Shown here: in pieces, positions 1 to 64,000 of the stretch | How positions within the stretch are numbered: position 1 is the first letter of the stretch | Layout of the letters: the number at the start of each line of letters is the position of its first letter | Assembly: GCA_000091205.1 (NCBI GenBank) | Contig: AP006502.2 | From: Cyanidioschyzon merolae | Lineage: Eukaryota | Strand: one strand, 5' to 3' | DNA length: 64,000 bases | The notes under the pieces: generated by a model | Seen by the model: only the letters and a program-made list of their open reading frames with translations | Told to the model about the DNA's origin: nothing | Database searches by the model: none | Made by a program: the position numbers and the translations under genes

Positions 1-968
1 GAACAAAGCGCTCGTGCTCCAAAGCCACCCAGGTCTCGTGCTGCAGTCCGAAAGAGCCGCAGCAGAGCATCTGGCTGGAACCTGCACCCGTCCAGCGCTG
101 CTTGACGCGACACCGCCTCCTCCTCCCATGAAACTGCACATCGATTACGCGCCGCGCCGCTGCGCTACGCGATCTGTAACGCTTTCGCTTTGGAGGTACG
201 TCGGGGCCCGACCATCAGTACAGGGAACGTAACCTGGAGGTAGGGCGTTTGATGAATACTTTACAGTGCACTGAAAAAGAGAAAAAAGTAAGAAAAGAAA
301 AATGAACATATTCAGAGAACGCTCGCCTAAGTAAACGTTTTGTCAACGAAAAAAAGGTGCGCTGGGACGTTGGCGGAGCGCGCGGCACGTGCCTCTGTCA
401 TTCGCCTGGTGGAATCGAGAAGCGGTACACTGGAGCGCTTCACGATTCCACAAGGCTATAAATGGGGAATATGTCAAGGCATACCCAGGTTGTTTTAATG
501 GTAATGCTGATGTTATTGGCGATGTTGGTGCCTTCAACATCTTCGAAGGCGTCTAGAGCAGGTGCAGTGGAAGCTCGGAGCGGTGCACGATGGATAGCAG
601 TGCTATCTTCGACGCATAGTCGGGTCTGGAGTTCACGAGCTTGTCGAGGTGTCTGACGCCAAGCGCTATGCAATTTTCCGTTTGCGGACAAGAAGCGCGG
701 ATCCGAAGGGACCCAGTGATACGGATCCACCGTAGATCTGTGGAAGAAAGCACGTGCGAGCGCTGCATCCGGAATAGTCGGGCGCGTCTTGACTTTATGG
801 ACCTTGCTGGGAATGACGGGGATCATCGCACATCGTACGCGCCAAGTGCTTGGCCAAACGAGACCGCACAGGTCGCTCTACACACCGATGCACCTGTACT
901 GCCATGCCGTTGCTTGTAGGGAGCGCTTGCTTTCGCCTCGCGCCTAGTGCGTGAAGTTGCACGACAAC

Positions 969-2921
969 TCATCGCATCGCTCGATCGGCAGTTTTGCGGA
1001 AGCGTCCGCGCTGCTGGACTTGCCGCAGCCGATAACGCTGCATGCTTGTATTGCCTCGGTGGAGTTTGCGCAGCCGTTTGGGCAGCGTCTCAATAGGCCG
1101 GAATGGCTGAATGTACTTGATCGAAGCGTAGGCGTTCAGTTCGCGTTCGTCCATGTCAAGCATCTCCTCTGGTGAGACACCGAATGAGCGCGGTTCCACT
1201 CGTCGGTACCGGAAACGAGTATTTGCCAGCAAGTCCTCGCGGTTAAACTGGTCGACGTCACTGTCGTTATCGAACGGGGTAGCAATCTCGCTTGGGTGAC
1301 CGTTCATTCGATGCGAACCCGTGACCCGATCGCTACGCGCTGCAGAGCTGTCAGCGGGTCCAGAAGCGCTCTTTCCGATGCCGAAGTCGGCGTCCGGTTG
1401 CCAGCCCTCATCTGGAGCGCTCTGGTATGCCTCTCGTTCGAAGAGGTCGCGCATTGCAGTATCAAACTTGGTGGCGTCGAAATCATGGTCGCTCTCCGCA
1501 AGCGCTAGAACCCGCTCCACAAGCTCCATTTCGGAGGAGGCTCGTCCGCCGGATGACGCTGCCTTTGCCGACTGCTCCAGACCAGCAGCGCGAGCAATGC
1601 GTTGTAAGCGCTCTGTGCGTTCCGCTAAATGCACATTTCGCAAGCGACGAAGCGTCTCCAGCTGTTTGCGCTTCATGAGGTCTTCACGCGCCGCCTTGGC
1701 CTCACGCTGTCGTCTCCGCGCTTCTTGCTTTGCCGATGGCTTGCGCAGTGAGCCCTCAATTCGACGCGGGTGCGAGGGAATGAGATCCCCATGCGGCTCC
1801 TCGAAACGGAAATTGTGTGCTTGCTCGAACTGATCCTGCCTTTCGAGGAACTGCTCGTCCTCTTCTAGAGTGTCAGACGTTTGTGGATTGCGGAGATTTT
1901 CGACAGATGCAACGCGCTGCAGCAGATCATGAGCAGGCCCGAGCCATCGATTGTTCACGACATAGTCGTACAGAAAGGCATCCTTCTCGGCTACGGTCTC
2001 TTTCTCTAAGTACGCATGCTGTCGTTCTTCATCCGACTGAGGTGTAGCATCCACACGCCGAGCGTCAGTGGTGGTTCCCGGTGCCAGTGCAGACACACCA
2101 GAGACATGGGTCTGTAGGATTTCCTCCAACCGACGGTCGGTTTGTTTCACTATGAAAAAGTCTTCACTGCTCTCTTCATTCAATTCTTCGCTGACAGAGC
2201 GCTCATGATAATTCGCTACACCATCCGGCTTCATGGTTTCTCTTGCAGCCCGCTCCAAGAATTCCAGTCGAAGAGCCTCCTGCTGCTCATCGTAGACCGG
2301 TATGCGAGGACGGCGTTCCACAGTCTCCATGTCCGGGGTTACAGTTCGGTCTCTCTGGCCAACTTGCGAGGAATTCGACGACAGCTGCGACGATGACATG
2401 GACGAGGAGGAATCCGCCTCTGCCTCCCGCAGAAGCCCCTCACGCCAGTACTGATCTAGACACACGGCCTTCTCCTTTTCCGCTTTTAGCGCCAGAAGGT
2501 CGTATCCAGCGACCGGCTCTGCCTCGTCATTCGTTGTGGTTCCTGGACTAGATTCAGATCGACCACTAATACTGCCCGAGTCATCATAGAAACGATAATT
2601 TGGATCGTAGATGCGGGCATCGCGCCTTCTGATTAGCTCGAGCGTCTGCGCCCACTGCGCGTCCAGTCGTTTGGTGAGCAGCAGGCCCAGGTCATCCTCC
2701 TCGGTGCTTTCATCGGCATCACTGGATGAGGAATGCAAGGAGCTGGCACCCGATGGAGAAGGTGCCTGGTTGCGTGCTCGTGCTGGCCGCTGGTCAACGT
2801 CTCTTCGTTCGTTCAGCTGTCGTTCGACTTCTCGAAGGTTGCTAAGCTCCTCTCGCCGTTTACGCTTGTCGTACTCTCGCGCAAACTTTTGATTTATCTG
2901 CAGCTCCATAATAGAGTGCAC
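969..2921 (-). CDS. KRI1: KRI1-like ribosome-biogenesis protein (Kri1 N- and C-terminal domains)
   Basis: 650-aa uninterrupted ORF. N-terminus KFAREYDKRKRREEL. C-terminus FRYRRVEPRSFGVSPEEMLDMDERELNAYASIKYIQPFR, which matches the Kri1_C signature FRYRxVxPxSFGLTxxEIL...LNxxxSLKKLAPYR. Acidic/Ser-rich middle region typical of nucleolar proteins. Confidence 0.55.
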   Translation of the reverse strand: MHSIMELQINQKFAREYDKRKRREELSNLREVERQLNERRDVDQRPARARNQAPSPSGASSLHSSSSDADESTEEDDLGLLLTKRLDAQWAQTLELIRRRDARIYDPNYRFYDDSGSISGRSESSPGTTTNDEAEPVAGYDLLALKAEKEKAVCLDQYWREGLLREAEADSSSSMSSSQLSSNSSQVGQRDRTVTPDMETVERRPRIPVYDEQQEALRLEFLERAARETMKPDGVANYHERSVSEELNEESSEDFFIVKQTDRRLEEILQTHVSGVSALAPGTTTDARRVDATPQSDEERQHAYLEKETVAEKDAFLYDYVVNNRWLGPAHDLLQRVASVENLRNPQTSDTLEEDEQFLERQDQFEQAHNFRFEEPHGDLIPSHPRRIEGSLRKPSAKQEARRRQREAKAAREDLMKRKQLETLRRLRNVHLAERTERLQRIARAAGLEQSAKAASSGGRASSEMELVERVLALAESDHDFDATKFDTAMRDLFEREAYQSAPDEGWQPDADFGIGKSASGPADSSAARSDRVTGSHRMNGHPSEIATPFDNDSDVDQFNREDLLANTRFRYRRVEPRSFGVSPEEMLDMDERELNAYASIKYIQPFRPIETLPKRLRKLHRGNTSMQRYRLRQVQQRGRFRKTADRAMR

Positions 2922-3319
2922 TCTATTGCGTTCACTCGGGTCGTCAACTCGGGAAACGGCGGCGGGAACGCGTCCTTGTGGCCTTCAAATAGAGATGGTG
3001 TTGCGGCTCGTCCCTGTTACCTGATTTCGCGAGTGCAACTTGTTGTTCCCTGTTCGGGCGGGTTTCGCCTTCGAAAGATAACAGGTCCAGTTGACGCGGC
3101 TCAGTTGAAATTAGTGGTATAAGTACTCGAAGCACGGCACAGAGTCGAACGCTGCTGCCGGCAGTGTACAGTAGTGGCGAGAAGCCCGCCCTAGACACAA
3201 AGTCACCGAGTGACGTGCAGGCGCCTGCCAGACTTTTTCGACCGGCCACCCACAACTGCTTCCAACTTTTTCTCATATAGTAAAACTTTCAGAATTGTCC
3301 ATCAAAGTTCCCTCTTGTT

Positions 3320-5480
3320 TAGTCTGGAGGTCTATTCTCCAGTACCGCACATCTCCTTACATTGATAGCGGCGTTCAAGTCTCGGTTCACAAACTCCACC
3401 TGTTTCGTGCCGTTAGGAGTTTACTCACTAATGCGAGTAGCCCACGCACTTTCGCTAGCCTTTCCATGTGCTCGTCTGTCAGCGGTCCGTACTTTGCTAT
3501 ATCCTCGGGGCTCCCCGGACACTTTTCCATCTAGACCCTCTGAAGTGTACACCGCAGTTCATGGTGTGTATACGATGTTCGAAACTCATCTACCGGGTTC
3601 GTAACGAAACGCCGTGCGCACTCCTTGTACACCCTCGTCGTTGGAGCTGGTGTACACCCTTTTTGGGTCTTCCATCGCCCTGCTCGGTATGCTACTACTA
3701 GCCTCTGATTTTCATCCTCCTTCAAGGCGCTCAACTCATTGAAAAAATTCGCGAACGCCCGCTGCTTTCCACAGTATAGATTCATACGCAAACGAGCCCA
3801 TCTGGGCATTGTATACTCCTCCCACAGCGCATCCCAATGCGCAACACGAACTTCCATGAATTTCCGAAAAGCTTTAAAGTCTGCTTCTCGGCTCGTCACC
3901 TCGCTCGTGGCTTCCAGGTGATCCTTCATTCCTGCATCCCATGCAGAAATTTTCTTCCATGCATTCATTATACCGGATTCTCGGTAGTATCTCGCTCTCG
4001 AGATTCTCAAAAGACGCATGTCTTTTTTGACGTACGTTGCCGTCAGTCCCATCTTCGGCACGCTTCGGTGCTGCAATGGTGATGATATTCGTATTCCCCG
4101 GGTCCGCGCCAACGACAAAGTTGTTATCATGCACTTTTTGGGTCGCAGGACCCGCCTTCTTCTTTTCTTCATCCTTCGTCCCGCCAACCATAAAGGCGTT
4201 ATCCTGCACCTCCTGCATCACAGGATCCGCCTTCTTCTCATCTTCATCCTCCGTCACGCCAACGACAAGGTCGTTATCCTCCGCCTCCTGCGTCGCAGGA
4301 CCAGCCTCCTCCTTTTCTTCATCCTCCGTCACGGGCGCAGCCGAGGGCGGAACTGGACGATCTTTCTTCAACCGCCGGTAGTGTACACACAAGGCTACCC
4401 CATCGGTTTCGATCATCCCAGTGAATACCTTTTGCTAGCTCACTTTGAGTCGTTTGAAATCGAAGATATTCTTCCAGTACGTCTCCCTATTCTCACCGGT
4501 GAACTCTCTTCTCCTTACATCGAACTCTGAACTGATCTCCTTCATGATGCCATGAAGGACGCCGGAGTCGATAGTCCCAACATGTGACTTGATGTTTCAT
4601 AATGGATCGACGTTGAAGCGCTTCCCCATTAGGACAGCCTTCCGTCTCTCCGACTCCTCATTTTTTCCTCACGCAGCTTCACCTCTGCCTTGCATTCGAG
4701 TTCACGGTCCAAAAACACGAAATAGCGCAGGATGAGGCGATAGAATCTTTCCTTATCTTTTTCAACTCGGATATCTTGTCTGTTGGATTGACCAGCCCCA
4801 AGATCGCACGGTGCTCTTGTATAGCCGCACGGGTCACAGAAGCTTCATTCCTGCTCCTGCGTGACGTCTTCTTGTAGACGAATCTGAGTTCCTGTTTATG
4901 ATGGCGATCTTTTGGGACGCCATCGATAATGGCCCATATCGCCCTGCGAGACAGGCCAGCCTAGAGTGCAAAGACGGAGCGTATCATGAAACGATCGAGC
5001 TTCATGGTCATATGGTTCTTCAAGTTCGTGATGTACTTCATCGCCCCGTAGGTTTAAATATTCGAGTCACCCCTGTGTCGAGCACCGTCAAAGCAGGATT
5101 TGGCGTAATTTTAGTGGAGTGCATGTGCTCGCTCATCTCTCCTCAACGTATACCCTGTGCTAGCCATCGGGTCACGATTAAAAGTCTTGTCGGAATGTTC
5201 GTATGGAACCTCGACTTCTATGATGCCCGTCGTGTCGCGATACATCTTCCTGGCCATATGCATCATTCCTCAAACAGCCTTTTGCAATACTCATTTAGTA
5301 ACACGCGACTCGGTTTTTGATGGCCTCTTGCAACTTTTCCTTGTATGCATCCTTGATATGGCGTGGAAGATAGGCTTTCGTTACCATTTTGTCGTACTGT
5401 CGTCTTTCTTGCAGCATTCGACGTGGGGCCTCCCCCTTTCGGTCCTTCTTCTTCTTTTCCTGGTCTTCTGGACTCGGCAC
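3320..5480 (-). mobile_element. Degenerate TnpB/Fanzor-like RuvC-nuclease element, copy A (frameshifted relic)
   Basis: On the minus strand, ORF 3874..4416 contains the RuvC-I-like motif [19 protein letters not shown] (GxDxG) near 4100. ORF 3531..4187, in another frame, ends with a TSQ-like VDEFRTSYTHHELRCTLQRV. A third frame at 3363-3400 encodes the RuvC-III motif FVNRDLNAAINVRR. A possible N-terminal remnant ORF lies at 5295..5480. The domain order is intact but three or more frameshifts and stops are present. Confidence 0.5.
4128..4330. repeat. 3 x ~75-bp tandem duplication inside copy A
   Basis: The nucleotide repeat ...cgcaggacc(a/c)gcc(t)tcttc(t)tttcttcatcct(t/c)cgtc(a/c)cgccaac(g/c)a(c/t)aaag(g/t)(c/t)gttatc... 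occurs three times. It translates on the minus strand to [25 protein letters not shown] / [25 protein letters not shown] / [18 protein letters not shown]. Confidence 0.8.
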
Positions 5481-5639
5481 TGATTTCTGTTTTTTTTTCT
5501 GGCAGCCGGCGACCCTGGCCCTACAGGATCGTCGACCTGCTTTTTCATAACTTTCCTTTTTTTAGTTGTTTTGAAAAAGAACGCTCTTTGAACCCTTCTG
5601 TTGTATACTGCGAAAAAGCGCTTTACTAGACTTGTTTGA

Positions 5640-7640
5640 GGTGTGAAACGCAATCGAACTGAAAGACTGTACTTTGCTATGACTCCAACGGAAATCCAAC
5701 TTCTACAGCTGAACAACACACTACTGATCAAGATCACGGTTCCCTTCAACGGCGGCATGTGCGTCGTGTCTCATGCCTGCCTGATATCCCAGGTGCGCTC
5801 ACTGACCGCGATGCATGCACCGCGCGAGACGCTAGACCCATCGATGAAGGACACGTGTCCGACACCCCGCATTGGCACATGCGTGCTCTCACCGGCGCTC
5901 TGCGGCACACGCGGCAGCGGGTAGTTTCAGAAAAAAGAGAAAGCGGACACTCCTCCGCGGATGATCTGAGCTTACAGACTTTCAGTTCTATTTCGTTTCG
6001 CCCCCGCTGCAGTGTATGTTAAGACGTCGAAATAACTGTGCAACTTACCGTATATATCGTTGGCAAATTGTCTGCAGGATATATTCATTACTGAACAGCT
6101 CATGGAGGACTGCGTTCATCCTTGAGGTCAGTCGCACAATAATACGCAGATGGTTGATGAACACTGCAAGTAACAAATATATGCGCACCGCACCAAAAAC
6201 TGGTATTCTCAGCGCATGCTTGCCGTCAATGGTAGAAAACGATCCGCTGATAACCTTACGGAAACTTAGTGCAACGAAAGTGGTCACAACGGGCGTCTCT
6301 GTTTCCCAACACCTTGTCCATACTGTCCTGAAAACACCGGGATACAGGCGCAAAAGAAGACTCTATTCATTCACGGCCATCCTCTGCCAAAATCGCAATG
6401 ACAGCATTCCGAGGACTGAGCGATCGGTATGAGGCACAGGGTCGTCGGGTTTGCTATTCCATTCGTTGAGACTTTCTTCGGACGAAACGGTCCGAGTATA
6501 TATGGGTATTCGCGGAGCGGGGCCCCCATCGTAAATAGGATCGAAATCGAAGAGAACGAGGACATCTTCATCAGTCTTAGCTGTAGTGGATTCATTTGAC
6601 GGCCTCAGTTTCGCTCCTGCGGAAGGCACATACAACAGAACCCTCTTCGCCGGATCATTGAAGACTTTTCTCAGACGTCTGGTGAGGTCCTTCGATTCCA
6701 CAACGTTGCATTTCACCATTACCCTTGCATTCGAGTTTTACCGAATCTTTCGGGATAGAGCTGCTTTCTATTCCCCCGTGCGCTCCTTGATTCAACCCCA
6801 TCGAGGCCGCGTTTTGTATCGTGAAACGTCATGGTCGCTCCACTGGGCAGATCTCCGACGAGTTCGCCGTACCGTGACACACCGGGGGCGCATTTCGTCT
6901 TTCTTCCACACGTCCTTCTCTGTCCAAGAAAATTCTCACCGTAGTGCATCATGAAGTGTGTTCGTTTTGAAGAAATACAATATCCAAGAGATGAGCTGGG
7001 GTGTACACTCCAGAACGTCGAGATGGAGAGAGGCCAGGGAAGCGCTTCGGCGATAGAAGAGCACGAAGAGCTGGCAGAGCAGCAAACGGCACAGAGAGAA
7101 CGTGTTCGAGGAATCTTTGCATTCATGCGTTCAACGAGAGGTAATAAACGCATGGAGTCCGTGAACCAAGACTTCAACGCCGTCATCCATATCAAACGAT
7201 GCGTGGTGCGGATGACGAGATGCGCGGACCTGACACGATCCATCTTTATGGGCCAGCCTCTCAGGCTCAACGTGTACAAAGAGAAATTGAAATCGATAGC
7301 AGGGGTCCGGTCGTTAAAGACTGGGAGGCATCTGCGCGTCGTTATTCATTTACCCTCCATAATTGTGAAACATTTTGTCTTTCACCGACTCTACAGAAGA
7401 CGGCAATGGACTTGGGCTTGTGTCCCCGAAACGATCGATTGCAGTGAAGCATGTGGCTCCGCTTTGCACCAAGGCGACATAGACTGATAGAAATATCTGG
7501 ATGAGTTCCCAATCTTTGGTTTTTTCGGGTTCTTATTGCATCATGGACGACATCGCGCACCGCAAATCCTCGATTCACTGGAAAAGTGAGCGCTTGCGTG
7601 TGCAGCTGACAACGCACTCGCATACGGGATTGTACAGAAG
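5640..7640 (+). mobile_element. Degenerate TnpB/Fanzor-like element, copy B (head-to-head with copy A)
   Basis: Plus strand carries the RuvC-I-like motif SSSVLAVVDSFDGLSFAPAEGTYN at about 6565-6630 (ORF 6586..6954). ORF 6951..7487 carries PRDELGCTLQNV, homologous to copy A's HHELRCTLQRV, and a degenerate RuvC-III VNQDFNAVIHIKR at about 7161-7200. Its tail ...FMGQPLRLNVYKEKLKSIAGVRS is homologous to copy G's ...FMGQPLRVEVYEEKLKSIPCNRS. A fragment of the family's conserved RuvC-II-like block lies at 7539-7630. Confidence 0.5.
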
Positions 7641-8197
7641 AAGCGCGCCATAGCACGGTGCGACACCGGCGAAGTAGATTGCATCTATCCCTCTGGACCC
7701 TTCAACGGCATACACCAAGCTATAAAGCAAGCGTTTTCGTGCTTCAGGGCGACACCGGTATTACGCAATGTGGTAGACGCATAGGCATATCTCACGAGAG
7801 TCAGGTGTCACGGTTGCGAGGCGCTCAGCGAGGCTGTGTACCTAGAACTTGAAACAGTCCTGCGAAGCGTAGGTCGCAACTCTCGCATCTGCATGGAATG
7901 CACCAACGACTGACAGAAGCGGCGAAATCGGGACCTGAACGCTTCTATCCATTTCCTTTCGACAACGAACAACGGAACTGGAGGCAAGGAATACCCCAAT
8001 ACATTTAAAAACGTAGATGAAACAGTGGAAAAAGAGACCAGTTGAAGAAAAAGCTCCCAATGACTGGTATTGATGATCGTAGGAAAACCCGTAAACACTG
8101 GAGTGTATGCCGCAGTCAGCAAAACGGACCCTTTCCAGGGTCGTCTGACATGACAGCATCTGGAGAATCCACGAATACGCAGCTGCAGCAGAGGCAA

Positions 8198-8222
8198 CGG
8201 CGGCGGCGGCGGCGGCGGCGGC
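8198..8222. repeat. (CGG)8 microsatellite
   Basis: cggcggcggcggcggcggcggcg, about 300 bp upstream of the FAD-synthetase ORF. Confidence 0.9.
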
Positions 8223-8528
8223 GCATCCACAATGCCCCGAGAAGCACCCCCGTCGCGATCCGTACGTTCACTGCACAGTGCTCCGCCTTACGACGCGTCA
8301 CTGGAAGCTCACGCGCAACTGCTGCTTTCGCTGGAACTAACGTGTACAGTGCGGCCTGGAGCGTGGCGGCGCTGAACGACCAGCAAACGATTTTTCAGGG
8401 AAACACCAACGCTTTGGCGAGTGCCAGGGTCAGGGGCGTCCAGCGTCGGATTTCTCGTGTGTGCCCTCTAACGGAAATTTGTTTGCGAGGACGAGACCGA
8501 GCACGGGCTCGGGTTCACGCCCTACCCA

Positions 8529-9794
8529 ATGGAGTACCAGCACGCCCCAGCGTCTATCCGTGTACGTCCACCGCGACCGGAAAAACGTCTCCTGCCTTTT
8601 GTGAGCGCTGCTGGCGCCTTGACGCAACGTGTCTCGGGTAGTGCGTGGCCGTGTCGACCGGCTACCCGACGGCCGCCTCCGAAGCGACGAAACACCCGCT
8701 GCTGGGTTCTGTGCAACGCGCAACAGCGGCGAATAATTGTACCCGGAAAGTTTGATGCTCTTCACATTGGGCATCGAGAGCTTGTTTTACGGGCAGCGAG
8801 CTACGGAAAACCGGTCATTCTCACGTTCTCAGGCATGGCGGAAGTGCTAGGCCGCAGGGCGCAGTTGCCGATTGTGGCACGAACCCACATGGAGCACATA
8901 ATTCGAAACTGGTTCGCATTCCCCGGCCGAGACGCAGATCGTCCTTTGCTGAACAGTCCTCTGAAACCCATAGTACAGGACGCAGACGCGTTCGAGGTTG
9001 TGGTCGTGCCGTTCGCCGAGATTCGCCACCTCTCGCCCGAGGACTTTATTGTACAGTTCTTGTACAGGGAGCTGGGCGCTGGCGGCATTGTATGCGGCTG
9101 GGATTGGCGCTTTGGTTATCGGGCGGCTGGCGATGTCGCGCTGTTGAAGAGCCTTTCGGCAGCGCTTGGACGAGAGAGCCCCAGCGGCTGGGTCTTTGAA
9201 ACAGTACCACCAGTGCTCTCTCACGGTGACAGGGTTTCGTCGTCTACAGTACGCCGCCTCCTCGCCGCGGGCCGTATTCACCAAACCACGCGCATGCTCG
9301 ATCGATTCCACGCTTGTACAGCACGATGCACAGTGCTTCGCAACAGCACCGAGTTTCTGGAACTGTGTGTGGATTCGTGGGAAAACCAGCCACCAGCACC
9401 GTCTCGTCTTTACGAGTGTCGTGTTGAACTCCGCGTACGTTGTAACGAATCCACCATCGCAAAAGACGTGTCTTGGAAACGTCTCAATGCCTATGTGTGG
9501 ATCGAGTCAAGCGAGCGATCCGAGAGCGCAAGCGTACACGGCATCGCGGGTGCACCACTGCCGCTGCCGCTGCCACTGCCACGCCTCATCCAACTCTGGA
9601 CCTGTGATCGAATGGATGTACCGGTGAATGAATTCGGGGTATCGGTAACCAGCGACCGAGGTCGCGAACTCGGGGTGCTGGAACGAGCTCTCTGCAATGC
9701 ATCCGCGGTGGATGTGACACTCGAATTTCGTTCCGTTGTCACTGCATCAACGCCGGTGCTCGTGAACCGTTCGCCTCTGACGCGTTACACGTAG
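8529..9794 (+). CDS. FAD synthetase (RibF-type FMN adenylyltransferase), organelle-targeted type
   Basis: GKFDALHIGHRELV...SFSGMAEVLG...PIVA...FAEIRHLSPEDFIVQFLYRELGAGGIVCGWDWRFGYRAAGD matches the bacterial/plant-plastid RibF FMNAT domain. The N-terminus is R/S/P-rich and looks like a presequence, so the true start may lie downstream of 8529. The C-terminal ~200 aa was not recognised. Confidence 0.7.
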   Translation: MEYQHAPASIRVRPPRPEKRLLPFVSAAGALTQRVSGSAWPCRPATRRPPPKRRNTRCWVLCNAQQRRIIVPGKFDALHIGHRELVLRAASYGKPVILTFSGMAEVLGRRAQLPIVARTHMEHIIRNWFAFPGRDADRPLLNSPLKPIVQDADAFEVVVVPFAEIRHLSPEDFIVQFLYRELGAGGIVCGWDWRFGYRAAGDVALLKSLSAALGRESPSGWVFETVPPVLSHGDRVSSSTVRRLLAAGRIHQTTRMLDRFHACTARCTVLRNSTEFLELCVDSWENQPPAPSRLYECRVELRVRCNESTIAKDVSWKRLNAYVWIESSERSESASVHGIAGAPLPLPLPLPRLIQLWTCDRMDVPVNEFGVSVTSDRGRELGVLERALCNASAVDVTLEFRSVVTASTPVLVNRSPLTRYT

Positions 9795-9827
9795 CGTCCG
9801 ATGGTCCATTGGCGGTTCGTGGCGACT

Positions 9828-11486
9828 CTAGGGTCCCGTTTGACCGGTGGCCTGCAAACCAGCCCATCTGAAGAACTGGACAAAATGGATTCCTCCGTAA
9901 AAATTGTTCAGGAATCGCAGTGAAACAATCAACGAGCGATTCAAGACAGCGTGATTCGCGAAAAGCATATGTGAGAGTCGTTCGAGGCCCTCTACCAGCT
10001 GGAATCGCGGATTACTGGATAGCGCCATGAAAGCGCCCCAGCCGATCGAGTTCGGGAGCACTGGCGGCATCGGCCGAACGGGCGTGTAGTGGGCATCCAT
10101 GGCCTTGCGCAGGTGCAACAGGCCATAGGTGATGGCGGTGCCGACGACGCCACTCGCAAAACCGATCAAAAAGTACTGCGCAGATGTATGCAGAACGGTG
10201 AGCACTCGTGACGGCAGCGTGTACACTCGCAGTGGTGGCAAGGACTTTTCGAACGCGTTCGCTGGCAGTGACGTTGCCCAATTGAGATAGCGCTGCCATA
10301 CGCTCCCGATTAGTCCTCGCTGAACGGCACCCGTTTCCAGCTGCGACATCTGCGGGAACGGCGTGTAGGGCGCAAGCAACACCACAAATGAGGCCTCCAC
10401 AACGGTGCCGACGACCAGATCAGAGAGCACATATTCGAGCTCGTCGACGAGTTCTCTTCCTCGTACGAGAAACTCACCGACGAGTTGTGTTCCGTTCCCG
10501 ATGTATTCCTGGGCCAGGAGCTTGAAAATGAACTCGGGATCTGCGAGCACGCGATCTCGAAAGAACCGCCATTGCAAGAGCCACGCCACCAAGCCGCGGT
10601 CCTGGGCAAGGTAACGGGCGAGCGTTCGTCGCTCTATCCAGCCATGTTGGATCGCTTGAACGACTTCCGGCGGCAAGCTCTGAAGCGAACGTTTGTACGC
10701 GCGAAGCACACCGGCGATCTCTGGATCCGGAGACCAGTAGTCGCCGTGTTCGTCCGGGCCTTCGTAACGGCCACCCGAGCCACCATTGCCTTTCCCGAAC
10801 GACCCGTTACCGCCGTTGTTGCCGCTGTCGACGCCACTGGTCGGGCTGGGGCCGCTCAACCCGTGGTCTACGTTCTCCGACAGCGACGCCGTCTCGCTGC
10901 CAACAACAGTACCTGGCTGTGGCTGGGATCTGTGTCGATCACGATCCTCCAGCCCGAGGCAGCTTGAAACAGACCGCGTCCGCGCGAGTCCCGGAAGCAG
11001 GTGGCGATCGCTGTTACGTCGCGACGCTGAGGATCGGCTTCGCCACACGCGTATGTTTCCCAAAAGTTTCACCGGGGGATCACCATGAGAACGCACACGA
11101 CGTCGGGAAACGAGCGCCGGCAGCGCTGCTTCTGTTCTGGAGTACGCTCGGCGTGGGACGCGGCCCCCGTGGAGCGCCCTCACCAGTTGACGCTCAGGAC
11201 AGTAACGTCCGCGCCTAGATGCACCCGCAACTGCTCCAGCTGGCGTCAGAAATGCACAAAACATATGTTTAGTGCAAAAAGGGTTGCCTAACCACTCGGA
11301 CACGCCAGTGAAGTCAGTGTACTGGCGACGAGATTCGAACTCGCGAGCGCATACCGCGCAGTGGATATCGCAGACCCGGATGAGCCGCTTAAGTCCACCT
11401 CCTTGCGTGGAGCAGAAAAATGGTCGCTTATTCAGATATAAAGACAGCGGCGCTATGACTAGCTTGCGACTGATTTTTCCTTTCAA
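9828..11486 (-). CDS. RETICULATA-related (DUF3411) membrane protein, likely plastid envelope
   Basis: RDRVLADPEFIFKLLAQEYIGNGTQLVGEFLVRGRELVDELEYVLSDLVVGTVVEASFVVLLAPYTPF resembles the RER/DUF3411 core LADPSFLFKV...ELYxADLLVGxVV..LAPY. C-terminal hydrophobic segments are present. The N-terminus is R/S-rich and transit-peptide-like, so the true start is uncertain. Confidence 0.5.
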   Translation of the reverse strand: MKGKISRKLVIAPLSLYLNKRPFFCSTQGGGLKRLIRVCDIHCAVCAREFESRRQYTDFTGVSEWLGNPFCTKHMFCAFLTPAGAVAGASRRGRYCPERQLVRALHGGRVPRRAYSRTEAALPALVSRRRVRSHGDPPVKLLGNIRVWRSRSSASRRNSDRHLLPGLARTRSVSSCLGLEDRDRHRSQPQPGTVVGSETASLSENVDHGLSGPSPTSGVDSGNNGGNGSFGKGNGGSGGRYEGPDEHGDYWSPDPEIAGVLRAYKRSLQSLPPEVVQAIQHGWIERRTLARYLAQDRGLVAWLLQWRFFRDRVLADPEFIFKLLAQEYIGNGTQLVGEFLVRGRELVDELEYVLSDLVVGTVVEASFVVLLAPYTPFPQMSQLETGAVQRGLIGSVWQRYLNWATSLPANAFEKSLPPLRVYTLPSRVLTVLHTSAQYFLIGFASGVVGTAITYGLLHLRKAMDAHYTPVRPMPPVLPNSIGWGAFMALSSNPRFQLVEGLERLSHMLFANHAVLNRSLIVSLRFLNNFYGGIHFVQFFRWAGLQATGQTGP

Positions 11487-11599
11487 GTCCGTTTTGGTGC
11501 ATATCGTTTCGTTCAGGTGCGTACCGGGACCGGCCGCCTGCTATCGGTGTCGGTTCGTTGATCTGCGCTTATTTCGCGCATTAGAGGCCTGTCCCACGA

Positions 11600-12720
11600 A
11601 GGCTGGATCGTGTCAGCGACTTGGGTCTCGTCTCCAGCACACCGCATATCGTGTGATATGGATGGCGGCGTTAAAGTCTCGGTTCACGAGATCCTTGCGC
11701 GCATTGATTCTGGTGGAACGCGCCAATGCTAGCATTGGTCGAACTCGTGCCCACAGTGCCACTTCAGTCTCGTCATCGCTCCGTCAGAGGCAGACACCCT
11801 TTCTGGTCAACTTCTCCTTTTTCTTCGTCTTCTTCTTCATCACTTGCTCTGCGTCGCTCAACAGTCGGCGAGAAGAGGATTTTTTCGATTTTCTTCGGCG
11901 GTTGGTGGTGACGGCTCTCCAGGATCCTCGACCTGCGTACCAATATCATTCAGTTGGAATTTTCGTTTCTTCAAATGAATGCACTTGTTTATGCCCCTAG
12001 GCGAGGTCCTTCCCGTATCGAAAAGCACTTGCTGAAGGAAGACGAAATGTGCCCCATCATGTGACAATGTGGAGGACGCTTCAGCGATTCGCCGAATAGA
12101 GCGATCCTTACTTTTCACGATAGAAAGCACTCCTTCGATTGTGCTGAATCACCGAAATGTACGGAGGAATGGGAAGCAGCTCTGGCCCTATAGAATCGGG
12201 AAACGCTAGAACGCAAGTGGAATGGTGAAATACCACAATATCCAACAGAAAGACGTCTTCAGACCTCAGAGGAAAGTCTTCAACGAATTGACAAAGAGGT
12301 TGGTGATGTTGTACGCGCCTTCTCTACGTGCGCAACTGAGGCTGCCAAGTGAATCCACTGCACCCAGAACAGACGATGATGTCCGAATTCTCTCCGAGTC
12401 CGATCGTACATACAACGCGTTCCTTCTCCGCGAAGATTCATAGACCCTCTGATCGTCTCGTCCGAGGCAATTCTCATCCATCTTAGAAACAAACAGACGT
12501 CCCTGCGTTCCATACCTATCGCAACGTTGCAGGAACGCTTTAGGTGCAATATCGGTGCAAGATGGCCGTGCTTGAAACTGGACTTTTTGCGACTGTATCC
12601 CAGAGGTTTCAGGACCATACGAACAAGCAGTTGAGAAACAGAGGCACCTGTGGTGGCTTCTATCGTCGCTTTTTGCTTTCCATAAGTTTATGGACAGGTC
12701 GACTTCTACCATCGACCGCA
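11600..12720 (-). mobile_element. Degenerate TnpB/Fanzor-like element, copy C
   Basis: Minus ORF 12266..12721 carries the RuvC-I-like motif SERIRTSSSVLGAVDSLGSLSCARREGAYNITNLFVNSLKTFL, homologous to copy B. The minus strand at about 11645-11700 encodes ARKDLVNRDFNAAIHITRYAVCWRR (RuvC-III). An N-terminal remnant may extend to about 13400. Confidence 0.45.
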
Positions 12721-14421
12721 AGCACGCTTCGAGTGCAAATACTTCACTCTTTCAGTGTTCCTGAACCATCTGGGTCCTGTAGTATGACTAACATGGGTGA
12801 GTAATGGAGTCCTCCTTGCACTGCTCACTAAACAATACGTATCCTACAGGCAATTCGTATACAATCTATACCGTAAAGTTCCATCTTCATTTCGATCTCT
12901 TGCTATTTACCGCAGCAGGGGAGTGAAACAAATTTGAGTTGAAACCCATAATCGGTGCCGCATTCGGGGCAGCCTTGACGGCGACGCGGCATCCTAGTAG
13001 AGTAGGATCTATCGACGGCAAGCGAGCGAGCAAGCGAACTACTCCGTGCTATGCATGCCGTGAGGTGTCCAAGTACCGCCAGCCGGCGGTCAACACCTGC
13101 GGTACAAATAACACTGCCGCTTGACGGATGCTTCTCTGGTTGCTGATGCCCGAAGCGCATTCGGGTGTCCCTGGTCCATGGAAACGAGCTGTCGAGGGGA
13201 AACATGGTCGGTGAGCGTGCATACTGGTAACACTGACGGGCAATGTGTCGCGCGTCATACGCTCATCTGCATCAACGTCAGGTCTCGAGGAGGAAAGGCC
13301 AGGTCCGCGCGTATGCACTGTTCAGGGATTTCCGTTCCATCATTCCGATAACGATGCGCGCATGTCCAGCAGTTTCGAAAGGATGCGCATCACGCCAAGA
13401 ATGCCGCAGGCCAAAAATTTCGGTACGCATTGCTGCCGCCACTAGAGAGCCAGTTCACCGGGACGTATGTGCTAATGCACTTGTGCGGCAGGCACACGCG
13501 TTTCCGCACTTGACAGGATCTGACGCTGACGACTGCAGACGCTTCTCCTGCCCGCGGTATCACTTGAGCGCTACTTCGTCCTCGGCTCAGTTGCGAGGAG
13601 GCGAACGCATGCGCCTCTCCAGATGAGTAGCCTTTTCGTCGCTAGAAAAGAATCCCATGTACCACTGGAGTATTGTGGGGCGTGACGCTCTGAGATGTTA
13701 TCCTTGGCAATTTACAAAGTACCCACTCGAGCAAGAAATGTACGTCAAAAAACATGCGAGGCGCAGTGAACGAGGCGTGCCATTTTTCATCGTACATTAG
13801 CTACATGCGACTCGTGTGGGCGCGATGTGCAGGAAACACCTTACGGACGCTTATCATGAAATTCTCGTGACTCTCACTAGTCTCGACGAACAATCCAAAT
13901 CGTGATCCAATCGAAGCAGCAGCAGTTAGGTTTTCACTCCAAGTCGCGGGATCCGGTGATTGCTCTTCACAAGACGGCCACGCTAAGGTAGCGCACATTT
14001 TGGTTTATGGAGGATCCATGCATTGACCTAGGAGCTCTTGCATCCGCAATCGTTTTCAGCGTCCAAGGAAGCGATCCTGAATCCACTCCAGCCTCCACGA
14101 CGTACTACGATCCCCTGCCAACGCTCTTCGTCGGGAATGATCGTGCAATGCTACCAGCAGCCAGCCGGGTGCCGAACCAAACCTAGGTGCCTCCTTCGAT
14201 ACCCGATATGCCGCTCACGCACGAACGCAGGCTTACAGAGCAGCGCTCAGGCGTCTTGGGGGTACCAACTCGACGCTGTTGCCGCGCATATGACGACGTA
14301 CTGAATGCCCAACGCATCGAATGCGAAGAGGCTCCCATGCAGCCATGCATGCCGCACTGATCGGGCTATCGTCACGCGTTCAGCACCGACTCTTTTTATC
14401 GAATGGATCCAATCTCACATG

Positions 14422-15633
14422 TCATGGATACAAGTTGTGCTCGACATGATTTGCGGCCTCGCAGCAAAGTGCACGTTGGATGCGCACTAGCGCCGCCCTG
14501 GACCAATCGAAGCTCGCCAGGAACAGCGTTGAAGAGGGCATCTTGTACAAAATGCGGAGCCATGTGCCAGCCCATAGCGTCATCGGACCCTCCTCGCGAG
14601 CGATCTGGTAAATGGCCTGCCAGACGCCAGCATACTCGCCGTAGGGCCGGGCCATGAGGCGTGTACGTGCGATGTCCATCGGCATCGTGCAGATCGCCGC
14701 AACGGTGCCGGCTACGCTTCCGGTCCAGACAGGTTTGCGTCCATTACCCAAAGCATCCGCGGTCGCTATATGATGCCCATCACCGGTCTTGGAGTCCGCG
14801 TGCATGCGTCGCTGCACGAAAAACTCATTGAGCGACTCGTAGACAACAAAGAGAGACACTGCGAACGGTACGTCTCGGGCAACTTGAGCCCAAAACCCGC
14901 GATAGAGACCTCCGCGATGCAGAGGCTGTCTCGCCAACGCTCGCAATGCCGATATCGCGTTTTGATGCTGTCCAGTTTGGACTTGCTGTTTGATGACCTC
15001 TGGCGGAACGCGAACCAATGAGGCGACTGTATCCGCCAACGCAGCGGCAATCGCAATACGAACGATCGTCCTCGGTGTTGATCGCCGCACAACATCGGGA
15101 GTCGGCTCTGCAACGTGCATCATGGATTTCAGCGCTTCGTAGGTGGCCATGTAGACGGCCTGGGCGGGTGCGTTTCCGATGACCGCCACCGGGAGGCCGC
15201 GCCAGAAACCCAGTACCCCATGTCGATTGACTATGCTGCGTGCAACGAATACGAGACGACGGTGCCATGGTAACCCCCGAAGCTGTGCCATCGTGGCGCT
15301 CTGCATGTTTGTTTTGATGGTGTCCAGCGGAATGAGTACCGTTCGTGTCACGAAAGCCGCCATGACCCCCGCGGCAAAGTTCACCCACGCTGGAGCGCTC
15401 TCCGCAACTCGTGCACGCTGCACGTCGTGCACATCGTGAGCATTACGGTGCCTTACACTGCACAAGTCTACGGCTGTTCTCATCGAGCTTCGATACCTTT
15501 TCTCAATGGAGACTTGGTGTTCTCGCACCAACAGACCAGGGTGCGCGGCTGCGCGCTCGTAGCCTCGGCAAGCACGCGTCGATAACGCGGGGCTCGATGC
15601 GAACGGCAACCACTCCATTTTCCAAATGCCCAA
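14422..15633 (-). CDS. Mitochondrial carrier family (SLC25) protein, S-adenosylmethionine-carrier-like
   Basis: Three carrier repeats are present: PLDTIKTNMQS, PPEVIKQQVQTG and PMDIARTRLMARP. The PxEV[IV]KQ form of repeat 2 is characteristic of SAM carriers. Six hydrophobic helices are present. The true start is probably an internal Met downstream of 15633. Confidence 0.7.
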   Translation of the reverse strand: MGIWKMEWLPFASSPALSTRACRGYERAAAHPGLLVREHQVSIEKRYRSSMRTAVDLCSVRHRNAHDVHDVQRARVAESAPAWVNFAAGVMAAFVTRTVLIPLDTIKTNMQSATMAQLRGLPWHRRLVFVARSIVNRHGVLGFWRGLPVAVIGNAPAQAVYMATYEALKSMMHVAEPTPDVVRRSTPRTIVRIAIAAALADTVASLVRVPPEVIKQQVQTGQHQNAISALRALARQPLHRGGLYRGFWAQVARDVPFAVSLFVVYESLNEFFVQRRMHADSKTGDGHHIATADALGNGRKPVWTGSVAGTVAAICTMPMDIARTRLMARPYGEYAGVWQAIYQIAREEGPMTLWAGTWLRILYKMPSSTLFLASFDWSRAALVRIQRALCCEAANHVEHNLYP

Positions 15634-15870
15634 CGTATAAACACCCTTTTCCCTAAATGTTATGAGAATGGACGTCTAGTGCATTATCTTTGCACACTTC
15701 ATCCCTGCCGCTCTCTCACGGCACGCTGCCTACGCAACGACGATGAACGTATTCATCGATGCCACGCGCTGCGCCCGGCGCTGCGCATCCAGGAGCGCCG
15801 GCGGCGGCCAGCCGACGCGGCGCGAGACCCGCCGCAGCGTCGCGCGGCATCGCAGCGGGAGAAACTGCTT

Positions 15871-15873
<3 letters not shown>

Positions 15874-15905
<32 letters not shown>

Positions 15906-15913
15906 ACAGCAGT
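15874..15913. repeat. (CAG)n/(CAA) triplet repeat
   Basis: cagcagcagcagcagcagcagcaacagcagcaacagcag, located in a GC-rich spacer full of overlapping spurious ORFs. Confidence 0.85.
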
Positions 15914-16199
15914 AGCGGTGGTAAACGTTGCACGGCGCGATGCGCCCCTGGTTACCCACATCGCTGCGTATGTCATGCTTCATTTCGTGTCTCATAGCGG
16001 ATGCTACGGCCGTGTTCGATTCGAATGCGACGATGAACGATTCGCGCTGATCCTGTCGTTCGCTCATTTTCCGAACTATTTTAGATGTTCAGCCTCGACA
16101 TGCAAGGTGCAGCAGTCAGAGCGTACGGCTAGGCGCCTTGTATAAGGATACTCGGTCGTCGTTCGGGGTAGCTCCTTTGGATCAATGCCGGTTGGATTC

Positions 16200-17330
16200 G
16201 GTACGTCACTGGTATCCATGTGATTCGCAAAGACATTGAACGAGGGTTCGCCAAACTAGCCGATATGATTATCCGATAAATATGCCCAAGCCTCCATGAT
16301 TCTCCTTTTGTCATATGCAGCGTGCTGAATCCACGCATGCTTCAAGTCTTCGACCGTTGTGTTTCGAAGAAATTCGCAGGGCGCAGCAGCTGGCGCCGCT
16401 GGATTGACGACGTAAAATACAACTGCAGGTCGTCTGCTAGCGACTTTTCCATAAGCTCACACCCGAAAGTTCACGGAACCGTTCCCGTCAAATCATCGAT
16501 ACTGATCCACGGACGAGGCCTCCTCTGTTTGTGGCCGTAAATAACATGTCAGTCTACAACAAGCTGATACCTCGAACGAAATATGCTCCCAGAGGCTCCC
16601 GTCTCTCCTGTTACGATGGCAATGGATTTTGAGCTCGGACTTGCGTCATTGGAGCAATCGCGTTGAGCGGAAAGTGCGTCACCGCTTTGCACAAAAGGAG
16701 CCTATACGCATCGAAATTGCCGGACTTGTTCTCGAGACAGGATTTTCCTTCCAGTACTTGCTTCATCATGGACAACATGGCTTCTTCGGATCCTCTGTAG
16801 AATGGAACACGTTGGGCATAATTCTACAGCAGACAGCGTGCTCGCCGAGGGCATCACCCAGAAGAATCATGTTATGGTCGGATATTGTAAAGTGCGTGGA
16901 AACGGAGGAGAGCATTTCGGAGAGCCTCCTGTGTCAGTCAGGGGCATCTGCCGAGCGATAAAGCAAGCGTTCACGCGCCACCCGTCGACGCTGGAATTAG
17001 AAGATGTGATGGACATATGGAAACGCTTGACCACAGTCACCTGTGACCACTGCAAAGCGTGTACCGAGGCGGAATATTAAGAAGATAGACATGTCGAGCG
17101 AGGCTTCGGTCGCAACTTCCGCCTTTGCACGAAATTCATCGACAACGTCCGAAAGTAGTGAAATCAGAGCGTTCACACCGCCGCCAGCTCCCTGCAAATG
17201 CTGACGACGGATCTAAAGAAACAGTAGAAACAGGCGCATTCGTAGCCAGAGATCACAAGGACCTAAAGGAAGCAGTCGAAGAAAAAGCTTACAACGGCTG
17301 ATGTTGATAACAATGTTAAGAGAACCAGTG
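16200..17330 (+). mobile_element. Degenerate TnpB/Fanzor-like element, copy D (subfamily 2)
   Basis: ORF 16629..16961 (RHRFAQK..GFSFQYLLHH..EESISESL..ER*) is homologous at nucleotide and protein level to copy E. ORF 16802..17080 ends ...ELEDVMDIWKRLTTVTCDHCKACTEAEY, a TSQ-like motif followed by CxxC. A degenerate RuvC-III ADVDNNVKR lies at about 17300. Multiple frames are involved. Confidence 0.45.
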
Positions 17331-17466
17331 TTTCATGTGTATGCCCAAGTCAGGTAAGTTGAGCCTTTCCATTTGCTATCGACATTTCGCGTTGCCACTG
17401 GATGCATACGCATACGCGGCGCTGTGCAGGTGCCCAACACCGCAGGAGAACTCGAAACGCCGCCCG

Positions 17467-18095
17467 CATCCAATCGATTTGGGGAAAGCGCCGGCCAATA
17501 TAAAAGACTGCATAATTCAAGAAAAAGCATCCAATCGATTCGGGGAGCAACGACGGCCAATGTAAAAGACTGCATAATTCAAGAAAAAGCATCCAATCGA
17601 TTCGGGGAGCAACGCCGGGCAATATAAAAGACTGCATAATTCAAGAAAAAGCATCCAATCGATTCGGGGAGCAACGACGGCCAATGTAAAAGACTGCATA
17701 ATTCAAGAAAAAGCATCCAATCGATTCGGGGAGCAACGCCGGCCAATATAAAAGACTGCATAATAAAAGACTGCATAATAAAAGACTGCATAATTCAAGA
17801 AAAAGCATCCAATCGATTCGGGGTGCAACGCCGGGCAATGTAAAAGACTGCATAATTCAAGAAAAAGCATCCAATCGATTCGGGGTGCAACGCCGGGCAA
17901 TGTAAAAGACTGCATAATTCAAGAAAAAGCATCCAATCGATTCGGGGTGCAACGACGGCCAATGTAAAAGACTGCATAATAAAAGACTGCATAATTCAAG
18001 AAAAAGCATCCAATCGATTCGGGGTGCAACGCCGGGCAATGTAAAAGACTGCATAATTCAAGAAAAAGCATCCAATCGATTCGGGGTGCAACGCG
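17467..18095. repeat. 62-bp minisatellite, ~10 tandem units
   Basis: The unit is catccaatcgattcgggg(a/t)gcaacg(a/c)cgg(c/g)caat(g/a)taaaagactgcataattcaagaaaaag. Two units carry extra 15-bp taaaagactgcataa sub-repeats. Unit variants alternate. The array produces a ladder of spurious MQSF... minus-strand ORFs. Confidence 0.95.
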
Positions 18096-18195
18096 CACGG
18101 GCACCTCATACACAGATCCGCCGCCAGCGATTGATGCCGAGGCGCGTCTTCCGATCCTAGTCAACAGGCTTCCAGGGCTACGCGCTCTGCTACGA

Positions 18196-19395
18196 GTGCT
18201 TTCTCCCTGGGCGGAGCAGAGGTCTTTGTGTGAGCCATTCACGGGAGTAATGGCCCCTGTCCCCCGACCTGGACCGCTGTCGCCGAGTTCTCGGGGGAAG
18301 ACGAACGCTGCGGGTGAGGAGTGCTCACTGAGTGGCAGCTGCGGACCCGAAGCCTGCACACGTCGGCGAGACGATCGCGTTGCAAAACCGGGACTCTCCG
18401 TTTCTTGTCGCTGGTCTGTTTCCACTAGTCCTGGATCAGCGAGCAAAGTCATAGAGGTGGTCGGAGACCGCGCTCAGGCCACCGTGTTGACGAAAGAGTC
18501 TCGAAGCGTACTCGGAGGCAGCCCGAGTAGTGGACGGCTCTTGCCGTGCCTCGGCTCCGGCAACGGGGTGCCAGGCCAGAGCACGGCGCTGCCGAAAGGC
18601 GCTCCTGCTCGTGGCGCTGGGCGCGAACACCTGGAGCAATCTTTCCTTGACTTTGGGCAGCGGAACGGTGCGGGACCGGTGACTTGCCCCGAGTGCGGAT
18701 GTACATATGTGGTAGGTGTTGCCGCAGACGAACGCGCGCATACCAGCGAACATCAACTGTTCCTTTATGGGGTTCCAGTGACGCACCCTCGCTTCCTCGA
18801 CGCTGCGGTCGATTTGGGCAAAGCCCCTGAGCAGCAGTGGCCCGCGTTTGAGCGCATCCCGGGATGGATTGTGCACGTCAGTACGAGCAGAGGCAGAGCA
18901 AGCGCTGCGCAACACCAAAACAGATCAGGAAATATCCTGCACGTCCAACAGCCATGGTTTAAGACGCTCTGGAGATTGGCCTGTAAGGATTGGAGTGCTC
19001 ATGCGGAAGCATCGGAGCCTACGATACCTTTTGGTACGGAGCTTTCAGAAGCGGTTCCACCAATCTGGATCTTTGTCTATATTGGCAGACAGCGCCGCAA
19101 TGCCATCGGACTTGTCGTCGCGCGTGCCCTGACGCTACGGGAGCCATTAGACCATGTGCGGCAGGAGGCACCCTGGTGTGGACTCGAGCGTGTCTGGGTC
19201 CACACTGCATATCGTCGATGCGGGGTGGCAACCGCTCTCGCGGACACAGCACGAGCACATGTCTGGGCTGCAACAGTGGTTCCGCGCCATCGCTGCGCGT
19301 TCACGGAACTGACTACCGCCGGTGATGCATTTGCAGCTGGGTACGTCGGTGGTCGGGATCGAATTCGGTTGTACAAACCTACAAAGCACATATAG
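18196..19395 (+). CDS. ESCO/Eco1-type N-acetyltransferase (cohesin acetyltransferase)
   Basis: Zinc finger CPECGCTYVVGVAADERAHTSEHQ (zf-C2H2_3 of Eco1). The C-terminal acetyltransferase region is IWIFVYIGRQRRNAIGLVVARALT...RVWVHTAYRRCGVATALAD. The N-terminus is low-complexity. Confidence 0.65.
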   Translation: MLSPWAEQRSLCEPFTGVMAPVPRPGPLSPSSRGKTNAAGEECSLSGSCGPEACTRRRDDRVAKPGLSVSCRWSVSTSPGSASKVIEVVGDRAQATVLTKESRSVLGGSPSSGRLLPCLGSGNGVPGQSTALPKGAPARGAGREHLEQSFLDFGQRNGAGPVTCPECGCTYVVGVAADERAHTSEHQLFLYGVPVTHPRFLDAAVDLGKAPEQQWPAFERIPGWIVHVSTSRGRASAAQHQNRSGNILHVQQPWFKTLWRLACKDWSAHAEASEPTIPFGTELSEAVPPIWIFVYIGRQRRNAIGLVVARALTLREPLDHVRQEAPWCGLERVWVHTAYRRCGVATALADTARAHVWAATVVPRHRCAFTELTTAGDAFAAGYVGGRDRIRLYKPTKHI

Positions 19396-20188
19396 TTTCC
19401 AAGGGCGATATGTGTTGCTACCTTTATCGAGGACGGCTTCTTCTCCGTTTGATGATTTTGTAGAGCGTGCGCGGGGGTCAATGGATGGTGCTATTTTCAG
19501 ATGCTGCGCTCCTGCAGTTCAGGTCGAGTTTCAGTATCGAGGGACAAGGGGTGCAGTGGAGGCGTCCCGGCATCAAGCGAGCCCTGGTTAGCGCGTGGGA
19601 GTCAATGTCCCAGGACGGCGTTCCGTGACGTGTCGCGCGGGTATCCACGGTGATCCTCAGAGATACTCGGCGAAAAAGGTAAAGTGGCGAAATAAAGCCT
19701 CGTTCCTATCGCCGTCATAGAGAGTGATTCAGAGCATGCTCTGGGTGTTTTCTGTGTGCAATGGACCCAGGGTAACCTTCATGAATGGGGAAAAGCGGCG
19801 CGCGGACCTGGGCCGCACATGCCGATGCAACGCTCGTCTTCGACGCCTCTTGAGTCGCTGCGTAAGGCACTCTAGTGATCTGACTGAGTGCATGACAGAT
19901 GCATAAAAAATCTTCAAACAATTCAGTGAAAGATATGATGCGGCGTGAAACGCGAGCCTCACAGGTATCGAGCCGTACTTAGCTGCCGTTCATGATCCCA
20001 GCATCACGAGCAACATCCAGAGACACGCGGGAATCCCCCATTGGGCCTTGCACGCTTCCGAAGTAGGACGATGCAGGGTATCCCATTGTACAGCCATCAA
20101 ATCTTACAGCACTAGACGAGCGGGGTAATCACGCTCCGAGTACTCATCCTTGTCCGCCTTCACGAGAACAATGCCGCTCGATAGCAGT

Positions 20189-21931
20189 TCAACTAGTCAC
20201 TGCATCCTGGCCCTGATCCGCATCATCGGATATATCGAGGCCATCAAGCAACTCATCGAGACTCACACTGGGATAGTCGTCAGACTGGTCTGCATCCGTG
20301 TCTGCTTCAAGCACCGCATACGCATTCATTCCACGCTGTCCGTCGAAACGATTCGCATTCTGAACATTTCGTCGACTCTGACCTTGTGCTCGTTCAGATG
20401 CAGTCCACTTCCGATCCCCAGGATAGCGAATCCCAAGTCGTCCGAGACCATCCTCCACAAACTTGGTGGGATCTTTGTACAGATTCACCGTCGCTCGAAG
20501 CTCCGGATCCTGTTCCAGCTCCTGCATAAACTCCTCACGATCGCGCTCCAGAGCGACATCGCGCTGGTCCCGTTGTCGCCCAGTGACGCGAGCGCCTTCT
20601 CGCAAGGCATGCCGATGCTCACCAACATCGCCATCATCTTTGGGAAGCTCGCGCAAAGTCCATATCCGCTGCTTGGTGCGATCCCTCTGGGGATAACCTC
20701 GCTTCACGAGAACGATTTCCGGCAGTGTCGCTTTCAACGAATCGCTTTGCAGGGATTCGAACAAGTCGCTCTCATTCAAATTGGCCGAAACTAGATCGTA
20801 ACCGAGCACAAGGTCACCCGCCTTGAGAATGTTTCCAAGGTGTGTGCGAACCAAAAACTGTTGATCATTCACACCCAGGTCTGCAGCACGAGCAACCGTT
20901 GCGTCTGCAAGGCGAAATCGCTGGTCCAGGTGCCCGCAGCTAGTCGCCGCTGGATCCCGCTCCACAGGTTCCACATCGAGCACCACAAACGCTGTGAGGC
21001 GACGCGCATTCATCAATGCTGTTAAGCCGAGGCGCCAGTAGGTGGCCCCGTCGATATGGTGCTCAAACCCAGTGAGCGGATCAAGCAGACGAATCTGGTT
21101 CGTGATCCGATGCACGAGCAGGAGGCTGGAGAGTCCACCCAGTTGCGTCGCAACTCGTGGTGGCAGATACACCAGATCCTCGCGGCAAATTGGTGGTATT
21201 TCCGCTGAAAACGTATACTTGTATCGATACACGTTGTTGCTGGGGTCATGCGACACCAGATGATTGCTCTGACGTTGACGAACACAGGCAACGTTATGCA
21301 GAAAGCTCAGGAATTTGAGCGCGTGTGAACGATGAACAAAGTAAAAGTCGAGTCCATCCTTCTGCTGTCGAATGCCTAAAACATCCTCGTGAGCGTTGTG
21401 CTTCAGAATCAACTGCTCAAGATAGAAGAGCGTTCGCTTGTGGTCTACGCGCTGTCGGAGCTGGACGACGGCTTCCCAAGCCTCGATTTTCGCAGCTTCC
21501 CGTTTACAGTCCGCGCACTGCTGGAGTTCCACTACGAACTCAACGATAAACGATTGTTCGAGAATGGTGCGGTTCAGGACTTCGTCCTGTACGGTTAAGC
21601 GAAGTCGGATGCGCCGCGAGTGCGGCTCCGTCCATACAAAAGCCGCATCGACAAGGTGCAGCTTCACAAGCCGCTTCAGTCGCTTTAGACAGATCGTCAT
21701 CAACTCCTTTGATTCAAGATCCGCACGGACCCAAGTTTTCGGTGGAACAAGGTAGCGACCACAGAACTTGCAGTACACCAGCGCACACTGCTTCGGGAAG
21801 CCCTGCGTAAGGTCTACCTGACTCCGCAAACAGTGTACGCACATGTTGCTCGGGTTGGCGGTAATTGGCGCCCCGCAGAGACAACATAGAATCGTGACTG
21901 TCGATTGGTCCTGAACTGAAGTCGTACCCAT
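20189..21931 (-). CDS. NMD3: 60S ribosomal subunit export adaptor NMD3
   Basis: MGTTSVQDQSTVTILCCLCGAPITANPSNMCVHCLRSQVDLTQG...ALVYCKFCGRYL matches the NMD3 N-terminal Cys4 clusters, and the protein is collinear with NMD3 throughout. The start is set at the internal Met at 21931. The longest ORF extends to 22036. Confidence 0.85.
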   Translation of the reverse strand: MGTTSVQDQSTVTILCCLCGAPITANPSNMCVHCLRSQVDLTQGFPKQCALVYCKFCGRYLVPPKTWVRADLESKELMTICLKRLKRLVKLHLVDAAFVWTEPHSRRIRLRLTVQDEVLNRTILEQSFIVEFVVELQQCADCKREAAKIEAWEAVVQLRQRVDHKRTLFYLEQLILKHNAHEDVLGIRQQKDGLDFYFVHRSHALKFLSFLHNVACVRQRQSNHLVSHDPSNNVYRYKYTFSAEIPPICREDLVYLPPRVATQLGGLSSLLLVHRITNQIRLLDPLTGFEHHIDGATYWRLGLTALMNARRLTAFVVLDVEPVERDPAATSCGHLDQRFRLADATVARAADLGVNDQQFLVRTHLGNILKAGDLVLGYDLVSANLNESDLFESLQSDSLKATLPEIVLVKRGYPQRDRTKQRIWTLRELPKDDGDVGEHRHALREGARVTGRQRDQRDVALERDREEFMQELEQDPELRATVNLYKDPTKFVEDGLGRLGIRYPGDRKWTASERAQGQSRRNVQNANRFDGQRGMNAYAVLEADTDADQSDDYPSVSLDELLDGLDISDDADQGQDAVTS

Positions 21932-22227
21932 GGTACGCGACAAGTTCCAACGACCACGAAAGTCGTCGAACAAAGTCAGAGCAAGCGCCTGGAACGACTT
22001 GGCTGCTCCACGTCGCCACAGGCGCCTGCAGGGCAACGCGTTGCGCTGCTGTTAACGCGCTCCTGTTCGGCCAGCCGGTGTCTTCTCCAGCGAACGCGTC
22101 CGAAAGAGGTTTCACAGGGGGGAGCGATTGGTTCTCGTGACCTCTAGTCTCCTATTGAGCAAACAACATAACAGCGCTGGCCGGAAGCTGTTTGGGTCAC
22201 AAGGGATCTGGCCTCTTGATAAGACAA

Positions 22228-22340
22228 GCTACGCGCGGGAACCTTTTGGGAAGCGTTTGGTTATCAAGGGAACGGACCTCTACGTAAATAAGCTGCGCAC
22301 GGGAACCTTTTGAGAAGTGTTTATTCTGCAAGGGAACTGG
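22228..22340. repeat. Imperfect ~45-bp direct repeat x2 in the NMD3/SWIB bidirectional promoter
   Basis: gctacgcgcgggaaccttttgggaagcgtttggttatcaagggaacgg and gctgcgcacgggaaccttttgagaagtgtttattctgcaagggaactgg, about 62 bp apart, between the divergent gene starts at 21931 (-) and 22363 (+). Confidence 0.8.
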
Positions 22341-22362
22341 GTACGAGCTCAGCAGTGGGTAC

Positions 22363-24351
22363 GTGGCGGCCTGCTGCATTCTAAAAGCGTCTGAAGGTGG
22401 CATGTCGGCGGTACACGACAAACAGCTGCCGGATGTCGGAGCGCCAGACAGGGAGCGTTGCTCGGAACCGGCCACTTTGAGCGTTTCGCAGCCGGAGGTA
22501 GTCTCCGAGAAGCAGTCTGCCGGTGAAAAGCGTGAACACGTTGTAGACGTGGCTATGAGCGCTGTGAACGAGGCGCGGAAGCTGGCTAGAATTGAGTTTC
22601 GGCGCTCTTTGCAGAGAACACTGGAAGAGCTCGCTGAGGAGGTGCCTATCTTTGGGCGCCTGCTGGCCTTTGAGCGAGCGCTAGACATGCGCGTCGCCAG
22701 GGCTCTTCAGCGGCGTGACGAGCGAGCAGCGGCAGCGCTGCTTCTTGAAGCCGCTGACCGAGGCGACCAGCTGGAGCAGGCAAGGCTGCCGGGGAACGCT
22801 CCGGCTGCTTCGAACAGTGGCTTGGCGTTCCCGTCTGTAGCGCAGTATCCTCGGAGAAGGTGTACCTTTCGTCTTTTTGTCTACAATACTTTTGAGGGCC
22901 AGGAGCCAGCGACGGGCGATGGAGCAGAAGAACGCACCCCCAGCTGGGTGCTTCGTATCCACGGCCACGTTCTCAACGGACCGCAGGTCGCAGAGCTCGC
23001 GTTCACTTCAGTCTTTGAGCGAGTTGTGATTGCAGTAGACCCAGATAACCATTTTCAGCAGGCTGAAACGATCGAATGGAGGCAGTCGCTGGTACCTGGC
23101 TCGCAGGTCCTCGCTGGCTCTAGATTAGAGAGCGCTTTCCCCAACGCGGATGCGCCGAGCGCTGGACCTGAGGCGGCACAAGCTGCCTGCAACCAAGGCC
23201 AACCGCGTCCTGGGCAGCGCACTGAAGCTCAACACCCAGCGGCAGCAGCAGCAGCAGCAGCAGCAACCGCAGCGGACGACTCCATAGCAGATGGGATCGA
23301 ACTGCGCCGCTGCGGACAGCAGCCGGTTCCAGTAACGATTCTGCTGTACCTGCGACGTTATCCACCAGTCTATCAGTTGTCGCCGGAGCTTGTGGCGCTT
23401 TTAGGGGTTGAGCAAGACACGCTCGCCGGAGTACTAACGACGTTCTGGCATTATATCCGGCGCCAGGGTTTGATGCACCCGGAGCGGCCGGGGTTTGTTT
23501 TGCTGAATGAAGAACTGAGGCGCATTTTCGGATGGAGCAAACACGAGCCCACCTCTGCGCATGAGTCACACCAGGAGAACGAGCGCTCCCCGAATCTACC
23601 TAGACCCGAACGAACTGAGGAGCCTATCGACGACGCGTTCGAGGGCTCGGTGCCGATGATGCCGCTTCACGTCATTGGAGAGCGTTTGCGCGAGCATTTG
23701 GGGCCTGCGCCTCCCCTTGAGCTGCACTACACGATTCAGTTTGATTCACCAGTCGAGCATGATTGCTACGATATCGAAATCGAATGGCCAGATGCCTTGC
23801 CGATGGACGTCTGCACCGAGCGAACTGGAGCGGAGATCGCATCTTCCGGGCATGTTTCGGAAAAGAATGCAACAGCGAAACCTCTTTCAGCACCGGGTTC
23901 TGCGGGTCTCGTCGGCAGCGAGCGACCATCCGAAGATACCGACAAATCGGGGGACCAACGCGCTCCGCTGCACTTTGGAAGATGTTCGCTATATGCAGGA
24001 AGCATTGAAATCCAGAAACTGCAGCAGCAATTCGAAGAGACGCTCGAACGCATCCATGCTGCGTATTTACGACGTGATTTTTATAGGAGTTTCGCCAAGG
24101 CCCCCGCAGCGTTCCTGCGTGACCTCATTGTCAGCCAGGCACGGGACGCTCGCCTCGTTCGAGGCCAGTCGGGCCGAACCATCGAAGAAGAGCGTCGTTC
24201 AGGGCTGTACTACCAGCAGTGGCTCCACGAGGCGATTCCACGGTACCTGTGGCGAACGTTGCGCTCGCGGGAGCACCAGCATCGCCAAGTCCAATACGCG
24301 GCAAGCGAGGCGACCAAAGCAGCATCTCCATCGGCATCTCCAACAACCTAA
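22363..24351 (+). CDS. SWIB/MDM2-domain protein, SWI/SNF BAF60/SNF12-like subunit
   Basis: The SWIB domain is PVTILLYLRRYPPVYQLSPELVALLGVEQDTLAGVLTTFWHYIRRQGLMHPERPGFVLLNEELRRIFGW. The protein has the long coiled/low-complexity flanks typical of BAF60. It includes a (CAG)8-encoded poly-Ala run. Confidence 0.6.
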   Translation: MAACCILKASEGGMSAVHDKQLPDVGAPDRERCSEPATLSVSQPEVVSEKQSAGEKREHVVDVAMSAVNEARKLARIEFRRSLQRTLEELAEEVPIFGRLLAFERALDMRVARALQRRDERAAAALLLEAADRGDQLEQARLPGNAPAASNSGLAFPSVAQYPRRRCTFRLFVYNTFEGQEPATGDGAEERTPSWVLRIHGHVLNGPQVAELAFTSVFERVVIAVDPDNHFQQAETIEWRQSLVPGSQVLAGSRLESAFPNADAPSAGPEAAQAACNQGQPRPGQRTEAQHPAAAAAAAAATAADDSIADGIELRRCGQQPVPVTILLYLRRYPPVYQLSPELVALLGVEQDTLAGVLTTFWHYIRRQGLMHPERPGFVLLNEELRRIFGWSKHEPTSAHESHQENERSPNLPRPERTEEPIDDAFEGSVPMMPLHVIGERLREHLGPAPPLELHYTIQFDSPVEHDCYDIEIEWPDALPMDVCTERTGAEIASSGHVSEKNATAKPLSAPGSAGLVGSERPSEDTDKSGDQRAPLHFGRCSLYAGSIEIQKLQQQFEETLERIHAAYLRRDFYRSFAKAPAAFLRDLIVSQARDARLVRGQSGRTIEEERRSGLYYQQWLHEAIPRYLWRTLRSREHQHRQVQYAASEATKAASPSASPTT

Positions 24352-24355
24352 ACCT

Positions 24356-24958
24356 TTAAAGGTAAGAAGCGAGCCAACGAAAGCCCTCTGCATACCCCAT
24401 GCGACGAACAACACTACACATGAAGATCTCCAGAGGCCGCACGTCCTTGGCGCCTCGGGCGTTCATTCCGCGCGGGGCGCCCGCTTTGCCGGTCGTCAGG
24501 TGGTGCAGACCCAACGCCGTCCGCAGCTCTTCTTCACTTGCTGCATACGGTATATCGATTTTGTTCCCGAGAATCAGAAACGGCACATCGCTGAGCTGTT
24601 CGTCGGCGAGGAGGCGATCGAGTTCAGCCTTGCTCTCGGGGAAACGCTCTCGGTCGTTCGCGTCGACTATGTAAACGATCGCATCAACGTTTGTATAGTA
24701 GTTTCGCCAGATCTGGCGTGCTACTTCATGACCACCAAGGTCAAATGCGCGAAACCGCACGTTTCCCAATATGACCTCCTCTGAAGTGGCGTGTTGTGTC
24801 GGAACGTGTTGCGCTAGCCGGTCGTCTTTCAAGACGTGCATCAGCGTCGTCTTCCCGGCGTTGTCTAAGCCAAGGAAAAGTATCTTAGCATTCTTGTAGT
24901 AGAGCCCGAGGTAACTCAGCAAGTTCCACAGCCAATCGAACATGTTTACACGCACCAC
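24356..24958 (-). CDS. SAR1: Small COPII GTPase Sar1
   Basis: [43 protein letters not shown]...[21 protein letters not shown]...[14 protein letters not shown] carries the Sar1 STAR N-terminus and the G1-G4 motifs. Its stop codon is 4 bp from the convergent SWIB gene stop. Confidence 0.9.
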
Positions 24959-25380
24959 CAGCGACGAGGTCTTTCGAACCTCCGCGTCTCCAAGCGGGTC
25001 ACACGAATTCGTACACGCGCTGGCACTGTGAAGGCAGACAGACTGCAGTCTGCAGTGCGCGATGCGCTGACGCGCGACGCAGGACGAGCGTGCCGGCGCG
25101 CAGTATGGAGCGGTACCTGAAACTGCCTCTTTATGGACATTGCGAACGTCATTCGAGACAGCGCTCTGTGTTTCGATGCTTTCTGTTGTCCATGTCGATC
25201 GTTGACCATGAGAGCATGTGGTTTGTTCGGTATCCCATTAAGCTCTACATAGGTGCATGCATGCGAACACGGAGGCGTGGCAAGCAATCTTTTCGCGAAG
25301 CATCTCATGAGGTGCACACACTGAAACACACGGAGCAGTGATCGAGCATATTCGATCAACGGATCGATGATGCACACAAA

Positions 25381-25420
25381 CACCCACACACACACACACT
25401 CACTCACGCAAACACACACT
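25381..25420. repeat. CA-rich microsatellite
   Basis: cacccacacacacacacactcactcacgcaaacacacact. Confidence 0.8.
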
Positions 25421-27239
25421 GATCCAGGATCCATGATTGCGCGTCGGTTATCCGTGCGTCTGTGAGCGAGGCTTTTTCATGAAGCGCTACGCATCGAGTT
25501 TCTCACAGCCACACTCATACAATCCGCCGAAGATAATGTTTCGTTTCGATGATTCTCCAGGTGCAGCGTCTGTCGTGCGTACAGCGGTGCTCAAGTGCGT
25601 GCGCTGAAGTACGCGGCTGCGCAGCGCAACGAACGCTGCGTTCGGGGGTGGCGCGTTGCGTCGCATCCCTGGTGCGCTGCGGCAGCATCATTGCTGGCGG
25701 CACGGGCATTCAGTTGTGGCGCTCTCAGATGATCTGAATGGAAATACAGTTTCTTTTGATGCTGAGCGGCCTCGGGCGTTTCTATGGTACGGATGCTATA
25801 TAGATTGCGCTGTGCCCTAGACTGAGGGCTTCATCCAGAGATTTCGGCGTCTCGCTAGACGATCGGGGTGCGCGTGCGGTGCGAAGCTGCAGCTTCTGTG
25901 CGTTTTACGCTTTGGCATTGCTCGTCTCAGGTGCGAAGGTGATGTTGCAGCGTCGGCATATCGGGAGGCTCGGAAATCCTCGCATAGGGCTATGTCTCTC
26001 CCAATTCGCTGGGAACAGCGCCTGCATGCTCAACGGAAAGTCCGTGCGCTGCGCTCAGCACGGAACAGAGCGTCGCCGTACTTCCTGACACGCGAGAATT
26101 TTGTGGCCTGGACTCGAAATCCGGGTCGCGTGCAACGGCTCATGACCAGCAGGTGCTCGACGCTGTATCCAGTATGCACAGTACCTGCACTAGGAGGTCA
26201 TGGATAAATATGGTACGCTTGTTTTGCCAACTATTTAGAGAAGAACATGCGATACAACACTGATGGGTTCGAGCGACGGCCGCACGCGGCGAACCCTAGC
26301 TCGGGTCCAGTGACGCCCCAGAGTCGTTCTCGAAAAGGCCAGCATGGAAGAATGCTATGCTGTGCGCCCGAAGGAAGCAGCGCGTTTGCCAGATGAGTCT
26401 GCGTATGCTGCGCAACGAGGCTTCGCGGCGGAGACCACGTCGCGGTATCTGTCCGCTCCATAAATAAGAGGTTTCCGCAATAAATCAGAGTGTAGAGTTC
26501 AAGTCGAGCGGAGGATAGACTTCAGCGAACGTCGCGTCATGATGCGGAGCGCAAACCGATACTCCCGCATGCATATGCCGCATGGGTATCAGCTCGCTAC
26601 CAGAGCAGCCATATAGCGATGCTTTTGAGGGCGGCGCCTAACCGTCCATCCCCGCTAGGTAAAACGCGGCAGCGGCATATCGAACGCCACAGCAAGCGCC
26701 TACGCTAGGTTCGGCGCCTAGGTTCTCGCTTGATCAAACCGCTATGACTAACCGAAACGCTGATAAGGAGCGTGTCCAGCGCGACATCATCAGCGGCGGA
26801 CCGATAGTCGCTTGCCGGGCAGTCGTCGATGCCATCCATCGATGCGGTACGAAACATAGAAGCGAGCAGACATCTTTCATGACGAACCACCTCGACCCAT
26901 ATAGTCCATATTAGTCTGATTTGGTACTAATTTACACAGTGACGTGCGGAGATCCGCGGACGACAGCACCGCGGCGCGTGACACAGCCGGCCGCCGTGCC
27001 GCGTCGTCGTCTCCGCCTGCGCTACTTTTTGCAGAGCCTCATCGCCGTCGACGGTGGTTGCAGTTTCGCTTAGCATAGAGCGTTTTCGGGGCGCGTTGTT
27101 CAGCTACACAGACATACGCTGCTACTTGGGCACTGCTGCACCAGCTGGAGGATCTGGCTGCATAGTGGGCAGCGTTTTGAAGAGGACTGGATCCCAACAG
27201 GAACTCGCGCGTAAGCTTTGCGTCGTTCTACGCTAAACC

Positions 27240-27497
27240 ATGACGTTGCTGGAGAGCGACTTGTTGCACCCACCGAAGGAGTCGGAGGCGCGGAAGCACA
27301 AACTCAAGCGACTCGTGCAGTCGCCGAACTCCTATTTTATGGACGTGAAGTGTCAGGGGTGTCTTGCGATCACAACCATCTTTTCACACGCCCAAACTGT
27401 GGTTGTGTGCGGGAGCTGCGCGACCGTGCTGTGTCAACCGACCGGCGGAAAAGTACGACTCTCCCAGGGTTGCTCGTTCCGCAGAAAAGTAGATTAG
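27240..27497 (+). CDS. RPS27: 40S ribosomal protein eS27
   Basis: The 85-aa product ...[63 protein letters not shown] is a near-canonical eS27 with the C4 zinc finger. Confidence 0.9.
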
Positions 27498-27571
27498 AGG
27501 TTTGTTGAACCAATTGCTCCAATGGGCACGTTGATGTAAAGGTTGAAGCAGCTTCTCTCTTTTATGACGAG

Positions 27572-28135
27572 CTAATCAATCACGTGCAGAGGAATGGATC
27601 GGCTTTCTTGGCCTTCCCAGGGCTTCCACTGCGCCATACACTCTATGAGGTCCAGCTCGTCATACGCCGTGGCGAGCAGTTCCTCCACCAGGCCCGCGCC
27701 GATCTTGTCTTCCAGCGCTTTCCGATCGTCCAAGTGTGCTTCAGTGACCTCCAAGCGGTACCGAGTCAAAAGCTCGATGTTTCTGCGGTAGGCAGACTCG
27801 GGGGCCAACGTTTGGACGCGCTCCAAGATCGTGCGGTACGCAGCACGGAGTTTCGCTGTCGCGTCAGGGTCCGGCCGAAGTCCTGCGGGGTAACCCACTG
27901 GGTGCGGCTGACTCCAGTCTATTTCGCCGCTGCTCAAGTACACCCTTGCTCTGTCCCGGGTTTGCCCGTTCCCCGTATCGTTGCACAGCGTTCGGCGAAA
28001 GAGGAGAGCGCTAGCGACGGCTCCCGTCTCGCTCGCCAGCACCGGGATGCGGGCAGAAGCCAGCTCTGACCAGTAAAGCGGGGCAAATGATCTCTTGAGC
28101 GTTTTCCACGGCGGAAACGCCCGAAAAATCCGCAT
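27572..28135 (-). CDS. NDUFA5: Complex I subunit NDUFA5/B13-like (ETC_C1_NDUFA5 domain)
   Basis: The C-terminus YRRNIELLTRYRLEVTEAHLDDRKALEDKIGAGLVEELLATAYDELDLIECMAQWKPWE matches the NDUFA5 signature ...LEdkLGgGqiEE...EL.L...M.eWKpWE. The start is set at the internal Met (MRIFRAF...). The longest ORF extends to 28348. Confidence 0.55.
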   Translation of the reverse strand: MRIFRAFPPWKTLKRSFAPLYWSELASARIPVLASETGAVASALLFRRTLCNDTGNGQTRDRARVYLSSGEIDWSQPHPVGYPAGLRPDPDATAKLRAAYRTILERVQTLAPESAYRRNIELLTRYRLEVTEAHLDDRKALEDKIGAGLVEELLATAYDELDLIECMAQWKPWEGQESRSIPLHVID

Positions 28136-28399
28136 CCGAAAGCTCCTGGCCAACGAACACGGGTACCGTAACAGCGAGAACCGCGCAGGCGTTGCGTGCC
28201 GAAAGGGCCAGATCAAAACGAGAGCGCTGAAAACTGCGCACTCCATATCTTTCGATCGATTTTCCGGAGCTTTCATGAGATATACAGCCTCGACATTCCA
28301 AGTGCGACAATGAGTGATTACGGATTCATGCACAATTTTAGGATGCATGGTCTTTTTTTTCTGAGGTGACTCGTTCGATGCTTTGCCGTCCGAGTTTTT

Positions 28400-29400
28400 A
28401 CCATCACCGGAATCGAGGTGATTCGCAGCGCCAGCGATCGGTGATTCGTTAAATAACCGATACCATCACCGGGCTCATACGTACACGCCCTCATGCTCCT
28501 CGTTTCCTTGCGTGCAGTGTGCTCAAATCAAGCATTTTTCTAGATTTCGATCTTTCAGTTTTAAGGCAGCTCGTGGGTTCAGCAACTGATGTCGCCTCAT
28601 GAACGTTGAACAAACCTGACGTCATCCCTTGACGAGTTCCGCACGGACTCATGCCGAAACTTCGCTGAACTTTTCATGTGAAATAATCGATTCCGTTCGA
28701 GCGACAAGTCCTCCTCTCTTGTGGAAATCTATGAAACGGCATTCAGCGCAAGCATGGAACCCTTCACGGGATATGCTCCCAGGGGTGACCGTCTCTTCTA
28801 TTTGCGAGGCAATGGTTTCGAACTCTGACTTTAATCATCACGGAGATCGCTCGCAAAGGAGAACGCGTCATCGGTTCGCTGGAAAGAAGCGCTCACGGAT
28901 CGGAATATCTCGACTTGATCTTCAGCATGGATTTTGCTTCCGGTACTTGCTCCATCATCGACAATATCGCGTTCCACAAATCGTCTATCGAATAGAACAG
29001 TGTGCGCTTGCGTGTGCAGTGGACAGCGCACTCTCTGAGAAGATCATTCCGAAAAGCCCGCGATCACAGGATGCAGAATCGGGCGCGGAAACGAAGGAGA
29101 GCATACAGGAAAGCCTCCCGTACCCGTCAATAGCATGTACTGAGCGATGAACGACGCGTTCTCGAAGAATAGCGCAGCGCTCCAACGAGGAACTGTGGTG
29201 GACATGTACGAACACCTGACCACTACAAAGTATCACCGCGGCGAGGGACGCATTTGGGCTGTATCCAGAGAAGACCAACCTGGCGAGCGAAGTTTACACC
29301 ACAATGCCTGCCTGTGCATAAAATGCGGTGACAACAGCCGAATGCAGCGAAATCTGGACTTGAACGCAGCCATTAACGTCGTTTGACCGCTGACAATGAA
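28400..29400 (+). mobile_element. Degenerate TnpB/Fanzor-like element, copy E (subfamily 2)
   Basis: ORF 28629..29150 is homologous to copies D and F. The conserved block at 28954-29038 reads SIIDNIAFHKSSIE, which is RuvC-II-like, and contains an in-frame stop. ORF 29147..29386 reads TVVDMYEHLTTTKYH (TSQ-like) ... CLCIKCG (CxxC) ... RNLDLNAAINVV (RuvC-III at about 29351-29383). At least one frameshift lies between the parts. Confidence 0.5.
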
Positions 29401-29830
29401 GCTGCAGTGACAGGAATGACCGGTGCCCTTAAAGTCGTAGATAAGAGAGAGGAGAGGGAAGCAGTCGGAGAATAATCCCGAAAAAGGCTCGTGTTGATAT
29501 TCGTGGAAAGAGAACCCAACTTTATCATGCCCGCCCGAGTTGCGTTCGTATACCCATCCCATTTTACTCGTAGATGGGTACAGAAGCATCCGATTTGGAG
29601 AACAAGACCTTGTGTGCCGCAACATATTCATTCCACGTCAGTGGACACACACACAGAGGCATTTCTGCGCATTTTTCGATTCGAAGATGCGCGTCCTCGC
29701 AAACATTTGCAACAGTCTATTGTAAAGCGTACATAGCCTCAGCTCGCTGGCTAGCTCCACAGTAAAAGTGTCGGCGCATGGACGCTACTCTGAATGAAGC
29801 CACGTATACAGTTGGCTGGTTCGAGTTCCG

Positions 29831-29866
29831 CAGCAGCAGCAGCAGCAGCTGCTGCTGCTGCTGCAG
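29831..29866. repeat. Perfect palindromic triplet repeat (CAG)6(CTG)5CAG
   Basis: cagcagcagcagcagcagctgctgctgctgctgcag forms an inverted repeat with its centre at 29848/29849. Confidence 0.9.
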
Positions 29867-30481
29867 GATGCCGCATGGCACGGCTATAATCTGGGCTTGT
29901 ATCGATGCCAGATGCGAACGATTCTGGACACGCCTGGAGGCGACTCGCACGCGTACCTGCAACTCGCACGCCTAAACTGGCACCGGATATCGTTCGTCCG
30001 CTTTGCCTTTGCAACGTAACGTATCGTCGAGCGTCGTCTTGAAACACATGGATGCTTCATTCAAAACCGGACCAGTCCGTCATAGAGGTGACTCAACGGA
30101 ACGCCCGCAATTCCCGCCAAGAAGCAAGCCTCTGCTGTCTTGAGAGGCGCGTTTGAAGTACGAAGTAGGCAACTATCAGCCGACCGCAGATATGCGGCAC
30201 GTGCATGCCACGCAAGTCGCAGAGCACAGACGACAGCGTTCAGCTCCATCGAATGGCGTCAAGTCGACTGCCACGGAACCTAGGAGCCATCGAAAGCGTC
30301 AGATGATCTGGTGTGATTCCGGTTCCGGGAGCGTCGCCATATCACCAACCACCGACTGCGACATGTATGTATGGACGCTGCGGTGATACGCGCGCTCGCC
30401 AGAGAGCATCCCGCGTTACAGGGACACGGTGTGTACGGTGTTCGTGGGGCCGCGGTCGTCGAGGCCGCCTTTCGCCAACCC

Positions 30482-31111
30482 TCATTCGTAACAGAGACTG
30501 ATCTGCTCGAAAAACAGCGGGGAGCCTAGTGGAGATTCGCAGGGTATTTTTTTCGTTGAAACTGTCATGTGCGGTAAGAGGTACCGAGCAGCCCTGTTTA
30601 ACCGAAATTCTACGATGCAAGCTTCACGATCTTCATGGTGCTCGGGGTGCTGCTCTGGCGGTCGTTCCAGAACGACCAATACAAGCGGTACCTCGTTACG
30701 ACCGGCTACCGCGATGGCTGCCTCCGTAAAGCGTGGCTGCACACAGAGAAGGCCCAAAACACCTGCGAGACCCGTCTTGTTCACCGAGTGTCCTTCAAGC
30801 TCGCGTTTCCAGTTGCGCACGGCACCCTCGAACTCACGCACCACGGACGGTCCTACTGCGCGTTTCAACTGTTTACACTGCACGGCGAGCGCAAGCCGCC
30901 GCAGTGCGACGTTCGCCGTTCCCGACTGCTGAAGTTGCACGCACCACGTCCCAAGAGCGTCGATGCCGCCGTCATAGGACCCACCAGTAAGCGACAAGCT
31001 CAACGTCGGTCCCAGAAGGTTCTTCAGACGCCTTACTACAAGCAGCTCAAACGCGCGCCCAGTCATGATTTGTATGCTGAGCTGCGCGTACAGGTGCCAC
31101 CCCGCACGCAC
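30482..31111 (-). CDS. Mrr-like restriction-endonuclease-fold protein (RRG7/DUF2034-like, probably mitochondrial)
   Basis: GGSYDGGIDALGTW ... AVQCKQLKRAVGPSVVREFEGAV matches the Mrr_cat core G-D-GGID...QCK...G...V..F.G. The product is 209 aa. Confidence 0.45.
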   Translation of the reverse strand: MRAGWHLYAQLSIQIMTGRAFELLVVRRLKNLLGPTLSLSLTGGSYDGGIDALGTWCVQLQQSGTANVALRRLALAVQCKQLKRAVGPSVVREFEGAVRNWKRELEGHSVNKTGLAGVLGLLCVQPRFTEAAIAVAGRNEVPLVLVVLERPPEQHPEHHEDREACIVEFRLNRAARYLLPHMTVSTKKIPCESPLGSPLFFEQISLCYE

Positions 31112-31522
31112 AACTGGGCGTTCAGCGACTAACGACGCGTTGCGTTCGTGATACGGAGGCCTACAGACGACACGATGAGCACGTGATCAGTTCCGGAGCA
31201 GCGCGCACCGCTCGTTTGTGCGCTTGTACGCTCCACAGGTCCAGCATCACGCGTCTCGTCCACAGTGAGATTCAATCACGTCGGACGCCATGGGCAGAAG
31301 CTGGATACAGAAGTCGCTGTTGCTGCTGCTTCTGGGACAGCACCGCGTTCGGCCCTGTTGCTGCCTGCTTCTTACACCAGAGTCGCTGTAGGTACGTCCT
31401 TAAAGTCCAGCAAAATCCCTTTTATACACTTTCTTCTAAAATGACGCATGTGGCAAACGCTGCGCATTTTTTTTGAAAGCCTGCCTCCTCCACGCGCTGC
31501 GCTATCATCTGCACCGCAAGCC

Positions 31523-31750
31523 GCCATGGAACCCCCGGCGGAAGCAGACCCCCGGAAACTGTCCGAGAAACAGCAAGAGTTCGAGTCTCTTCAGCAAGTT
31601 CGCAACTACTCGGCCCAACTGGTGGAGAATTTATCTACTTTACACGATAAGTTAGAACGCGACATGCTGCTACTTGAACAAGCCGTTCGTATGTTCACGA
31701 CACCAAGCGTGTCCAAAGATGCACCAACGAGGCAAACCAAGGGCAGATAA
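31523..31750 (+). CDS. Small coiled-coil protein (weak resemblance to DASH Dad2/BLOC-like subunits)
   Basis: MEPPAEADPRKLSEKQQEFESLQQVRNYSAQLVENLSTLHDKLERDMLLLEQAV has heptad periodicity. No family could be assigned with confidence. Confidence 0.25.
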   Translation, partial: AMEPPAEADPRKLSEKQQEFESLQQVRNYSAQLVENLSTLHDKLERDMLLLEQAVRMFTTPSVSKDAPTRQTKGR

Positions 31751-32569
31751 AGCACCTTGGTGATTTCTTTGATAGTCGTGATGACGTCTCGACCGAAAGT
31801 TCAGCTTGGATTCCGTTTCGTACTGCTCAGTGCTGTGAGAGAGCAGCGCGGAACACCGGCACGACGTGTCAGAGCTACCGCCTACCTGCTTTTCAGGAAC
31901 GCTTCACCCTCGATTCCAAGCATTGAAGACGCAGAACGCTTGGAACCGCAGCGACATATGCACCGTGTATCCGGCGGTAAAGGCCGGCGGCTGTTAAAAG
32001 TCTCTATATCTGCGGCTATGCGCGTGAATGTTTTCGTGTAGCCAACTCGATGCAAACGCTCCAAGCCTTGGGCTTTGTGCGCCGCTCGCCTCCATCACAA
32101 GCCCACACCTTCCACAGTCGCATCTCGCGCTAGAAAGCCCGAAACTTCATGAAAGGACTACGGTCGCGCTTCGTCGTCTGTACCGTGACGTGCGCTTGCG
32201 CATCTGCGGCTCGCCATGTATGGGTTTTTTCGATGACAAAACGTTTAGATTGACCATGGATCCCAGAATTCGGGATGGATAATGGCTTTCGGGCAGAGCC
32301 TCCAAGATGAAGCACCTACCTTCAAGCTCCATTACCCATACCTCCTCTCGGATATACTGGTCGCTTCGTATGTTCTATAGTGCACCGAGTGCCTGTTTTG
32401 AGCACCCGCCTTGACGCTTATACCGCTAAAGCAGATGCCGCACGGAGACAGAACGGCTTTGCCATACCACTGAGGGCGTCGGCTCGAGCGGAGGCGCCAT
32501 GTACGTGTGCTGCACCTTCACGCGACACCATGCGTAAACCACGACGCTGGCATAGCGGAACCCAGCGTC

Positions 32570-33742
32570 TCATGATCCACGCTTCTCCCGCTCGCTTCTG
32601 CTGACGTTGCCTCTGGTCGACGTTTCCGTCGACGCGTTCAGGGGCCATTTGGTAAGGCGCATCGTACGCGAGGGCAGTACCCGAACGAGCTCCGCCCGAC
32701 GCTTCATGCCCGCTGGGATCGCTAACGCTCGCTCTTCAATATCTCGCGTTACCAGTTCAATCAATTCATGTTTCTTTGGCTTCTTGCCGCCTATGACTTT
32801 GCCCAGACGTAACGCTCTTCGCTCTGCACGACATTGTTGTATAAGCTGGTCCATTTCTTTCATCCGCTCAGCGATGAGCGCCTGACGAAACGCTCTCTCT
32901 CTTTCCCATTTGTGGCCTTTGCGAAGGTAACGGAGATACATCTCCGCACCAATTTCCTCTAAAGTAGCGACAGATACCGTTTTCGTTCGCGATGACGGCT
33001 CCGACTTCGCCAGCGACTCGGTGTGGATCACGACTCCAAGTTTCTTCCGCGGGATGTCGAAGGGCCACGGAACGCCGCGAAGTAGACACTGACGCCGCAG
33101 GTATGCTCGCTGTCTCGCGGTGACTTTTGGCGGACGCCAGACAACCCGGGTGTTGCTCGTTAGGGCGTCAGTCAGACCACCGACTCGCAACGAGTCCGGC
33201 TGCGCAGAATCGTCCAGCAACCGAGCTTGACGCCATAGCGCTTCCCGCTCTGTCAGTGGTCGTTCTATCACCTGAGGAAGCATACCCGGCGGCAAGCGCT
33301 TTTTTGCCGCCTCAACCGCTTTCACGTTCACTGGCAGCAGTCGGCGGCTGGCATGCGGATGACTCGCAGGCAGCGTTGTGAGCGCAAACAGCTTCCCTGC
33401 AACAACGTCCGCACTGCCGGGCTCCTTCACACCGGCAGCACTTGAGCGTGCTCTCCGGACCAGCAGTCCCCAGACTCGCCCCACGCCTCCCAACATGAAA
33501 CTGACGGCGACTCGCGAGAGTCTGGCGTGGTTTAAGCAGCTGATAGAGAGGCGGAGCGCTGCTTGCTGTAGAGGCGACGCCCGGTGCGCTCGACGGTCGC
33601 AGGGCGACGCATCCATTATACGCGGCTGGGATAGCGGCTTTGGAACGCTGAGATACGTTGACGTTGCAGTTGCGACGACACCTTGAGCCTCATCCTGGCA
33701 CGATGTGTAACGTTCTCTTGTTATGAAGAGAGGTCCGAGCAT
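32570..33742 (-). CDS. Hypothetical basic protein, possibly a mitochondrial ribosomal protein
   Basis: 390-aa ORF. The C-terminal half is K/R-rich with MYLRYLRKGHKWERERAFRQALIAERMKEMDQLIQQCRAERRALRLGKV. No specific family was recognised. The longest ORF overlaps the YbeY ORF start by 20 bp. Confidence 0.35.
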   Translation of the reverse strand: MLGPLFITRERYTSCQDEAQGVVATATSTYLSVPKPLSQPRIMDASPCDRRAHRASPLQQAALRLSISCLNHARLSRVAVSFMLGGVGRVWGLLVRRARSSAAGVKEPGSADVVAGKLFALTTLPASHPHASRRLLPVNVKAVEAAKKRLPPGMLPQVIERPLTEREALWRQARLLDDSAQPDSLRVGGLTDALTSNTRVVWRPPKVTARQRAYLRRQCLLRGVPWPFDIPRKKLGVVIHTESLAKSEPSSRTKTVSVATLEEIGAEMYLRYLRKGHKWERERAFRQALIAERMKEMDQLIQQCRAERRALRLGKVIGGKKPKKHELIELVTRDIEERALAIPAGMKRRAELVRVLPSRTMRLTKWPLNASTETSTRGNVSRSEREKRGS

Positions 33743-34700
33743 GTTCGTTGGAGCCGTTTTCGGACCGGCGCCGTGTCGTGTCGGTGGACGGTGCAGCTGG
33801 AGTCCGCGATTTAGCCGGGAAGCACAGGAAGTGCAGTTCCCGTGTAGTTTTTCGTCTGGAGTAGCAAAGTGTAGTCCAAACTCATCGTATTACTCAAAAA
33901 CGGCTGAAAAAAGTGCACTTTGGAGGAATGACGCACAGCAACGTGCTTTTGCACGCTGTCTCGCGGACGCCGAACATCGCAGCATCGCTCCTAGGGTGCG
34001 GCGCCAAGCGCGGAGGCCGCGGTTACGAGTGCTGGCGTCGCCCTCGGAGGACCTCTCTCTGGCGCCTGCTGCACTGGAAAGCGTCTTGTCCTGGTGTCGA
34101 AGGGACGCGCGGGATGCCCTACGGGCGGCACTCGCGGTCACGCTGCCGTCGCTGGCGCCGCTATCAGCGAAGGCGGCAACAGCGTGCCCGCAAACGCCGG
34201 AGTTGCACCAGGGACAAAGGCAAGCACTGAGCAGCGGTGTAGTAGGCTCGACTCAGGATTCTTTAGATTCCGAAAGACGCTTCATAGCGCCATTGGAGAA
34301 GGTTTTTATGCAGGAACCAGTCCCGTCGCAAATTGAGTTATCGATTTACCTCTGCACCGACGCGCACATCCAGCTCTTGAACAAGCACTATCGCTCCGTG
34401 GACGCACCGACAGATGTGCTGAGCTTTCCGCAACAACAACTCCGGATACTTGGCGATGTTGTGATTTCGTTAGACACTGCGCAACGGCAGGCGGGCGGAC
34501 GCTTGCGCGATGAGCTACGAACCCTGCTGCTTCATGGCATTCTGCACTTACTGGGATTCGATCACGAAATCGATGAACAGCATCATATCCTTTTTGCGCG
34601 AGCAGAGGAACGGATCACGCAAATGCTCGAGTGGCGTGGCAGGGGCCTCATTGCGATGATCAGCGAACGCGACGACCACGAATCGCACGACGGCCCCTGA
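33723..34700 (+). CDS. YBEY: YbeY-family endoribonuclease (rRNA maturation factor), organellar type
   Basis: IELSIYLCTDAHIQLLNKHYRSVDAPTDVLSFP ... LGDVVISLDTAQRQA ... LLLHGILHLLGFDHEIDEQ is the UPF0054 H-x-x-x-H-x-x-x-G-x-D-H metal motif. The protein has a ~200-aa N-terminal extension. Its stop codon is the first unit of a (TGA)8 run. Confidence 0.7.
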   Translation: MKRGPSMFVGAVFGPAPCRVGGRCSWSPRFSREAQEVQFPCSFSSGVAKCSPNSSYYSKTAEKSALWRNDAQQRAFARCLADAEHRSIAPRVRRQARRPRLRVLASPSEDLSLAPAALESVLSWCRRDARDALRAALAVTLPSLAPLSAKAATACPQTPELHQGQRQALSSGVVGSTQDSLDSERRFIAPLEKVFMQEPVPSQIELSIYLCTDAHIQLLNKHYRSVDAPTDVLSFPQQQLRILGDVVISLDTAQRQAGGRLRDELRTLLLHGILHLLGFDHEIDEQHHILFARAEERITQMLEWRGRGLIAMISERDDHESHDGP

Positions 34701-34721
34701 TGATGATGATGATGATGATGA
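34698..34721. repeat. (TGA)8 microsatellite beginning with the YbeY stop codon
   Basis: tgatgatgatgatgatgatgatga. Confidence 0.9.
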
Positions 34722-35665
34722 AGGAAGCGCTGATCAACGTTGCGGTTAGAGACGCTACAGACGACGATGCACGCTGGCTACGGACTGGTAACGCCAGCGT
34801 ACAAGGATATGGAGAAGGTGGCCGGTAGCGTCGAGTTGATGCAAAGATCGAATTTACGGCACCGGTTACCAAGCTGCAGACAGAACTCATCCGGTCGACA
34901 GGCGCCCGCTGTGTGGACGCCTGCTCGGCTGTGGCGAGGCCGTCGTTTCGCCTTACGACGTTCGCTGCATTCTCAGCGCGGGGATTTTCGCTCAAGTTAT
35001 CCGGACTCGGTTCTGTTGGAGCATCCTGCACTCGGACTAGAACATGGCTGCGTTCGTGAAAGCAGCGTGAGGTTGCAGGGCCCCGCGACCCGCTGACCTT
35101 CGCGCATCCGACCGACGTTGGTCATATCAGGCGATGTTGCACCCCGCAACTTGTTTCGGGGTAGTGTCGGGAAACACTTGACGCCGGCATGCCCAGCACT
35201 GTTGCATGCGATTCGGGTCGGGATGCGAGGAGAGCTCTTGTGGCGACTTATCCAGTAATCGCAACAGACCGGATCATTTAGGCCATATAAACGTAATGAT
35301 GACGTCGACCGTTGCACAGGGTCATCTGCTCGGGCCTGGATCATGTCGCTCTGCATCGGCAGAATTTCTGCCTCGATCCGCACAACCGATCCAGAGGTAT
35401 CTGCACCGCGGTACTGCGTCCTCGATGGATTGCCCCGTGGGCTGCGTCGACCTGAGCGCTCGTCCTCCGAGGCGTTTGCAGATTACAGGACATATCAAGC
35501 GATACGCATTTGTGCAGTTCACGTTCGTGGGACGAGAACGCAGGCACTGTATGTACAGACAGATGCACACAAAGCGTATCGCTCCCGTTATGGTACCTGG
35601 AATGATGCGGTGCCTGACAGAGCCCAGGCCCGCAAAGATCGAAATCGCTGTGCGGACGTTATTTT

Positions 35666-35689
35666 TCATCATCATCATCATCATCATCA
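35666..35689. repeat. (TCA)8 microsatellite, the inverse of the (TGA)8 run at 34698
   Basis: tcatcatcatcatcatcatcatca reads (TGA)8 on the minus strand. It lies about 200 nt downstream of the minus-strand aspartic-protease stop. Confidence 0.9.
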
Positions 35690-35885
35690 ATGCGGCATGC
35701 GTCACGTCGCTGCCCCGGATCTGCGAGCACGCCATCCCCGAATCCACCAGCTTCTTCTGGGTGCGAGACCCCGATTCTACTGCTTACGCAATGCGGAGCA
35801 TTCACGCCTATCAAATCGCCATCGCCGCCGCGATCAACAGGAGAAGTGCTGCTCCTGTCCCTCCGGTGTGCTAAGCGCGATGAAC

Positions 35886-37652
35886 TCAGCCATTAGCATC
35901 CTGTTCAATGCGAAGCGCTACCATCGCCTGGTTTGCTTCTGTGTCTCCCGTCGATTGCAGCAATCGGCGTCGCTTGCGGTAGTACCAGAGCCCGAACCAG
36001 AGCGCAACACTTGTGACCAGGAGTGGAACCATAATGAACAAAAGGACATTTGCGTGCTTCCGTATAAAGATGCCTATACTGCCGAAGAGCGTCGTTTCGC
36101 TGCGGTGTCCGCTTGGCGCGGATGATCGAGGTTCGTCTTGATCGCTTGTTGACCCGGAGCCCGTCGGGTGTGTGGTCGTGAAAGGGATGCATCCGCGAGC
36201 CGACTGAAACCCTATCCGTTTGTGTGCTCGATCATACACAGTGAAAAAGTTGCGCAGCCACACGAGACCTAATATCGCTTCGACACCATAGCTGGGCCCG
36301 AGGGACGGCTCCTCCGCGATCCCCATGCAGTAAAATGTTGGTTCTGGTGGATTATCTACCCGAACGAAATACTGTAGCGGAGTCAGCGTCAAGTTCCCAG
36401 CGCCAGCTAGCGTGAATGTTAGGTTGGGAAACTGTCGGACTTCCTCTGGAGAATACGATGCGCACGCAGCGTGATCCAGTATACTCGGTTCTTGGGCATT
36501 ATCCGGACACACATACGGAATATGGCAGTAGTGCGCACGAAGGTAGTCTCGGAACGCCGCAAACGCTCCTGTTGAAAGGGCGATGAGCGTCGTGCCCGAG
36601 TCCACGAATGCGCTGTGCCGATTGGCAATGCCCGCATCGTGTCCATCGATATACACATGCTCTAGCTCTATATCATAAAAAAGATGGTGCACAATTGGCG
36701 TCCACCGGATCTCCATCGGATCCATACGAGAATCCATAGCGCCAAGTACAAGACGCCCTTGCTCGTCGCTCACACAGAGACTGAACACATCTTCAGGGAC
36801 GAGTCGGTGCTGCAAGAGCGTTTCGAAAAACGGTAGCGTGCACAGCGGGTTGCATGACAGCCCCGGATACGCCAGGCCGAGCATCCCTTCAATGCCGCTG
36901 CCGAATACATCGGGACTGCGTCCCTGCGCTGACTCGATACCACCGAATACCATGGGCGCCGCACGGCCCGCTGCACCGACCATTCCCGCAACATAGCGGC
37001 CGTTGAAAGCAGTACCGTCCCCGTAACGGATCTGATAGATGCAATGTCCACGTCCGTCACAGATACCATGCTGATCAGGTTCACAGGAAAAGGTCTCGGG
37101 CGGATCGCCCAGCGGCGCTGTGCGGCTTCCGCAGTGCAGCGTGCGATCCTCGTCGACTTGCAGCCGCCGCTTGCCCGCCGGGCAAGCATCGCACACGCTC
37201 GTGATAACTGCTAACGAGGACGAGCCGGTATCCACTGAAAGGGTGTACGGGGATCCATCAATTTCGATTGTTGTTGCATACATACCGATGTGTACGAGTG
37301 AGCCATAGAGAGGCAGTTCTATTGGCGAGATCTGGGCATGGAGGGCGGCGTTCCCGTTGGGTTCTAGTGCAAGCGGCCGCGACTTGCTGATCGGGACACG
37401 ATAACTGCTGTTCCGTAATTGAAACAACGTTCGCACGTGCATGTGTTGAGCATGAGTAGAAGCACTCTGTCCGCGGATCGTATCCCAGGTCAAAGCTCGT
37501 CGCTGTACGCGTTTCAGCGCGCACACGCGCTTTATGCGGTAAGCGCCTATGCTGCCGATCAGGGCCCCGAGGAAAAACAGCGTTAGCACGAACCCCAGCC
37601 ATGCTGCGCTTGTTCGAATCGTTCGACGCCGCAACTCAGAAGCTCTGTGCAT
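35886..37652 (-). CDS. Membrane-tethered pepsin-like (A1) aspartic protease
   Basis: Catalytic motifs IEIDGSPYTLSVDTGSSSLAV (DTGS) and AFVDSGTTLIALS (DSGT). An N-terminal signal anchor AAWLGFVLTLFFLGALIGSIGAY and a C-terminal TM segment LLFIMVPLLVTSVALWFGLWYY followed by basic residues are present. The start is set at the internal Met at 37652. The longest ORF starts at 37994. Confidence 0.75.
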   Translation of the reverse strand: MHRASELRRRTIRTSAAWLGFVLTLFFLGALIGSIGAYRIKRVCALKRVQRRALTWDTIRGQSASTHAQHMHVRTLFQLRNSSYRVPISKSRPLALEPNGNAALHAQISPIELPLYGSLVHIGMYATTIEIDGSPYTLSVDTGSSSLAVITSVCDACPAGKRRLQVDEDRTLHCGSRTAPLGDPPETFSCEPDQHGICDGRGHCIYQIRYGDGTAFNGRYVAGMVGAAGRAAPMVFGGIESAQGRSPDVFGSGIEGMLGLAYPGLSCNPLCTLPFFETLLQHRLVPEDVFSLCVSDEQGRLVLGAMDSRMDPMEIRWTPIVHHLFYDIELEHVYIDGHDAGIANRHSAFVDSGTTLIALSTGAFAAFRDYLRAHYCHIPYVCPDNAQEPSILDHAACASYSPEEVRQFPNLTFTLAGAGNLTLTPLQYFVRVDNPPEPTFYCMGIAEEPSLGPSYGVEAILGLVWLRNFFTVYDRAHKRIGFQSARGCIPFTTTHPTGSGSTSDQDEPRSSAPSGHRSETTLFGSIGIFIRKHANVLLFIMVPLLVTSVALWFGLWYYRKRRRLLQSTGDTEANQAMVALRIEQDANG

Positions 37653-38504
37653 CGAAAGAAAAAAAGTGCGGCACGAGTGCGAGGTCCCTCGACACACTCC
37701 ACTCTGGTGTTTCGTGCGGCCTGCGTCTGGACGCTGTACGCCACACTGCACTCGATTTGTGCGCTGCGCGATGGGTACAACGCGAGTCCCTGAGAACATG
37801 TAGATCTCTAGACAAATTTGGAAATAGCCCTTGGACGACACAAATCGATGCGTGCGTGCGTTCTGATGGCAAGCACGCTTACCAACGGGACTTACACTTG
37901 CCACGTGCAGGTAGCCAGAAAGATGGGAGTGGCATTTCGGGGCGGATAAACGCCTGCACTCGACCACTAGTCTTTTCGTTGTTAGCGACTGCACTCGCCT
38001 AGCTGAATGACTGTGATTGGTCTCATCGACCGTTCACCAGAAAACTTGCAAGCAGCTGCAGACAACAGGCGGCACCCTGCGTACTTGCACCGAGCGACAG
38101 CATCGCTGGATCGAGGTCGCTTCGCTTTATGAGAACAAAACTGCTCCGGATCTGGTGCAGCATAGAAATGCATCTAGAGGAACGGCAATCTCCGTCCTTG
38201 TTCCTATTCGCATATGCGGATGGAGGAAAATCTGGGTCGATGCATCGGCTTTTCATCATACGAGAGCGTCGACGCATGCCTATGAATAAACTGTCTCCCT
38301 AGAGACCGTCTCTGCATTCGGCGTGGATACGCATGCAGCACAAGCCCAACGAGTAACGGATATTTACGATGCCCATGCAGTATCCGCGGTTTTCCAGCTT
38401 CACCGCTCGCCCCCCGGACGCAAGCACTAGCGTTGGTCACGTTCAGGCACGCATGATGCAGAGCGAGTAGCGCGTGTACTGAACTGCCATATATCCATCG
38501 TTGT

Positions 38505-41387
38505 TCAATACGTGCAATTGCGTCTGCAACGATGCACACAATCCGCGATCCATTGGGTAAAGTCGCGAGCTTCCAGTAAGGTTTCAATGAAATATGGCAT
38601 GCGCCATCGCCAGCTGCCCTCTTCATAACTGCGACCTGGATAATTGATTTGATCCTTCCGGGGATCAGCGCTTCGGAGAGAACGCCAACAATCCGTGTAG
38701 TCCTGCAGCGGGAGAATAGTCCACATCGATCCCGCGCCGAGATGCTGCTCCACAATCTTCTGACTCATCCATTCGGTGCAGTCCCAGGGCGGGGAACCGC
38801 CCTGTTCACCAAAGAATGACCAAAACATTTCGTGCGCTCGACCCCGATCCTCTTGCCACCACGCGCGCACCGTACTGCAATCGTGGCAGCTTGTCGAAGC
38901 TACGGTAAGGTACGTGTAGGCAGCTGGGGCGCCAAACTTGCCGATACCAGGCCAGCGTTGGATACGCAGGCCCAATATCCCGAGCTCTTCGAGAACCGCA
39001 TAGACCTCGGGTGGCACCATGCCGAGGTCCTCGGCGCAAATCATCATATTCGCCGAGGACTGGAGCGCGCGCAGGTTTCGCAGCCCACACGCACGCCAGT
39101 TCTGCCGGCGAAAGAAGTACTGCTCCCAGACTTGATCTAGGAGTTCCTTGTTCGCAAAGCGCTGATACGACGGCGTCGATTTCATATGGCAGGTCGGAAA
39201 GAAGGCATCGGGACCGGCACCATCGTCGTGAATGAGACACTGGTTCGCTATCAGCGACTGAAGAACTCGAAAGGTGCGCAAACGTGCCTGCTGCTCCGCA
39301 GCCGGTAGCGCGTGCCAAGCGGTGCGATCCTCGCCCGCGATGAGCAGATAGCGCGCGATGGCATCGTCCGTAGCGAGGTGCTTTTTGAAGGTCAACACAT
39401 GGCCGCCTTCGTGTACATCGAAGAACGTGTCCACGATCCGCTGCGATTCGGCGCCGAAACGCTCATCGATCAACCAGCGACGCAGATGCGGTGTGCACAA
39501 GCGGTAATATTCCGAGAGGATCGACCTGATCTCGTGCCGGTGTATGGGACTGGATGGTTCAAAACGCCCCAAGAGCCCCGAATAATTGTGACACGGAATG
39601 GACCAGGCTCGAAACAGACCGAGCACGTGGTCGATACGGAAAGCCTGAAAATACTGTGACATGTGTTGCAGGCGCTGGCGCCACCATCGGTAACCATCAC
39701 GCTCCATCTCATCCCAACGATACACTGGAAAGTCCCAGTTCTGCGCGGATGACATATCGAGCGCTGGAGCTCCGATCGAGCGATCCATACGGAAATACTC
39801 CGGATGTTGCCAGGTGTCCGCCGAGTCCCGAGTTACACCGATCGGAAGATCGCCCTTAAGGATAACTCCACGCATCTTGGCGTAGTCCGAGACACTTTTG
39901 AGTTGAAGATGCAGGTGATACTGAATGAAATAAATCAGCTGGACGCGATCATATGCAGGCGAAGACGGACTGGTCAGCGCAGCCACGAGGGACTGGTCGT
40001 TGCCGCGCTCGGGCCACTTATCGGACGGGAGCCGCTTCATGCCTCCAGCGGGTGCGTGCTTCTCCCGAAGAACCTTGTAGAGCGCATACGAGGTCAACCA
40101 GCTAGTGTTTTCTTTGAACCATACGTCAAAGTCTGGGTTCTGTAAACAGGCGCTACCACCGCTGGATTCATAAACCATCTCGAGAAAACGTAACTTCATT
40201 TCCAATACCTCCGGATACGCCACCTCATAATTCGCGTTCAGGCGTTCTCCATCTTTCACCAGCTCTTGCTGTAGCTTTGCCCTATTCGCAGGGCTGATCG
40301 TCGTCATCGCATCCAGAAGCCACTTCAGGTTCATATAAATCGGATGTATCGCGTGGACAGAAAGTGCCGAGTAAGGCGAAGGCTCCTCGCCGGTATCATG
40401 AATTGGCAGAAGCTGTACAAGTTTCAGGGACGCAGCAGCAACCCAGTCGATGAAGAGCTTCAGGTCGCCGAAATCACCTGCGCCTGCGGAATGACGCGAG
40501 CGCAACGAGATCAGCGGGATCGCGACACCCGCGCCCTTCCACACGGTCGCGTACCGGAAAACGTCATCGACATGAATGAAGCGCGTTTCCGGACAACGCT
40601 GCGGTATTCGAAGCGTGCGATTCGAGCCCTGCTCAGCGCAGATCAAGTTCGGTGGCTCCTGATCTTTCGCGATCACGTAACGGTATTCAAAGGGAATCGC
40701 TGCAACCGGAATCGAGACCATGCTTGCGTAGAGACACGAGCCGATCGGGAACATGGGAATCTGTTTCATGGGATTCCAGGCGCCGAGCGCTTCGGGAGAT
40801 CCCGTCACAAACACCTGATGACCAGCTTCCAAACGAGGTACATAGGACACGAAGCGAACTCGAATGACCGCTTGCGTAGACGTCGGTTCCTGGTGTGCCC
40901 AGCGCATGCGTGCCGCCGCTGCAGTATCCAGTTGCAACCAGGAAGTCGTTTTGGGCACGTTCAACTTTCGAAAAATCACATCCACAAAAGCAGAAGTTGC
41001 AAATACGGAGCTTTGTGCGACACGCCAAGAGTCGTAACAGTAGAGGTGTACGACGCCGGTGCCGGCCTGCTGGAACAGCGTCTCGTCAACGAGCACAGAG
41101 CGAATCGCCTGCGTCGCCTCCATGCGTTGCGAGTCCGCCGCTCCACTTCCAGATACGACAACGTACTTATAGTCGATGCTCACGGGCGTAGAAGCATCCT
41201 CAAGCACCAGGTCACGATCTCGGTCGAAGCACACGGAAGCGTGCCAGTTTCCCTCACCGATCGGATGCAGTGGCAGAGCTCGCGACACATCGCCTCCACC
41301 GAGTAGAGGGTGCGATCCAACAGCAACCAGGTATGCGTCCCCTCTTGTGACGTAGTTTATATGCAGATGAAGCTCTAAGCCCGGCAT
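38505..41387 (-). CDS. DPE2: DPE2-type 4-alpha-glucanotransferase (GH77) with two N-terminal CBM20 starch-binding domains
   Basis: The two CBM20-like modules are LHLHINYVTRGDAYLVAVGSHPLLGGG...W and VIRVRFVSYVPRLEAGHQVFVTGSPEALGAWNP. The GH77 core is GVAIPLISLRSRHSAGAGDFGDLKLFIDWVAAASLKLVQLLPIHDTGEEPSPYSALSVHAIHPIYMNL. The 960-aa length and internal insertion are typical of DPE2. Confidence 0.85.
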   Translation of the reverse strand: MPGLELHLHINYVTRGDAYLVAVGSHPLLGGGDVSRALPLHPIGEGNWHASVCFDRDRDLVLEDASTPVSIDYKYVVVSGSGAADSQRMEATQAIRSVLVDETLFQQAGTGVVHLYCYDSWRVAQSSVFATSAFVDVIFRKLNVPKTTSWLQLDTAAAARMRWAHQEPTSTQAVIRVRFVSYVPRLEAGHQVFVTGSPEALGAWNPMKQIPMFPIGSCLYASMVSIPVAAIPFEYRYVIAKDQEPPNLICAEQGSNRTLRIPQRCPETRFIHVDDVFRYATVWKGAGVAIPLISLRSRHSAGAGDFGDLKLFIDWVAAASLKLVQLLPIHDTGEEPSPYSALSVHAIHPIYMNLKWLLDAMTTISPANRAKLQQELVKDGERLNANYEVAYPEVLEMKLRFLEMVYESSGGSACLQNPDFDVWFKENTSWLTSYALYKVLREKHAPAGGMKRLPSDKWPERGNDQSLVAALTSPSSPAYDRVQLIYFIQYHLHLQLKSVSDYAKMRGVILKGDLPIGVTRDSADTWQHPEYFRMDRSIGAPALDMSSAQNWDFPVYRWDEMERDGYRWWRQRLQHMSQYFQAFRIDHVLGLFRAWSIPCHNYSGLLGRFEPSSPIHRHEIRSILSEYYRLCTPHLRRWLIDERFGAESQRIVDTFFDVHEGGHVLTFKKHLATDDAIARYLLIAGEDRTAWHALPAAEQQARLRTFRVLQSLIANQCLIHDDGAGPDAFFPTCHMKSTPSYQRFANKELLDQVWEQYFFRRQNWRACGLRNLRALQSSANMMICAEDLGMVPPEVYAVLEELGILGLRIQRWPGIGKFGAPAAYTYLTVASTSCHDCSTVRAWWQEDRGRAHEMFWSFFGEQGGSPPWDCTEWMSQKIVEQHLGAGSMWTILPLQDYTDCWRSLRSADPRKDQINYPGRSYEEGSWRWRMPYFIETLLEARDFTQWIADCVHRCRRNCTY

Positions 41388-41612
41388 CTGTGAGCGTTGA
41401 GTACTGTCTCCCGCTGGGGAACCCGATAAACGCCCAGCCGGACGTCGCGTTCTCGGGCACGTGTCGCATCGCCTGCATCAGCGCGCTTCTGGTTTTCCAT
41501 TTGGACGACGCCGACGTGGTCAGCGGCTTCGGGGTACAGGCTCGCTCTGTGGAAGAAGGAGCACTCGTCTGCCATTGGCTCGTGATTACAACCAGGCTAC
41601 TAGTGGTGCAAC

Positions 41613-42701
41613 TTGTGTAAATGGCTGCCTGAGCTACTGTCGTTCGAAGGTCTTCAACCGCCTTACGAAGGTTTTGTGATGCAGCAAACCTCGGGCACGA
41701 CTGCCGCGGTACGTGCACTCGGCGCCAACGGCGGCAGCAGCACCGACGCTGTCGATACCACAGAAACGCTCGAACGCAAGTGCGTCGTGTGTCAGTCAAC
41801 CGAAGAGGTGCGTGTTTTTAGTGCAAACTGTGAGCGTTTATGTGTGCCGTGTTTCGTGGAACGTTTTGAGCGCTCCTTCCGGTACGCAGTGCAACGCTGG
41901 TCTATGCTCTCGCACGGAGAGCGCGTTGCTGTTGCGTTGTCCGGAGGTCCAGCCTCGCTTGCGCTTCTTGAGCTTTTGCACGGACTTCGGCGGGGGTTTG
42001 CGCATCACAAGGGTAAGATACGACCCAAGCACTTTGAAATTGTCGTTTTCCATGTTATCGTGCCAGCGGGGTATGGGGGCAATGGGGCCAGCGGCGCTGC
42101 CGCTCTCCAGGCGCTTGTACAGGAGCGCTATGGGCTGACTGTCCACACCGTTGATGAAGCACTGTTTCTTGCCCGCGCAGATGCGCTAGAAATGAGTACT
42201 CGGGATCCGATGGCAACGAATCACCAGCTAGACGTGCTGGATCCGACCATTGCGCCCGCGCTCGTTGCAGGCATTGTAAACGCTCTGCTGGAGCGGATGG
42301 CGGAAGCATACGAGTGCAAGAAACTATTCCTGGGCACAACGGTTACCCGAGCTGCGATCATAACCATCGCACGAGTAGCGACCGGGAATCCGCTACGTCT
42401 TGACGCCGAGATCGGAGTAGACTACCACTCGTCGACCGCAGGCTGCCAGGGATCGGCATACGCCTCAAGTGGTCCTCTTCGCTGGCTCCGCCCGTTGCGA
42501 AATATTTCTCTTCGCGACGTCATTCGATATCTTCGCGCTCGTGGCTGCACTGCGTGGATTACTCCAGCTGAGCCATGGGCACAGGAAAACATAGAAAGCA
42601 CTGCCGAGCGCTTCATATGGCGAGCTCTCGAAACGCGACCTGCAACTTCATTTTCCGTTGTGCATAGCATAGAGCGAGCTTTGAATCTAAGTGCCGACTA
42701 G
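41613..42701 (+). CDS. CTU2: Cytoplasmic tRNA 2-thiolation protein 2 (CTU2/NCS2-like)
   Basis: RKCVVCQSTEEVRVFSANCERLCVPCFVERFERSFRYAVQRWSMLSHGERVAVALSGGPASLALLELL is collinear with the CTU2 N-terminus KCVKC...C..CF...R...GEKVLLAWSGGPSS. The start may be the internal Met at 41679. Confidence 0.6.
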   Translation: MCKWLPELLSFEGLQPPYEGFVMQQTSGTTAAVRALGANGGSSTDAVDTTETLERKCVVCQSTEEVRVFSANCERLCVPCFVERFERSFRYAVQRWSMLSHGERVAVALSGGPASLALLELLHGLRRGFAHHKGKIRPKHFEIVVFHVIVPAGYGGNGASGAAALQALVQERYGLTVHTVDEALFLARADALEMSTRDPMATNHQLDVLDPTIAPALVAGIVNALLERMAEAYECKKLFLGTTVTRAAIITIARVATGNPLRLDAEIGVDYHSSTAGCQGSAYASSGPLRWLRPLRNISLRDVIRYLRARGCTAWITPAEPWAQENIESTAERFIWRALETRPATSFSVVHSIERALNLSAD

Positions 42702-44128
42702 TTTGGTCAGCGACCCTGCATGAGAGTCACACTGCTGCGAAGGGTGTTCTTTTTTGGACGAATATTTCCTCTGTTCTGTGGGTTCGGATGCGACGAGCGA
42801 GCTAATCAAGCACGCGATCGACGTACCGCATGCGAACAAAATGAACTGTTTCTTCATCGGGATGTAGTATACCGGAGAGCGCAAGTTTCTGTATTGGTGG
42901 TATCCTTCATACCGATGAGAGCATCGCCACCAGGGCGCCATTTGGGGCATCTGGATGATGCAAGGCTTCCAGGGTCGTTCCGAATTGCACGTGACTTTCC
43001 CATGGACTTGATGTCCGGAGCACGGTTTTAGCGCAATGTCCTGCACACGCTGGCAGCTGAGCTTCAACGTATCGATCCGGTATTGCAAGCAGGCCCAGTC
43101 GCAGAAAGCACGCCAAGGCTGGAACCGCTGCGCATGGAGCTATTCGCACCCTCTAACCGCTTCCCTCCAGGTATGATGCAGCCATTGGTACGAGGTCTTT
43201 CCAGGAACATTTCGCAGAAAGGCCCGGTCAACCGCATCACACGTGCCGGCCGCTCAGACGCGCGCGGGTACCTTCGCAGGCAATTTTGTCCCAGTTTGCA
43301 AGTCGCCAGCACAAGTGACCCCAAAGACAGCAGCTTCCCTATACTCGCTGTCACAGTGGCTTCTCCATGGTAAAACCCGTGGTTTGGCACGCAAGTTCCT
43401 CGGTAGCAGAGCATCTCAGTCTTTGAAAGCGGGTCTATCGCCGCGTTTGCAGTACGATCGCAACCACAAGAGCATCCAACGCAACACGCAAAAATCAGAA
43501 CGCTCGAAGCGATCCCACAACTCGAGCACGCACCTGCAGCTGCACCATGCCGAATCTGGACAGTGCTCGCATACCTGCACGCACAGAGCTGATACTGCAA
43601 TCCCGCCTTAAATTGACCCTATCTAACCGTTCGAGCTGAACCGAGTATGAGCTGTCCATAGGGAGCACGCATGCCGACACGTGTACGTCCTGGGCAGCAG
43701 CACAGATTTTTTCATTGACAAAACATTTACTTTGGCCAGCGTTCTCCGATTATGCGCATTTTTCTTTTATTTCTTCATGTTTTTTTTTCAGTGCGCGGTG
43801 AAGTATCCATCAAACACCCTGCCTCCAAGTTATATGACCCATACTTCTTCTCGGATATTCTGGTCGTTTCATACGTCCTATCGTGTGTGCCTAGTGCCTG
43901 CCGAAGGCGACAGAACGGCTTTTCTGTACCACACAGAGGGCGTCGGCTCAAGGGGCAGCACCGATGCATGCGCGCCCGGCGCGCGCGGCTCGACGAGCAC
44001 CGCCGAATCGCTCGGATGCCGTCTCCTGGACGCTTTCGCGGCAGGGCGACGCGTGTCAAGTGCGCAGCGTTCTGTGCGCGCGTTGCGACAAGCGCTTCAA
44101 GCGCTGATCAGAGAGCTCGCTTAGAAGC

Positions 44129-45850
44129 ATGTCGACGCTTGTGCTGGATGGACAACGGACTTCTGGACGGGACGTTCGCACACAGAATGTAAACGCTTGC
44201 CAGGCAGTGGCGAACGTTATAAAATCGTCGCTGGGCCCAGTCGGCCTCGATAAGATGCTCGTCAGCGAGATCGGTGACGTTACGGTGACGAATGACGGCG
44301 CAACGATTTTGAGCCTACTTGAAGTGAAGCATCCTGCTGCAAAGGTACTTGTCGATCTCGCCAAGCAGCAAGATGAGGAGGTTGGTGACGGAACGACGAC
44401 TGTCGTCGTGCTTGCTGCAGAGCTTCTGAAGCGAGGTAACGAACTCGTGAAAGCGGGTGTGCACCCGACTTCAATCATAGCCGGATACAAGCTCGCTGTG
44501 CGTGAAGCTTGCCGGTACATACGTGATCGGCTCGCTGTCCCGGTAGATCGTCTCGGAAGAGAGTGTCTTGTGAACGCTGCGAAGACCTCGCTCCAGAGCA
44601 AGGTACTCGGCGGCGAGGTCATTGAGCACTTTGCTGGACTGGCAGTCGATGCCGTCATGGCGGTGAAAACCCGACGCGACGACGGCGCGAACGCACATCG
44701 CTACCCGATCCAGTCCATCAATATTTTGAAGAGCCACGGGCGCGGTGTTCGCGAGTCGACGCTACTCGGTGGGTACGGATTGAATCTGACGAGAGCCTCG
44801 CGCCTCATGCCGGAGCGCGTCACCAACGCCCGCATTGCATGTCTTGATGTTGATTTGCGTCGCGCAAAGCTACAAATGGGAATTCAGATTCAGAGCGTGG
44901 ATCCGGCGGAGATCGAGAAGATGCAGCAGAAAGAGCTGGACATTACACGGGATCGCATCAACATGATACTGAAAGCGGGCGCGAACGTGATTTTGACCAC
45001 CAAAGGCATTGATGACGCTGCCCTGAAATATATCAGCGATGCGGGTGCGCTTGCCATTCGACGAGTCGCGCCTGCAGATTTGAAGCGCATTGCAAAGTGC
45101 ACGGGTGCAACGATCCAAACCGCCTTTGCGGATCTGACTGGCGAGGAGAGCTTCGACACCTCAGCACTGGGCCAAGCACAGGAAGTTGTCGAGGAAGTAG
45201 TCGCGGATTCGGCCTTCACCTTCATCCGCGGCTGCCGCGACTTCAAAGCCGCAACCATACTCCTTCGAGGACCAAATGAGTTTATGTTGGATGAAATGGA
45301 GCGATCCATACATGATGCGCTCTCAGCGGTTAGGCGAACGCTCGAATCGAACATGGTTGTTGCGGGCGGTGGTGCGACGGAAGCAGCGGTTTCCACTTTC
45401 CTCGAGAGTTTTGCTGCTGCGCTAGGATCGAAAGAACAGTTAGCCGTCGCTGAATTTTCCGATGCGCTCCTGGTGATTCCCAAGACGCTGGCGGTCAACG
45501 CAGCACTGGATGCGACAGACCTGGTCGCCAAGCTCCGAGCGGCACACTTTGCCGCTTTCGCCAGCAACGAAGGCACGCCTGCCATCAACGATACTGCGTC
45601 ACGAGATAACGCTCCAGTAGCAAATGGTGTCCCTAGCACCGACGCCATTCAGCGGAACGAGCTCAAGTTCTGCGGACTCGACCTCATCAAAGGCCGTGTA
45701 CGCAACAGCTTTACCGCAGGTGTACTCGAGCCTGCCATGAGCAAAATCAAGTCCCTGCAGTTCGCAACGGAGGCAGCCATCACGATTCTGCGCATTGATG
45801 ATTCCATCAAGATCACCGAAGCCACAGAACCCGAAGAGCCTTCCTACTGA
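44129..45850 (+). CDS. CCT1: T-complex protein 1 subunit alpha (CCT1/TCP-1 alpha)
   Basis: The 573-aa product is collinear with TCP1 over nearly its whole length: NVNACQAVANVIKSSLGPVGLDKMLV..GDVTVTNDGATILSLLEVKHPAAKVLVDLA..QDEEVGDGTTTVVVLAAELL ... ATEAAITILRIDDSIK. Confidence 0.95.
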   Translation: MSTLVLDGQRTSGRDVRTQNVNACQAVANVIKSSLGPVGLDKMLVSEIGDVTVTNDGATILSLLEVKHPAAKVLVDLAKQQDEEVGDGTTTVVVLAAELLKRGNELVKAGVHPTSIIAGYKLAVREACRYIRDRLAVPVDRLGRECLVNAAKTSLQSKVLGGEVIEHFAGLAVDAVMAVKTRRDDGANAHRYPIQSINILKSHGRGVRESTLLGGYGLNLTRASRLMPERVTNARIACLDVDLRRAKLQMGIQIQSVDPAEIEKMQQKELDITRDRINMILKAGANVILTTKGIDDAALKYISDAGALAIRRVAPADLKRIAKCTGATIQTAFADLTGEESFDTSALGQAQEVVEEVVADSAFTFIRGCRDFKAATILLRGPNEFMLDEMERSIHDALSAVRRTLESNMVVAGGGATEAAVSTFLESFAAALGSKEQLAVAEFSDALLVIPKTLAVNAALDATDLVAKLRAAHFAAFASNEGTPAINDTASRDNAPVANGVPSTDAIQRNELKFCGLDLIKGRVRNSFTAGVLEPAMSKIKSLQFATEAAITILRIDDSIKITEATEPEEPSY

Positions 45851-46969
45851 GCAGCGCTCTGAGGCATGCGTGCATGGCGTCCTCGGGAAACGAGCATAAT
45901 TCGTGACGCGTCACGTCCTAGGAATGTACTTGGTACCCGCTATCCACGGGCTTTACGTTTGACGCCTCAATGGAGTATGGACACGTGCTTTCGAACCTGG
46001 TTGTGAAGCAAGATGCAACATGAAAATTGTTGCCAGGCGCACCGAGTACATGTCTGCATAAAAGGAGCACTCGAGATGCCACACGCATCCATGCCATTGG
46101 ATTTCAAACGACAAAGTGTGGTATATGGGTGCAGGACTCGAACCATCAGCGACTCCCCCGCAGTGACCGTAAAACATCTCGCATTTGTACCATTCAAAAC
46201 GGCGATGGTTTTGCGAATGGATGCAGACATGCGTATGGTGAGCGTTGACATGCCTATGGCGCGACGCCAAGCCGCCGATATCTCCCCGCTGATCGACTCA
46301 TGGCGGTCTGTAGTGAACACATACCCATCGCCTATCATGATGCAGGTTGTGTCTTGGTGAATCTCCAAGCACTTGATCCAATTCGCTTCGAGTAGCGACG
46401 CACGCCGCACCGCATGGCGACCATATATGCCCAGTGACGCCGCCTTTGCCGCCGGACTCGCCGGCATCGTCTCGCTGGTTGCATATCGCTGGTCTTAGCG
46501 CGAACAATAATGATGGTAGTGATAAGTGCGGAACGTGCTTCTGCCCAATTGCGCTCTACATAATCGAAGCTTAAACTTCTTGAGGGCTTCAGGCGATCCG
46601 GATCCAAGCTCGAATGATACAGGCTCTAGCCATGAACACGCGGTTTCGCGCGGGCGAGATCATCGTTCTCTGAGCAGCTTGCTTCGCCCACTGAGGAACC
46701 TGCAACATGGATAACTGTTGGTATCATTTCAATCGAGTAGTACGGAGTTAGCGTGAGGCTTCTGTTCGTGACCCGCACATTGGAGGCGTTTGTTCCAAGC
46801 GAACGCACCGTTCCCAGATGAGAACCTATTCTGGGCACCCGCGCGTGTAGAGCTCGGCCCTGGGTCTTCACCAGCGAGCATACCCACGTACTATGGAGCG
46901 TACGCGGTGGCGGTGGGCGTCCACGCAACCCGAGTGGCGCGTGAACGCATCATTCCGTGCCATCGGCTT

Positions 46970-47293
46970 CTAAAAGTCGCTGACTCGACCGTTTTTCGCC
47001 CAGTCACCGTAGCGCGTAGGTTCGTAGCCCCTAGGCCCACCGTACTCGGGACCTGCTTGGGCTTCAGGGTTACAAAGGTCTACCAATTCCTCTGCCTCTG
47101 GCAGAGTTTCGGTCGAGTCAGGCTGCTCATCTTCGGGCGCCGGCGGTCGAGGCGGCCGGAACACCTGCGACCCTAGCGGTGGCGGTTGCTTCGGAGGTCG
47201 CAGTGTGCCCTGGTCCAAGTGGATTCGACGTAAGTTATGAAGGATGCGTGACGTCTGCTGTGTAGCCTTTCGAAAGCAAGGTACGTTCCGCAT
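46970..47293 (-). CDS. SDHAF4: Succinate dehydrogenase assembly factor 4 (SDHAF4/DUF1674)
   Basis: The C-terminus EAQAGPEYGGPRGYEPTRYGDWAKNGRVSDF matches the SDHAF4 signature GPEPTRYGDWExKGRxxDF. The start is set at the Met of the MRNVPCFRK... presequence. The longest ORF extends to 47518. Confidence 0.6.
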   Translation of the reverse strand: MRNVPCFRKATQQTSRILHNLRRIHLDQGTLRPPKQPPPLGSQVFRPPRPPAPEDEQPDSTETLPEAEELVDLCNPEAQAGPEYGGPRGYEPTRYGDWAKNGRVSDF

Positions 47294-47616
47294 GAACGAG
47301 ACCGTTTTCTCGACCACTGTGAGATGAGCGCCTCTCCTGGGATCCGAATTGTCGATCACATCATGATGCTGCGCGTGCCGTGTTCTCGCGGAGGCGTCCG
47401 GGCGTGATCTTGATGCGCACGCATGCGTGCGGCAGCAACAGGTACAACATATATGATGATAAGTCAATATTGTATCATATGGATTCGCCCATATCGCAAA
47501 ATGTACAATACACGACATTATTATATATTCTTGTAGCTTGTGTCACAGCGCCTCGGTCTCATCGAGCAACCGATCGTTGCAGGCCCGTGAGTCAAGCGCA
47601 CTCGTTTGGCGCTTCT

Positions 47617-49002
47617 ATGAGGCGTCTGCTGCGTGGTCCGCTGGTGGCGGAGCTTGCCTCGCAAGTCTCCAAACTAGGATCCCGCAACCAACACACATGT
47701 AAGCAGTTTCAACAAGTACGTTTCCTCAACATTCACGAATATCAGTCGCAAGCGCTACTGCGTTCCTATGGCGTGCCAGTACCGGCAGGCGAAATGGCAG
47801 CCTCGGTATCGGAGACCGTTGCGGCGGCTCGGCGTCTGCTTCAAAGCCCGCGAGACGACGTTGTGCTCAAGGCGCAAGTTTTGGCTGGAGGTCGAGGTCT
47901 TGGCGTGTTTCAACCGTCTGGATTTCGAGGCGGAGTGCACATCGCAAGTACCGTGGACGAGGTGCAGCAGTTGGCAGGCAAGATGCTCGGCCAGCAGCTG
48001 GTTACGAAGCAGACGGGCGCCAAGGGTCGACCCTGCCAGAAACTACTCGTGGCGAAGCGTGTTTACGCCCGACGCGAAATGTACCTCGCGCTTCTCTACG
48101 ATCGGAAAGTACAGGGGCCGCTGGCGATCGCGAGTCGCCGCGGTGGAACTTCCATAGAGGACATCGCCCGAGACACCCCGGAGAGCATCCAAAGCATACC
48201 GCTTCCGCTGCCAAAGCGCGGAGAAACCATGGACACCGCAACTGCAGCACGAATAGCTGAGTCACTGGGCCTGTCGCGGCAGCGTTCGGAGCGTCTTCAC
48301 GAGGATGGCGTTGCGCTCATTCAGAATCTGTATCGATTGTTTCTCGAAAAGGACTGCACCATGGTCGAAGTGAACCCGCTGACCGAAACCCCCGACGGCG
48401 AAATTCATTGTGTCGATGCGAAAATCAACTTTGATGACAACGCTGCTTTTCGACAGCGTGACATTTTCGCGCTCCGCGATACAACGCAGGAAGACAGCCG
48501 CGAAGTCGACGCTTCGCGGTTCGGTTTGAACTATATCGGCCTAGATGGGAATATTGGCTGCATGGTCAACGGAGCAGGGCTTGCCATGGCAACCATGGAT
48601 ATTATTAAATTGTACGGAGGAAATCCGGCCAACTTCCTGGACGTTGGCGGTGGCGCCACCGTGGAGCAGGTCGGTGAAGCGTTTCGGATCCTCAATCAAG
48701 ACGCCCATGTCGATTCGATTCTGATCAATATTTTCGGAGGCATCATGCGCTGCGATGTCTTAGCGCAAGGTATTGTGGATGCAGCAAAACGTGCGCAAGT
48801 TCGGGTGCCGCTGATTGTTCGGCTCGAAGGCAACAAGGTTGCGGAAGCCAAAGAAATCATGCGTCAGAGCACTGTCAGAATCATACCTGCAGATAACTTG
48901 GATGAGGCAGCACAGCGGGCCGTGAAAATCGCAGATATCGTTGGACGAGCGCGTGACGCAGGCGTGCAGGTTGAGTTTCGCACACTGTCCTCTGGAGCAT
49001 AG
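47617..49002 (+). CDS. Succinyl-CoA ligase beta subunit, mitochondrial
   Basis: FLNIHEYQSQALLRSYGVPVP...VVLKAQVLAGGRGLGVF...GGVHI ... CMVNGAGLAMATMDIIKLYGGNPANFLDVGGGAT ... INIFGGIMRCDVLAQGIV. ATP-grasp and CoA-ligase domains are present. The start is set at MRRLLRGPL, a mitochondrial presequence. The longest ORF starts at 47380. Confidence 0.85.
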   Translation: MRRLLRGPLVAELASQVSKLGSRNQHTCKQFQQVRFLNIHEYQSQALLRSYGVPVPAGEMAASVSETVAAARRLLQSPRDDVVLKAQVLAGGRGLGVFQPSGFRGGVHIASTVDEVQQLAGKMLGQQLVTKQTGAKGRPCQKLLVAKRVYARREMYLALLYDRKVQGPLAIASRRGGTSIEDIARDTPESIQSIPLPLPKRGETMDTATAARIAESLGLSRQRSERLHEDGVALIQNLYRLFLEKDCTMVEVNPLTETPDGEIHCVDAKINFDDNAAFRQRDIFALRDTTQEDSREVDASRFGLNYIGLDGNIGCMVNGAGLAMATMDIIKLYGGNPANFLDVGGGATVEQVGEAFRILNQDAHVDSILINIFGGIMRCDVLAQGIVDAAKRAQVRVPLIVRLEGNKVAEAKEIMRQSTVRIIPADNLDEAAQRAVKIADIVGRARDAGVQVEFRTLSSGA

Positions 49003-50263
49003 CTGCTTTGATAAAGCAGCAGCGTAAGATGCGACCTCGAATCCATATGTCCAGTGAGCGCAAGACAATACGCAGGATGAACGAATGACATCGGAAAAGA
49101 CTTCAAATACCTCCAGATTTATGAATAGATGCCACATATGAGGTAAGCATGACGCTGCGGACGCCGTCAGAGCGAACGTGTTGTCTCATACGCGTGCAGT
49201 TCCGCGTCAGGCGAAGCACACGGAAGCTCTGTTCGAGAACGTGCGCATCGCTGGGTCACGGAAACCGTGCCTGTATCATTGGGCGCACGAAACGGATCTC
49301 AAGTGTCGTTGGCTGCGTGCTTTGTGCCTGCCCGACTGCACTGCCGTGAAGCTTTGCGCAATGTGTATGAGCAATGGATTGGCCGAGAATCCTGTAGGTG
49401 CGAAAAAGCCATCGCACAACAGTAAAAGAAGTATGGTTCCTCTTCAGACGCTGCTAGGTTCCGTTGGCCGCAAACGAGTCGTCCGCTTGGAAGCCAGGGC
49501 TTCACTCGACATGTTCTCTGGCGCTGAGCCAATCCCAAGCGCTCGCGATGACGCTGCACGTGCTGCCGTTGTGGTCACACGAGAGAAACAGAACAGTCTC
49601 GCCGTGCCGCTTTGGGCGTCAGCTTGACAGTCCGTGCAGGTACCGTGCAGGTCCCCAGCTCTGCTTCAGAGGAATGAAGCGATGCATGATGCATGTCGTC
49701 ATGAAGACCGTTTATCATTTGCACCACCGGTATCTCAGGTAGATGCTTTGCACATCACCACAACCGACGTGACTTGTCCACCGGACGCTCATGAGGTTCA
49801 AAACGCGTACCCTGAAAGTACACGTGAGCGCTTCCCTGAGGCACCGCCGAAGCGCGAGCACGCCCCGCATCCAATCTTGCTTCAGTTGGGACTTGGGCTG
49901 CTTGCACGGCGCTATGCAGGCGCAGCGACGCGCTTGCGAACATCTGCACTCGCTACCCGTGCGGTGCAGGTGCCGTTTGCGACCCCAGTAATCGCCGATC
50001 ACCGCCATGCTACTCATGATGCTCCTGGAACCGACACATCATCATCTTCTTCATCGTGATCATCCTCTTCATCATCACAAGGATGGAGCCGACCGAACCT
50101 GCATCCACCGATGTACACGTCGCCTCCGCCTACCTGATACGATTGCGCTGTCAATATGCCACCTCAAAACGATCGCCGCCCTGCGATAAGCGTACACGCA
50201 TCTGGATCTCCACCGCGAGGGACGCATCGATTCTCCAAGTCCATGCGAGAGCGTCCAGTGCAA

Positions 50264-51814
50264 TCACACTGGAACTTGAAATCTCTCGCAGAGACTTGCA
50301 AAAGTGTGCGCGCGGATAGCGTCCTGAATTTCATCAAAAAAGGCCAAATATTGCTGAATGTTATGGAGAGAGAGCAGCATTGGTCCGAGCATTTCGTTGA
50401 CCTGAAACAGATGGTACCAGTATGCACGCGTATACGTTCTCCCAATGGTGCAACGGCGCGCGCTCGCTGCTGAGCGGCAAGTTTGGAGTATTGGTCGCGC
50501 GTCGTGTGCCCAGCGGGGGTCACGCACACTCGTGTACAGCAGTGGATCAGAGGCTTCGCTGTCCGCCGCTTGAGACTCGTGGAATAGATCGAGTGCGTAG
50601 CAGCATTCCGCCATCACGAAGGGGTAGCGGCTCTCGAGTACATCGACGCCGCTGGAAACGAGTCCCAGAACGATTGCTGGCGATCCGTCGACAAGCCATG
50701 CAGAGCCGCCAGTGCAGAACACCGGAAGATTCTTCGATGTCGCAGAGCGAAGGTGCTGGACCATCTTAAGGCACTGGCGCAGAACATCGAGCATGGGCGC
50801 TCCACCATTGCCCAAGCCAACCAGATTGAAACCAGCAACCCGGTCGCGGTATGCGTTAGCCAGCTCCAGAGCCCAGCGTGAGGTCCCTCTGTCGAACTCC
50901 TCGGATCTGGAGATCGGAACCGAGAGCAGCGCATGCCCCGGCGTATTGCGAATGGCAGCGCAGCGCAGCGTATGCGTTCCCCATTGCTTCGTGCGCTCTG
51001 CAGGCAGCGTGTCCACAGTGCCAATACGTGGGTGCGCATTGGCGCCAGCGTCGAGCGCGTAACCCGTTGCCTCCAAGAGATCCCTTCTGTCTCGATCAGC
51101 TGGATCGCTACTGTCTGGTTGAGGCCAGCTCGACACCTCATACAGTGTCTCGTACAGGTCACAGCGCATGGCCTGCTGCAGGTCCAGGATGCGCTCCGGC
51201 GTTACTGGCATGCGCGAGCCACGCGTGTCCCCGAAGAGGCCTTCAGCGACGATCCTATGCGCCTCGTTTGCAGGCAAGCGCTTCCGAGTCGACCGATTCT
51301 GGAACTGGACAACCTGCGGATGTCCGTCTTTTTCAAGCATGTCGAAGAGTGCAAGCGCTGATCTCATGGAAAGAACAAGCGGGCCAGGAAACGCCTGCCA
51401 ACTGCATAAATGACGTGCGTCTTTTTCAGCATTCAGCTCCAAAAACTTGGCACCGTCAGGTTCTTCGGTGCCTTTGTAGTTCCAAAAGTCCAGTGCGCTG
51501 ACCCCAACGCAAAACGAGCTCTGAGAGTGGTCATCGTATTCCTGGGCGGCCTCGTTTGAGCCTGTCGATACCGGCACGCGTCCGCAAGTGGCGTGAGCGC
51601 CCGCCCCAGCGACCCGCAAGCAGTACCGCTCCAACAGCGTGTTTGCTATGCCCGGCGTCGACCCGCGTACAGTTGGCAGTACCCAAGTGGGTGTCACAAT
51701 AGAGCTGGTTTCTGGGGTGCCTGTCCCATCTGTAGCTGCTCCGGAACTCCTCGAGAGCACGCCTAGACGCGCTCCGGGAGTACTGTTGTCAGCGGAAAGC
51801 ACCTCGAAGTGCAT
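50264..51814 (-). CDS. Queuine tRNA-ribosyltransferase family protein (TGT), possibly QTRT2-like accessory subunit
   Basis: The C-terminus is TRAYWYHLFQVNEMLGPMLLSLHNIQQYLAFFDEIQDAIR and the N-terminus is RLGVLSRSS...TPETSSIVTPTWVLPTVRGSTP. The canonical CxCxxC zinc motif is degenerate here (RRCTIGRTYTRAY). Confidence 0.65.
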   Translation of the reverse strand: MHFEVLSADNSTPGARLGVLSRSSGAATDGTGTPETSSIVTPTWVLPTVRGSTPGIANTLLERYCLRVAGAGAHATCGRVPVSTGSNEAAQEYDDHSQSSFCVGVSALDFWNYKGTEEPDGAKFLELNAEKDARHLCSWQAFPGPLVLSMRSALALFDMLEKDGHPQVVQFQNRSTRKRLPANEAHRIVAEGLFGDTRGSRMPVTPERILDLQQAMRCDLYETLYEVSSWPQPDSSDPADRDRRDLLEATGYALDAGANAHPRIGTVDTLPAERTKQWGTHTLRCAAIRNTPGHALLSVPISRSEEFDRGTSRWALELANAYRDRVAGFNLVGLGNGGAPMLDVLRQCLKMVQHLRSATSKNLPVFCTGGSAWLVDGSPAIVLGLVSSGVDVLESRYPFVMAECCYALDLFHESQAADSEASDPLLYTSVRDPRWAHDARPILQTCRSAASARRCTIGRTYTRAYWYHLFQVNEMLGPMLLSLHNIQQYLAFFDEIQDAIRAHTFASLCERFQVPV

Positions 51815-52504
51815 TCGTGTACAATTTGCTTCCGATCAGCTTCTACCAACGCGTTTTAAGGAACCTCAACAGAAAGTCACTATCCTGGAGAAGTATCGCG
51901 CTAGACACGTCATTTTCCTCGCCAGCACTGACTCTGGAAACTGGGTGAATCTCAGGGGAAAGTATGAGTGCTACAAGCTCAGTTTCCAAGGAGCGCTCAA
52001 CCCGCTCTCAACGCTTCTGCACACTGGCGAGGGGTGCCAGCGCGTCCGCGTCGACGCCGCTTCCAGCTGCTGTCCAGCGGTACTTTGGTGCGCGTTCAGT
52101 GCGGCGCAAGCGACGACCCCAAGTCTCTTTGTGCGACGCGGTCGCTGAAGGAATCCCTGTAGACTGTTTTAGTACCTGCTACTGGAGCAGTGCGAACCAG
52201 TCGCATTTGCGTTGTCGTTAGCGTGATCGCTCGATAGGCTGCCGCTGAAGCGCTCAGTGGACGCTTCGGCTCACGGTTACAGGGCTTCTGCGCACCGCAT
52301 CGCACCGCATCAAATCAGGCACTTGCGTTTCCCAGTTGCCAATTCTCGAACCCGAAACCGGTTGTGCTTGTGTGATCAGTGGTCTGTAGGCACGCACCGT
52401 CTTCTGCGAGTGTCAGTGGCCGCCTCGACAGCTGCTCAAGGTGCGCCAAGCAGTATCCAGCCGAGGCTCCGAGACCCGTACCCAGACTCCTCTATTCCAG
52501 GGAC

Positions 52505-53230
52505 ATGTCGCTCGAGAGCGCCTTTCGTAAAGCGTCGCCCAGAAGGACGCACAGGGAACGCGCGCAGCCAAGGGGCCGTGCGAAGCTGGGGTTGCTCGAG
52601 AAACACCGCGACTATGTAGAACGAGCCCGTGCTTACCACTCGAAGCAGCAACGGCTGAAAGCGCTGCAGCAACGTGCAGAGTTCCGCAACCCTGATGAGT
52701 TCTATTTCAAAATGCTCCGACTACCGAGCAGGGACGGAAGGATCTCGGTACCACATCCGAGCAAGTTCCGTGGCGCGGATGCCACCGAGGATAGACGCAT
52801 GCGCCGCCTCGACGCACAGACACTGCACGCGAAACTTGCACACGAACAGGCGGAGTACGATCGACTCGCAGCGGAGTTTCCACTTGCAGCTGCCGAGGTA
52901 CGCGTTTCTGCCAGCACTCGAAACGCTGCGGGAGCCCGTGCTTCACACACTCGTTTTCATCCAATGACTTGTGTGCCGCTCACAGAGCACGGTGACCGAG
53001 GCCGAGCATTCGGCACAGGTCGTGACCCGTCTGCGGGCGATGCAGCGTTACGCGCACAAGTCGTCGAGGATTTAGGGCGCCGTGCTCAACGCATTGAACG
53101 TTTACGTACACTTACGCACCAAGTGTGGATAGAGTGCCAGATTAGGGGCAAGGGTGCCAAGAAGAAAATTCGCGATTACACTGGAAAACGAGCTGCAGTT
53201 TACCGATGGCAACCCGAGCGGAAACGATGA
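52505..53230 (+). CDS. UTP11: U3 snoRNP protein UTP11
   Basis: RRTHRERAQPRGRAKLGLLEKHRDYVERARAYHSKQQRLKALQQRAEFRNPDEFYFKM matches the UTP11 N-terminus HKERSQP..R..GFLEKKKDY..RA.DYH.KQ..LK.L..KA..KNPDEFYF.M. The start is at the Met at 52505 and the upstream ORF extension is ignored. Confidence 0.75.
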   Translation: MSLESAFRKASPRRTHRERAQPRGRAKLGLLEKHRDYVERARAYHSKQQRLKALQQRAEFRNPDEFYFKMLRLPSRDGRISVPHPSKFRGADATEDRRMRRLDAQTLHAKLAHEQAEYDRLAAEFPLAAAEVRVSASTRNAAGARASHTRFHPMTCVPLTEHGDRGRAFGTGRDPSAGDAALRAQVVEDLGRRAQRIERLRTLTHQVWIECQIRGKGAKKKIRDYTGKRAAVYRWQPERKR

Positions 53231-53508
53231 GAATGCCCAGCAACAGTCTCAAGCCTCCCCAGCCTGTCAAGGTGTCCCTTGAAAACGACGATATGGGGAT
53301 CCACGAACTAGCACGCAGTACGAGCTTCTGCTCACGCAGCAAACAGCCTCTGTCGGTCTAGGCAAACGCAGATATCAGGCAGAAGCACCCATAAAGCTCG
53401 GATTCTACACTAGAAATACGTGGGGTTCCACTTTCCATACGTACGGGCATCAGATGGCGGGCGTTGCGGACGGGCCGCACGAGTGCGGGCAACGCCCTGT
53501 ACGTGTCC

Positions 53509-54153
53509 TCAGCGCCGTTTTCCCACCGGAATCTCTATCTTTGGGGAGCCTATCTCGTTATCTCGTTCGGGCCGTGGTGACTGCGAGCCCACTATGAAAG
53601 TTTCAATCAAATAGGTGAATCCAGCAAACTGGGCGCACCCCGCGAGCATACCTTGTACGCCCTGCTCCCGGCCGAAGACAGCTCCAGAGGCACAGGCCGC
53701 GATCACCGCATTATACTTATCCTGGCGTTGTCGAACCGTGCGAGAGAGACCAAGACCAAGGCTATAAACACCGCCGAATAACCCCCAGGTCATCAGGAAC
53801 TTCCGGCCTTCCGAGCGTGCTCCCTCTAGTGTTCGCCGCGAGAACGCACCGTAGACGAGCCCCGCTAACCCGCCCATAACACCCGAGGCAACACCCTGCG
53901 TGAACGTCTCCACCGCAACAAAAAGGAGCTTCTCACCGATGGGCAGTGCGTCAAAGTCCACGACGGGCGCCGCAGTGGCGGAACTCGGCGCCCTCGTTTC
54001 TTCTGTTGTCTTGGTACTCGACGTCCCGCGACGAGCGACGAGTGACTTTTTCCCCCGGTTTCCAATCGCTCTCATATTCGGCGACATTGCAGTAGCACAT
54101 ACGCCTCGGATCGAGCCAAAGTGACGAACATTGCGACTTGGATGTTGCAACAT
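53509..54153 (-). CDS. Tim17/Tim22/Tim23 (or OEP16-like) family preprotein translocase subunit
   Basis: FTQGVASGVMGGLAGLVYGAFS...FLMTWGLFGGVYSLGLGLSRTVRQRQDKYNAVIAACASGAVFG carries the GxxxG-rich four-TM core. The N-terminal hydrophilic extension suggests Tim23-type. The true start may be the internal MSPNMRAIG. Confidence 0.6.
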   Translation of the reverse strand: MLQHPSRNVRHFGSIRGVCATAMSPNMRAIGNRGKKSLVARRGTSSTKTTEETRAPSSATAAPVVDFDALPIGEKLLFVAVETFTQGVASGVMGGLAGLVYGAFSRRTLEGARSEGRKFLMTWGLFGGVYSLGLGLSRTVRQRQDKYNAVIAACASGAVFGREQGVQGMLAGCAQFAGFTYLIETFIVGSQSPRPERDNEIGSPKIEIPVGKRR

Positions 54154-54999
54154 GGCCTAGCGTTTGTGGAGGCCTGCAACGCACCCTGGACAATCACAGG
54201 CGCTTGGAAGCACGCCGCGACTAGCAGACAACACACGCCGATGCAGCGTTCTGGTCGAAGCTGGTTGAAGCGGGGCGTGCTCTGGGCCAGTGAGTGTACT
54301 TCGCTGCTGCCGCTGCTGCTAGAGGTTCGGGTGCTCCATTCCCCACCGAAGCGCTTGTCCTGAACGCGAATTCCCATGCAAACCTCGCAGCGTGAAGCAC
54401 AGTGGCTATAATAGCTTGTGGTTGGGTGCTTTCGCGTCGAAGGGCGCGTTCCGGGCGACCGCTGAGGTCTGTCGAAAAGGACACCAGCCCGTGGATGCCT
54501 GACAAAGAAGCGCTGCATCTATGCTCTGAATAGGGTTTCTGGTGTCCCCGAACGCTATAATGGTTGTCTCGCTGTTGTTCGTGTCATAGACAAAACGGCG
54601 AATACTGTGGATGCTGGTTGTGAGGTACAGGTCGTGACGCCTGCACGAGCGCGCGACGCTTCCTTACGATACCCGCTGTCTGGTTCCGAGCGCTCTGCAA
54701 CTGGCTATGGCGACTGTACCACGCTACCCACGGTTCCGTGCGATACCGGGTGTCTGATGCCAAGCGCTCTGCAACAGGCGATACGGCTGCTGCAACGGGC
54801 GCGAGACGGCAATGTCAGATGAGAAAGGAACGCTGAACTGCTCGAATAGTTCCTTCATTGCGATTGGTAACGCAGCTCCTATTAGGTTTACAGCCACGAG
54901 ATTCGAGGAATAGCTGTAAGGACATACGGATTCGTACTTAGGTTAAGGATTCTCGTTGGTTTCTCCGAGGTCGCTCATTCCAATCTATCCGTTGGAATT

Positions 55000-55700
55000 C
55001 GTTTCGTCACCGGAATCAAGGTGATTCGCGATGCCCACGAACAAGACTCCCTACAATAATGTGTTTTTTACTAAATTTGTACGTTGAAGCCTCCGCTCCT
55101 CTCAGCTCCTTTCGGATAGAACGCTCAGATGACGCATTTTTCAAGTGTTTGATCGTTCTGTTCAGCGGCAACTCGTAGGCACAGCCATGCGCACCACCGG
55201 AATGATGATGAAAGAAATCGATGTCGTTTCTTCTCGACTTGTTCACGAGTTCATGTTGAAAGTTCACTGAAAACGTCATCTCAAATCATCCATTCCGCTC
55301 AGAAGAGAAATCCTCCTCTGTGTCAATCGCCGAAACTACTTGCGACAGCTCAATGATAACTCGCACAAGATACGCCGAAAGCGGATTCCGCCTCCTCTCT
55401 TTGCACGGGAAAGCATTCCGGAGACGTACATTAGTCATCGCAGCGATTGCTTCTGGAGTAGTGAGCGTGATCACCTTGTATGAAGGGCGCGTAAACGGAT
55501 CGACCGTTCTCGACTCGACCTCTAGCCGGCATTTTTCTTACCATTCTTGTTCTATCGTGGATAACATTTCGTTCCACAAATCCTCTATCGAATTGGACGG
55601 CGTGCGCTTGCTCGTGCATCGGTCAGAACACTCGATGCAGAGAGCCCTGGAGAAGCCCGAGATCGTCACAGATCGACAATGAGTGCGAAAAATAAACAAA
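55000..55700 (+). mobile_element. Degenerate TnpB/Fanzor-like element, copy F (subfamily 2, 5' part)
   Basis: The 5' sequence caccggaatcaaggtgattcgc is shared with copy E (caccggaatcgaggtgattcgc). ORF 55320..55682 ends with the conserved RuvC-II-like block SIVDNISFHKSSIELDGVRLLVHRSEH at about 55552-55640. Confidence 0.45.
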
Positions 55701-56149
55701 ACACACTGAGAGAAGCTCTGTACACCCCGCCGGCGCTTCTATCAAGCGATGGGGCAAGCGTTGACGGGCTCTCACGTGGCCCTCCACAGATGACGTCTAT
55801 TGGGCAAATAGGAACACCTGCGCAAAATCAAGGAGCGTGGGTGCGAAACGCGCATCGAGACTTGATATAAAAGTAAAAAACGTTGCAAGCGAAGCCCAGA
55901 TTGCAGCTTTTGGCAGTGCATCGAATGCGTCGACACCAGCCGAAAGCAGCAAAATCGGGCCCTGAACGCGACTTTCAAAATCCTTCAACTGCGAACATCG
56001 GGAATAGAGTGAAACTAGAGACCAGCGTATACACAGACGGATATGAGAGAGCGGAAACGGAAGTAGTTGAGGAAAAACGCTCCGGAAAGCCACTCTTCAT
56101 GACCTTGGAAACAGACCCAACATTTTGAGTCTACATCCGAGGTCGGTGC

Positions 56150-56700
56150 GCGGATCGACCCATGCCTCGCTCCGCTTCCATTTCATTCATCGATTCTGCG
56201 ATTACGACGATAGCGTGTATGTCGATAAACCGACCTGCAGACGCTTCGCAACCTGTTTTGACCGGTTGCATGGTATCGATTTCAGCTTCTCCTCGTAGAC
56301 TTCGACCCGGAGAGGCTGCCCCATGAAGTTTGCTCGCGCCATCTCCGCAGGTGTCGTCCTCTGCTCCGTAAAACGTCTGATATTTATTGCAGCATTGACG
56401 TCTCGATTCACGAACTCCATGCGTTTTTTTGCATCTGGTCGAACTCACCTATGCAAGGATAGCGGAAACTCGCGCCACCTGTCTCGTCTTCGTCCTGATG
56501 ACGACGTACTTTTCTCACCTATGTTTGCTCTTCTTCTTAGATCCATGGTCGGCGAGAAGAGGATTATTTCCGTTACTTCTTCCAGCCGACGACACCGAGC
56601 CTCCAGACTCCTCTACCTAGATGTCCATCACTTTCCTGTTTTAATTCCAAAACGAACCCACGTGGAGCGCTTCTGTTATAAACCGCTAAAAAGCACTTGA
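56150..56700 (-). mobile_element. Degenerate TnpB/Fanzor-like element, copy G (3' part, tail-to-tail with copy F)
   Basis: Minus ORF 56202..56420 reads MEFVNRDVNAAINIRRFTEQRTTPAEMARANFMGQPLRVEVYEEKLKSIPCNRS, a RuvC-III motif plus a C-terminal tail homologous to copy B. An in-frame stop lies immediately upstream of this frame, and the Zn-finger region is in another frame. Confidence 0.5.
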
Positions 56701-58394
56701 ATACGCTCACATGTGGGTTGAAACACAAACGAACGTAAAATCTATCATTTGCTCTGACTTCAACGCAAAAACATCGTGTACGTTCGAGCAGTACGCTAAT
56801 GAACAGGATCGTGTTTCCCCGCGACGGCGAGATGCACGTCCTCTCTCATGCCTGCCAGATATGGAGGTGCGCGTATCGAGTGCGCTATATAGAAAAAAGA
56901 ACAGAAACGAACCAGTAATTAGCACGAAATATCGATTTCTTTCCTCCTCAGAGCCAAGCGTTAAACGGGGAAAATTGTCCATGTTGCCAAGAGTTTATCT
57001 TATAGGCGGCAAGTCCCGCGACCTGGACGCTTCTGTCGGGCCGGTGATTCATGCTCCCACCAGTGGCGGGTGCAGTGGCGAGATCTGCGCAGCTCGTCCG
57101 CAACGCCGTTTATTCGGGGATTAGGGGCAGATCGGCAGCGTCTGCGCATCGCCCTGGTCGCTGTGGACTCCTAGTATGTCGTTTCGGGTTACTGCAGACA
57201 GTAGGTCTGTCTGCGAAGCTGACAGGCTCCCAGCATGAGGATGGACGCCAACTCCACGTCAGGTGAAGCATTCCGCGATCCGACACCCTCAGTGGTGAGG
57301 CGAAGCCGTTCCATCCCCGTGTGATGCATCCGCATCAGCGGTTGAGACGTTGCGGCGGGTGCCTCACACAGGTACTCGGCGCACGATAGAACGTACCATA
57401 CGACCAGTGCATCCGAAAGGAAGCATCCATGATGGAACATGGAGCTAGAGTGAAGAGCATTGAGCGTTATCATTTATTTCCATGCATATCCCGCGACCTG
57501 GGATCTCCATCGTCGACGCATGCGTTTTTCCAACGGAACATCGATTCGCAGCATCTATGTGGACTTTGCTATCCATAAATCAACAACTATGGGCAGCATC
57601 GAGAGCCGCCCCCGTGGACGCGCAGCGGTGCGTCAGCGTCGTCGTCACCGAAATCAGCGGAGGATCCAGCGCGGCTCCGCCCAGATACATCCCCCGAAAC
57701 CTGCCAGGGACGCGTCGATCCTGAGCACCAGTGCCTCTTCAGGGCGCGTTGCTATCTGGTAGACGTCGGTGCCAGTTCGCACGAGCCTTCTGGAAGCACG
57801 CTTATCCGTACACCGAATATACGGGAAGCCGGTGGCGGATGTATACGCGCTTCTTCCTGTGTGGCAACAGGCTTCACTGACACACGGGCGCTGTGTGGAA
57901 CGAGGATCAACAGCGGCGGCGGCAGGGTGTGTGACTAGCGCACCGCTGCCAGCAGCAGCTTTTCCTGCAGCCGCTCGGCAGTGGGGTCCTAATTGGGGTA
58001 TCGCTAAGCAGCGCTTTCCAGGAATCTCTGAATCGACGATCATATTTCTGTCGCTCCCGAACGTTCGCGAAGCAACCCGAGCACGTAGCGGCCGCAACGA
58101 GCGCAGAAGCGCAAGCGGCAGCTTTTTGACAGATTTCGGGACCTCTGCGTCGGTTGTGCGCCGTACATAGGTCGTCATTAAGTATTACGTGTGACAGAAA
58201 AGTCAACTTTAGAGGTGAAAAACCTCCAAACGACACAGACACACACAGACAGACGTCGAAGCACTGTTAAGACTGGTGTCTTCACTTGGCGGACTGGGCT
58301 CCCGAGTGAAACATCGGGTAACAGCCAATTTTTCACGGACACAAGTGCACGACACTCTTAACCGCTGCGACTTGGACCAGTGTTGCGACCGTAA

Positions 58395-61124
58395 ATGGTG
58401 CCAAACCAGGCACCAGCGTTACACTGGCCACCGCGAACCATCGACGCGTCCGCACCGTCTTCTTTCGTGTTCGAGACGAACCCTGCGGGAGTCAGCTCCG
58501 TGAGCGACCTTTTCACCAGCGATCATGATGTCCCGTTCCCCGATGGATCGGGATTTCTCTTCCCCAAGACGCTGCATTCGGCGAGTACCGAGAAAATACT
58601 CGAGCCGCTGACACAGCTACACCCGACAGGGCAGAGAATGCCGAACGAAGTACCTCTTCGATCTGCATCCGCTGACGGCGGTGTTTTCCCGGGCAATGAG
58701 CTGTTTATAGCGGCAACAGATGGTAGGGAGCTTCCGTCGGTGCCTGGTCGTCGACGCCTCGAATCTGAAGTGGACGAGCTTGCGCAGTTGATCAAGCTCA
58801 GCAACGAGGAGCATCGATCGGTGCAGCAGCTGCTCCAAGCGGAGCCGTTTATGGGCAGCACATGCGCTCTCGCCGAGGCAGATGATACCACCGCCGATGA
58901 CCATGCAGGTTTTCTGATCAAGAATCACGGGTCGGACTCGACGTCTGACTTGTCGGCGCTGCTGCTGACACCCGCTCGCGGGACAAGAGCGCCCACCATG
59001 GCTAGCCCTGGCACGCCGAGTCCACAATCGCCGCGCAAGTCGCATGCGCTGGCATCGCCAGCAGCCAAGGAGCAGGTCACCGCGTCGCCGCAGGCATTTG
59101 CACCGAGTCAGGGGTATCTAGGGACGTCCGCTGCGGCCCGTGTGAGAAGCAACCAGCGTCCCGATGCCAGTCGCACATCTGCAGCACGCAGCGTCGAGGG
59201 CCAGCACCGCGTCGAGCCCCAGAACGAGTCCACTGCGAAAGCACGCCCACGCAAGTCACAGACAGAGACGCGTTTTGTTCACCCAGAGGTGCATCTACCA
59301 AATTCGGGCTTAACGACGCCACCGGAATCTCCCGGAGCGAGCCCGAGTCAAGTACCGGGCGTTCGTGCAGCGTCCGGCAAGAACGCGCTGACATTGCCAG
59401 CGGAGAGCGTGCCCTCGAAGCGTTCCGAGTCGCCGAGTAGCGAGCAGAAATCACCTTCACCAAAGTCGGATGGAGCTGGTACCAACGGTGCAGCGGCTTC
59501 CGTTGATGAATATACGCTACGCAAACGGGAAACACACAACTTGCATACTCGCGTCTCGCGGAAGAAAGTCTCGCAATGCTTCGAGCGACTCGTGACCGTG
59601 CTCACTGCCGATTGTGCAGTTGAGGAATCCGAGTTCATTATTTGCAATGAACTGGACGGAGCCTGCATCCCGGAACAAAGCATGATCTGCGCCTGCTGTG
59701 GACTTGACGGCTGCATGCGTCAGGATTGCAGGCAGTGCAAAGCGCCCACAAATACGTCCACAACTAACACCAATAACCAGCACGCAGCGCCTGCCTCGGG
59801 AGTAGACACACCGCCCAGTGTCGCTGCCGGTGACGTGTCGGCGGATAACGCGGACCCGAAAGCGCTCCTCACTGCGCCCGGTACCTGTTGTGGCTGGCGT
59901 GACCGTTTCATGCCACGTCGGGAGCGAGCCAGGGCGCTTCGAGCGCGTCTCCGTCATCGCGCAGAGACGCTCCAGTACGCAACACAGACCATTGTGCTGC
60001 TGCGTCGACAGCGTCGCTCCCTGGAACTTCTCCTGCTCCACGAATCGGAGTCGTTTCGGCGGCTCTGGGTGCAGCATCTGGTGGAACAAGTCCAGGGTGG
60101 TCAGCAGAAACCTCAGGATGAGCAAGTCGTCATTACAGAATGCTGCAAGTCAGTGGTACGCGCGGTGCTCGAGCAGTTTCACTGGCCATTTGGGGAGCTT
60201 TGGATGCTTGGTCTTCCGCCGCCGTCGACCGACACCGACAACGACAACGAGAAGGAGGCCTGCGCGGAACAACCCTGCGTTCGTGAGGGTACCGCGTCAG
60301 CGTCGCAGCGTCGGCAATGCTCCTGGGATACACTCCAGCATCAAGCGACGCTGATCGTGCCGCCACCTGCCGAAGAAACCGGGTATCTGGATCCATACTG
60401 GATGCTAGCGCTCCGTCCAGACAAAGCGCAAGCGACAGATCCACCTCTGCCCGATCTACTTGAGCGTCCCAGTGCCGTTTCCGAGGCGCGACTCGGTACC
60501 GAGCGTGATCCAGCCGCTCCTCCCGTTCGTGGAGATTGCCCAGCCGACTCACCAAGCACACTCCTGTCCTCTAGCGGGGTATCGAGTTGCAATGCCGCAG
60601 ACGATCCACAACCGATGGCAACGAGTAGCAGCCGCTGCGCTGGCGGCTGCTCGGAATCGCTGACGAAACGCGAGCCCAATCCTGAACTGGACCAGAGCGC
60701 AGCACTGCTCACTGATCTGGAGTGCTTTGCTACTGAGAGCAAGCAGGTCCTTGCCCATCCATCGACGACGGATATCCAGAACCTGGTGCTTCGAGATCAG
60801 CGAGCTATTGGTGCCCGTCTCCGGGCCGGTGCGTTTGTGGAGTTCGACCCCCGGAGCGGCTCGGAGCGCACGTCCATCGCTTTCGAGAGAGCGCCGCTCG
60901 CACGGAGACACAACTTGCGTTGTCTGGTGGCGATACCGCTGCTGACCCCGGTTCACAGCGCACCGGACAAGCGTCCGCGTCTTTCCAGCGCCTCCGAGTC
61001 ATCGACCAGTATCCGGGGCGTCGCGGTACTGGGTCACGTCGAAGCGGATGCCGCTGTGCAGCCACTGCTCCAGACACTGGAGAGCCTCTGGCAACATCTC
61101 ATGGCGACGTTGGCTCGTGACTAA
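58395..61124 (+). CDS. Hypothetical 909-aa low-complexity (S/P/A-rich) protein with a central Cys cluster
   Basis: Long uninterrupted ORF. The Cys cluster is CNELDGACIPEQSMICACCGLDGCMRQDCRQCK. The C-terminal ~150 aa look globular (...CLVAIPLL...GVAVLGHVEAD...), possibly GAF-like. No family was assigned. Confidence 0.35.
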   Translation: MVPNQAPALHWPPRTIDASAPSSFVFETNPAGVSSVSDLFTSDHDVPFPDGSGFLFPKTLHSASTEKILEPLTQLHPTGQRMPNEVPLRSASADGGVFPGNELFIAATDGRELPSVPGRRRLESEVDELAQLIKLSNEEHRSVQQLLQAEPFMGSTCALAEADDTTADDHAGFLIKNHGSDSTSDLSALLLTPARGTRAPTMASPGTPSPQSPRKSHALASPAAKEQVTASPQAFAPSQGYLGTSAAARVRSNQRPDASRTSAARSVEGQHRVEPQNESTAKARPRKSQTETRFVHPEVHLPNSGLTTPPESPGASPSQVPGVRAASGKNALTLPAESVPSKRSESPSSEQKSPSPKSDGAGTNGAAASVDEYTLRKRETHNLHTRVSRKKVSQCFERLVTVLTADCAVEESEFIICNELDGACIPEQSMICACCGLDGCMRQDCRQCKAPTNTSTTNTNNQHAAPASGVDTPPSVAAGDVSADNADPKALLTAPGTCCGWRDRFMPRRERARALRARLRHRAETLQYATQTIVLLRRQRRSLELLLLHESESFRRLWVQHLVEQVQGGQQKPQDEQVVITECCKSVVRAVLEQFHWPFGELWMLGLPPPSTDTDNDNEKEACAEQPCVREGTASASQRRQCSWDTLQHQATLIVPPPAEETGYLDPYWMLALRPDKAQATDPPLPDLLERPSAVSEARLGTERDPAAPPVRGDCPADSPSTLLSSSGVSSCNAADDPQPMATSSSRCAGGCSESLTKREPNPELDQSAALLTDLECFATESKQVLAHPSTTDIQNLVLRDQRAIGARLRAGAFVEFDPRSGSERTSIAFERAPLARRHNLRCLVAIPLLTPVHSAPDKRPRLSSASESSTSIRGVAVLGHVEADAAVQPLLQTLESLWQHLMATLARD

Positions 61125-61512
61125 AGCGAGCGTCCATTTATGAAAAACTCGTCACAAGCATGACGAGTAGCGCGGATCGCGAACATAACAGGAAAAGCGG
61201 TTCACATTGTGGTCGAGACTGCGTCCAGGTTGATCCACAACAGACCTCGGCTCTCTCGCTTGCTTCTGGTGCGGTTCCGAGTGCTCCGAACGGCGACTCG
61301 CTGGGCAGCTGTGGTAATCGAGTGAACGAGCGAGCGTATCCACCGCCGTTGCACCAGAGCGTTGCCATTCGCACCCGGTGTACCTTGGTGTCGAAATACG
61401 GTTGCTTTCTGGAGGCGTCCAAACGTGCACCGCAAGCGCAAACCGCCGTGCCAGCGCTCCATGTCACCACACCCAGTCGAGGTTTTATGGATGTTCAGTG
61501 CTGCCCACGGAT

Positions 61513-63546
61513 TCAGGACGCTGCGCTGCTTCTTCGGCGTACCAGGCGGCGGGTACGTCCCGGTTCAAGTCGAATCAGCACCGGTTCATCGGCTTCGACG
61601 CTATCCAGACGTGGCGACGAGGCCGTGAAGTCTGCTGGCTTGGGTGCTGGTTCGGCAACATGCTCTGACGAGGAGCCTGCGCCAGTTCGACGGCCTTGTC
61701 GCTGGCGTTTCGAAGCAGTCTCCGGTGAAGATTCCTCTACAGTTCGCGATGTCGACGCCTTGGTCGTTGTGTTGCTCTCGGGCAATACGCGGAGCTTACA
61801 AACAAAGAAACCATCCATGTTATGCACATGTGGATAATAGCGCCGTGCCTCCGCGAGGCTCGGGTGAAAGCGTTTCTCCCGAAAGCGGATGAAACCTGGT
61901 AAGCCGAACGGGATACCTGTTGAGACCACTTTCACCCGGGAACCCAGTTTGCGCAAAACATAATCGACTACTTCCTCATTTTCGTCGACAAGGATGCTGC
62001 ACGTCGAATAGACAACAACGGCTCCCGTCTCACTGCGTGGGTTGCACGCATCGACCGCTGCAAGCAGAAGTTGTTTCTGGAGGTAAACGCAACGTCGAAT
62101 GCTCGCTTCATCCCGTGTGTGTTTGATGGATGCATCATGTGCGATGACCCCAGTACCGGTACACGGTGCGTCCAGCAGCACTCGATCGAAAAAGTGACGG
62201 AATCCGCCGTGCTCAGACGGGCTCCCATTCGCCGACTTTGAGAGCGTCCTTCCGTCCAGGCTCATCACGACTGCATTCGGTACACCGAGACGTTGGAGGT
62301 TCGCAACGAGCGCTTTGCAGCGTTCCCGATTCACGTCGTTGGCAAAAAGCAACCCCGTACCTTTCATAAGCTGCGCGATATAGGTGGCCTTGCCGCCCGG
62401 TGCTGCCGCCATATCCAGAATCCGTTCGTGCTCGCGCGGTGCGAGTGCCATAACGGGTAGGAAACTCGCAGCCGCTTGAATCATGTAGTAGCCGGCCAAA
62501 TATTCCGGTGTTGCGCCTACCGGTACTTCGCTCTGGTAAACAGTGAGCCCGACAGGCGACCAGGAGCCGACGGGATCTACATTCATGCCGCGAGCAATGA
62601 GCGCCATTGCGAGCCGCTGTCGCCGCACTTTCAGCGTGTTGGTGCGAATGACCAGGGGTCGGGGCGACTCGTTCGCCTCTATAAATGCAAGCAGCTCCGT
62701 AGGCGGGAAGAGTTCCGCAAAACGCTGTGCTAGAGAAGGCAGGTAATCGTACGCTGCGCAGATCATTTCCAATAGCTCGGTAACCAGCTCTGATCTACTT
62801 CGTGCGCCTTTCCGCTGGGGTGCGGGTTCGCTCAGCTCTTGAACGCGATTCTGAATCGCTTGTTTCAGTTCCTCGAGGTGTCCTGGACGCATTGCTGCTG
62901 GTGCTGCACCTGACGTCCACGCAGCAGCATCGTTCGCATCGAGATCGTGCTCAGGTTCCTGTGGAGAGGCCTTCGATGCGGCATCTGTGGCAGCGTCAGC
63001 GACCGCAAGCGGCTGCGTGGCCGCATACTGCCGCATGTGCCTCGCCAGGTACTCGTCTTCGTCTTCAGAAGTACTGACTCCATCATCTGTAGCATCACTG
63101 AGGTGCGTTACTGGAAACGCGTACCGCTCGACGTCCTCGGAGTCGGTCGACGCGTGGAACGGCTCCGGCGCCACCGTCGACGCGTCGAATGACCCTTCTT
63201 GGTTGAACGCGAGCCTATCATCGTTTTGAGGCTTCCGTTGAAAGATCGACATATCCTCTGAGTCTGAATCGGTTTGATTCGGGTGCGCTGTTTCCGACGC
63301 AGCTGCTTTTCGCTTCGCGGTATGAGCAGGCAGCTGCTCGCGAGAGGCGTCGCGCAGTTTTTCGTCTGGTTTGCTTCGAGATGGAGCGCGCAGCTTCCGA
63401 TCTGCACCGCTTGGTACTTGAGAAACTTGCTTGATCTCATGACGCTTCTGTTTCTGCCCCAGACGGAGTGCAGACGCTGACTGAACGCCCGAAGCGCCGC
63501 GTCGCCCCGCGGTGCGCTTCACTCCCGTAGAGAGGCGCCGAACCAT
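61513..63546 (-). CDS. NOP2: Nucleolar rRNA (cytosine-C5)-methyltransferase NOP2 (NOL1/NOP2/Sun family)
   Basis: ILDMAAAPGGKATYIAQLMKGTGLLFANDVNRERCKALVANLQRLGV...FDRVLLDAPCTGTGV...GAVVVYSTCSILVDENEEVVDYVL carries the SAM-binding motifs I-VI. The N-terminus is long, basic and acidic. Confidence 0.85.
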   Translation of the reverse strand: MVRRLSTGVKRTAGRRGASGVQSASALRLGQKQKRHEIKQVSQVPSGADRKLRAPSRSKPDEKLRDASREQLPAHTAKRKAAASETAHPNQTDSDSEDMSIFQRKPQNDDRLAFNQEGSFDASTVAPEPFHASTDSEDVERYAFPVTHLSDATDDGVSTSEDEDEYLARHMRQYAATQPLAVADAATDAASKASPQEPEHDLDANDAAAWTSGAAPAAMRPGHLEELKQAIQNRVQELSEPAPQRKGARSRSELVTELLEMICAAYDYLPSLAQRFAELFPPTELLAFIEANESPRPLVIRTNTLKVRRQRLAMALIARGMNVDPVGSWSPVGLTVYQSEVPVGATPEYLAGYYMIQAAASFLPVMALAPREHERILDMAAAPGGKATYIAQLMKGTGLLFANDVNRERCKALVANLQRLGVPNAVVMSLDGRTLSKSANGSPSEHGGFRHFFDRVLLDAPCTGTGVIAHDASIKHTRDEASIRRCVYLQKQLLLAAVDACNPRSETGAVVVYSTCSILVDENEEVVDYVLRKLGSRVKVVSTGIPFGLPGFIRFREKRFHPSLAEARRYYPHVHNMDGFFVCKLRVLPESNTTTKASTSRTVEESSPETASKRQRQGRRTGAGSSSEHVAEPAPKPADFTASSPRLDSVEADEPVLIRLEPGRTRRLVRRRSSAAS

Positions 63547-64000
63547 GCCGTGTGCGAGTTGAACAAAGCGGAGACCAGTTGAAACCTGGAAACCCTTTCG
63601 GAAACTCTAGTGAGAAGCGTGCGTGCTCGCCAGCGCACGCCGATCGGTTCCTGGTTAGAAGCGCGTCGCTCAAGCGGTTATAATGGAGCGGCGAAGGAGC
63701 CGCAGGTCTGAGCGCCACCCCTGGGTCCCGTTTCGAGTGAAAAGCGTGCAGTGCTCTGCGCTACCTTGACAGCAAACGAGTAGCTTTTCAACGGAGGGCA
63801 ACGAATCGTTTTCGGTGCTTCAGAGCTCCCTCGAAAGACTATCACGAACCGGCACCAGTGCAGTGCGGTACACGGCGGATACAGTTCCATAGAGCGACAC
63901 CGTAGCGGACGCCGGCGGTGCCCCCCGGCCGTCGTGGCATGTTTCAACGAGGTCCGAGTAGAAACGACCTCTTTTTTGACTAGTGCTGCACGTTTCCCGG

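Follow-up and report, generated by a model that had tools for sequence, protein, structure and literature searches.

Probable decayed remnants of Fanzor1-carrying DNA transposons in a 64,000-nucleotide window of the Cyanidioschyzon merolae genome

A Fanzor1 family of Cyanidioschyzon merolae, CMe-1A, was described in 2013 with a 3169-bp consensus, a 734-aa protein (CMe-1) and a genomic copy number of about 150 (Bao & Jurka, Mob DNA 4:12; PMC3627910). These authors called CMe-1A an old family of which some genomic copies are still intact, and they left its transposon class undetermined. They also described PUl-1 of Pythium ultimum, a mariner-Fanzor1 composite transposon with 24-bp terminal inverted repeats (TIRs) and TA duplications. 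An intact element would express Fanzor1 together with a guide RNA derived from its 3' end, and would cut DNA beside a short motif (PMC10432273, PMC10530073). Here we compare with these systems a window of 64,000 nucleotides from C. merolae contig AP006502.2, for which an original prediction, made from the letters alone, had proposed at least seven degenerate TnpB/Fanzor-like elements. The origin of the window is borne out by its TCP1-alpha ORF, whose product is identical to BAM83196.1 of C. merolae strain 10D. The features that we assigned are collected in Table 1.

Table 1. Fanzor-related and transposase-related features assigned in the window.
Feature	Position	Strand	Evidence
Copy A, full-length dead CMe-1A Fanzor unit	3148-5906	-	blastn and tblastn against CMe-1A/CMe-1
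Copy A, 5' extension (96 nt)	5811-5906	-	common to metagenome copies L054, L066, L030, L009, L052 and L028
Copy A, RuvC-I motif, Fanzor "DPG" signature	4066-4116	-	six-frame peptide position; D invariant in family
Copy A, VDEFRTSYT, relocated RuvC-II glutamate (Ealt)	3567-3593	-	E490 invariant, alignment A2
Copy A, RuvC-III motif FVNRDLNAAINV	3358-3393	-	HMM positions 573-599, E 5.5e-11
Copy A, 75-bp unit x3	4107-4333	-	TRF
Copy B, chimera of DDE_3 pseudogene and CMe-1-like Fanzor C-terminus	5978-7400	+	Pfam, blastn, HMM, B/C alignment
Locus H, 3' 650 bp of D/E/F-type element, CMEC...RNRDLNASIH	7450-8100	+	four-way alignment, self-BLAST
Copy C, same chimera type as B	11540-12946	-	B/C alignment, blastn, HMM
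Copy D, includes CDHC	16000-17340	+	sliding-identity profile, alignment, consensus tests
Copy E, VVDMYEHLTTTKYH...CIKCG...RNLDLNAAINV	28190-29530	+	alignment, sliding-identity profile
Copy F, CIEC...NRALNATFKIL	54800-56130	+	alignment, sliding-identity profile
Copy G, internally deleted element	56228-57535	-	blastn, 5'-end alignment, HMM
FVNRDVNAAINIRR, within copy G	56373-56414	-	
Solo 5'-end fragment, CMe-1A consensus 1-255 (TE-N2_CMe-like)	32231-32488	+	blastn 87%, terminus alignment
Second solo 5'-end fragment, variant subfamily	43713-43953	+	blastn, terminus alignment
Third 5'-end fragment, same variant subfamily as the second	230-348	-	self-BLAST, terminus motif

On the evidence of its nucleotide sequence, copy A belongs to the published CMe-1A family. 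Positions 648-3153 of the consensus match it at 84-87% identity (blastn), and it is collinear with the 734-aa protein, of which residues 12-729 can be traced through five frame changes (tblastn). The remnant of the CDS, at about 5548-3191, is 86.5% identical to that of CMe-1A and carries 7 frameshift indels and 10 premature stops. Its 75-bp repeat array lengthens the acidic linker upstream of RuvC-I by 150 bp without a change of frame; in the alignment with the consensus, this extra length appears as two in-frame insertions, of 66 and 84 nt. The repeat number of this linker unit also differs between homologues, for example in P0012. Unlike the published consensus, copy A and many metagenome copies begin at consensus position ~648 rather than at 1, and because of these shared starts we suggest that the consensus joins two units. 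The 5' region of the consensus, the TE-N2_CMe part, is matched in the window by the 5' part of copy G and by three short fragments.

The conceptual protein of copy A is assigned to the Fanzor1 clade of TnpB/Cas12 RuvC nucleases, the DPG motif, the relocated RuvC-II glutamate (Ealt, as defined in PMC10711439) and the RuvC-III RD motif all being present. It has 307 close homologues (E down to 8e-192; about 1e-190 against intact proteins), and 1425 more representative clusters reach E<=1e-3. Across 47 aligned family sequences, the D of DPG (D318 in P0008) and the E of VDEFRTS (E490) are invariant, and the RuvC-III D (NRD) is kept in at least 90%. The family profile matches the Fanzor1 proteins of the PDB (PpFz 9cf0, E 9e-20; SpuFz 8gkh, 2e-11; GtFz 9cer, 8.5e-6), and 8 of the 47 members match PF07282. 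An AF2 model (pLDDT 82), built on an intact relative of 77% identity, retrieved SpuFz, PpFz and GtFz first in Foldseek (E 5e-12 to 2e-8, TM up to 0.61) and then Cas12 and TnpB, the TnpB/Cas12f matches being weak (E about 0.03). Profile searches and modelled structure, two of the checks proposed with the original prediction, both support the derivation of the window elements from genes for Fanzor1, a RuvC nuclease of the TnpB/Cas12 superfamily.

The CMe-1 lineage shares with SpuFz1 (8GKH), PpFz (9CF0) and GtFz1 (9CER) the three RuvC signatures and, as judged from the predicted model of the CMe-1 relative, the overall fold (TM about 0.5-0.6), but sequence identity is only about 13-15%, and the lineage has HHEL...ALVS where these proteins have CxxC...CxxC. 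In copy A, the HHEL that replaces the first CxxC comes after VDEFRTSYT. Because the zinc-finger cysteines of the characterised Fanzors are absent, the activity of even intact CMe-1 copies is only putative. TnpB of IS200/IS605 (OMEGA) belongs to the same superfamily, and the likeness extends to hairpins at the element ends and to a guide RNA that would, by analogy, be expected from the 3'/right end of the element. CMe-1 elements differ in being eukaryotic and much larger and in having an N-terminal helical region; no TnpA was found.

In copies B, C and G the Fanzor gene is reduced to its last 0.2-0.35 kb. Copy B consists of a DDE_3 (Tc1/mariner/IS630-type) transposase pseudogene at about 5978-6950 (Pfam DDE_3, E 3.4e-7, 30.6 bits against a cut-off of 28.6, with a weak match to HTH_Tnp_Tc3_2), a Fanzor piece at 6981-7340 that corresponds to roughly the last 120 codons, and a 3' tail of its own. 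Copy C is collinear with B across the DDE_3-Fanzor junction, the two being 67-72% identical over their whole length. Against the CMe-1A consensus, B is 71% identical to positions 2737-3089 and C is 72% identical to positions 2809-2987 (blastn). The 5' part of copy G (57535-56583) corresponds to consensus 1-951 at 80.6% (blastn), and its 3' part (56457-56228) is a B-type Fanzor C-terminal fragment (70%) whose 3' end is common to B and to the metagenome loci L064 and L074. We assign B, C and the 3' part of G to a sister subfamily of CMe-1A, since they are only about 70% identical to it and have a 3' end of their own that diverges at consensus position ~3090. When the whole window was scanned in six frames with the Fanzor1-family HMM, significant matches were confined to A (collinear pieces to 2e-59), B (3.5e-7), C (8.4e-5) and G (3.3e-10).

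Copies D, E, F and H have no detectable relationship to CMe-1A at the nucleotide level. Their family unit of about 1.33 kb comprises a DDE_3-like N-terminal part and a Fanzor/TnpB-like RuvC-II/ZF/RuvC-III remnant, with a junction common to all four; in the self-BLAST, 7524-7619 of locus H is 77% identical to 28938-29033 of copy E. Individually, D and F had no match in the six-frame scan and E stayed below significance against the Fanzor1 HMM (E 0.5). The majority consensus of the four scored 26.4 bits against that HMM and E 1.4e-5 against PF07282, and its N-terminal part, with reading frames picked by eye, matched DDE_3 at E 1.5e-5. By these consensus matches, what D, E, F and H retain is the corresponding C-terminal part of a Fanzor/TnpB-like gene that is older and in which remnants of CxxC are still seen.

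Of the 5'-end fragments, 32231-32488 is preceded by TTTTTT; it and 43713-43953 both stop at consensus position about 255, and 230-354 is 82.5% identical to 43832-43707 in the self-BLAST.

All 13 peptide strings quoted in the original prediction were found at the implied places and strands, and self-BLASTN confirmed the nucleotide homology that it had described within A/B/C/G and within D/E/F. Its claim of Fanzor-like remnants at seven loci holds singly for A, B, C and G, and for D, E and F only through the D/E/F/H consensus. The count of at least seven grows by locus H, an eighth, and by the three CMe-1A end fragments, and the limit given at 56700 falls short of copy G, which extends to about 57535. 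The strings read as RuvC-I in B (AVVDSFDGLS) and C (GAVDSLGSLS) lie inside the DDE_3 transposase pseudogene. Nor is the region otherwise transposon-free, as had been stated: DDE_3 remnants occur at 6 of the 8 loci, beside the TE-N2-like end fragments. It was correct that the window holds no intact nuclease ORF; all copies are pseudogenes, and none is now capable of guide-RNA-directed cutting.

We conclude that the loci, which lie in intergenic spacers, are very probably the decayed remnants of Fanzor1-bearing DNA transposons of the red alga C. merolae. A decayed DDE_3 (Tc1/mariner-type) transposase lies directly 5' of the Fanzor piece in B-F and H. In the metagenome locus L064/L065, a B-type DDE_3 gene at 2053-2905 has a full-length but degenerate Fanzor gene directly behind it on the same strand, and because of this arrangement, from which copy B differs by the loss of about 1.9 kb, we read B and C as internal-deletion derivatives of a composite transposon. 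Against this, L064 is itself degenerate, and CMe-1A in the strict sense lacks a DDE_3 gene. The order of a DDE transposase and then Fanzor1 is that of PUl-1, and the ancestors of B/C and of D/E/F/H would have had it too; the window copies differ from PUl-1 in being deletion derivatives and pseudogenes, and pairwise comparison with the PUl-1 proteins gave no significant similarity. A further difference is that neither TIRs nor TA duplications were found for B/C or D/E/F, so that mobilisation by the DDE_3 transposase is only inferred. The 3' 420 nt yielded no extended conserved RNA structure.

Alternatively, mariner-like and Fanzor elements might have nested repeatedly and independently in intergenic "TE islands" and then eroded. 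Transposable elements do cluster here, with A, B and H contiguous at 3148-8100 and a gap of about 100 bp between F and G, which face each other tail-to-tail. Moreover, D/E/F-type fragments lie less than 3 kb from CMe-1A copies in L005, L012, L020, L062, L070 and L074, the P0080 ORF runs from a CMe-1A 3' end into D-type sequence, and flank classes recur at CMe-1A 5' ends. We nevertheless regard nesting as unlikely. The B/C junction is identical in position in unrelated genomic contexts, a further chimera of this type occurs in L070 and in protein P0272, which spans the DDE_3-Fanzor junction, and L064 preserves the undeleted gene order. Because the junctions of B/C and of D/E/F/H are common between copies, each chimera at minimum arose once and multiplied as a unit.

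Somewhat more doubtful still is that CMe-1-type units were moved by a single-strand HUH-type mechanism (IS200/IS605-, Helitron2- or similar), with DDE_3 secondary. Fanzor1 genes have been described from Helitron2 elements whose two ends both form hairpins (PMC3627910), and no TIRs were detected. The Fanzor unit has a 5' palindrome, GCGCTC-GGT-GAGCGC (variant GCGCG-N7-CGCGC), and two 3' hairpins, of which the terminal one (mean z -1.9; z<-2 in 51% of copies) comes in two versions of different sequence, each able to pair over 10-11 bp; in the hairpin past the stop codon, one base pair covaries, being GC in 18 copies and CG in 15. However, neither the window nor the surroundings of the examined copies showed an HUH or Rep gene, and the hairpins can equally be read as a guide-RNA 3' stem or a transcription terminator. 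The covariation may be one inherited subfamily difference, and a weak inverted match of the 3' end to the long-form 5' end was noticed by eye only.

The original prediction implied a novel, recently proliferated OMEGA/Fanzor-like family with an active master copy elsewhere, which we consider very improbable. The many copies in a small genome, the D/E/D residues kept in the family consensus and the intact copies mentioned by Bao & Jurka (PMC3627910) would fit such a family. Against it, no complete 734-aa ORF occurs among 80 related metagenome copies (the longest spans aa 133-731), and "unrecognised" and "recent" are both ruled out, by the publication of consensus and protein in 2013 and by a divergence of 13-35% (identities of 65-87% between copies and to the consensus), in keeping with a family called old (PMC3627910). 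A chance origin of the motif similarities in non-coding sequence has a negligible probability: D, E and F are singly below significance, but their consensus with H is significant against two independent profiles, no unrelated region scored in the six-frame scan, and for A, B, C and G the homologue search and that scan rule it out.

Returning to composite transposons, the progenitors would have had the order DDE_3 transposase-Fanzor1, like L064 and PUl-1, and internal deletions retaining both ends would have produced non-autonomous derivatives, which then spread. That the Fanzor 3' end is kept in every fragment would follow because such deletions spared both element ends. This 3' end would adjoin the right end of the transposon, the site that encodes Fanzor/TnpB guide RNAs, and RNA-guided cutting by an intact element would presumably aid the persistence of the element. 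The main family has been known since 2013; what the window adds is minor, namely the probable composite architecture, the missing zinc-finger cysteines of the CMe-1 lineage and the 3' terminal hairpins.

The Fanzor1 family in this window has already been published. Bao & Jurka 2013 (PMC3627910) described CMe-1A as a C. merolae Fanzor1 element with approximately 150 copies, which share about 80% identity with a consensus of 3169 bp. Its product (here CMe-1) is 734 aa long, and the element lacks terminal inverted repeats (TIRs); its target-site duplication (TSD) and class were left undetermined by the authors, its 5' 635 bp correspond to another repeat, TE-N2_CMe, and some copies in the 10D genome were reported to be intact (PMC3627910). 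Taking the consensus and protein from the supplements of that paper, we found that copy A, one of the seven degenerate loci (A to G) of the original prediction, aligns over window positions 5810-3148 with consensus 648-3153 at 84-87% identity, and that a TBLASTN query of CMe-1 covers amino acids 12-729 in copy A, in five frames. Relative to the consensus coding sequence, to which it is 86.5% identical, copy A carries 7 frameshifting indels, 10 premature stops and an in-frame 150-bp expansion of a 75-bp repeat. Membership in CMe-1A, taken as at least approximately 80% nucleotide identity to the consensus, extends to copy A, the 5' part of copy G and one fragment of the consensus 5' end (see table); copies B and C and the 3' part of G reach just 70-72%, and are therefore relatives rather than members.

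We considered introns as the source of the ORF breaks in copy A, and these were ruled out by the 1-2-nt indels against the consensus together with the 10 in-frame stops. The 75-bp (25-aa) repeat forms an acidic linker right upstream of RuvC-I (window 4107-4333) and is also present in the homologous proteins P0002, P0011 and P0012; the consensus has one unit, copy A three, and P0012 up to five.

The RNA-guided nuclease activity of Fanzors was demonstrated in 2023. The stitched translation of copy A (3330-4700, - strand) retrieved 307 proteins (E down to 8e-192, 60-83% identity), nearly all from JGI metagenomes and with Pfam PF26935 (DUF8286) as their sole label. A local Pfam search of intact homologues returned no family, and PF07282 was matched by 8 of the 47 sequences in our full-length family alignment, A2. 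A profile built from A2 and run against the PDB with hmmsearch matched the solved Fanzor1 proteins PpFz (9cf0, E 9.2e-20), SpuFz (8gkh, 1.9e-11) and GtFz (9cer, 8.5e-6), with the motifs in the expected register. A PDB search with a shallow profile of 19 close relatives found nothing relevant, so the diversity of A2 was needed for the Fanzor1 match to appear. AlphaFold2 gave an unusable model (pLDDT 37) from a shallow alignment; with A2, the homologue P0008 was modeled at pLDDT 82.3, and a Foldseek search with this model placed Fanzor1 chains in the best seven positions (probability 1.00, TM-score up to 0.61), ahead of Cas-phi, TnpB and Cas12f. Profile and predicted fold thus bear out the proposed assignment to the Fanzor/TnpB superfamily, and all thirteen peptide strings quoted in its support were recovered at their implied loci by six-frame translation.

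The motifs agree in detail. A RuvC-I DPG and a relocated RuvC-II glutamate are defining signatures of Fanzors (PMC10711439). Copy A has GADPG at 4066-4116, the D of which is invariant across the 47 A2 sequences; B, C, D, E, F, G and the eighth locus H described below have no DPG, that portion of the gene being missing there. The glutamate, just upstream of the [TS][TS] and zinc finger, lies in VDEFRTS (copy A, 3567-3593), which aligns with lvDEFRT / llDEYkT of PpFz and SpuFz, and is invariant in A2 (E490). The RuvC-III motif NRDxNAAxNI is present in A, C and G and degenerate in B (NQD), E (NLD), F (NRA) and H (NRD...NAS); its aspartate is at least 90% conserved in A2, where the G of AYGxG is invariant.

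The C4 zinc finger, CxxC...CxxC between RuvC-II and RuvC-III, is missing in the CMe-1 lineage, which has TSYTHHELGC...VRGLLALVS instead; the consensus of the wider family retains one Cys only at this region. An exhaustive profile search placed 1425 representative clusters (50% identity) in the CMe-1 clade. The zinc finger has been described in "many", not all, Fanzors (PMC10711439). We also note that the entire clade (P0001-P0021, A2; window 3480-3590, - strand) is without the CxxC...CxxC of solved Fanzor1 and keeps the DPG, the E and the RD. Copies D, E, F and H preserve remnants of the form CDHC / CxKC.

We scanned the full set of 2082 six-frame fragments from the window with the A2 HMM, which gave significant matches at A, B, C and G only. 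Copies B and C, which are homologous at the nucleotide level, proved to be collinear copies of a single chimera. Approximately 1 kb of B scores as a DDE_3 transposase (PF13358, 30.6 bits against a cut-off of 28.6, E 3.4e-7; a Tc3-type HTH is weak), and within about 100 bp of the DDE_3 part both copies continue into the last 120 or so codons of a CMe-1-like gene (71-72% identity to consensus 2737-3089). A database search with the stitched DDE_3 translation of B yielded no match. The strings of B and C that had been read as RuvC-I fall inside the DDE_3 part, and the description of the region as otherwise transposon-free was incorrect, since DDE_3 remnants are present in the loci themselves. Copy G is an internally deleted element.

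Coordinates of the features in the window, with their matches
Feature	Position (strand)	Match
Copy A	3148-5906 (-)	
Copy B	5978-7400 (+)	
HMM match, copy B	7083-7274	E 3.5e-7
Copy H	7450-8100 (+)	
Copy C	12946-11540 (-)	
HMM match, copy C	11628-11729	E 8e-5
Copy D	16000-17340 (+)	
62-bp tandem array	17466-18103	
Copy E	28190-29530 (+)	
Copy F	54800-56130 (+)	
Copy G	56228-57535 (-)	
HMM match, copy G	56274-56429	E 3e-10
Copy G, 5' part	57535-56583	consensus 1-951, 80.6%; joined to B-type 3' fragment
Consensus 5'-end fragment	32231-32488	87%
Consensus 5'-end fragment	43713-43953	
Consensus 5'-end fragment	230-348	
CGATGACAAAACGTTTAC terminus	32225-32248	
CGATGACAAAACGTTTAC terminus	43707-43730	
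CGATGACAAAACGTTTAC terminus	331-355 (-)	
TCP-1 alpha ORF	44129-45850	identical to C. merolae 10D BAM83196.1/XP_005539232.1
909-aa ATG ORF	58395-61124	

The sequence observation was largely correct; to the seven predicted loci we add H, and G extends further than had been thought, to about 57535. Copies D, E, F and H form one family of approximately 1.33 kb, of which no single copy has a significant Fanzor1 HMM score. Their majority consensus was more informative: its C-terminal piece matches PF07282 (E 1.4e-5) and Fanzor1 HMM positions 511-594 (26.4 bits), and its N-terminal piece, with frames stitched by eye, scores 25.3 bits against DDE_3, below the cut-off (E 1.5e-5). Neither a Pfam search with stitched copy E nor a database search with the consensus C-terminus gave a match.

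For the origin of the chimeras we took advantage of eighty related metagenome loci. In two of these (L064 and L065) a full-length degenerate Fanzor gene with a B-type 3' end lies directly behind a B-type DDE_3 remnant, in the same orientation; copy B is this arrangement minus approximately 1.9 kb. Another locus, L070, contains a further B/C-type chimera, and a called protein, P0272, spans the junction. The simplest reading is that a composite DDE_3-Fanzor1 transposon lies behind the chimeras: such a progenitor would have given rise to internal-deletion derivatives that multiplied, each retaining the 5' part of the transposase and the 3' end of the Fanzor gene (the guide-RNA and right-end region). 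It would resemble PUl-1 of Pythium, a known composite of a DDE transposase and Fanzor1 (PMC3627910); TBLASTN queries with the PUl-1 transposase and Fanzor C-terminus gave no significant match. Since several copies have their junctions in common, nesting alone is the less likely origin. Inverted-repeat searches at the homology limits of B, C, D, E and F revealed no TIRs, nor were TSDs found there; these ends are perhaps too decayed, which makes this weak negative evidence, and the composite-transposon step is accordingly one that we infer.

Many of the metagenome copies, like copy A, begin at consensus 648-687 or so and finish at 3145-3169. This suggests that the TE-N2-like 5' 650 bp can be separated from the 2.5-kb Fanzor unit. 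A small palindrome opens the Fanzor unit, and this palindrome and the 3' hairpins are found in most of approximately 40 distinct copies. The two 3' hairpins show compensatory differences at the subfamily level: at one pair of the hairpin that follows the stop codon, 18 copies have GC and 15 have CG, and the terminal hairpin of 10-11 bp occurs in two sequence versions, both of which pair (mean z -1.9; degraded in copy A, z -0.3). Across 42 copies, RNAalifold detected no extended covarying structure in the 3' 420 nt (covariation term -1.26), and the 3' 105 nt and 420 nt yielded just short stems with little covariation. HUH-mobilized elements such as IS200/IS605 and Helitron2 have subterminal hairpins and neither TIR nor TSD; we identified no HUH gene. 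The hairpins may act as signals at the transposon ends or form the 3' stem of a guide RNA.

Several observations concern the flanks. Upstream of the Fanzor unit, recurrent classes are seen among the metagenome loci (L005-L084), namely TE-N2 in direct orientation, an inverted TE-N2 end with an A-run, and a 96-nt segment in common with copy A (5811-5906); these could reflect composite units, preferred targets, homing into repeats, or simply repeated sampling of a single locus in different metagenomes. The 5' terminus of the CMe-1A consensus, CGATGACAAAACGTTTAC, is a genuine common end, present also at L044, L047, L057 and other loci and nearly always preceded by GATTTTTTT / TTTTTT; a candidate TIR between it and the 3' end amounts to a by-eye resemblance. 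Two window fragments with this end both stop at consensus position 255 or thereabouts. Because the opposite strand looks A-tailed with variable 5' truncation, TE-N2_CMe may be a separate, perhaps retroposon-like, element in reverse orientation.

The window has a G+C content of 50-59% and long, intron-free ORFs, the products of which are eukaryotic proteins of housekeeping or plastid-related function (KRI1, NMD3, TCP-1, RETICULATA-like, and a 4-alpha-glucanotransferase that bears a starch-binding domain); tRNA and Rfam scans of the 64 kb found no match. An exact look-up of one large ORF returned no record, and it is the TCP-1 alpha ORF, identical to that of strain 10D, that marks the window as nuclear DNA of C. 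merolae. Self-BLASTN revealed dispersed, divergent repeats (65-82% identity) joining 3.3-7.6, 11.6-12.9, 16.5-17.0, 28.5-29.2 and 55.1-57.4 kb. Transposon remnants are clustered: A (-), B (+) and H (+) adjoin inside 5 kb (3148-8100), and F (+) and G (-) lie tail-to-tail with approximately 100 bp between them (54800-57535). Several metagenome loci likewise have D/E/F-type fragments less than 3 kb from CMe-1A copies. Approximately 125 bp past the 3' end of copy D begins an array of about 10 copies of a 62-bp tandem unit (94-98% identical), which overlaps a 177-aa ORF (-) and resembles none of the transposon families studied. The 909-aa ORF contains no Pfam domain at E<=0.001, and a short CAG/CAA-type (poly-Gln coding) low-complexity match between two unrelated regions, 15872-15912 and 23237-23273, is probably trivial.

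All copies in the window are pseudogenes, in agreement with the original prediction that no intact nuclease would be found here, and a complete ORF is present in 0 of 80 metagenome copies, the longest spanning amino acids 133-731. The family had also been called recently proliferated; identities of 65-87% speak against such a recent burst.

Taken jointly, we consider it quite possible, if short of probable, that Fanzor1 was carried in a composite DDE_3-Fanzor1 transposon of which B/C and D/E/F/H (1.3-1.4 kb) would be non-autonomous internal-deletion derivatives; that the CMe-1 clade (more than 1400 clusters) is zinc-finger-less with the D/E/D triad of RuvC kept; and that the Fanzor element is a 2.5-kb hairpin-ended unit, the 3.2-kb consensus being this unit plus TE-N2_CMe. 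As far as we have checked, these three points are missing from the 2013 description (PMC3627910). To what is known of the family, the composite architecture, the clade without a zinc finger and the hairpins at the ends would each add modestly, and as a discovery the window carries small weight, C. merolae Fanzor1 elements having been catalogued since 2013. It is nonetheless a clean illustration of what decay leaves of Fanzor transposons in a highly compact eukaryotic genome: the 3' (guide-RNA and right-end) portion alone, fused to remnants of a transposase. If the composite architecture and the zinc-finger-less D/E/D clade hold, they would modestly refine the classification of Fanzor1 and offer a candidate lineage for activity.

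Follow-up and report, generated by a model that had tools for sequence, protein, structure and literature searches.

The 5.6 kb gap between the genes for KRI1 and FAD synthase on chromosome 20 of Cyanidioschyzon merolae 10D contains three dead transposon remnants, and is very probably a graveyard of independently inserted DNA transposons with no composite element among them. It lies within a 64,000 nt stretch of the chromosome (the window), and the genes on either side were identified as those for KRI1 and FAD synthetase (Pfam; BAM83180), so the transposon island that had been predicted between them is indeed present. The original prediction saw a 4.3 kb island made up of two TnpB-like copies arranged head-to-head, A on the minus and B on the plus strand. 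The orientation stands and A is a Fanzor1 relic, but B is mostly a DDE_3 transposase, with Fanzor sequence only at positions 6951–7415, and a third relic (7432–8152) extends the island beyond the two copies. With one broken CMe-1A copy and two chimeric, mariner-type remnants, the island represents genomic debris of an ordinary kind, and no new system.

Fanzor1 proteins are eukaryotic homologs of TnpB, omega-RNA-guided RuvC endonucleases that are carried as transposon cargo. The CMe-1A family of C. merolae has been described as comprising about 150 copies, around 80% identical to a 3169 bp consensus that encodes a 734 aa Fanzor1 (Bao & Jurka 2013, PMC3627910). It was published without inverted repeats, its target duplications were not determined and its transposon class was given as unknown, and the 5′ 635 bp module of the consensus is identical to TE-N2_CMe (Repbase; PMC3627910). 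Judged by sequence similarity, Copy A is a member of this family. Nucleotides 648–3153 of the consensus match window positions 5810–3148 at 84–87% identity (BLASTn), and identity across the 2515 columns of a global alignment is 85.7%, in keeping with the ~80% similarity typical of CMe-1A copies. A multi-copy alignment moved the 3′ limit to 3132, and an 89 bp extension at the 5′ end, reaching 5899, is shared with a paralog (L022), so that the decayed element occupies 3132–5899 on the minus strand. The strand had been called correctly, while the predicted limits (5480–3320) were too narrow. Because the 5′ UTR and extension of A reach 5899, the stretch from 5640 to 5810 that was taken for the start of B, and the supposed gap of about 150 bp between the two 5′ ends, both belong to A. 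The true spacer is some 73 bp of unique DNA (5900–5972) that has matches only in orthologous contigs.

The TE-N2 module is missing from A, which begins at consensus position 648, and four other independent copies (L017, L019, L020 and L022) likewise begin at positions 660–671, which makes the module an optional part of the CMe-1A family. The 5′ ends of CMe-1 copies carry the TE-N2 module, the 89 bp extension or other sequences, and this heterogeneity is not explained by simple cut-and-paste transposition. An internally deleted CMe-1 copy also occurs in the window, at 56228–57448.

Codon-by-codon alignment to the consensus ORF placed the Fanzor1 pseudogene of A at 3191–5548 (minus strand), whose ATG is at 5548 and whose TAG, at 3193, aligns with that of the consensus. 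There are 17 disabling lesions in it, namely seven frameshifting indels and ten in-frame stops, and an intact Fanzor1 ORF is therefore lacking in A; B and the third relic retain just the tail of the gene. The codons of the split RuvC triad (D…E…D) and the C-terminal RD/NAA motif are kept in A: RuvC-I is GADPGNTN (4110–4087), RuvC-II is VDEFRTS (3593–3573) and RuvC-III is VNRDLNAAINVRRC (3390–3349), each with its catalytic residue (D, E and D, respectively). In an alignment of 54 family sequences, D318 and E490 show no variation and D559 almost none. Compared with the published consensus element, A has the same 734 aa ORF layout and, like it, no inverted repeats or target duplications, but differs in the absent TE-N2 module, the 89 bp 5′ extension, three linker units instead of one, and its pseudogene state. 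Copy A is thus already known, as one of the ~150 catalogued copies of CMe-1A, and the rest of the island is decayed transposon debris.

The assignment of the CMe-1 family to Fanzor1 was visible solely by broad profile and fold comparison, as neither the island ORFs nor intact proteins of the family matched any TnpB or Fanzor model when scanned against Pfam and NCBIfam. A profile of the 54 sequences, searched against the PDB (hmmsearch), matched the Fanzor1 proteins of Parasitella (PpFz, E = 4e-19), Spizellomyces (SpuFz, E = 1.5e-11) and Guillardia (GtFz, E = 1e-3). An AF2 model of an intact member, P0007, which is not a pseudogene, had a pLDDT of 82.5; this depended on a deeper alignment, since a shallow one of close relatives gave a pLDDT of only 35. 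When the model was compared with the PDB using Foldseek, the top seven matches were all Fanzor1, the best being SpuFz (E = 5e-12, TM 0.66). Relative to the solved Fanzor1 structures (SpuFz1, 8GKH/9CEY; PpFz, 9CF0; GtFz, 9CER), the profile similarity extends over both REC-like and RuvC regions, the fold is matched at TM 0.63–0.66 to SpuFz and the D/E/D RuvC triad is conserved, but sequence identity is only ~14–15%. The CMe-1 clade also departs from these proteins in having HH…C…C in place of the canonical CxxC…CxxC zinc ribbon, the region between RuvC-II and RuvC-III showing only HHxxxC-x9-C and no PF07282 match, and in a variable, acidic linker of 25 aa repeats before RuvC-I. Prokaryotic TnpB (IS200/IS605, IS607) and Cas12f share the RuvC fold superfamily, and the tail of the third relic's family matches Cas12f1-like_TNB, but CMe-1 proteins match no Pfam or NCBIfam TnpB model, occur in a eukaryotic host and are associated with a DDE transposase rather than TnpA. 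Fold matches of CMe-1 to TnpB (8H1J) and Cas12 proteins were weak, with TM values to TnpB of 0.2–0.3. No Rfam match was found in the window, and RNAalifold on eight 3′ ends (last ~100 nt) gave no covariation support for an omega RNA, compensatory pairs being few and the covariation term +1.65 kcal/mol. Any RNA-guided activity of the CMe-1 family is putative.

Immediately N-terminal to RuvC-I, at 4107–4333 on the minus strand, Copy A carries an in-frame array of three 75 bp units (three repeats of 25 aa, forming the acidic linker). This tandem duplication had been predicted and was recovered by both TRF (75 bp × 3.0, score 300, 80% matches) and self-BLASTn (E = 2e-34). It amounts to a 150 bp insertion relative to the consensus, which has one unit, and this part of the protein comes out as disordered in the AF2 model. 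The array had been read as a sign of continued evolution of the elements after insertion, a reading that comparison with the rest of the family does not support. Unit number ranges from 1 to 6 across 37 family proteins. In other copies, the first, middle and last units show identities of 0.88, 0.72 and 0.76 to units 1, 2 and 3 of A, respectively, and these three are only 0.52–0.64 identical to one another. Because the units match those of other copies by position better than they match each other, the array was inherited from the source element. Triplication in situ was rejected on this unit-by-unit match; the ~20% divergence between units was not decisive.

The chimeric relic originally called Copy B (5973–7415, plus strand) is, as its sequence reads, a mariner/IS630-type transposase pseudogene followed by a Fanzor tail, preceded by a short 5′ motif. 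The same layout and junction recur in a further copy in the window (copy C, 12944–11583, minus strand) and in L006. The IS630/Tc1-mariner pseudogene spans 6016–6880, with its HTH region at 6076–6318. Stitched together alone, B matches Pfam DDE_3 with E = 3e-7 (30.8 bits against a gathering cut-off of 28.6), and a DNA consensus of four copies, which fixed the reading frame of the transposase, raised this to E = 1.5e-11 (44.8 bits) and added HTH_33 and HTH_Tnp_Tc3_2. The consensus was used to find intact relatives, DDE_3 transposases of ~300 aa to which it is 38–44% identical over 94–99% of its own length; a PDB search with the profile of the decayed transposase gave no match. All three catalytic motifs (DETFF, FDNVAFHH and NPIE) are present in the consensus. 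B has lost the first D site (VETFF, 6465–6491) and has H in place of the second D (FHNVAFHH, 6696–6719), leaving NPIE (6791–6814) as the sole remaining catalytic motif.

The Fanzor1 C-terminal tail of B (6951–7415, plus strand) corresponds roughly to consensus aa 590–734, that is, the last ~150 codons, and includes a RuvC-III-like motif, VNQDFNAVIHIKRC, at 7161–7202. It lies in an open 178 aa ORF (6951–7487). By tBLASTn, residues 413–558 of P0009 align with 6993–7415 (E = 3.5e-26), and at the DNA level (BLASTn) positions 6991–7340 are 71% identical to nucleotides 2737–3089 of the CMe-1A consensus.

The third relic (7432–8152, plus strand) is 5′-truncated, covering nucleotides 474–1206 of its family consensus, and belongs to a second chimeric family, designated R-type. 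In it a DDE_3 remnant is followed by a Fanzor tail that contains both a CxxC zinc ribbon and the motif NRDLNA. The family consensus matches DDE_3 (E = 7e-6) and Cas12f1-like_TNB (PF07282, E = 8.6e-9) in Pfam. The tail, in this copy and its paralogs, has the CxxC…CxxC arrangement, and is related to the Fanzor1 profile with an hhalign probability of 97.9%.

That A and B together form a composite transposon, or that one was inserted into the other, is very improbable. Their 5′ ends do face each other, both contain Fanzor-derived C-terminal sequence, a second head-to-head CMe-1 pair is known (L020, 23 bp apart), and a 32 nt inverted repeat joins positions 5640–5671 to 5973–6004. The homology that had been proposed between the two halves is, however, confined to the Fanzor tail and this 21–32 nt 5′ motif, the remainder of A and B being unlike, as the body of B is a DDE transposase pseudogene and not TnpB. 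In A the motif (TTTCAGTTCGATTGCGTTTCA, 5644–5664, minus strand) is internal to the 5′ UTR (consensus 793–813) and marks no terminus, while in B (TTTCAGTTCTATTTCGTTTCG, 5980–6000, plus strand) it is the point at which homology among B-type copies begins; no inverted copy of it was found near any of the 3′ ends. Neither terminal inverted repeats nor target-site duplications were detected around A, B or A+B beyond chance-level 4–5-mers, nor at any boundary, and the ends of B (5973 and 7340–7415) likewise showed no inverted repeat or TA duplication. If one element had split the other, the missing part should appear on the far side, but nucleotides 1–647 of the CMe-1A consensus, which A lacks, do not occur past B, nor does the 5′ sequence lost from the third relic occur past A. 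The nested or composite arrangement suggested earlier therefore finds no split element on which to rest. Nor is the island likely to be functional, whether as a Fanzor or transposase gene that was domesticated or as a regulatory module of KRI1 or FAD synthase conserved by selection, and this is if anything even harder to credit. Its arrangement, three-unit array included, is kept in orthologous contigs from wild metagenomes (L007–L010) at 97.6–98.6% identity, and the 178 aa ORF is still open, but the genes on either side show about the same identity in those contigs (L010 covers 3838–10843 at 98.3%). The lesions in A and the loss of the first two DDE residues in B speak against function, as do the codon changes of A relative to the consensus (159 nonsynonymous to 92 synonymous), and no island ORF is found in the protein collection or the C. 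merolae annotation. A metagenome scan with a two-sequence alignment returned chiefly orthologous loci.

The order of genes in the chimeras has precedents. In the mariner-Fanzor1 composites PUl-1, PUl-2 and PGv-1, inverted repeats enclose a transposase and, after it in the same orientation, Fanzor1 (PMC3627910). The same layout is found at two loci, L032 and L035, whose transposases are the closest intact relatives of the reconstructed B-type protein (41–42% identical). Downstream, and in the same orientation, are Fanzor1 proteins of 702 aa and 624 aa, respectively, which fall within the CMe-1 clade (hhalign probability 100%, E about 1e-150), and L035 has 34 nt inverted repeats at both contig ends. 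The B-type and R-type relics keep the order of transposase followed by Fanzor 3′ end, but differ from the published composites in that only the last ~150 codons of the Fanzor gene remain, transposase and Fanzor alike are dead and there are no inverted repeats or TA duplications; the PUl-1 transposase is itself only weakly similar to the B-type (hhalign probability 54%). These comparisons suggest a mariner-type origin for CMe-1 and internal deletion as the source of the chimeras. The ancestors would have been mariner-type composites in which a transposase gene and then Fanzor1 lay between two inverted repeats. Loss of internal segments may then have produced transposase-plus-tail derivatives (B-type and R-type) on the one hand and Fanzor-only derivatives (CMe-1) on the other, all of which would afterwards have decayed neutrally. 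We infer this deletion history, and likewise the mobilisation of CMe-1 by a transposase of this kind. Since the C. merolae relics have no inverted repeats or TA duplications, the argument for a mariner-type origin comes from gene content and from intact relatives that are distant. Three further observations run the other way: B-type and CMe-1A share just the 21–32 nt 5′ motif and the 71%-identical 3′ tail, a pattern that recombination or capture could also have produced; identity between the reconstructed B-type protein and the L032 and L035 transposases reaches only ~42%; and the heterogeneous 5′ ends of CMe-1 copies do not fit simple cut-and-paste.

The B-type chimera could instead have arisen by insertion of an IS630/mariner transposon into a CMe-1-like element, or by recombination with one, replacing the first ~590 codons. 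With a CMe-1 5′-UTR motif directly ahead of its transposase ORF and a CMe-1-like tail after it, the B-type does resemble a CMe-1 backbone with its interior replaced. We consider this unlikely, as intact transposase-Fanzor1 tandems drawn from both protein families exist, the interior of B has no inverted repeats flanking the transposase, and the R-type has the same layout with a different junction, which repeated deletion from composites explains more easily. Under the favoured deletion history, the last 230–500 bp of the Fanzor gene were kept by three independent kinds of derivative (B-type, R-type and the CMe-1 copy at 56228–57448). A rather speculative extension is that this tail is a cis-acting module, comprising the right end and the omega-RNA gene, that elements without a Fanzor were served in trans by intact CMe-1 Fanzor1, and that B-type elements are the missing autonomous, transposase-encoding partners of the unclassified CMe-1A and TE-N2 families; we regard this as a long shot.

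As originally stated, the finding of a paired TnpB island is of little consequence, and the useful by-product is the classification of CMe-1A. The presence of Fanzor tails directly behind IS630/Tc1-mariner pseudogenes in two families, together with L032 and L035, points to a mariner-type origin for the Fanzors of C. merolae, and these two loci are candidate intact composites for studying Fanzor1 of the red-alga type.

The transposon island lies between the genes for KRI1 (Pfam Kri1 and Kri1_C) and FAD synthetase (BAM83180, 8529-9794; Pfam FAD_syn) in a genome that is intron-poor and compact, with a G+C content of about 55%. Of six long ORFs of the window compared by exact sequence, five are identical to annotated proteins of C. 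merolae strain 10D, among them BAM83196 (TCP-1 alpha) and CMT213C. None of the island ORFs is present in the C. merolae annotation or in the protein collection searched. The prediction of a TnpB-like element in copy A proved real, as translation of the minus strand across frameshifts shows a TnpB/Fanzor-like protein with three RuvC motifs: GADPGNTN with the catalytic D (4110-4087), VDEFRTS with the E (3593-3573), and VNRDLNAAINVRRC (3390-3349). Hot-spring metagenomes contain over 200 close homologs of the stitched translation. Copy A belongs to CMe-1A, a Fanzor1 family described in the C. merolae genome (Bao & Jurka 2013, PMC3627910), where about 150 copies share around 80% identity with a 3169-bp consensus that encodes a 734-aa Fanzor1. 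As published, CMe-1A has no inverted repeats, its target duplications are undetermined and its class unknown, and its first (5') 635 bp equal TE-N2_CMe (PMC3627910).

Using the consensus from the supplement of that study (PMC3627910), window positions 5810-3148 (minus strand) correspond to consensus 648-3153 at 84-87% identity. Alignment of multiple copies places the 3' end near 3132, and a further 89 bp on the 5' side, to 5899, is common to the paralogous copy L022. The reading frame runs from 5548 (consensus ATG) to 3193 (consensus stop) and is interrupted by 10 in-frame stops and seven frameshifting indels, with 92 synonymous and 159 nonsynonymous codon differences from the consensus. Copy A is a dead copy of a known family, about 2.77 kb long. 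The supposed 150-bp gap between the two copies belongs to its 5' side, as does the first 170 bp of what had been taken as copy B, based on the consensus match and the extension shared with L022. Within this extension, at 5850-5861, is a perfect 12-bp palindrome, GGACACGTGTCC, which is conserved in L022.

Close CMe-1 relatives gave no match in direct searches of Pfam, NCBIfam and PDB. An exhaustive profile search retrieved 1481 relatives, and a profile built from a 54-sequence alignment matched Fanzor1 proteins of known structure from Parasitella (E = 4e-19), Spizellomyces (1.5e-11) and Guillardia (1e-3). An AlphaFold model of the intact family member P0007, with the same alignment as input, had a pLDDT of 82.5, and its seven top PDB matches were all Fanzor1 structures (best SpuFz, E = 5e-12, TM 0.66), with TnpB and Cas12 matches far below these. 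Taken together, the profile matches and the predicted fold support membership of the CMe-1 family in Fanzor1. No canonical C4 zinc ribbon is apparent in the CMe-1 clade. An omega RNA could not be demonstrated: Rfam gave no hit in the window, and RNAalifold over eight 3' ends gave no covariation support for one.

The triplication predicted within copy A was recovered by Tandem Repeats Finder (4107-4333, period 75, 3.0 copies, 80% matches, score 300), as the sole report within 3000-8000, and by self-blastn (E = 2e-34). Read on the minus strand, the array forms three in-frame units of 25 aa and ends at GADPGNTN. The original prediction took it as a sign that the element kept evolving after insertion, but its units match those of other copies position by position: in comparison with other multi-unit copies, unit 1 is closest to the first unit (0.88 identity), unit 2 to the middle units (0.72) and unit 3 to the last (0.76), while among themselves they share only 0.52-0.64 identity. 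All three are kept in orthologous contigs. Judged from these comparisons, the array was inherited and does not postdate the insertion. In the 37 family proteins that cover this segment the number of units ranges from one to six, and the published CMe-1A consensus has one. In the P0007 model the segment is predicted to be a disordered linker (pLDDT <50), which fits its tolerance of changes in copy number.

Copy B (5973-7415, plus strand), also predicted to be TnpB-like, resembles Fanzor only in its tail, and its body is a DDE_3 transposase pseudogene. Protein-level Fanzor similarity is confined to about 6981-7415 (E = 3.5e-26), and at the DNA level 6991-7340 is 71% identical to CMe-1A consensus 2737-3089. 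The preceding region (5980-6975) is homologous to copy C (12944-11966, minus strand) and not to copy A, and the stitched translation of copy B exceeds the gathering score of Pfam DDE_3. The DNA consensus built from four copies (B, C, L006 and L011) restores a single reading frame with three stops. It matches DDE_3 (E = 1.5e-11), with weaker matches to HTH_33 and HTH_Tnp_Tc3_2, and over nearly all of its own length it is 38-44% identical to intact transposases of ~300 aa. Copy B itself has lost the first two catalytic residues. The transposase-to-tail junction is the same in B, C and L006, which occupy different loci. All B-type copies start at a 21-nt motif that is also found in the CMe-1A 5' UTR (consensus 793-813), and this shared motif accounts for the 32-nt inverted repeat at 5640-5671 and 5973-6004. 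Copy C as a whole (11583-12944, minus strand) is a paralog with 67-72% identity to copy B and the same transposase-plus-Fanzor-tail junction; metagenome contigs L002-L005, L015 and L016 preserve its locus at 99%.

The 5' ends of A and B face each other across about 73 bp of unique DNA. A nested or composite origin had been proposed for the pair, but no inverted repeats or target duplications were found bounding A, B or both together, and neither element interrupts the other. The whole arrangement is kept in metagenome contigs L007-L010 (97.6-98.6% identity to 3621-10843), with similar identity over the flanking genes and the island, and from this sequence conservation the arrangement is judged to be old, fixed and evolving neutrally. 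The original prediction was thus confirmed in part as an observation and supported in part as an interpretation: copy A and its triplication stand, while the reading of copy B and the nesting do not. In the wild-strain contig L008, the sequence tracks the window at 98% to 8213 (L008 4520) and then diverges, with an R-type-like segment upstream of the position of the FAD synthase gene in strain 10D, a structural polymorphism. A wild relative (L020) carries a head-to-head CMe-1 pair (14-1393, minus strand; 1417-3910, plus strand) with 5' ends 23 bp apart, and head-to-head juxtaposition may recur above chance.

Downstream of copy B is a third relic (7432-8152, plus strand), a 5'-truncated copy of a second chimeric repeat family (R-type), of which full copies occur on the plus strand at 16186-17373, 28380-29563 and 54989-56148. 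A seven-copy consensus encodes a remnant of DDE_3 (E = 7e-6) and, behind it, the C-terminus of a Fanzor in which the CxxC...CxxC zinc ribbon is intact and NRDLNAAINI is present; it matches Pfam Cas12f1-like_TNB (E = 8.6e-9), and its tail matches the Fanzor1 profile by hhalign (probability 97.9%). The R-type junction differs from that of the B-type, and therefore the transposase-plus-tail layout arose twice. CMe-1 is the only family given for C. merolae by Bao & Jurka (PMC3627910), and the R-type Fanzor lineage is distinct from it. Tail-to-tail with an R-type copy is a CMe-1A copy (56228-57448, minus strand) with an internal deletion that fuses consensus 85-951 to 2862-3093, retaining the TE-N2 module, the 5' UTR and, of the Fanzor gene, only the tail. 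Solo TE-N2_CMe fragments (CMe-1A consensus 1-255, 83-87% identity) occur at 32231-32488 and 43818-43953. Elsewhere, P0011, a 449-aa Fanzor ORF, is found in both L022 and L023 with clearly different 3' UTRs and a downstream gene for either IF-2 or a DAO-family oxidoreductase, which could mean that the element was recently active, that gene conversion took place or that the metagenome assembly is chimeric.

Two of the intact transposases closest to the B-type consensus each have, about 200 bp downstream and on the same strand, a gene for a protein of 702 aa or, in L035, 624 aa, and each protein aligns over its full length with the Fanzor1 profile of the CMe-1 clade (probability 100%, E about 1e-150). 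These are apparently intact composites of a DDE_3 transposase and a full-length CMe-1-clade Fanzor1, at 436-3634 of L032 (ENA ERZ27257101) and 1-3384 of L035 (SRR32481250), the latter bounded at both contig ends by 34-nt inverted repeats starting TATACTC. Their layout is the same as that of the mariner-Fanzor1 composites reported for Pythium and viral elements (Bao & Jurka, PMC3627910). In the most economical history, C. merolae Fanzors would have arrived on such composites, the B- and R-types would be internal-deletion derivatives that retained the transposase and right end, and CMe-1 would be a Fanzor-only derivative. We infer this history, because inverted repeats and TA duplications are gone from the window. 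In the 35-kb contig L033, a B-type transposase homolog adjoins a Herpes_ori_bp (D5-like helicase-primase) gene (positions 1-1743 and 5001-5882), a context that suggests a giant-virus-like carrier and matches the proposed viral spread of Fanzor elements. The island consists of a known family and ordinary decayed chimeras, and the link of CMe-1 to mariner-type transposases provides a modest new lead.

Follow-up and report, generated by a model that had tools for sequence, protein, structure and literature searches.

A single-locus minisatellite of variable unit number upstream of the ESCO gene of Cyanidioschyzon merolae, adjacent to a degraded Fanzor-like element

The carrier–ESCO interval and the anatomy of the array

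In Cyanidioschyzon merolae 10D, on a chromosome of 1,621,617 bp, a tandem array with a 62-bp period sits between a mitochondrial-carrier gene and an ESCO gene, within the 64-kb stretch of DNA analysed here (the window; Table 1). The carrier and ESCO proteins have consecutive accessions, so the 2.6-kb spacer between the two genes holds no annotated gene. It does hold a (GCA)n microsatellite (15873–15916), which ranges from 35 to 68 bp among environmental haplotypes, and a degraded Fanzor1/TnpB-like remnant, copy D. The downstream gene had been called ESCO in a first-pass annotation of the DNA, an identity borne out by the two Pfam domains and the protein match listed in Table 1. The distances given in that annotation need correction on both sides of the array. 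On the right, the annotated ATG, which aligns with the start of the Cyanidiococcus orthologue, lies 156 bp from the array end; the distance of ~100 bp proposed earlier fits the first in-frame GTG, at 18196. On the left, the array had been placed about 140 bp after the RuvC-III motif of copy D; the position aligned with RuvC-III (KFIDNVRK, 17132–17155) maps about 310 bp upstream of the array, and the stop codon of the remnant reading frame lies 165 bp upstream, on the same strand.

Table 1. Features of the carrier–ESCO interval, its gene neighbours and the Fanzor-like remnants, in window coordinates.
Feature	Position	Strand	Basis
Mitochondrial carrier CDS (BAM83182), divergent upstream neighbour	14422–15618	−	Pfam; protein look-up
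Degraded Fanzor1/TnpB-like remnant, copy D; coding remnant to stop at 17299–17301, homology with copy B on to about 17372	16081–17372	+	
Locus-specific spacer between element remnant and array; identical in all alleles	17373–17465		Copy B flank alignment no better than shuffles; left-flank identity
Minisatellite; nine complete units of 61/62 bp plus a partial one of 26 bp, with three additional copies of a 15-bp sub-repeat	17466–18093		TRF; core matches; unit dissection
Unit 1, 61-bp a-type (GATTTGGGGAAAGCG); leads every allele recovered	17466–17526		Dissection; allele comparison
Units 2–5, b-type (GGGGAGCAACG); two alternating variants giving a 124-bp higher-order period	17527–17804		Dissection; variant-unit codes
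Three tandem copies of the 15-bp sub-repeat in unit 5	17749–17793		TRF; dissection
Units 6–9, c-type (GGGGTGCAACG); seen in strain 10D only	17805–18067		Dissection; allele comparison
Sub-repeat of 15 bp, twice in tandem within unit 8	17965–17994		TRF; dissection
Partial tenth unit, joined to the unique right flank	18068–18093		Dissection; allele comparison
Probable ESCO mRNA 5′-end cluster	18156–18216	+	Starts of twelve independent contigs (contig ends only)
ESCO/Eco1-type acetyltransferase CDS (BAM83183, 381 aa)	18250–19395	+	Pfam zf-C2H2_3 and Acetyltransf_13; protein identical to BAM83183
NMD3 (BAM83184)		−	Pfam; protein look-up
SWIB (BAM83185)		+	Pfam; protein look-up
Fanzor-like remnants, one subfamily	3300–4416, 6945–7484, 11616–11783, 56134–56448	−, +, −, −	
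Fanzor-like remnants, other subfamily	7345–8074, 16081–17372, 28404–29386, 54882–56125	+, +, +, +	

Tandem Repeats Finder (TRF) places the start of the array at 17466, with 94–98% matches between units and scores of 390–548. When the array is cut at a conserved core, GCATCCAATCGATTYGGGG, it resolves into nine full units, which measure 61, 62, 62, 62, 92, 62, 62, 77 and 62 bp in order, followed by a partial tenth (9.4 units in all). The core occurs 10 times across 17466–18086 and is absent from shuffled sequence. Adjacent units abut head to tail without unique spacers, and differ by single-base variants and by the presence of extra copies of a 15-bp sub-repeat, TAAAAGACTGCATAA. There are three such extra copies, two in the 92-bp unit 5 and one in the 77-bp unit 8, which TRF reports as nested arrays at 17748–17794 and 17965–17995. 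The sub-repeat has TAA at both ends, offering microhomology for slippage. Every unit contains an 8-bp perfect palindrome with a ClaI core, AATCGATT, housed within the near-palindrome CCAATCGATTCGG.

This anatomy agrees with the first-pass description in (i) the presence of about ten near-identical units of ~62 bp, (ii) the occasional 15-bp sub-repeat insertions, and (iii) the near-palindrome with an ATCGAT core in each unit. The alternation of two unit variants, which had been described for the array as a whole, holds for units 2–5, where unit 4 repeats unit 2 exactly and unit 5 departs from unit 3 by one base. It does not extend to units 6–9, which are of a third type (GGGGTGCAAC; units 6, 7 and 9 identical, unit 8 different), nor to unit 1, which is of a distinct 61-bp type. 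A coding repeat was considered and rejected, as stop-to-stop open segments in the array reach at most about 70 codons in every frame. As RNA or single-stranded DNA, the unit and its dimer are predicted to fold no better than their shuffles (z = +1.7 and +0.6), with a minimum free energy for the unit that is weaker than that of the shuffles. Searches of the array against Rfam gave no significant match, and a search for tRNAs gave none.

One locus, many arrangements

Public assemblies were entered by three independent routes: a scan of metagenome contigs with a 24-nt invariant core, the recovery of contigs through flanking proteins (those of the ESCO cluster and a 92-aa open reading frame of copy D), and a search with a peptide encoded purely by the array. 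All contigs recovered by the three routes represent the same locus, at about 99% identity. The array is therefore single-locus in the 64-kb window and in the environmental assemblies of these near-identical populations. Its left and right junctions are identical in all recovered alleles, and the interiors differ. The flanks are close to those of 10D, with 2–8 differing sites over the adjacent 1 kb on each side (0.2–0.8%; 99.2–99.8% identical).

Alleles were compared by coding each unit through its variant positions. At least seven distinct complete arrangements are found in the environment, with 3.4 units (two arrangements), 4.4 units (two) or 6.4 units (three, one of them a single base from another), against 9.4 in 10D, these copy numbers being lower bounds in short-read assemblies, where de Bruijn assemblers can collapse loops. 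Incomplete contigs add one arrangement of at least 4.7 units and one of at least 5.8. Strain 10D alone has c-type units and sub-repeat expansions. The array as a whole ranges from 209 to 628 bp across alleles, and copy number does vary across strains, a point raised in the first-pass annotation. Seven contigs break within the array, as expected of an unresolvable or heterogeneous repeat, and the array accounts for many short-read assemblies of C. merolae breaking here. One allele, A1, recurs on four different (GCA)n tract lengths, which could reflect assembly collapse. The differing unit-type neighbourhoods cannot arise from collapse and are a robust feature of the alleles. Some units are mosaics (for example, those coded CaCCG and TaACG) that mix features of two unit types, and thereby carry the signature of unequal exchange or conversion.

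The order of the carrier, ESCO, NMD3 and SWIB genes is kept in Cyanidiococcus yangmingshanensis (contig L005) and in a third lineage (contig L006), with carrier–ESCO spacers of 630 bp and 1835 bp, respectively. Searches of these two spacers detected no array and no unit-like sequence. By this comparison the array is specific to the C. merolae lineage, and the element insertion is probably likewise specific to it. The equivalent intergenic region of the third lineage has an unrelated tandem repeat of its own upstream of the ESCO orthologue (9166–9315 of L006; two copies of 75 bp, 96% matches).

The neighbouring Fanzor-like remnants and the origin of the array

The window contains at least eight degraded Fanzor1/TnpB-like remnants belonging to two diverged subfamilies, some of them nested or abutting. 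A dispersed family in the window has about 65–72% DNA identity. In the case of copy C (28404–29386), the sequence reads VVDMYEHLTTTKY...CLCIKCGDNSRMQRNLDLNAAINVV*, in which a zinc finger stands between a glutamate like that of RuvC-II and an aspartate like that of RuvC-III. Copy D (16081–17301) is collinear with copy C yet degenerate (VMDIWKRLTTVTCDHCKAC...CTKFIDNVRK...VEEKAYNG*). The second subfamily (A-type) bears an NRDLNAAINV motif and another stretch of 16 residues. A stitched copy of this second subfamily has a sole match among 177,635 PDB sequences, the Fanzor1 of Spizellomyces punctatus (8GKH); despite its weakness (E = 0.35), the match keeps collinearity across RuvC-II and RuvC-III. 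Pfam and NCBIfam searches with the remnant open reading frames gave nothing significant, the best match being a Cas12f1-like TNB domain (E = 0.13, 11 residues). A Fanzor1 family, CMe-1A, is on record in C. merolae, with some 150 copies that are each about 3 kb long, share about 80% identity with the consensus and are devoid of terminal inverted repeats (Bao & Jurka 2013, PMC3627910). The motifs of copy C, the PDB match and the published family together make the TnpB-like label, which copy D had received in the first-pass annotation, a sound one.

The D-type subfamily seems to persist only as wrecks. A profile search for further copies with four D-type C-terminal halves returned just short reading-frame fragments of known copies and an environmental contig, L021. 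Remnant density in the window is far above that reported for CMe-1A, which has ~150 copies in 16.5 Mb. The environmental contigs L021–L023 are 84% identical to the element-rich segment 4342–8215, against ~99% for the rest of the locus, and represent either a paralogous segment or a more divergent lineage. Within the coding remnant of Fanzor-like copy A, a 75-bp sequence is repeated three times (4107–4333, 80% matches), corresponding to an acidic 25-residue repeat just upstream of RuvC-I. D-type copy B is followed, about 125 bp past its stop codon, by a (CGG)8.7 tract (8198–8223); this loose parallel to the array 3′ of copy D is probably coincidence.

The proximity of the array to copy D invites the idea that it derives from the Fanzor1-like element, either as an amplified 3′ end or omega-RNA region, or as a satellite seeded by that sequence; the first-pass annotation had entertained both. 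The array begins 165 bp after the copy D stop on the same strand, and copies D and B stay homologous for about 70 bp past it (the alignment scores 30, shuffles average 16.7 and none of 500 reaches 30), so that the element reaches towards the array. The unit junction (CAAGAAAAAGCATCCAA) also weakly resembles the final codons of copy B (E = 3) and copy D (E = 76). Against this, the homology ends near 17372, about 90 bp short of the array: the spacer plus unit 1 aligns with the copy B flank at chance level, with 137 of 500 and 277 of 500 shuffles scoring as high or higher. A lead from MAFFT, in which unit 1 was homologous to the 3′ flank of copy B (GCATCCACAATGCC...), was rejected by the same comparison of local alignments with shuffles. 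No unit-like sequence accompanies the four other D-type remnants (B, C, E1 and the L021 version) or the A-type remnants of the window, so the unit does not co-occur with these other element copies, a check that the first-pass annotation had proposed. Elsewhere in the window, the core at up to three mismatches has a single match, with three mismatches, at 44001. When a profile built from the unit dimer was run on the two related-species loci and on the window with the array masked, the best hit had E = 1.3. About 150 Fanzor1 copies are reported in C. merolae (PMC3627910), yet all unit-bearing contigs recovered come from one locus. The published description of CMe-1A, with which the array was compared, mentions no terminal tandem repeats. 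Copy D does belong to a dispersed TnpB/Fanzor-like family of C. merolae, with the array just 3′ of it, but the array lies past the detectable homology, and neither the further copies examined nor any other recovered contig has its unit. The unit also has no predicted structure of its own.

Descent of the array from the element is accordingly very improbable. A Fanzor/TnpB terminus or omega-RNA region was rejected because the unit is missing from the 3′ ends of other copies, has no stable fold and has no Rfam match; a transposable element or MITE was rejected because there is a single locus and no inverted repeats were found around the array. Still further from plausibility, and almost certainly wrong, are the proposals that the array samples a genome-wide or centromeric satellite, or that it is a CRISPR-like array tied to the TnpB-like nuclease. 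The kilobase containing the array is the most AT-rich of the window (GC 0.46) and the array adjoins a TnpB homologue, which speaks for them. However, the locus is single and has unique flanks in all assemblies, and the arrays measure merely 0.2–0.6 kb, on which grounds a dispersed or centromeric satellite was rejected; the genome-wide satellite considered in the first-pass annotation is likewise at odds with a unit found only at this locus in the window and the recovered environmental contigs. The CRISPR-like alternative fails on the head-to-tail abutment of units, which leaves no unique spacers and only single-base variants as differences, and on the adjacent nuclease gene, which is a dead remnant. 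Most probably, then, the array is neither the end of an element nor one of its guide-RNA (omega RNA) regions, nor does it represent a dispersed satellite, and its adjacency to the dead copy D would be coincidental.

Position relative to ESCO transcription and a probable explanation

Twelve contigs from at least 11 samples begin in a cluster between the array and the ESCO ATG (Table 1). At these ESCO-end starts, one contig has an Illumina adapter fused at 18215, two are self-chimeras of the template-switch type, and four are joined to foreign sequence. The opposite ends of these contigs fall either at 22007–22016, where the NMD3 ATG is about 80 nt downstream, or at 24976–25021, just upstream of the next minus-strand gene. 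Artefact-bearing ends at ESCO, combined with other ends at the 5′ ends of neighbouring genes, fit a transcript origin for the contigs, and the clusters probably mark mRNA 5′ ends in transcript-derived assemblies; a search of these presumed transcript-derived contigs for poly(A) tails or another direct RNA signature found none. This suggests that ESCO mRNAs start 34–94 nt before the ATG, 63–123 bp 3′ of the array. A further contig, L020 (~17980–22016), starts within the array although its other end falls in the NMD3 5′ cluster; should this contig derive from RNA, transcription would in some cases begin inside the array.

A placement this close to the inferred start sites would put the array in the proximal promoter, and repetition of the unit by itself makes it dense in motifs: CCAAT occurs 15 times (against 1.2 per kb elsewhere), the AATCGATT palindrome 10 times and TGCATAA 12 times, and three units carry the consensus TATAAAAG. 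The array could on this basis be a copy-number-dependent cis-regulatory module, in which CCAAT, the CCAATCGATT palindrome and TATA-like motifs would be sites for NF-Y or similar factors, and ESCO would be transcribed at a level set by unit number; array variation would then be maintained by selection or drift on expression. A protein-binding array had been among the possibilities named in the first-pass annotation. The near-invariance of the palindrome-bearing half of each unit in all alleles is consistent with such a role. However, partial invariance in a young repeat reflects recent common descent rather than constraint, and the TATA-like motifs are at least 100 bp from the probable transcription starts. 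Upstream of ESCO, the two related species have no unit-like motif, and near the gene each has just one lone CCAAT or ATTGG, which argues that no conserved element was amplified; a motif look-up in these orthologous promoters (CCAAT, ATCGAT, TATA, E2F-like and MSA-like) found nothing in common with the unit. A dedicated regulatory module is on balance unlikely. The more ambitious proposal is less likely again, namely that the array acts as an evolvable ‘tuning knob’ for the cohesin acetyltransferase ESCO/Eco1, with unit number setting the count of CCAAT and palindrome sites upstream of the promoter and natural populations carrying expression alleles. Position and motif content do make a regulatory side effect on ESCO possible, to which the sequence comparison with related species lends no support.

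The explanation that best accommodates these observations, and a probable one, is that a hypervariable minisatellite (VNTR) occupies this one locus, in non-coding DNA a short way upstream of the ESCO promoter, made and reshaped by slippage and unequal exchange, lacking a sequence-specific function and lying beside copy D by coincidence. It has the hallmarks of the class, with a 62-bp head-to-tail unit, unique flanks and allelic variation. The array would probably have originated from a segment of 61 bp that had an imperfect direct repeat of 26 bp at its two ends, represented today by the start of unit 1 and the terminal partial unit, and unit 1 is probably the ancestral copy. Replication slippage, together with unequal or gene-conversion-type exchange between units, would then have expanded and reshuffled the array, and smaller slippage events at the TAA microhomology would have produced the 15-bp sub-repeat expansions. 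It is most likely that the array has no sequence-specific function of its own. Any phenotype would be expected to act via altered spacing or altered CCAAT-box content of the ESCO upstream region.

Classical hypervariable minisatellites include human MS32 and the INS VNTR upstream of the insulin gene. The C. merolae array resembles them in its unit of tens of base pairs (10–100 bp in the class) arranged head to tail at one locus with unique flanks, in its gene-proximal upstream position, and in alleles that vary in unit number and in the interspersion of variant units, with mosaic units pointing to unequal exchange or conversion. It differs in being short (3–10 units) and in occurring in a haploid-dominant unicellular red alga with a compact, repeat-poor genome, and its polymorphism is known from environmental assemblies rather than pedigrees. 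It is not known to have a G-rich strand bias or to be tied to a hotspot of recombination. Other parallels in compact genomes of microbial eukaryotes are the unstable tandem repeats in yeast promoters (Vinces et al., 2009, reportedly) and the 27-bp repeats of the Toxoplasma SAG1 promoter (Soldati and Boothroyd, 1995, reportedly), both of which are said to have an experimentally demonstrated effect on transcription. These systems share with the C. merolae array a tandem repeat of variable copy number within a few hundred base pairs upstream of the transcription start, whose position in C. merolae is a probable one. In contrast with them, an effect of the C. merolae array on transcription would be hypothetical, and the orthologous promoters have no conserved motif.

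Literature searches for this C. merolae VNTR or its polymorphism found no description. The array sequence itself has been public since completion of the 10D genome, and minisatellites are a well-known kind of repeat. C. merolae is a model alga valued for its minimal, nearly repeat-free genome, and its sexual cycle has now been described. A hypervariable locus offers a simple marker, accessible by PCR or long reads, with which strains and natural populations can be distinguished and crosses tracked. The assignment also corrects the attractive but mistaken linking of a repeat array to a TnpB/Fanzor nuclease. Were the regulatory reading true, the locus would make the evolvability of promoter repeats tractable on a core S-phase cohesion gene, and a repeat-poor, genetically tractable 16-Mb genome would provide a clean test of promoter-VNTR evolvability outside yeast and humans.

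Two features concern the genes downstream. In the convergent ESCO/NMD3 intergenic region, contig L026 is without about 40 bp found in 10D near 20092–20133, through either a polymorphic indel or an error of assembly. Between the divergent NMD3 and SWIB genes, a 64-bp sequence is tandemly duplicated (22226–22337, two copies, 81% identical). This duplication served, like the (GCA)n tract, as a comparator for the array, and its length is constant in all ten environmental contigs that cover it.
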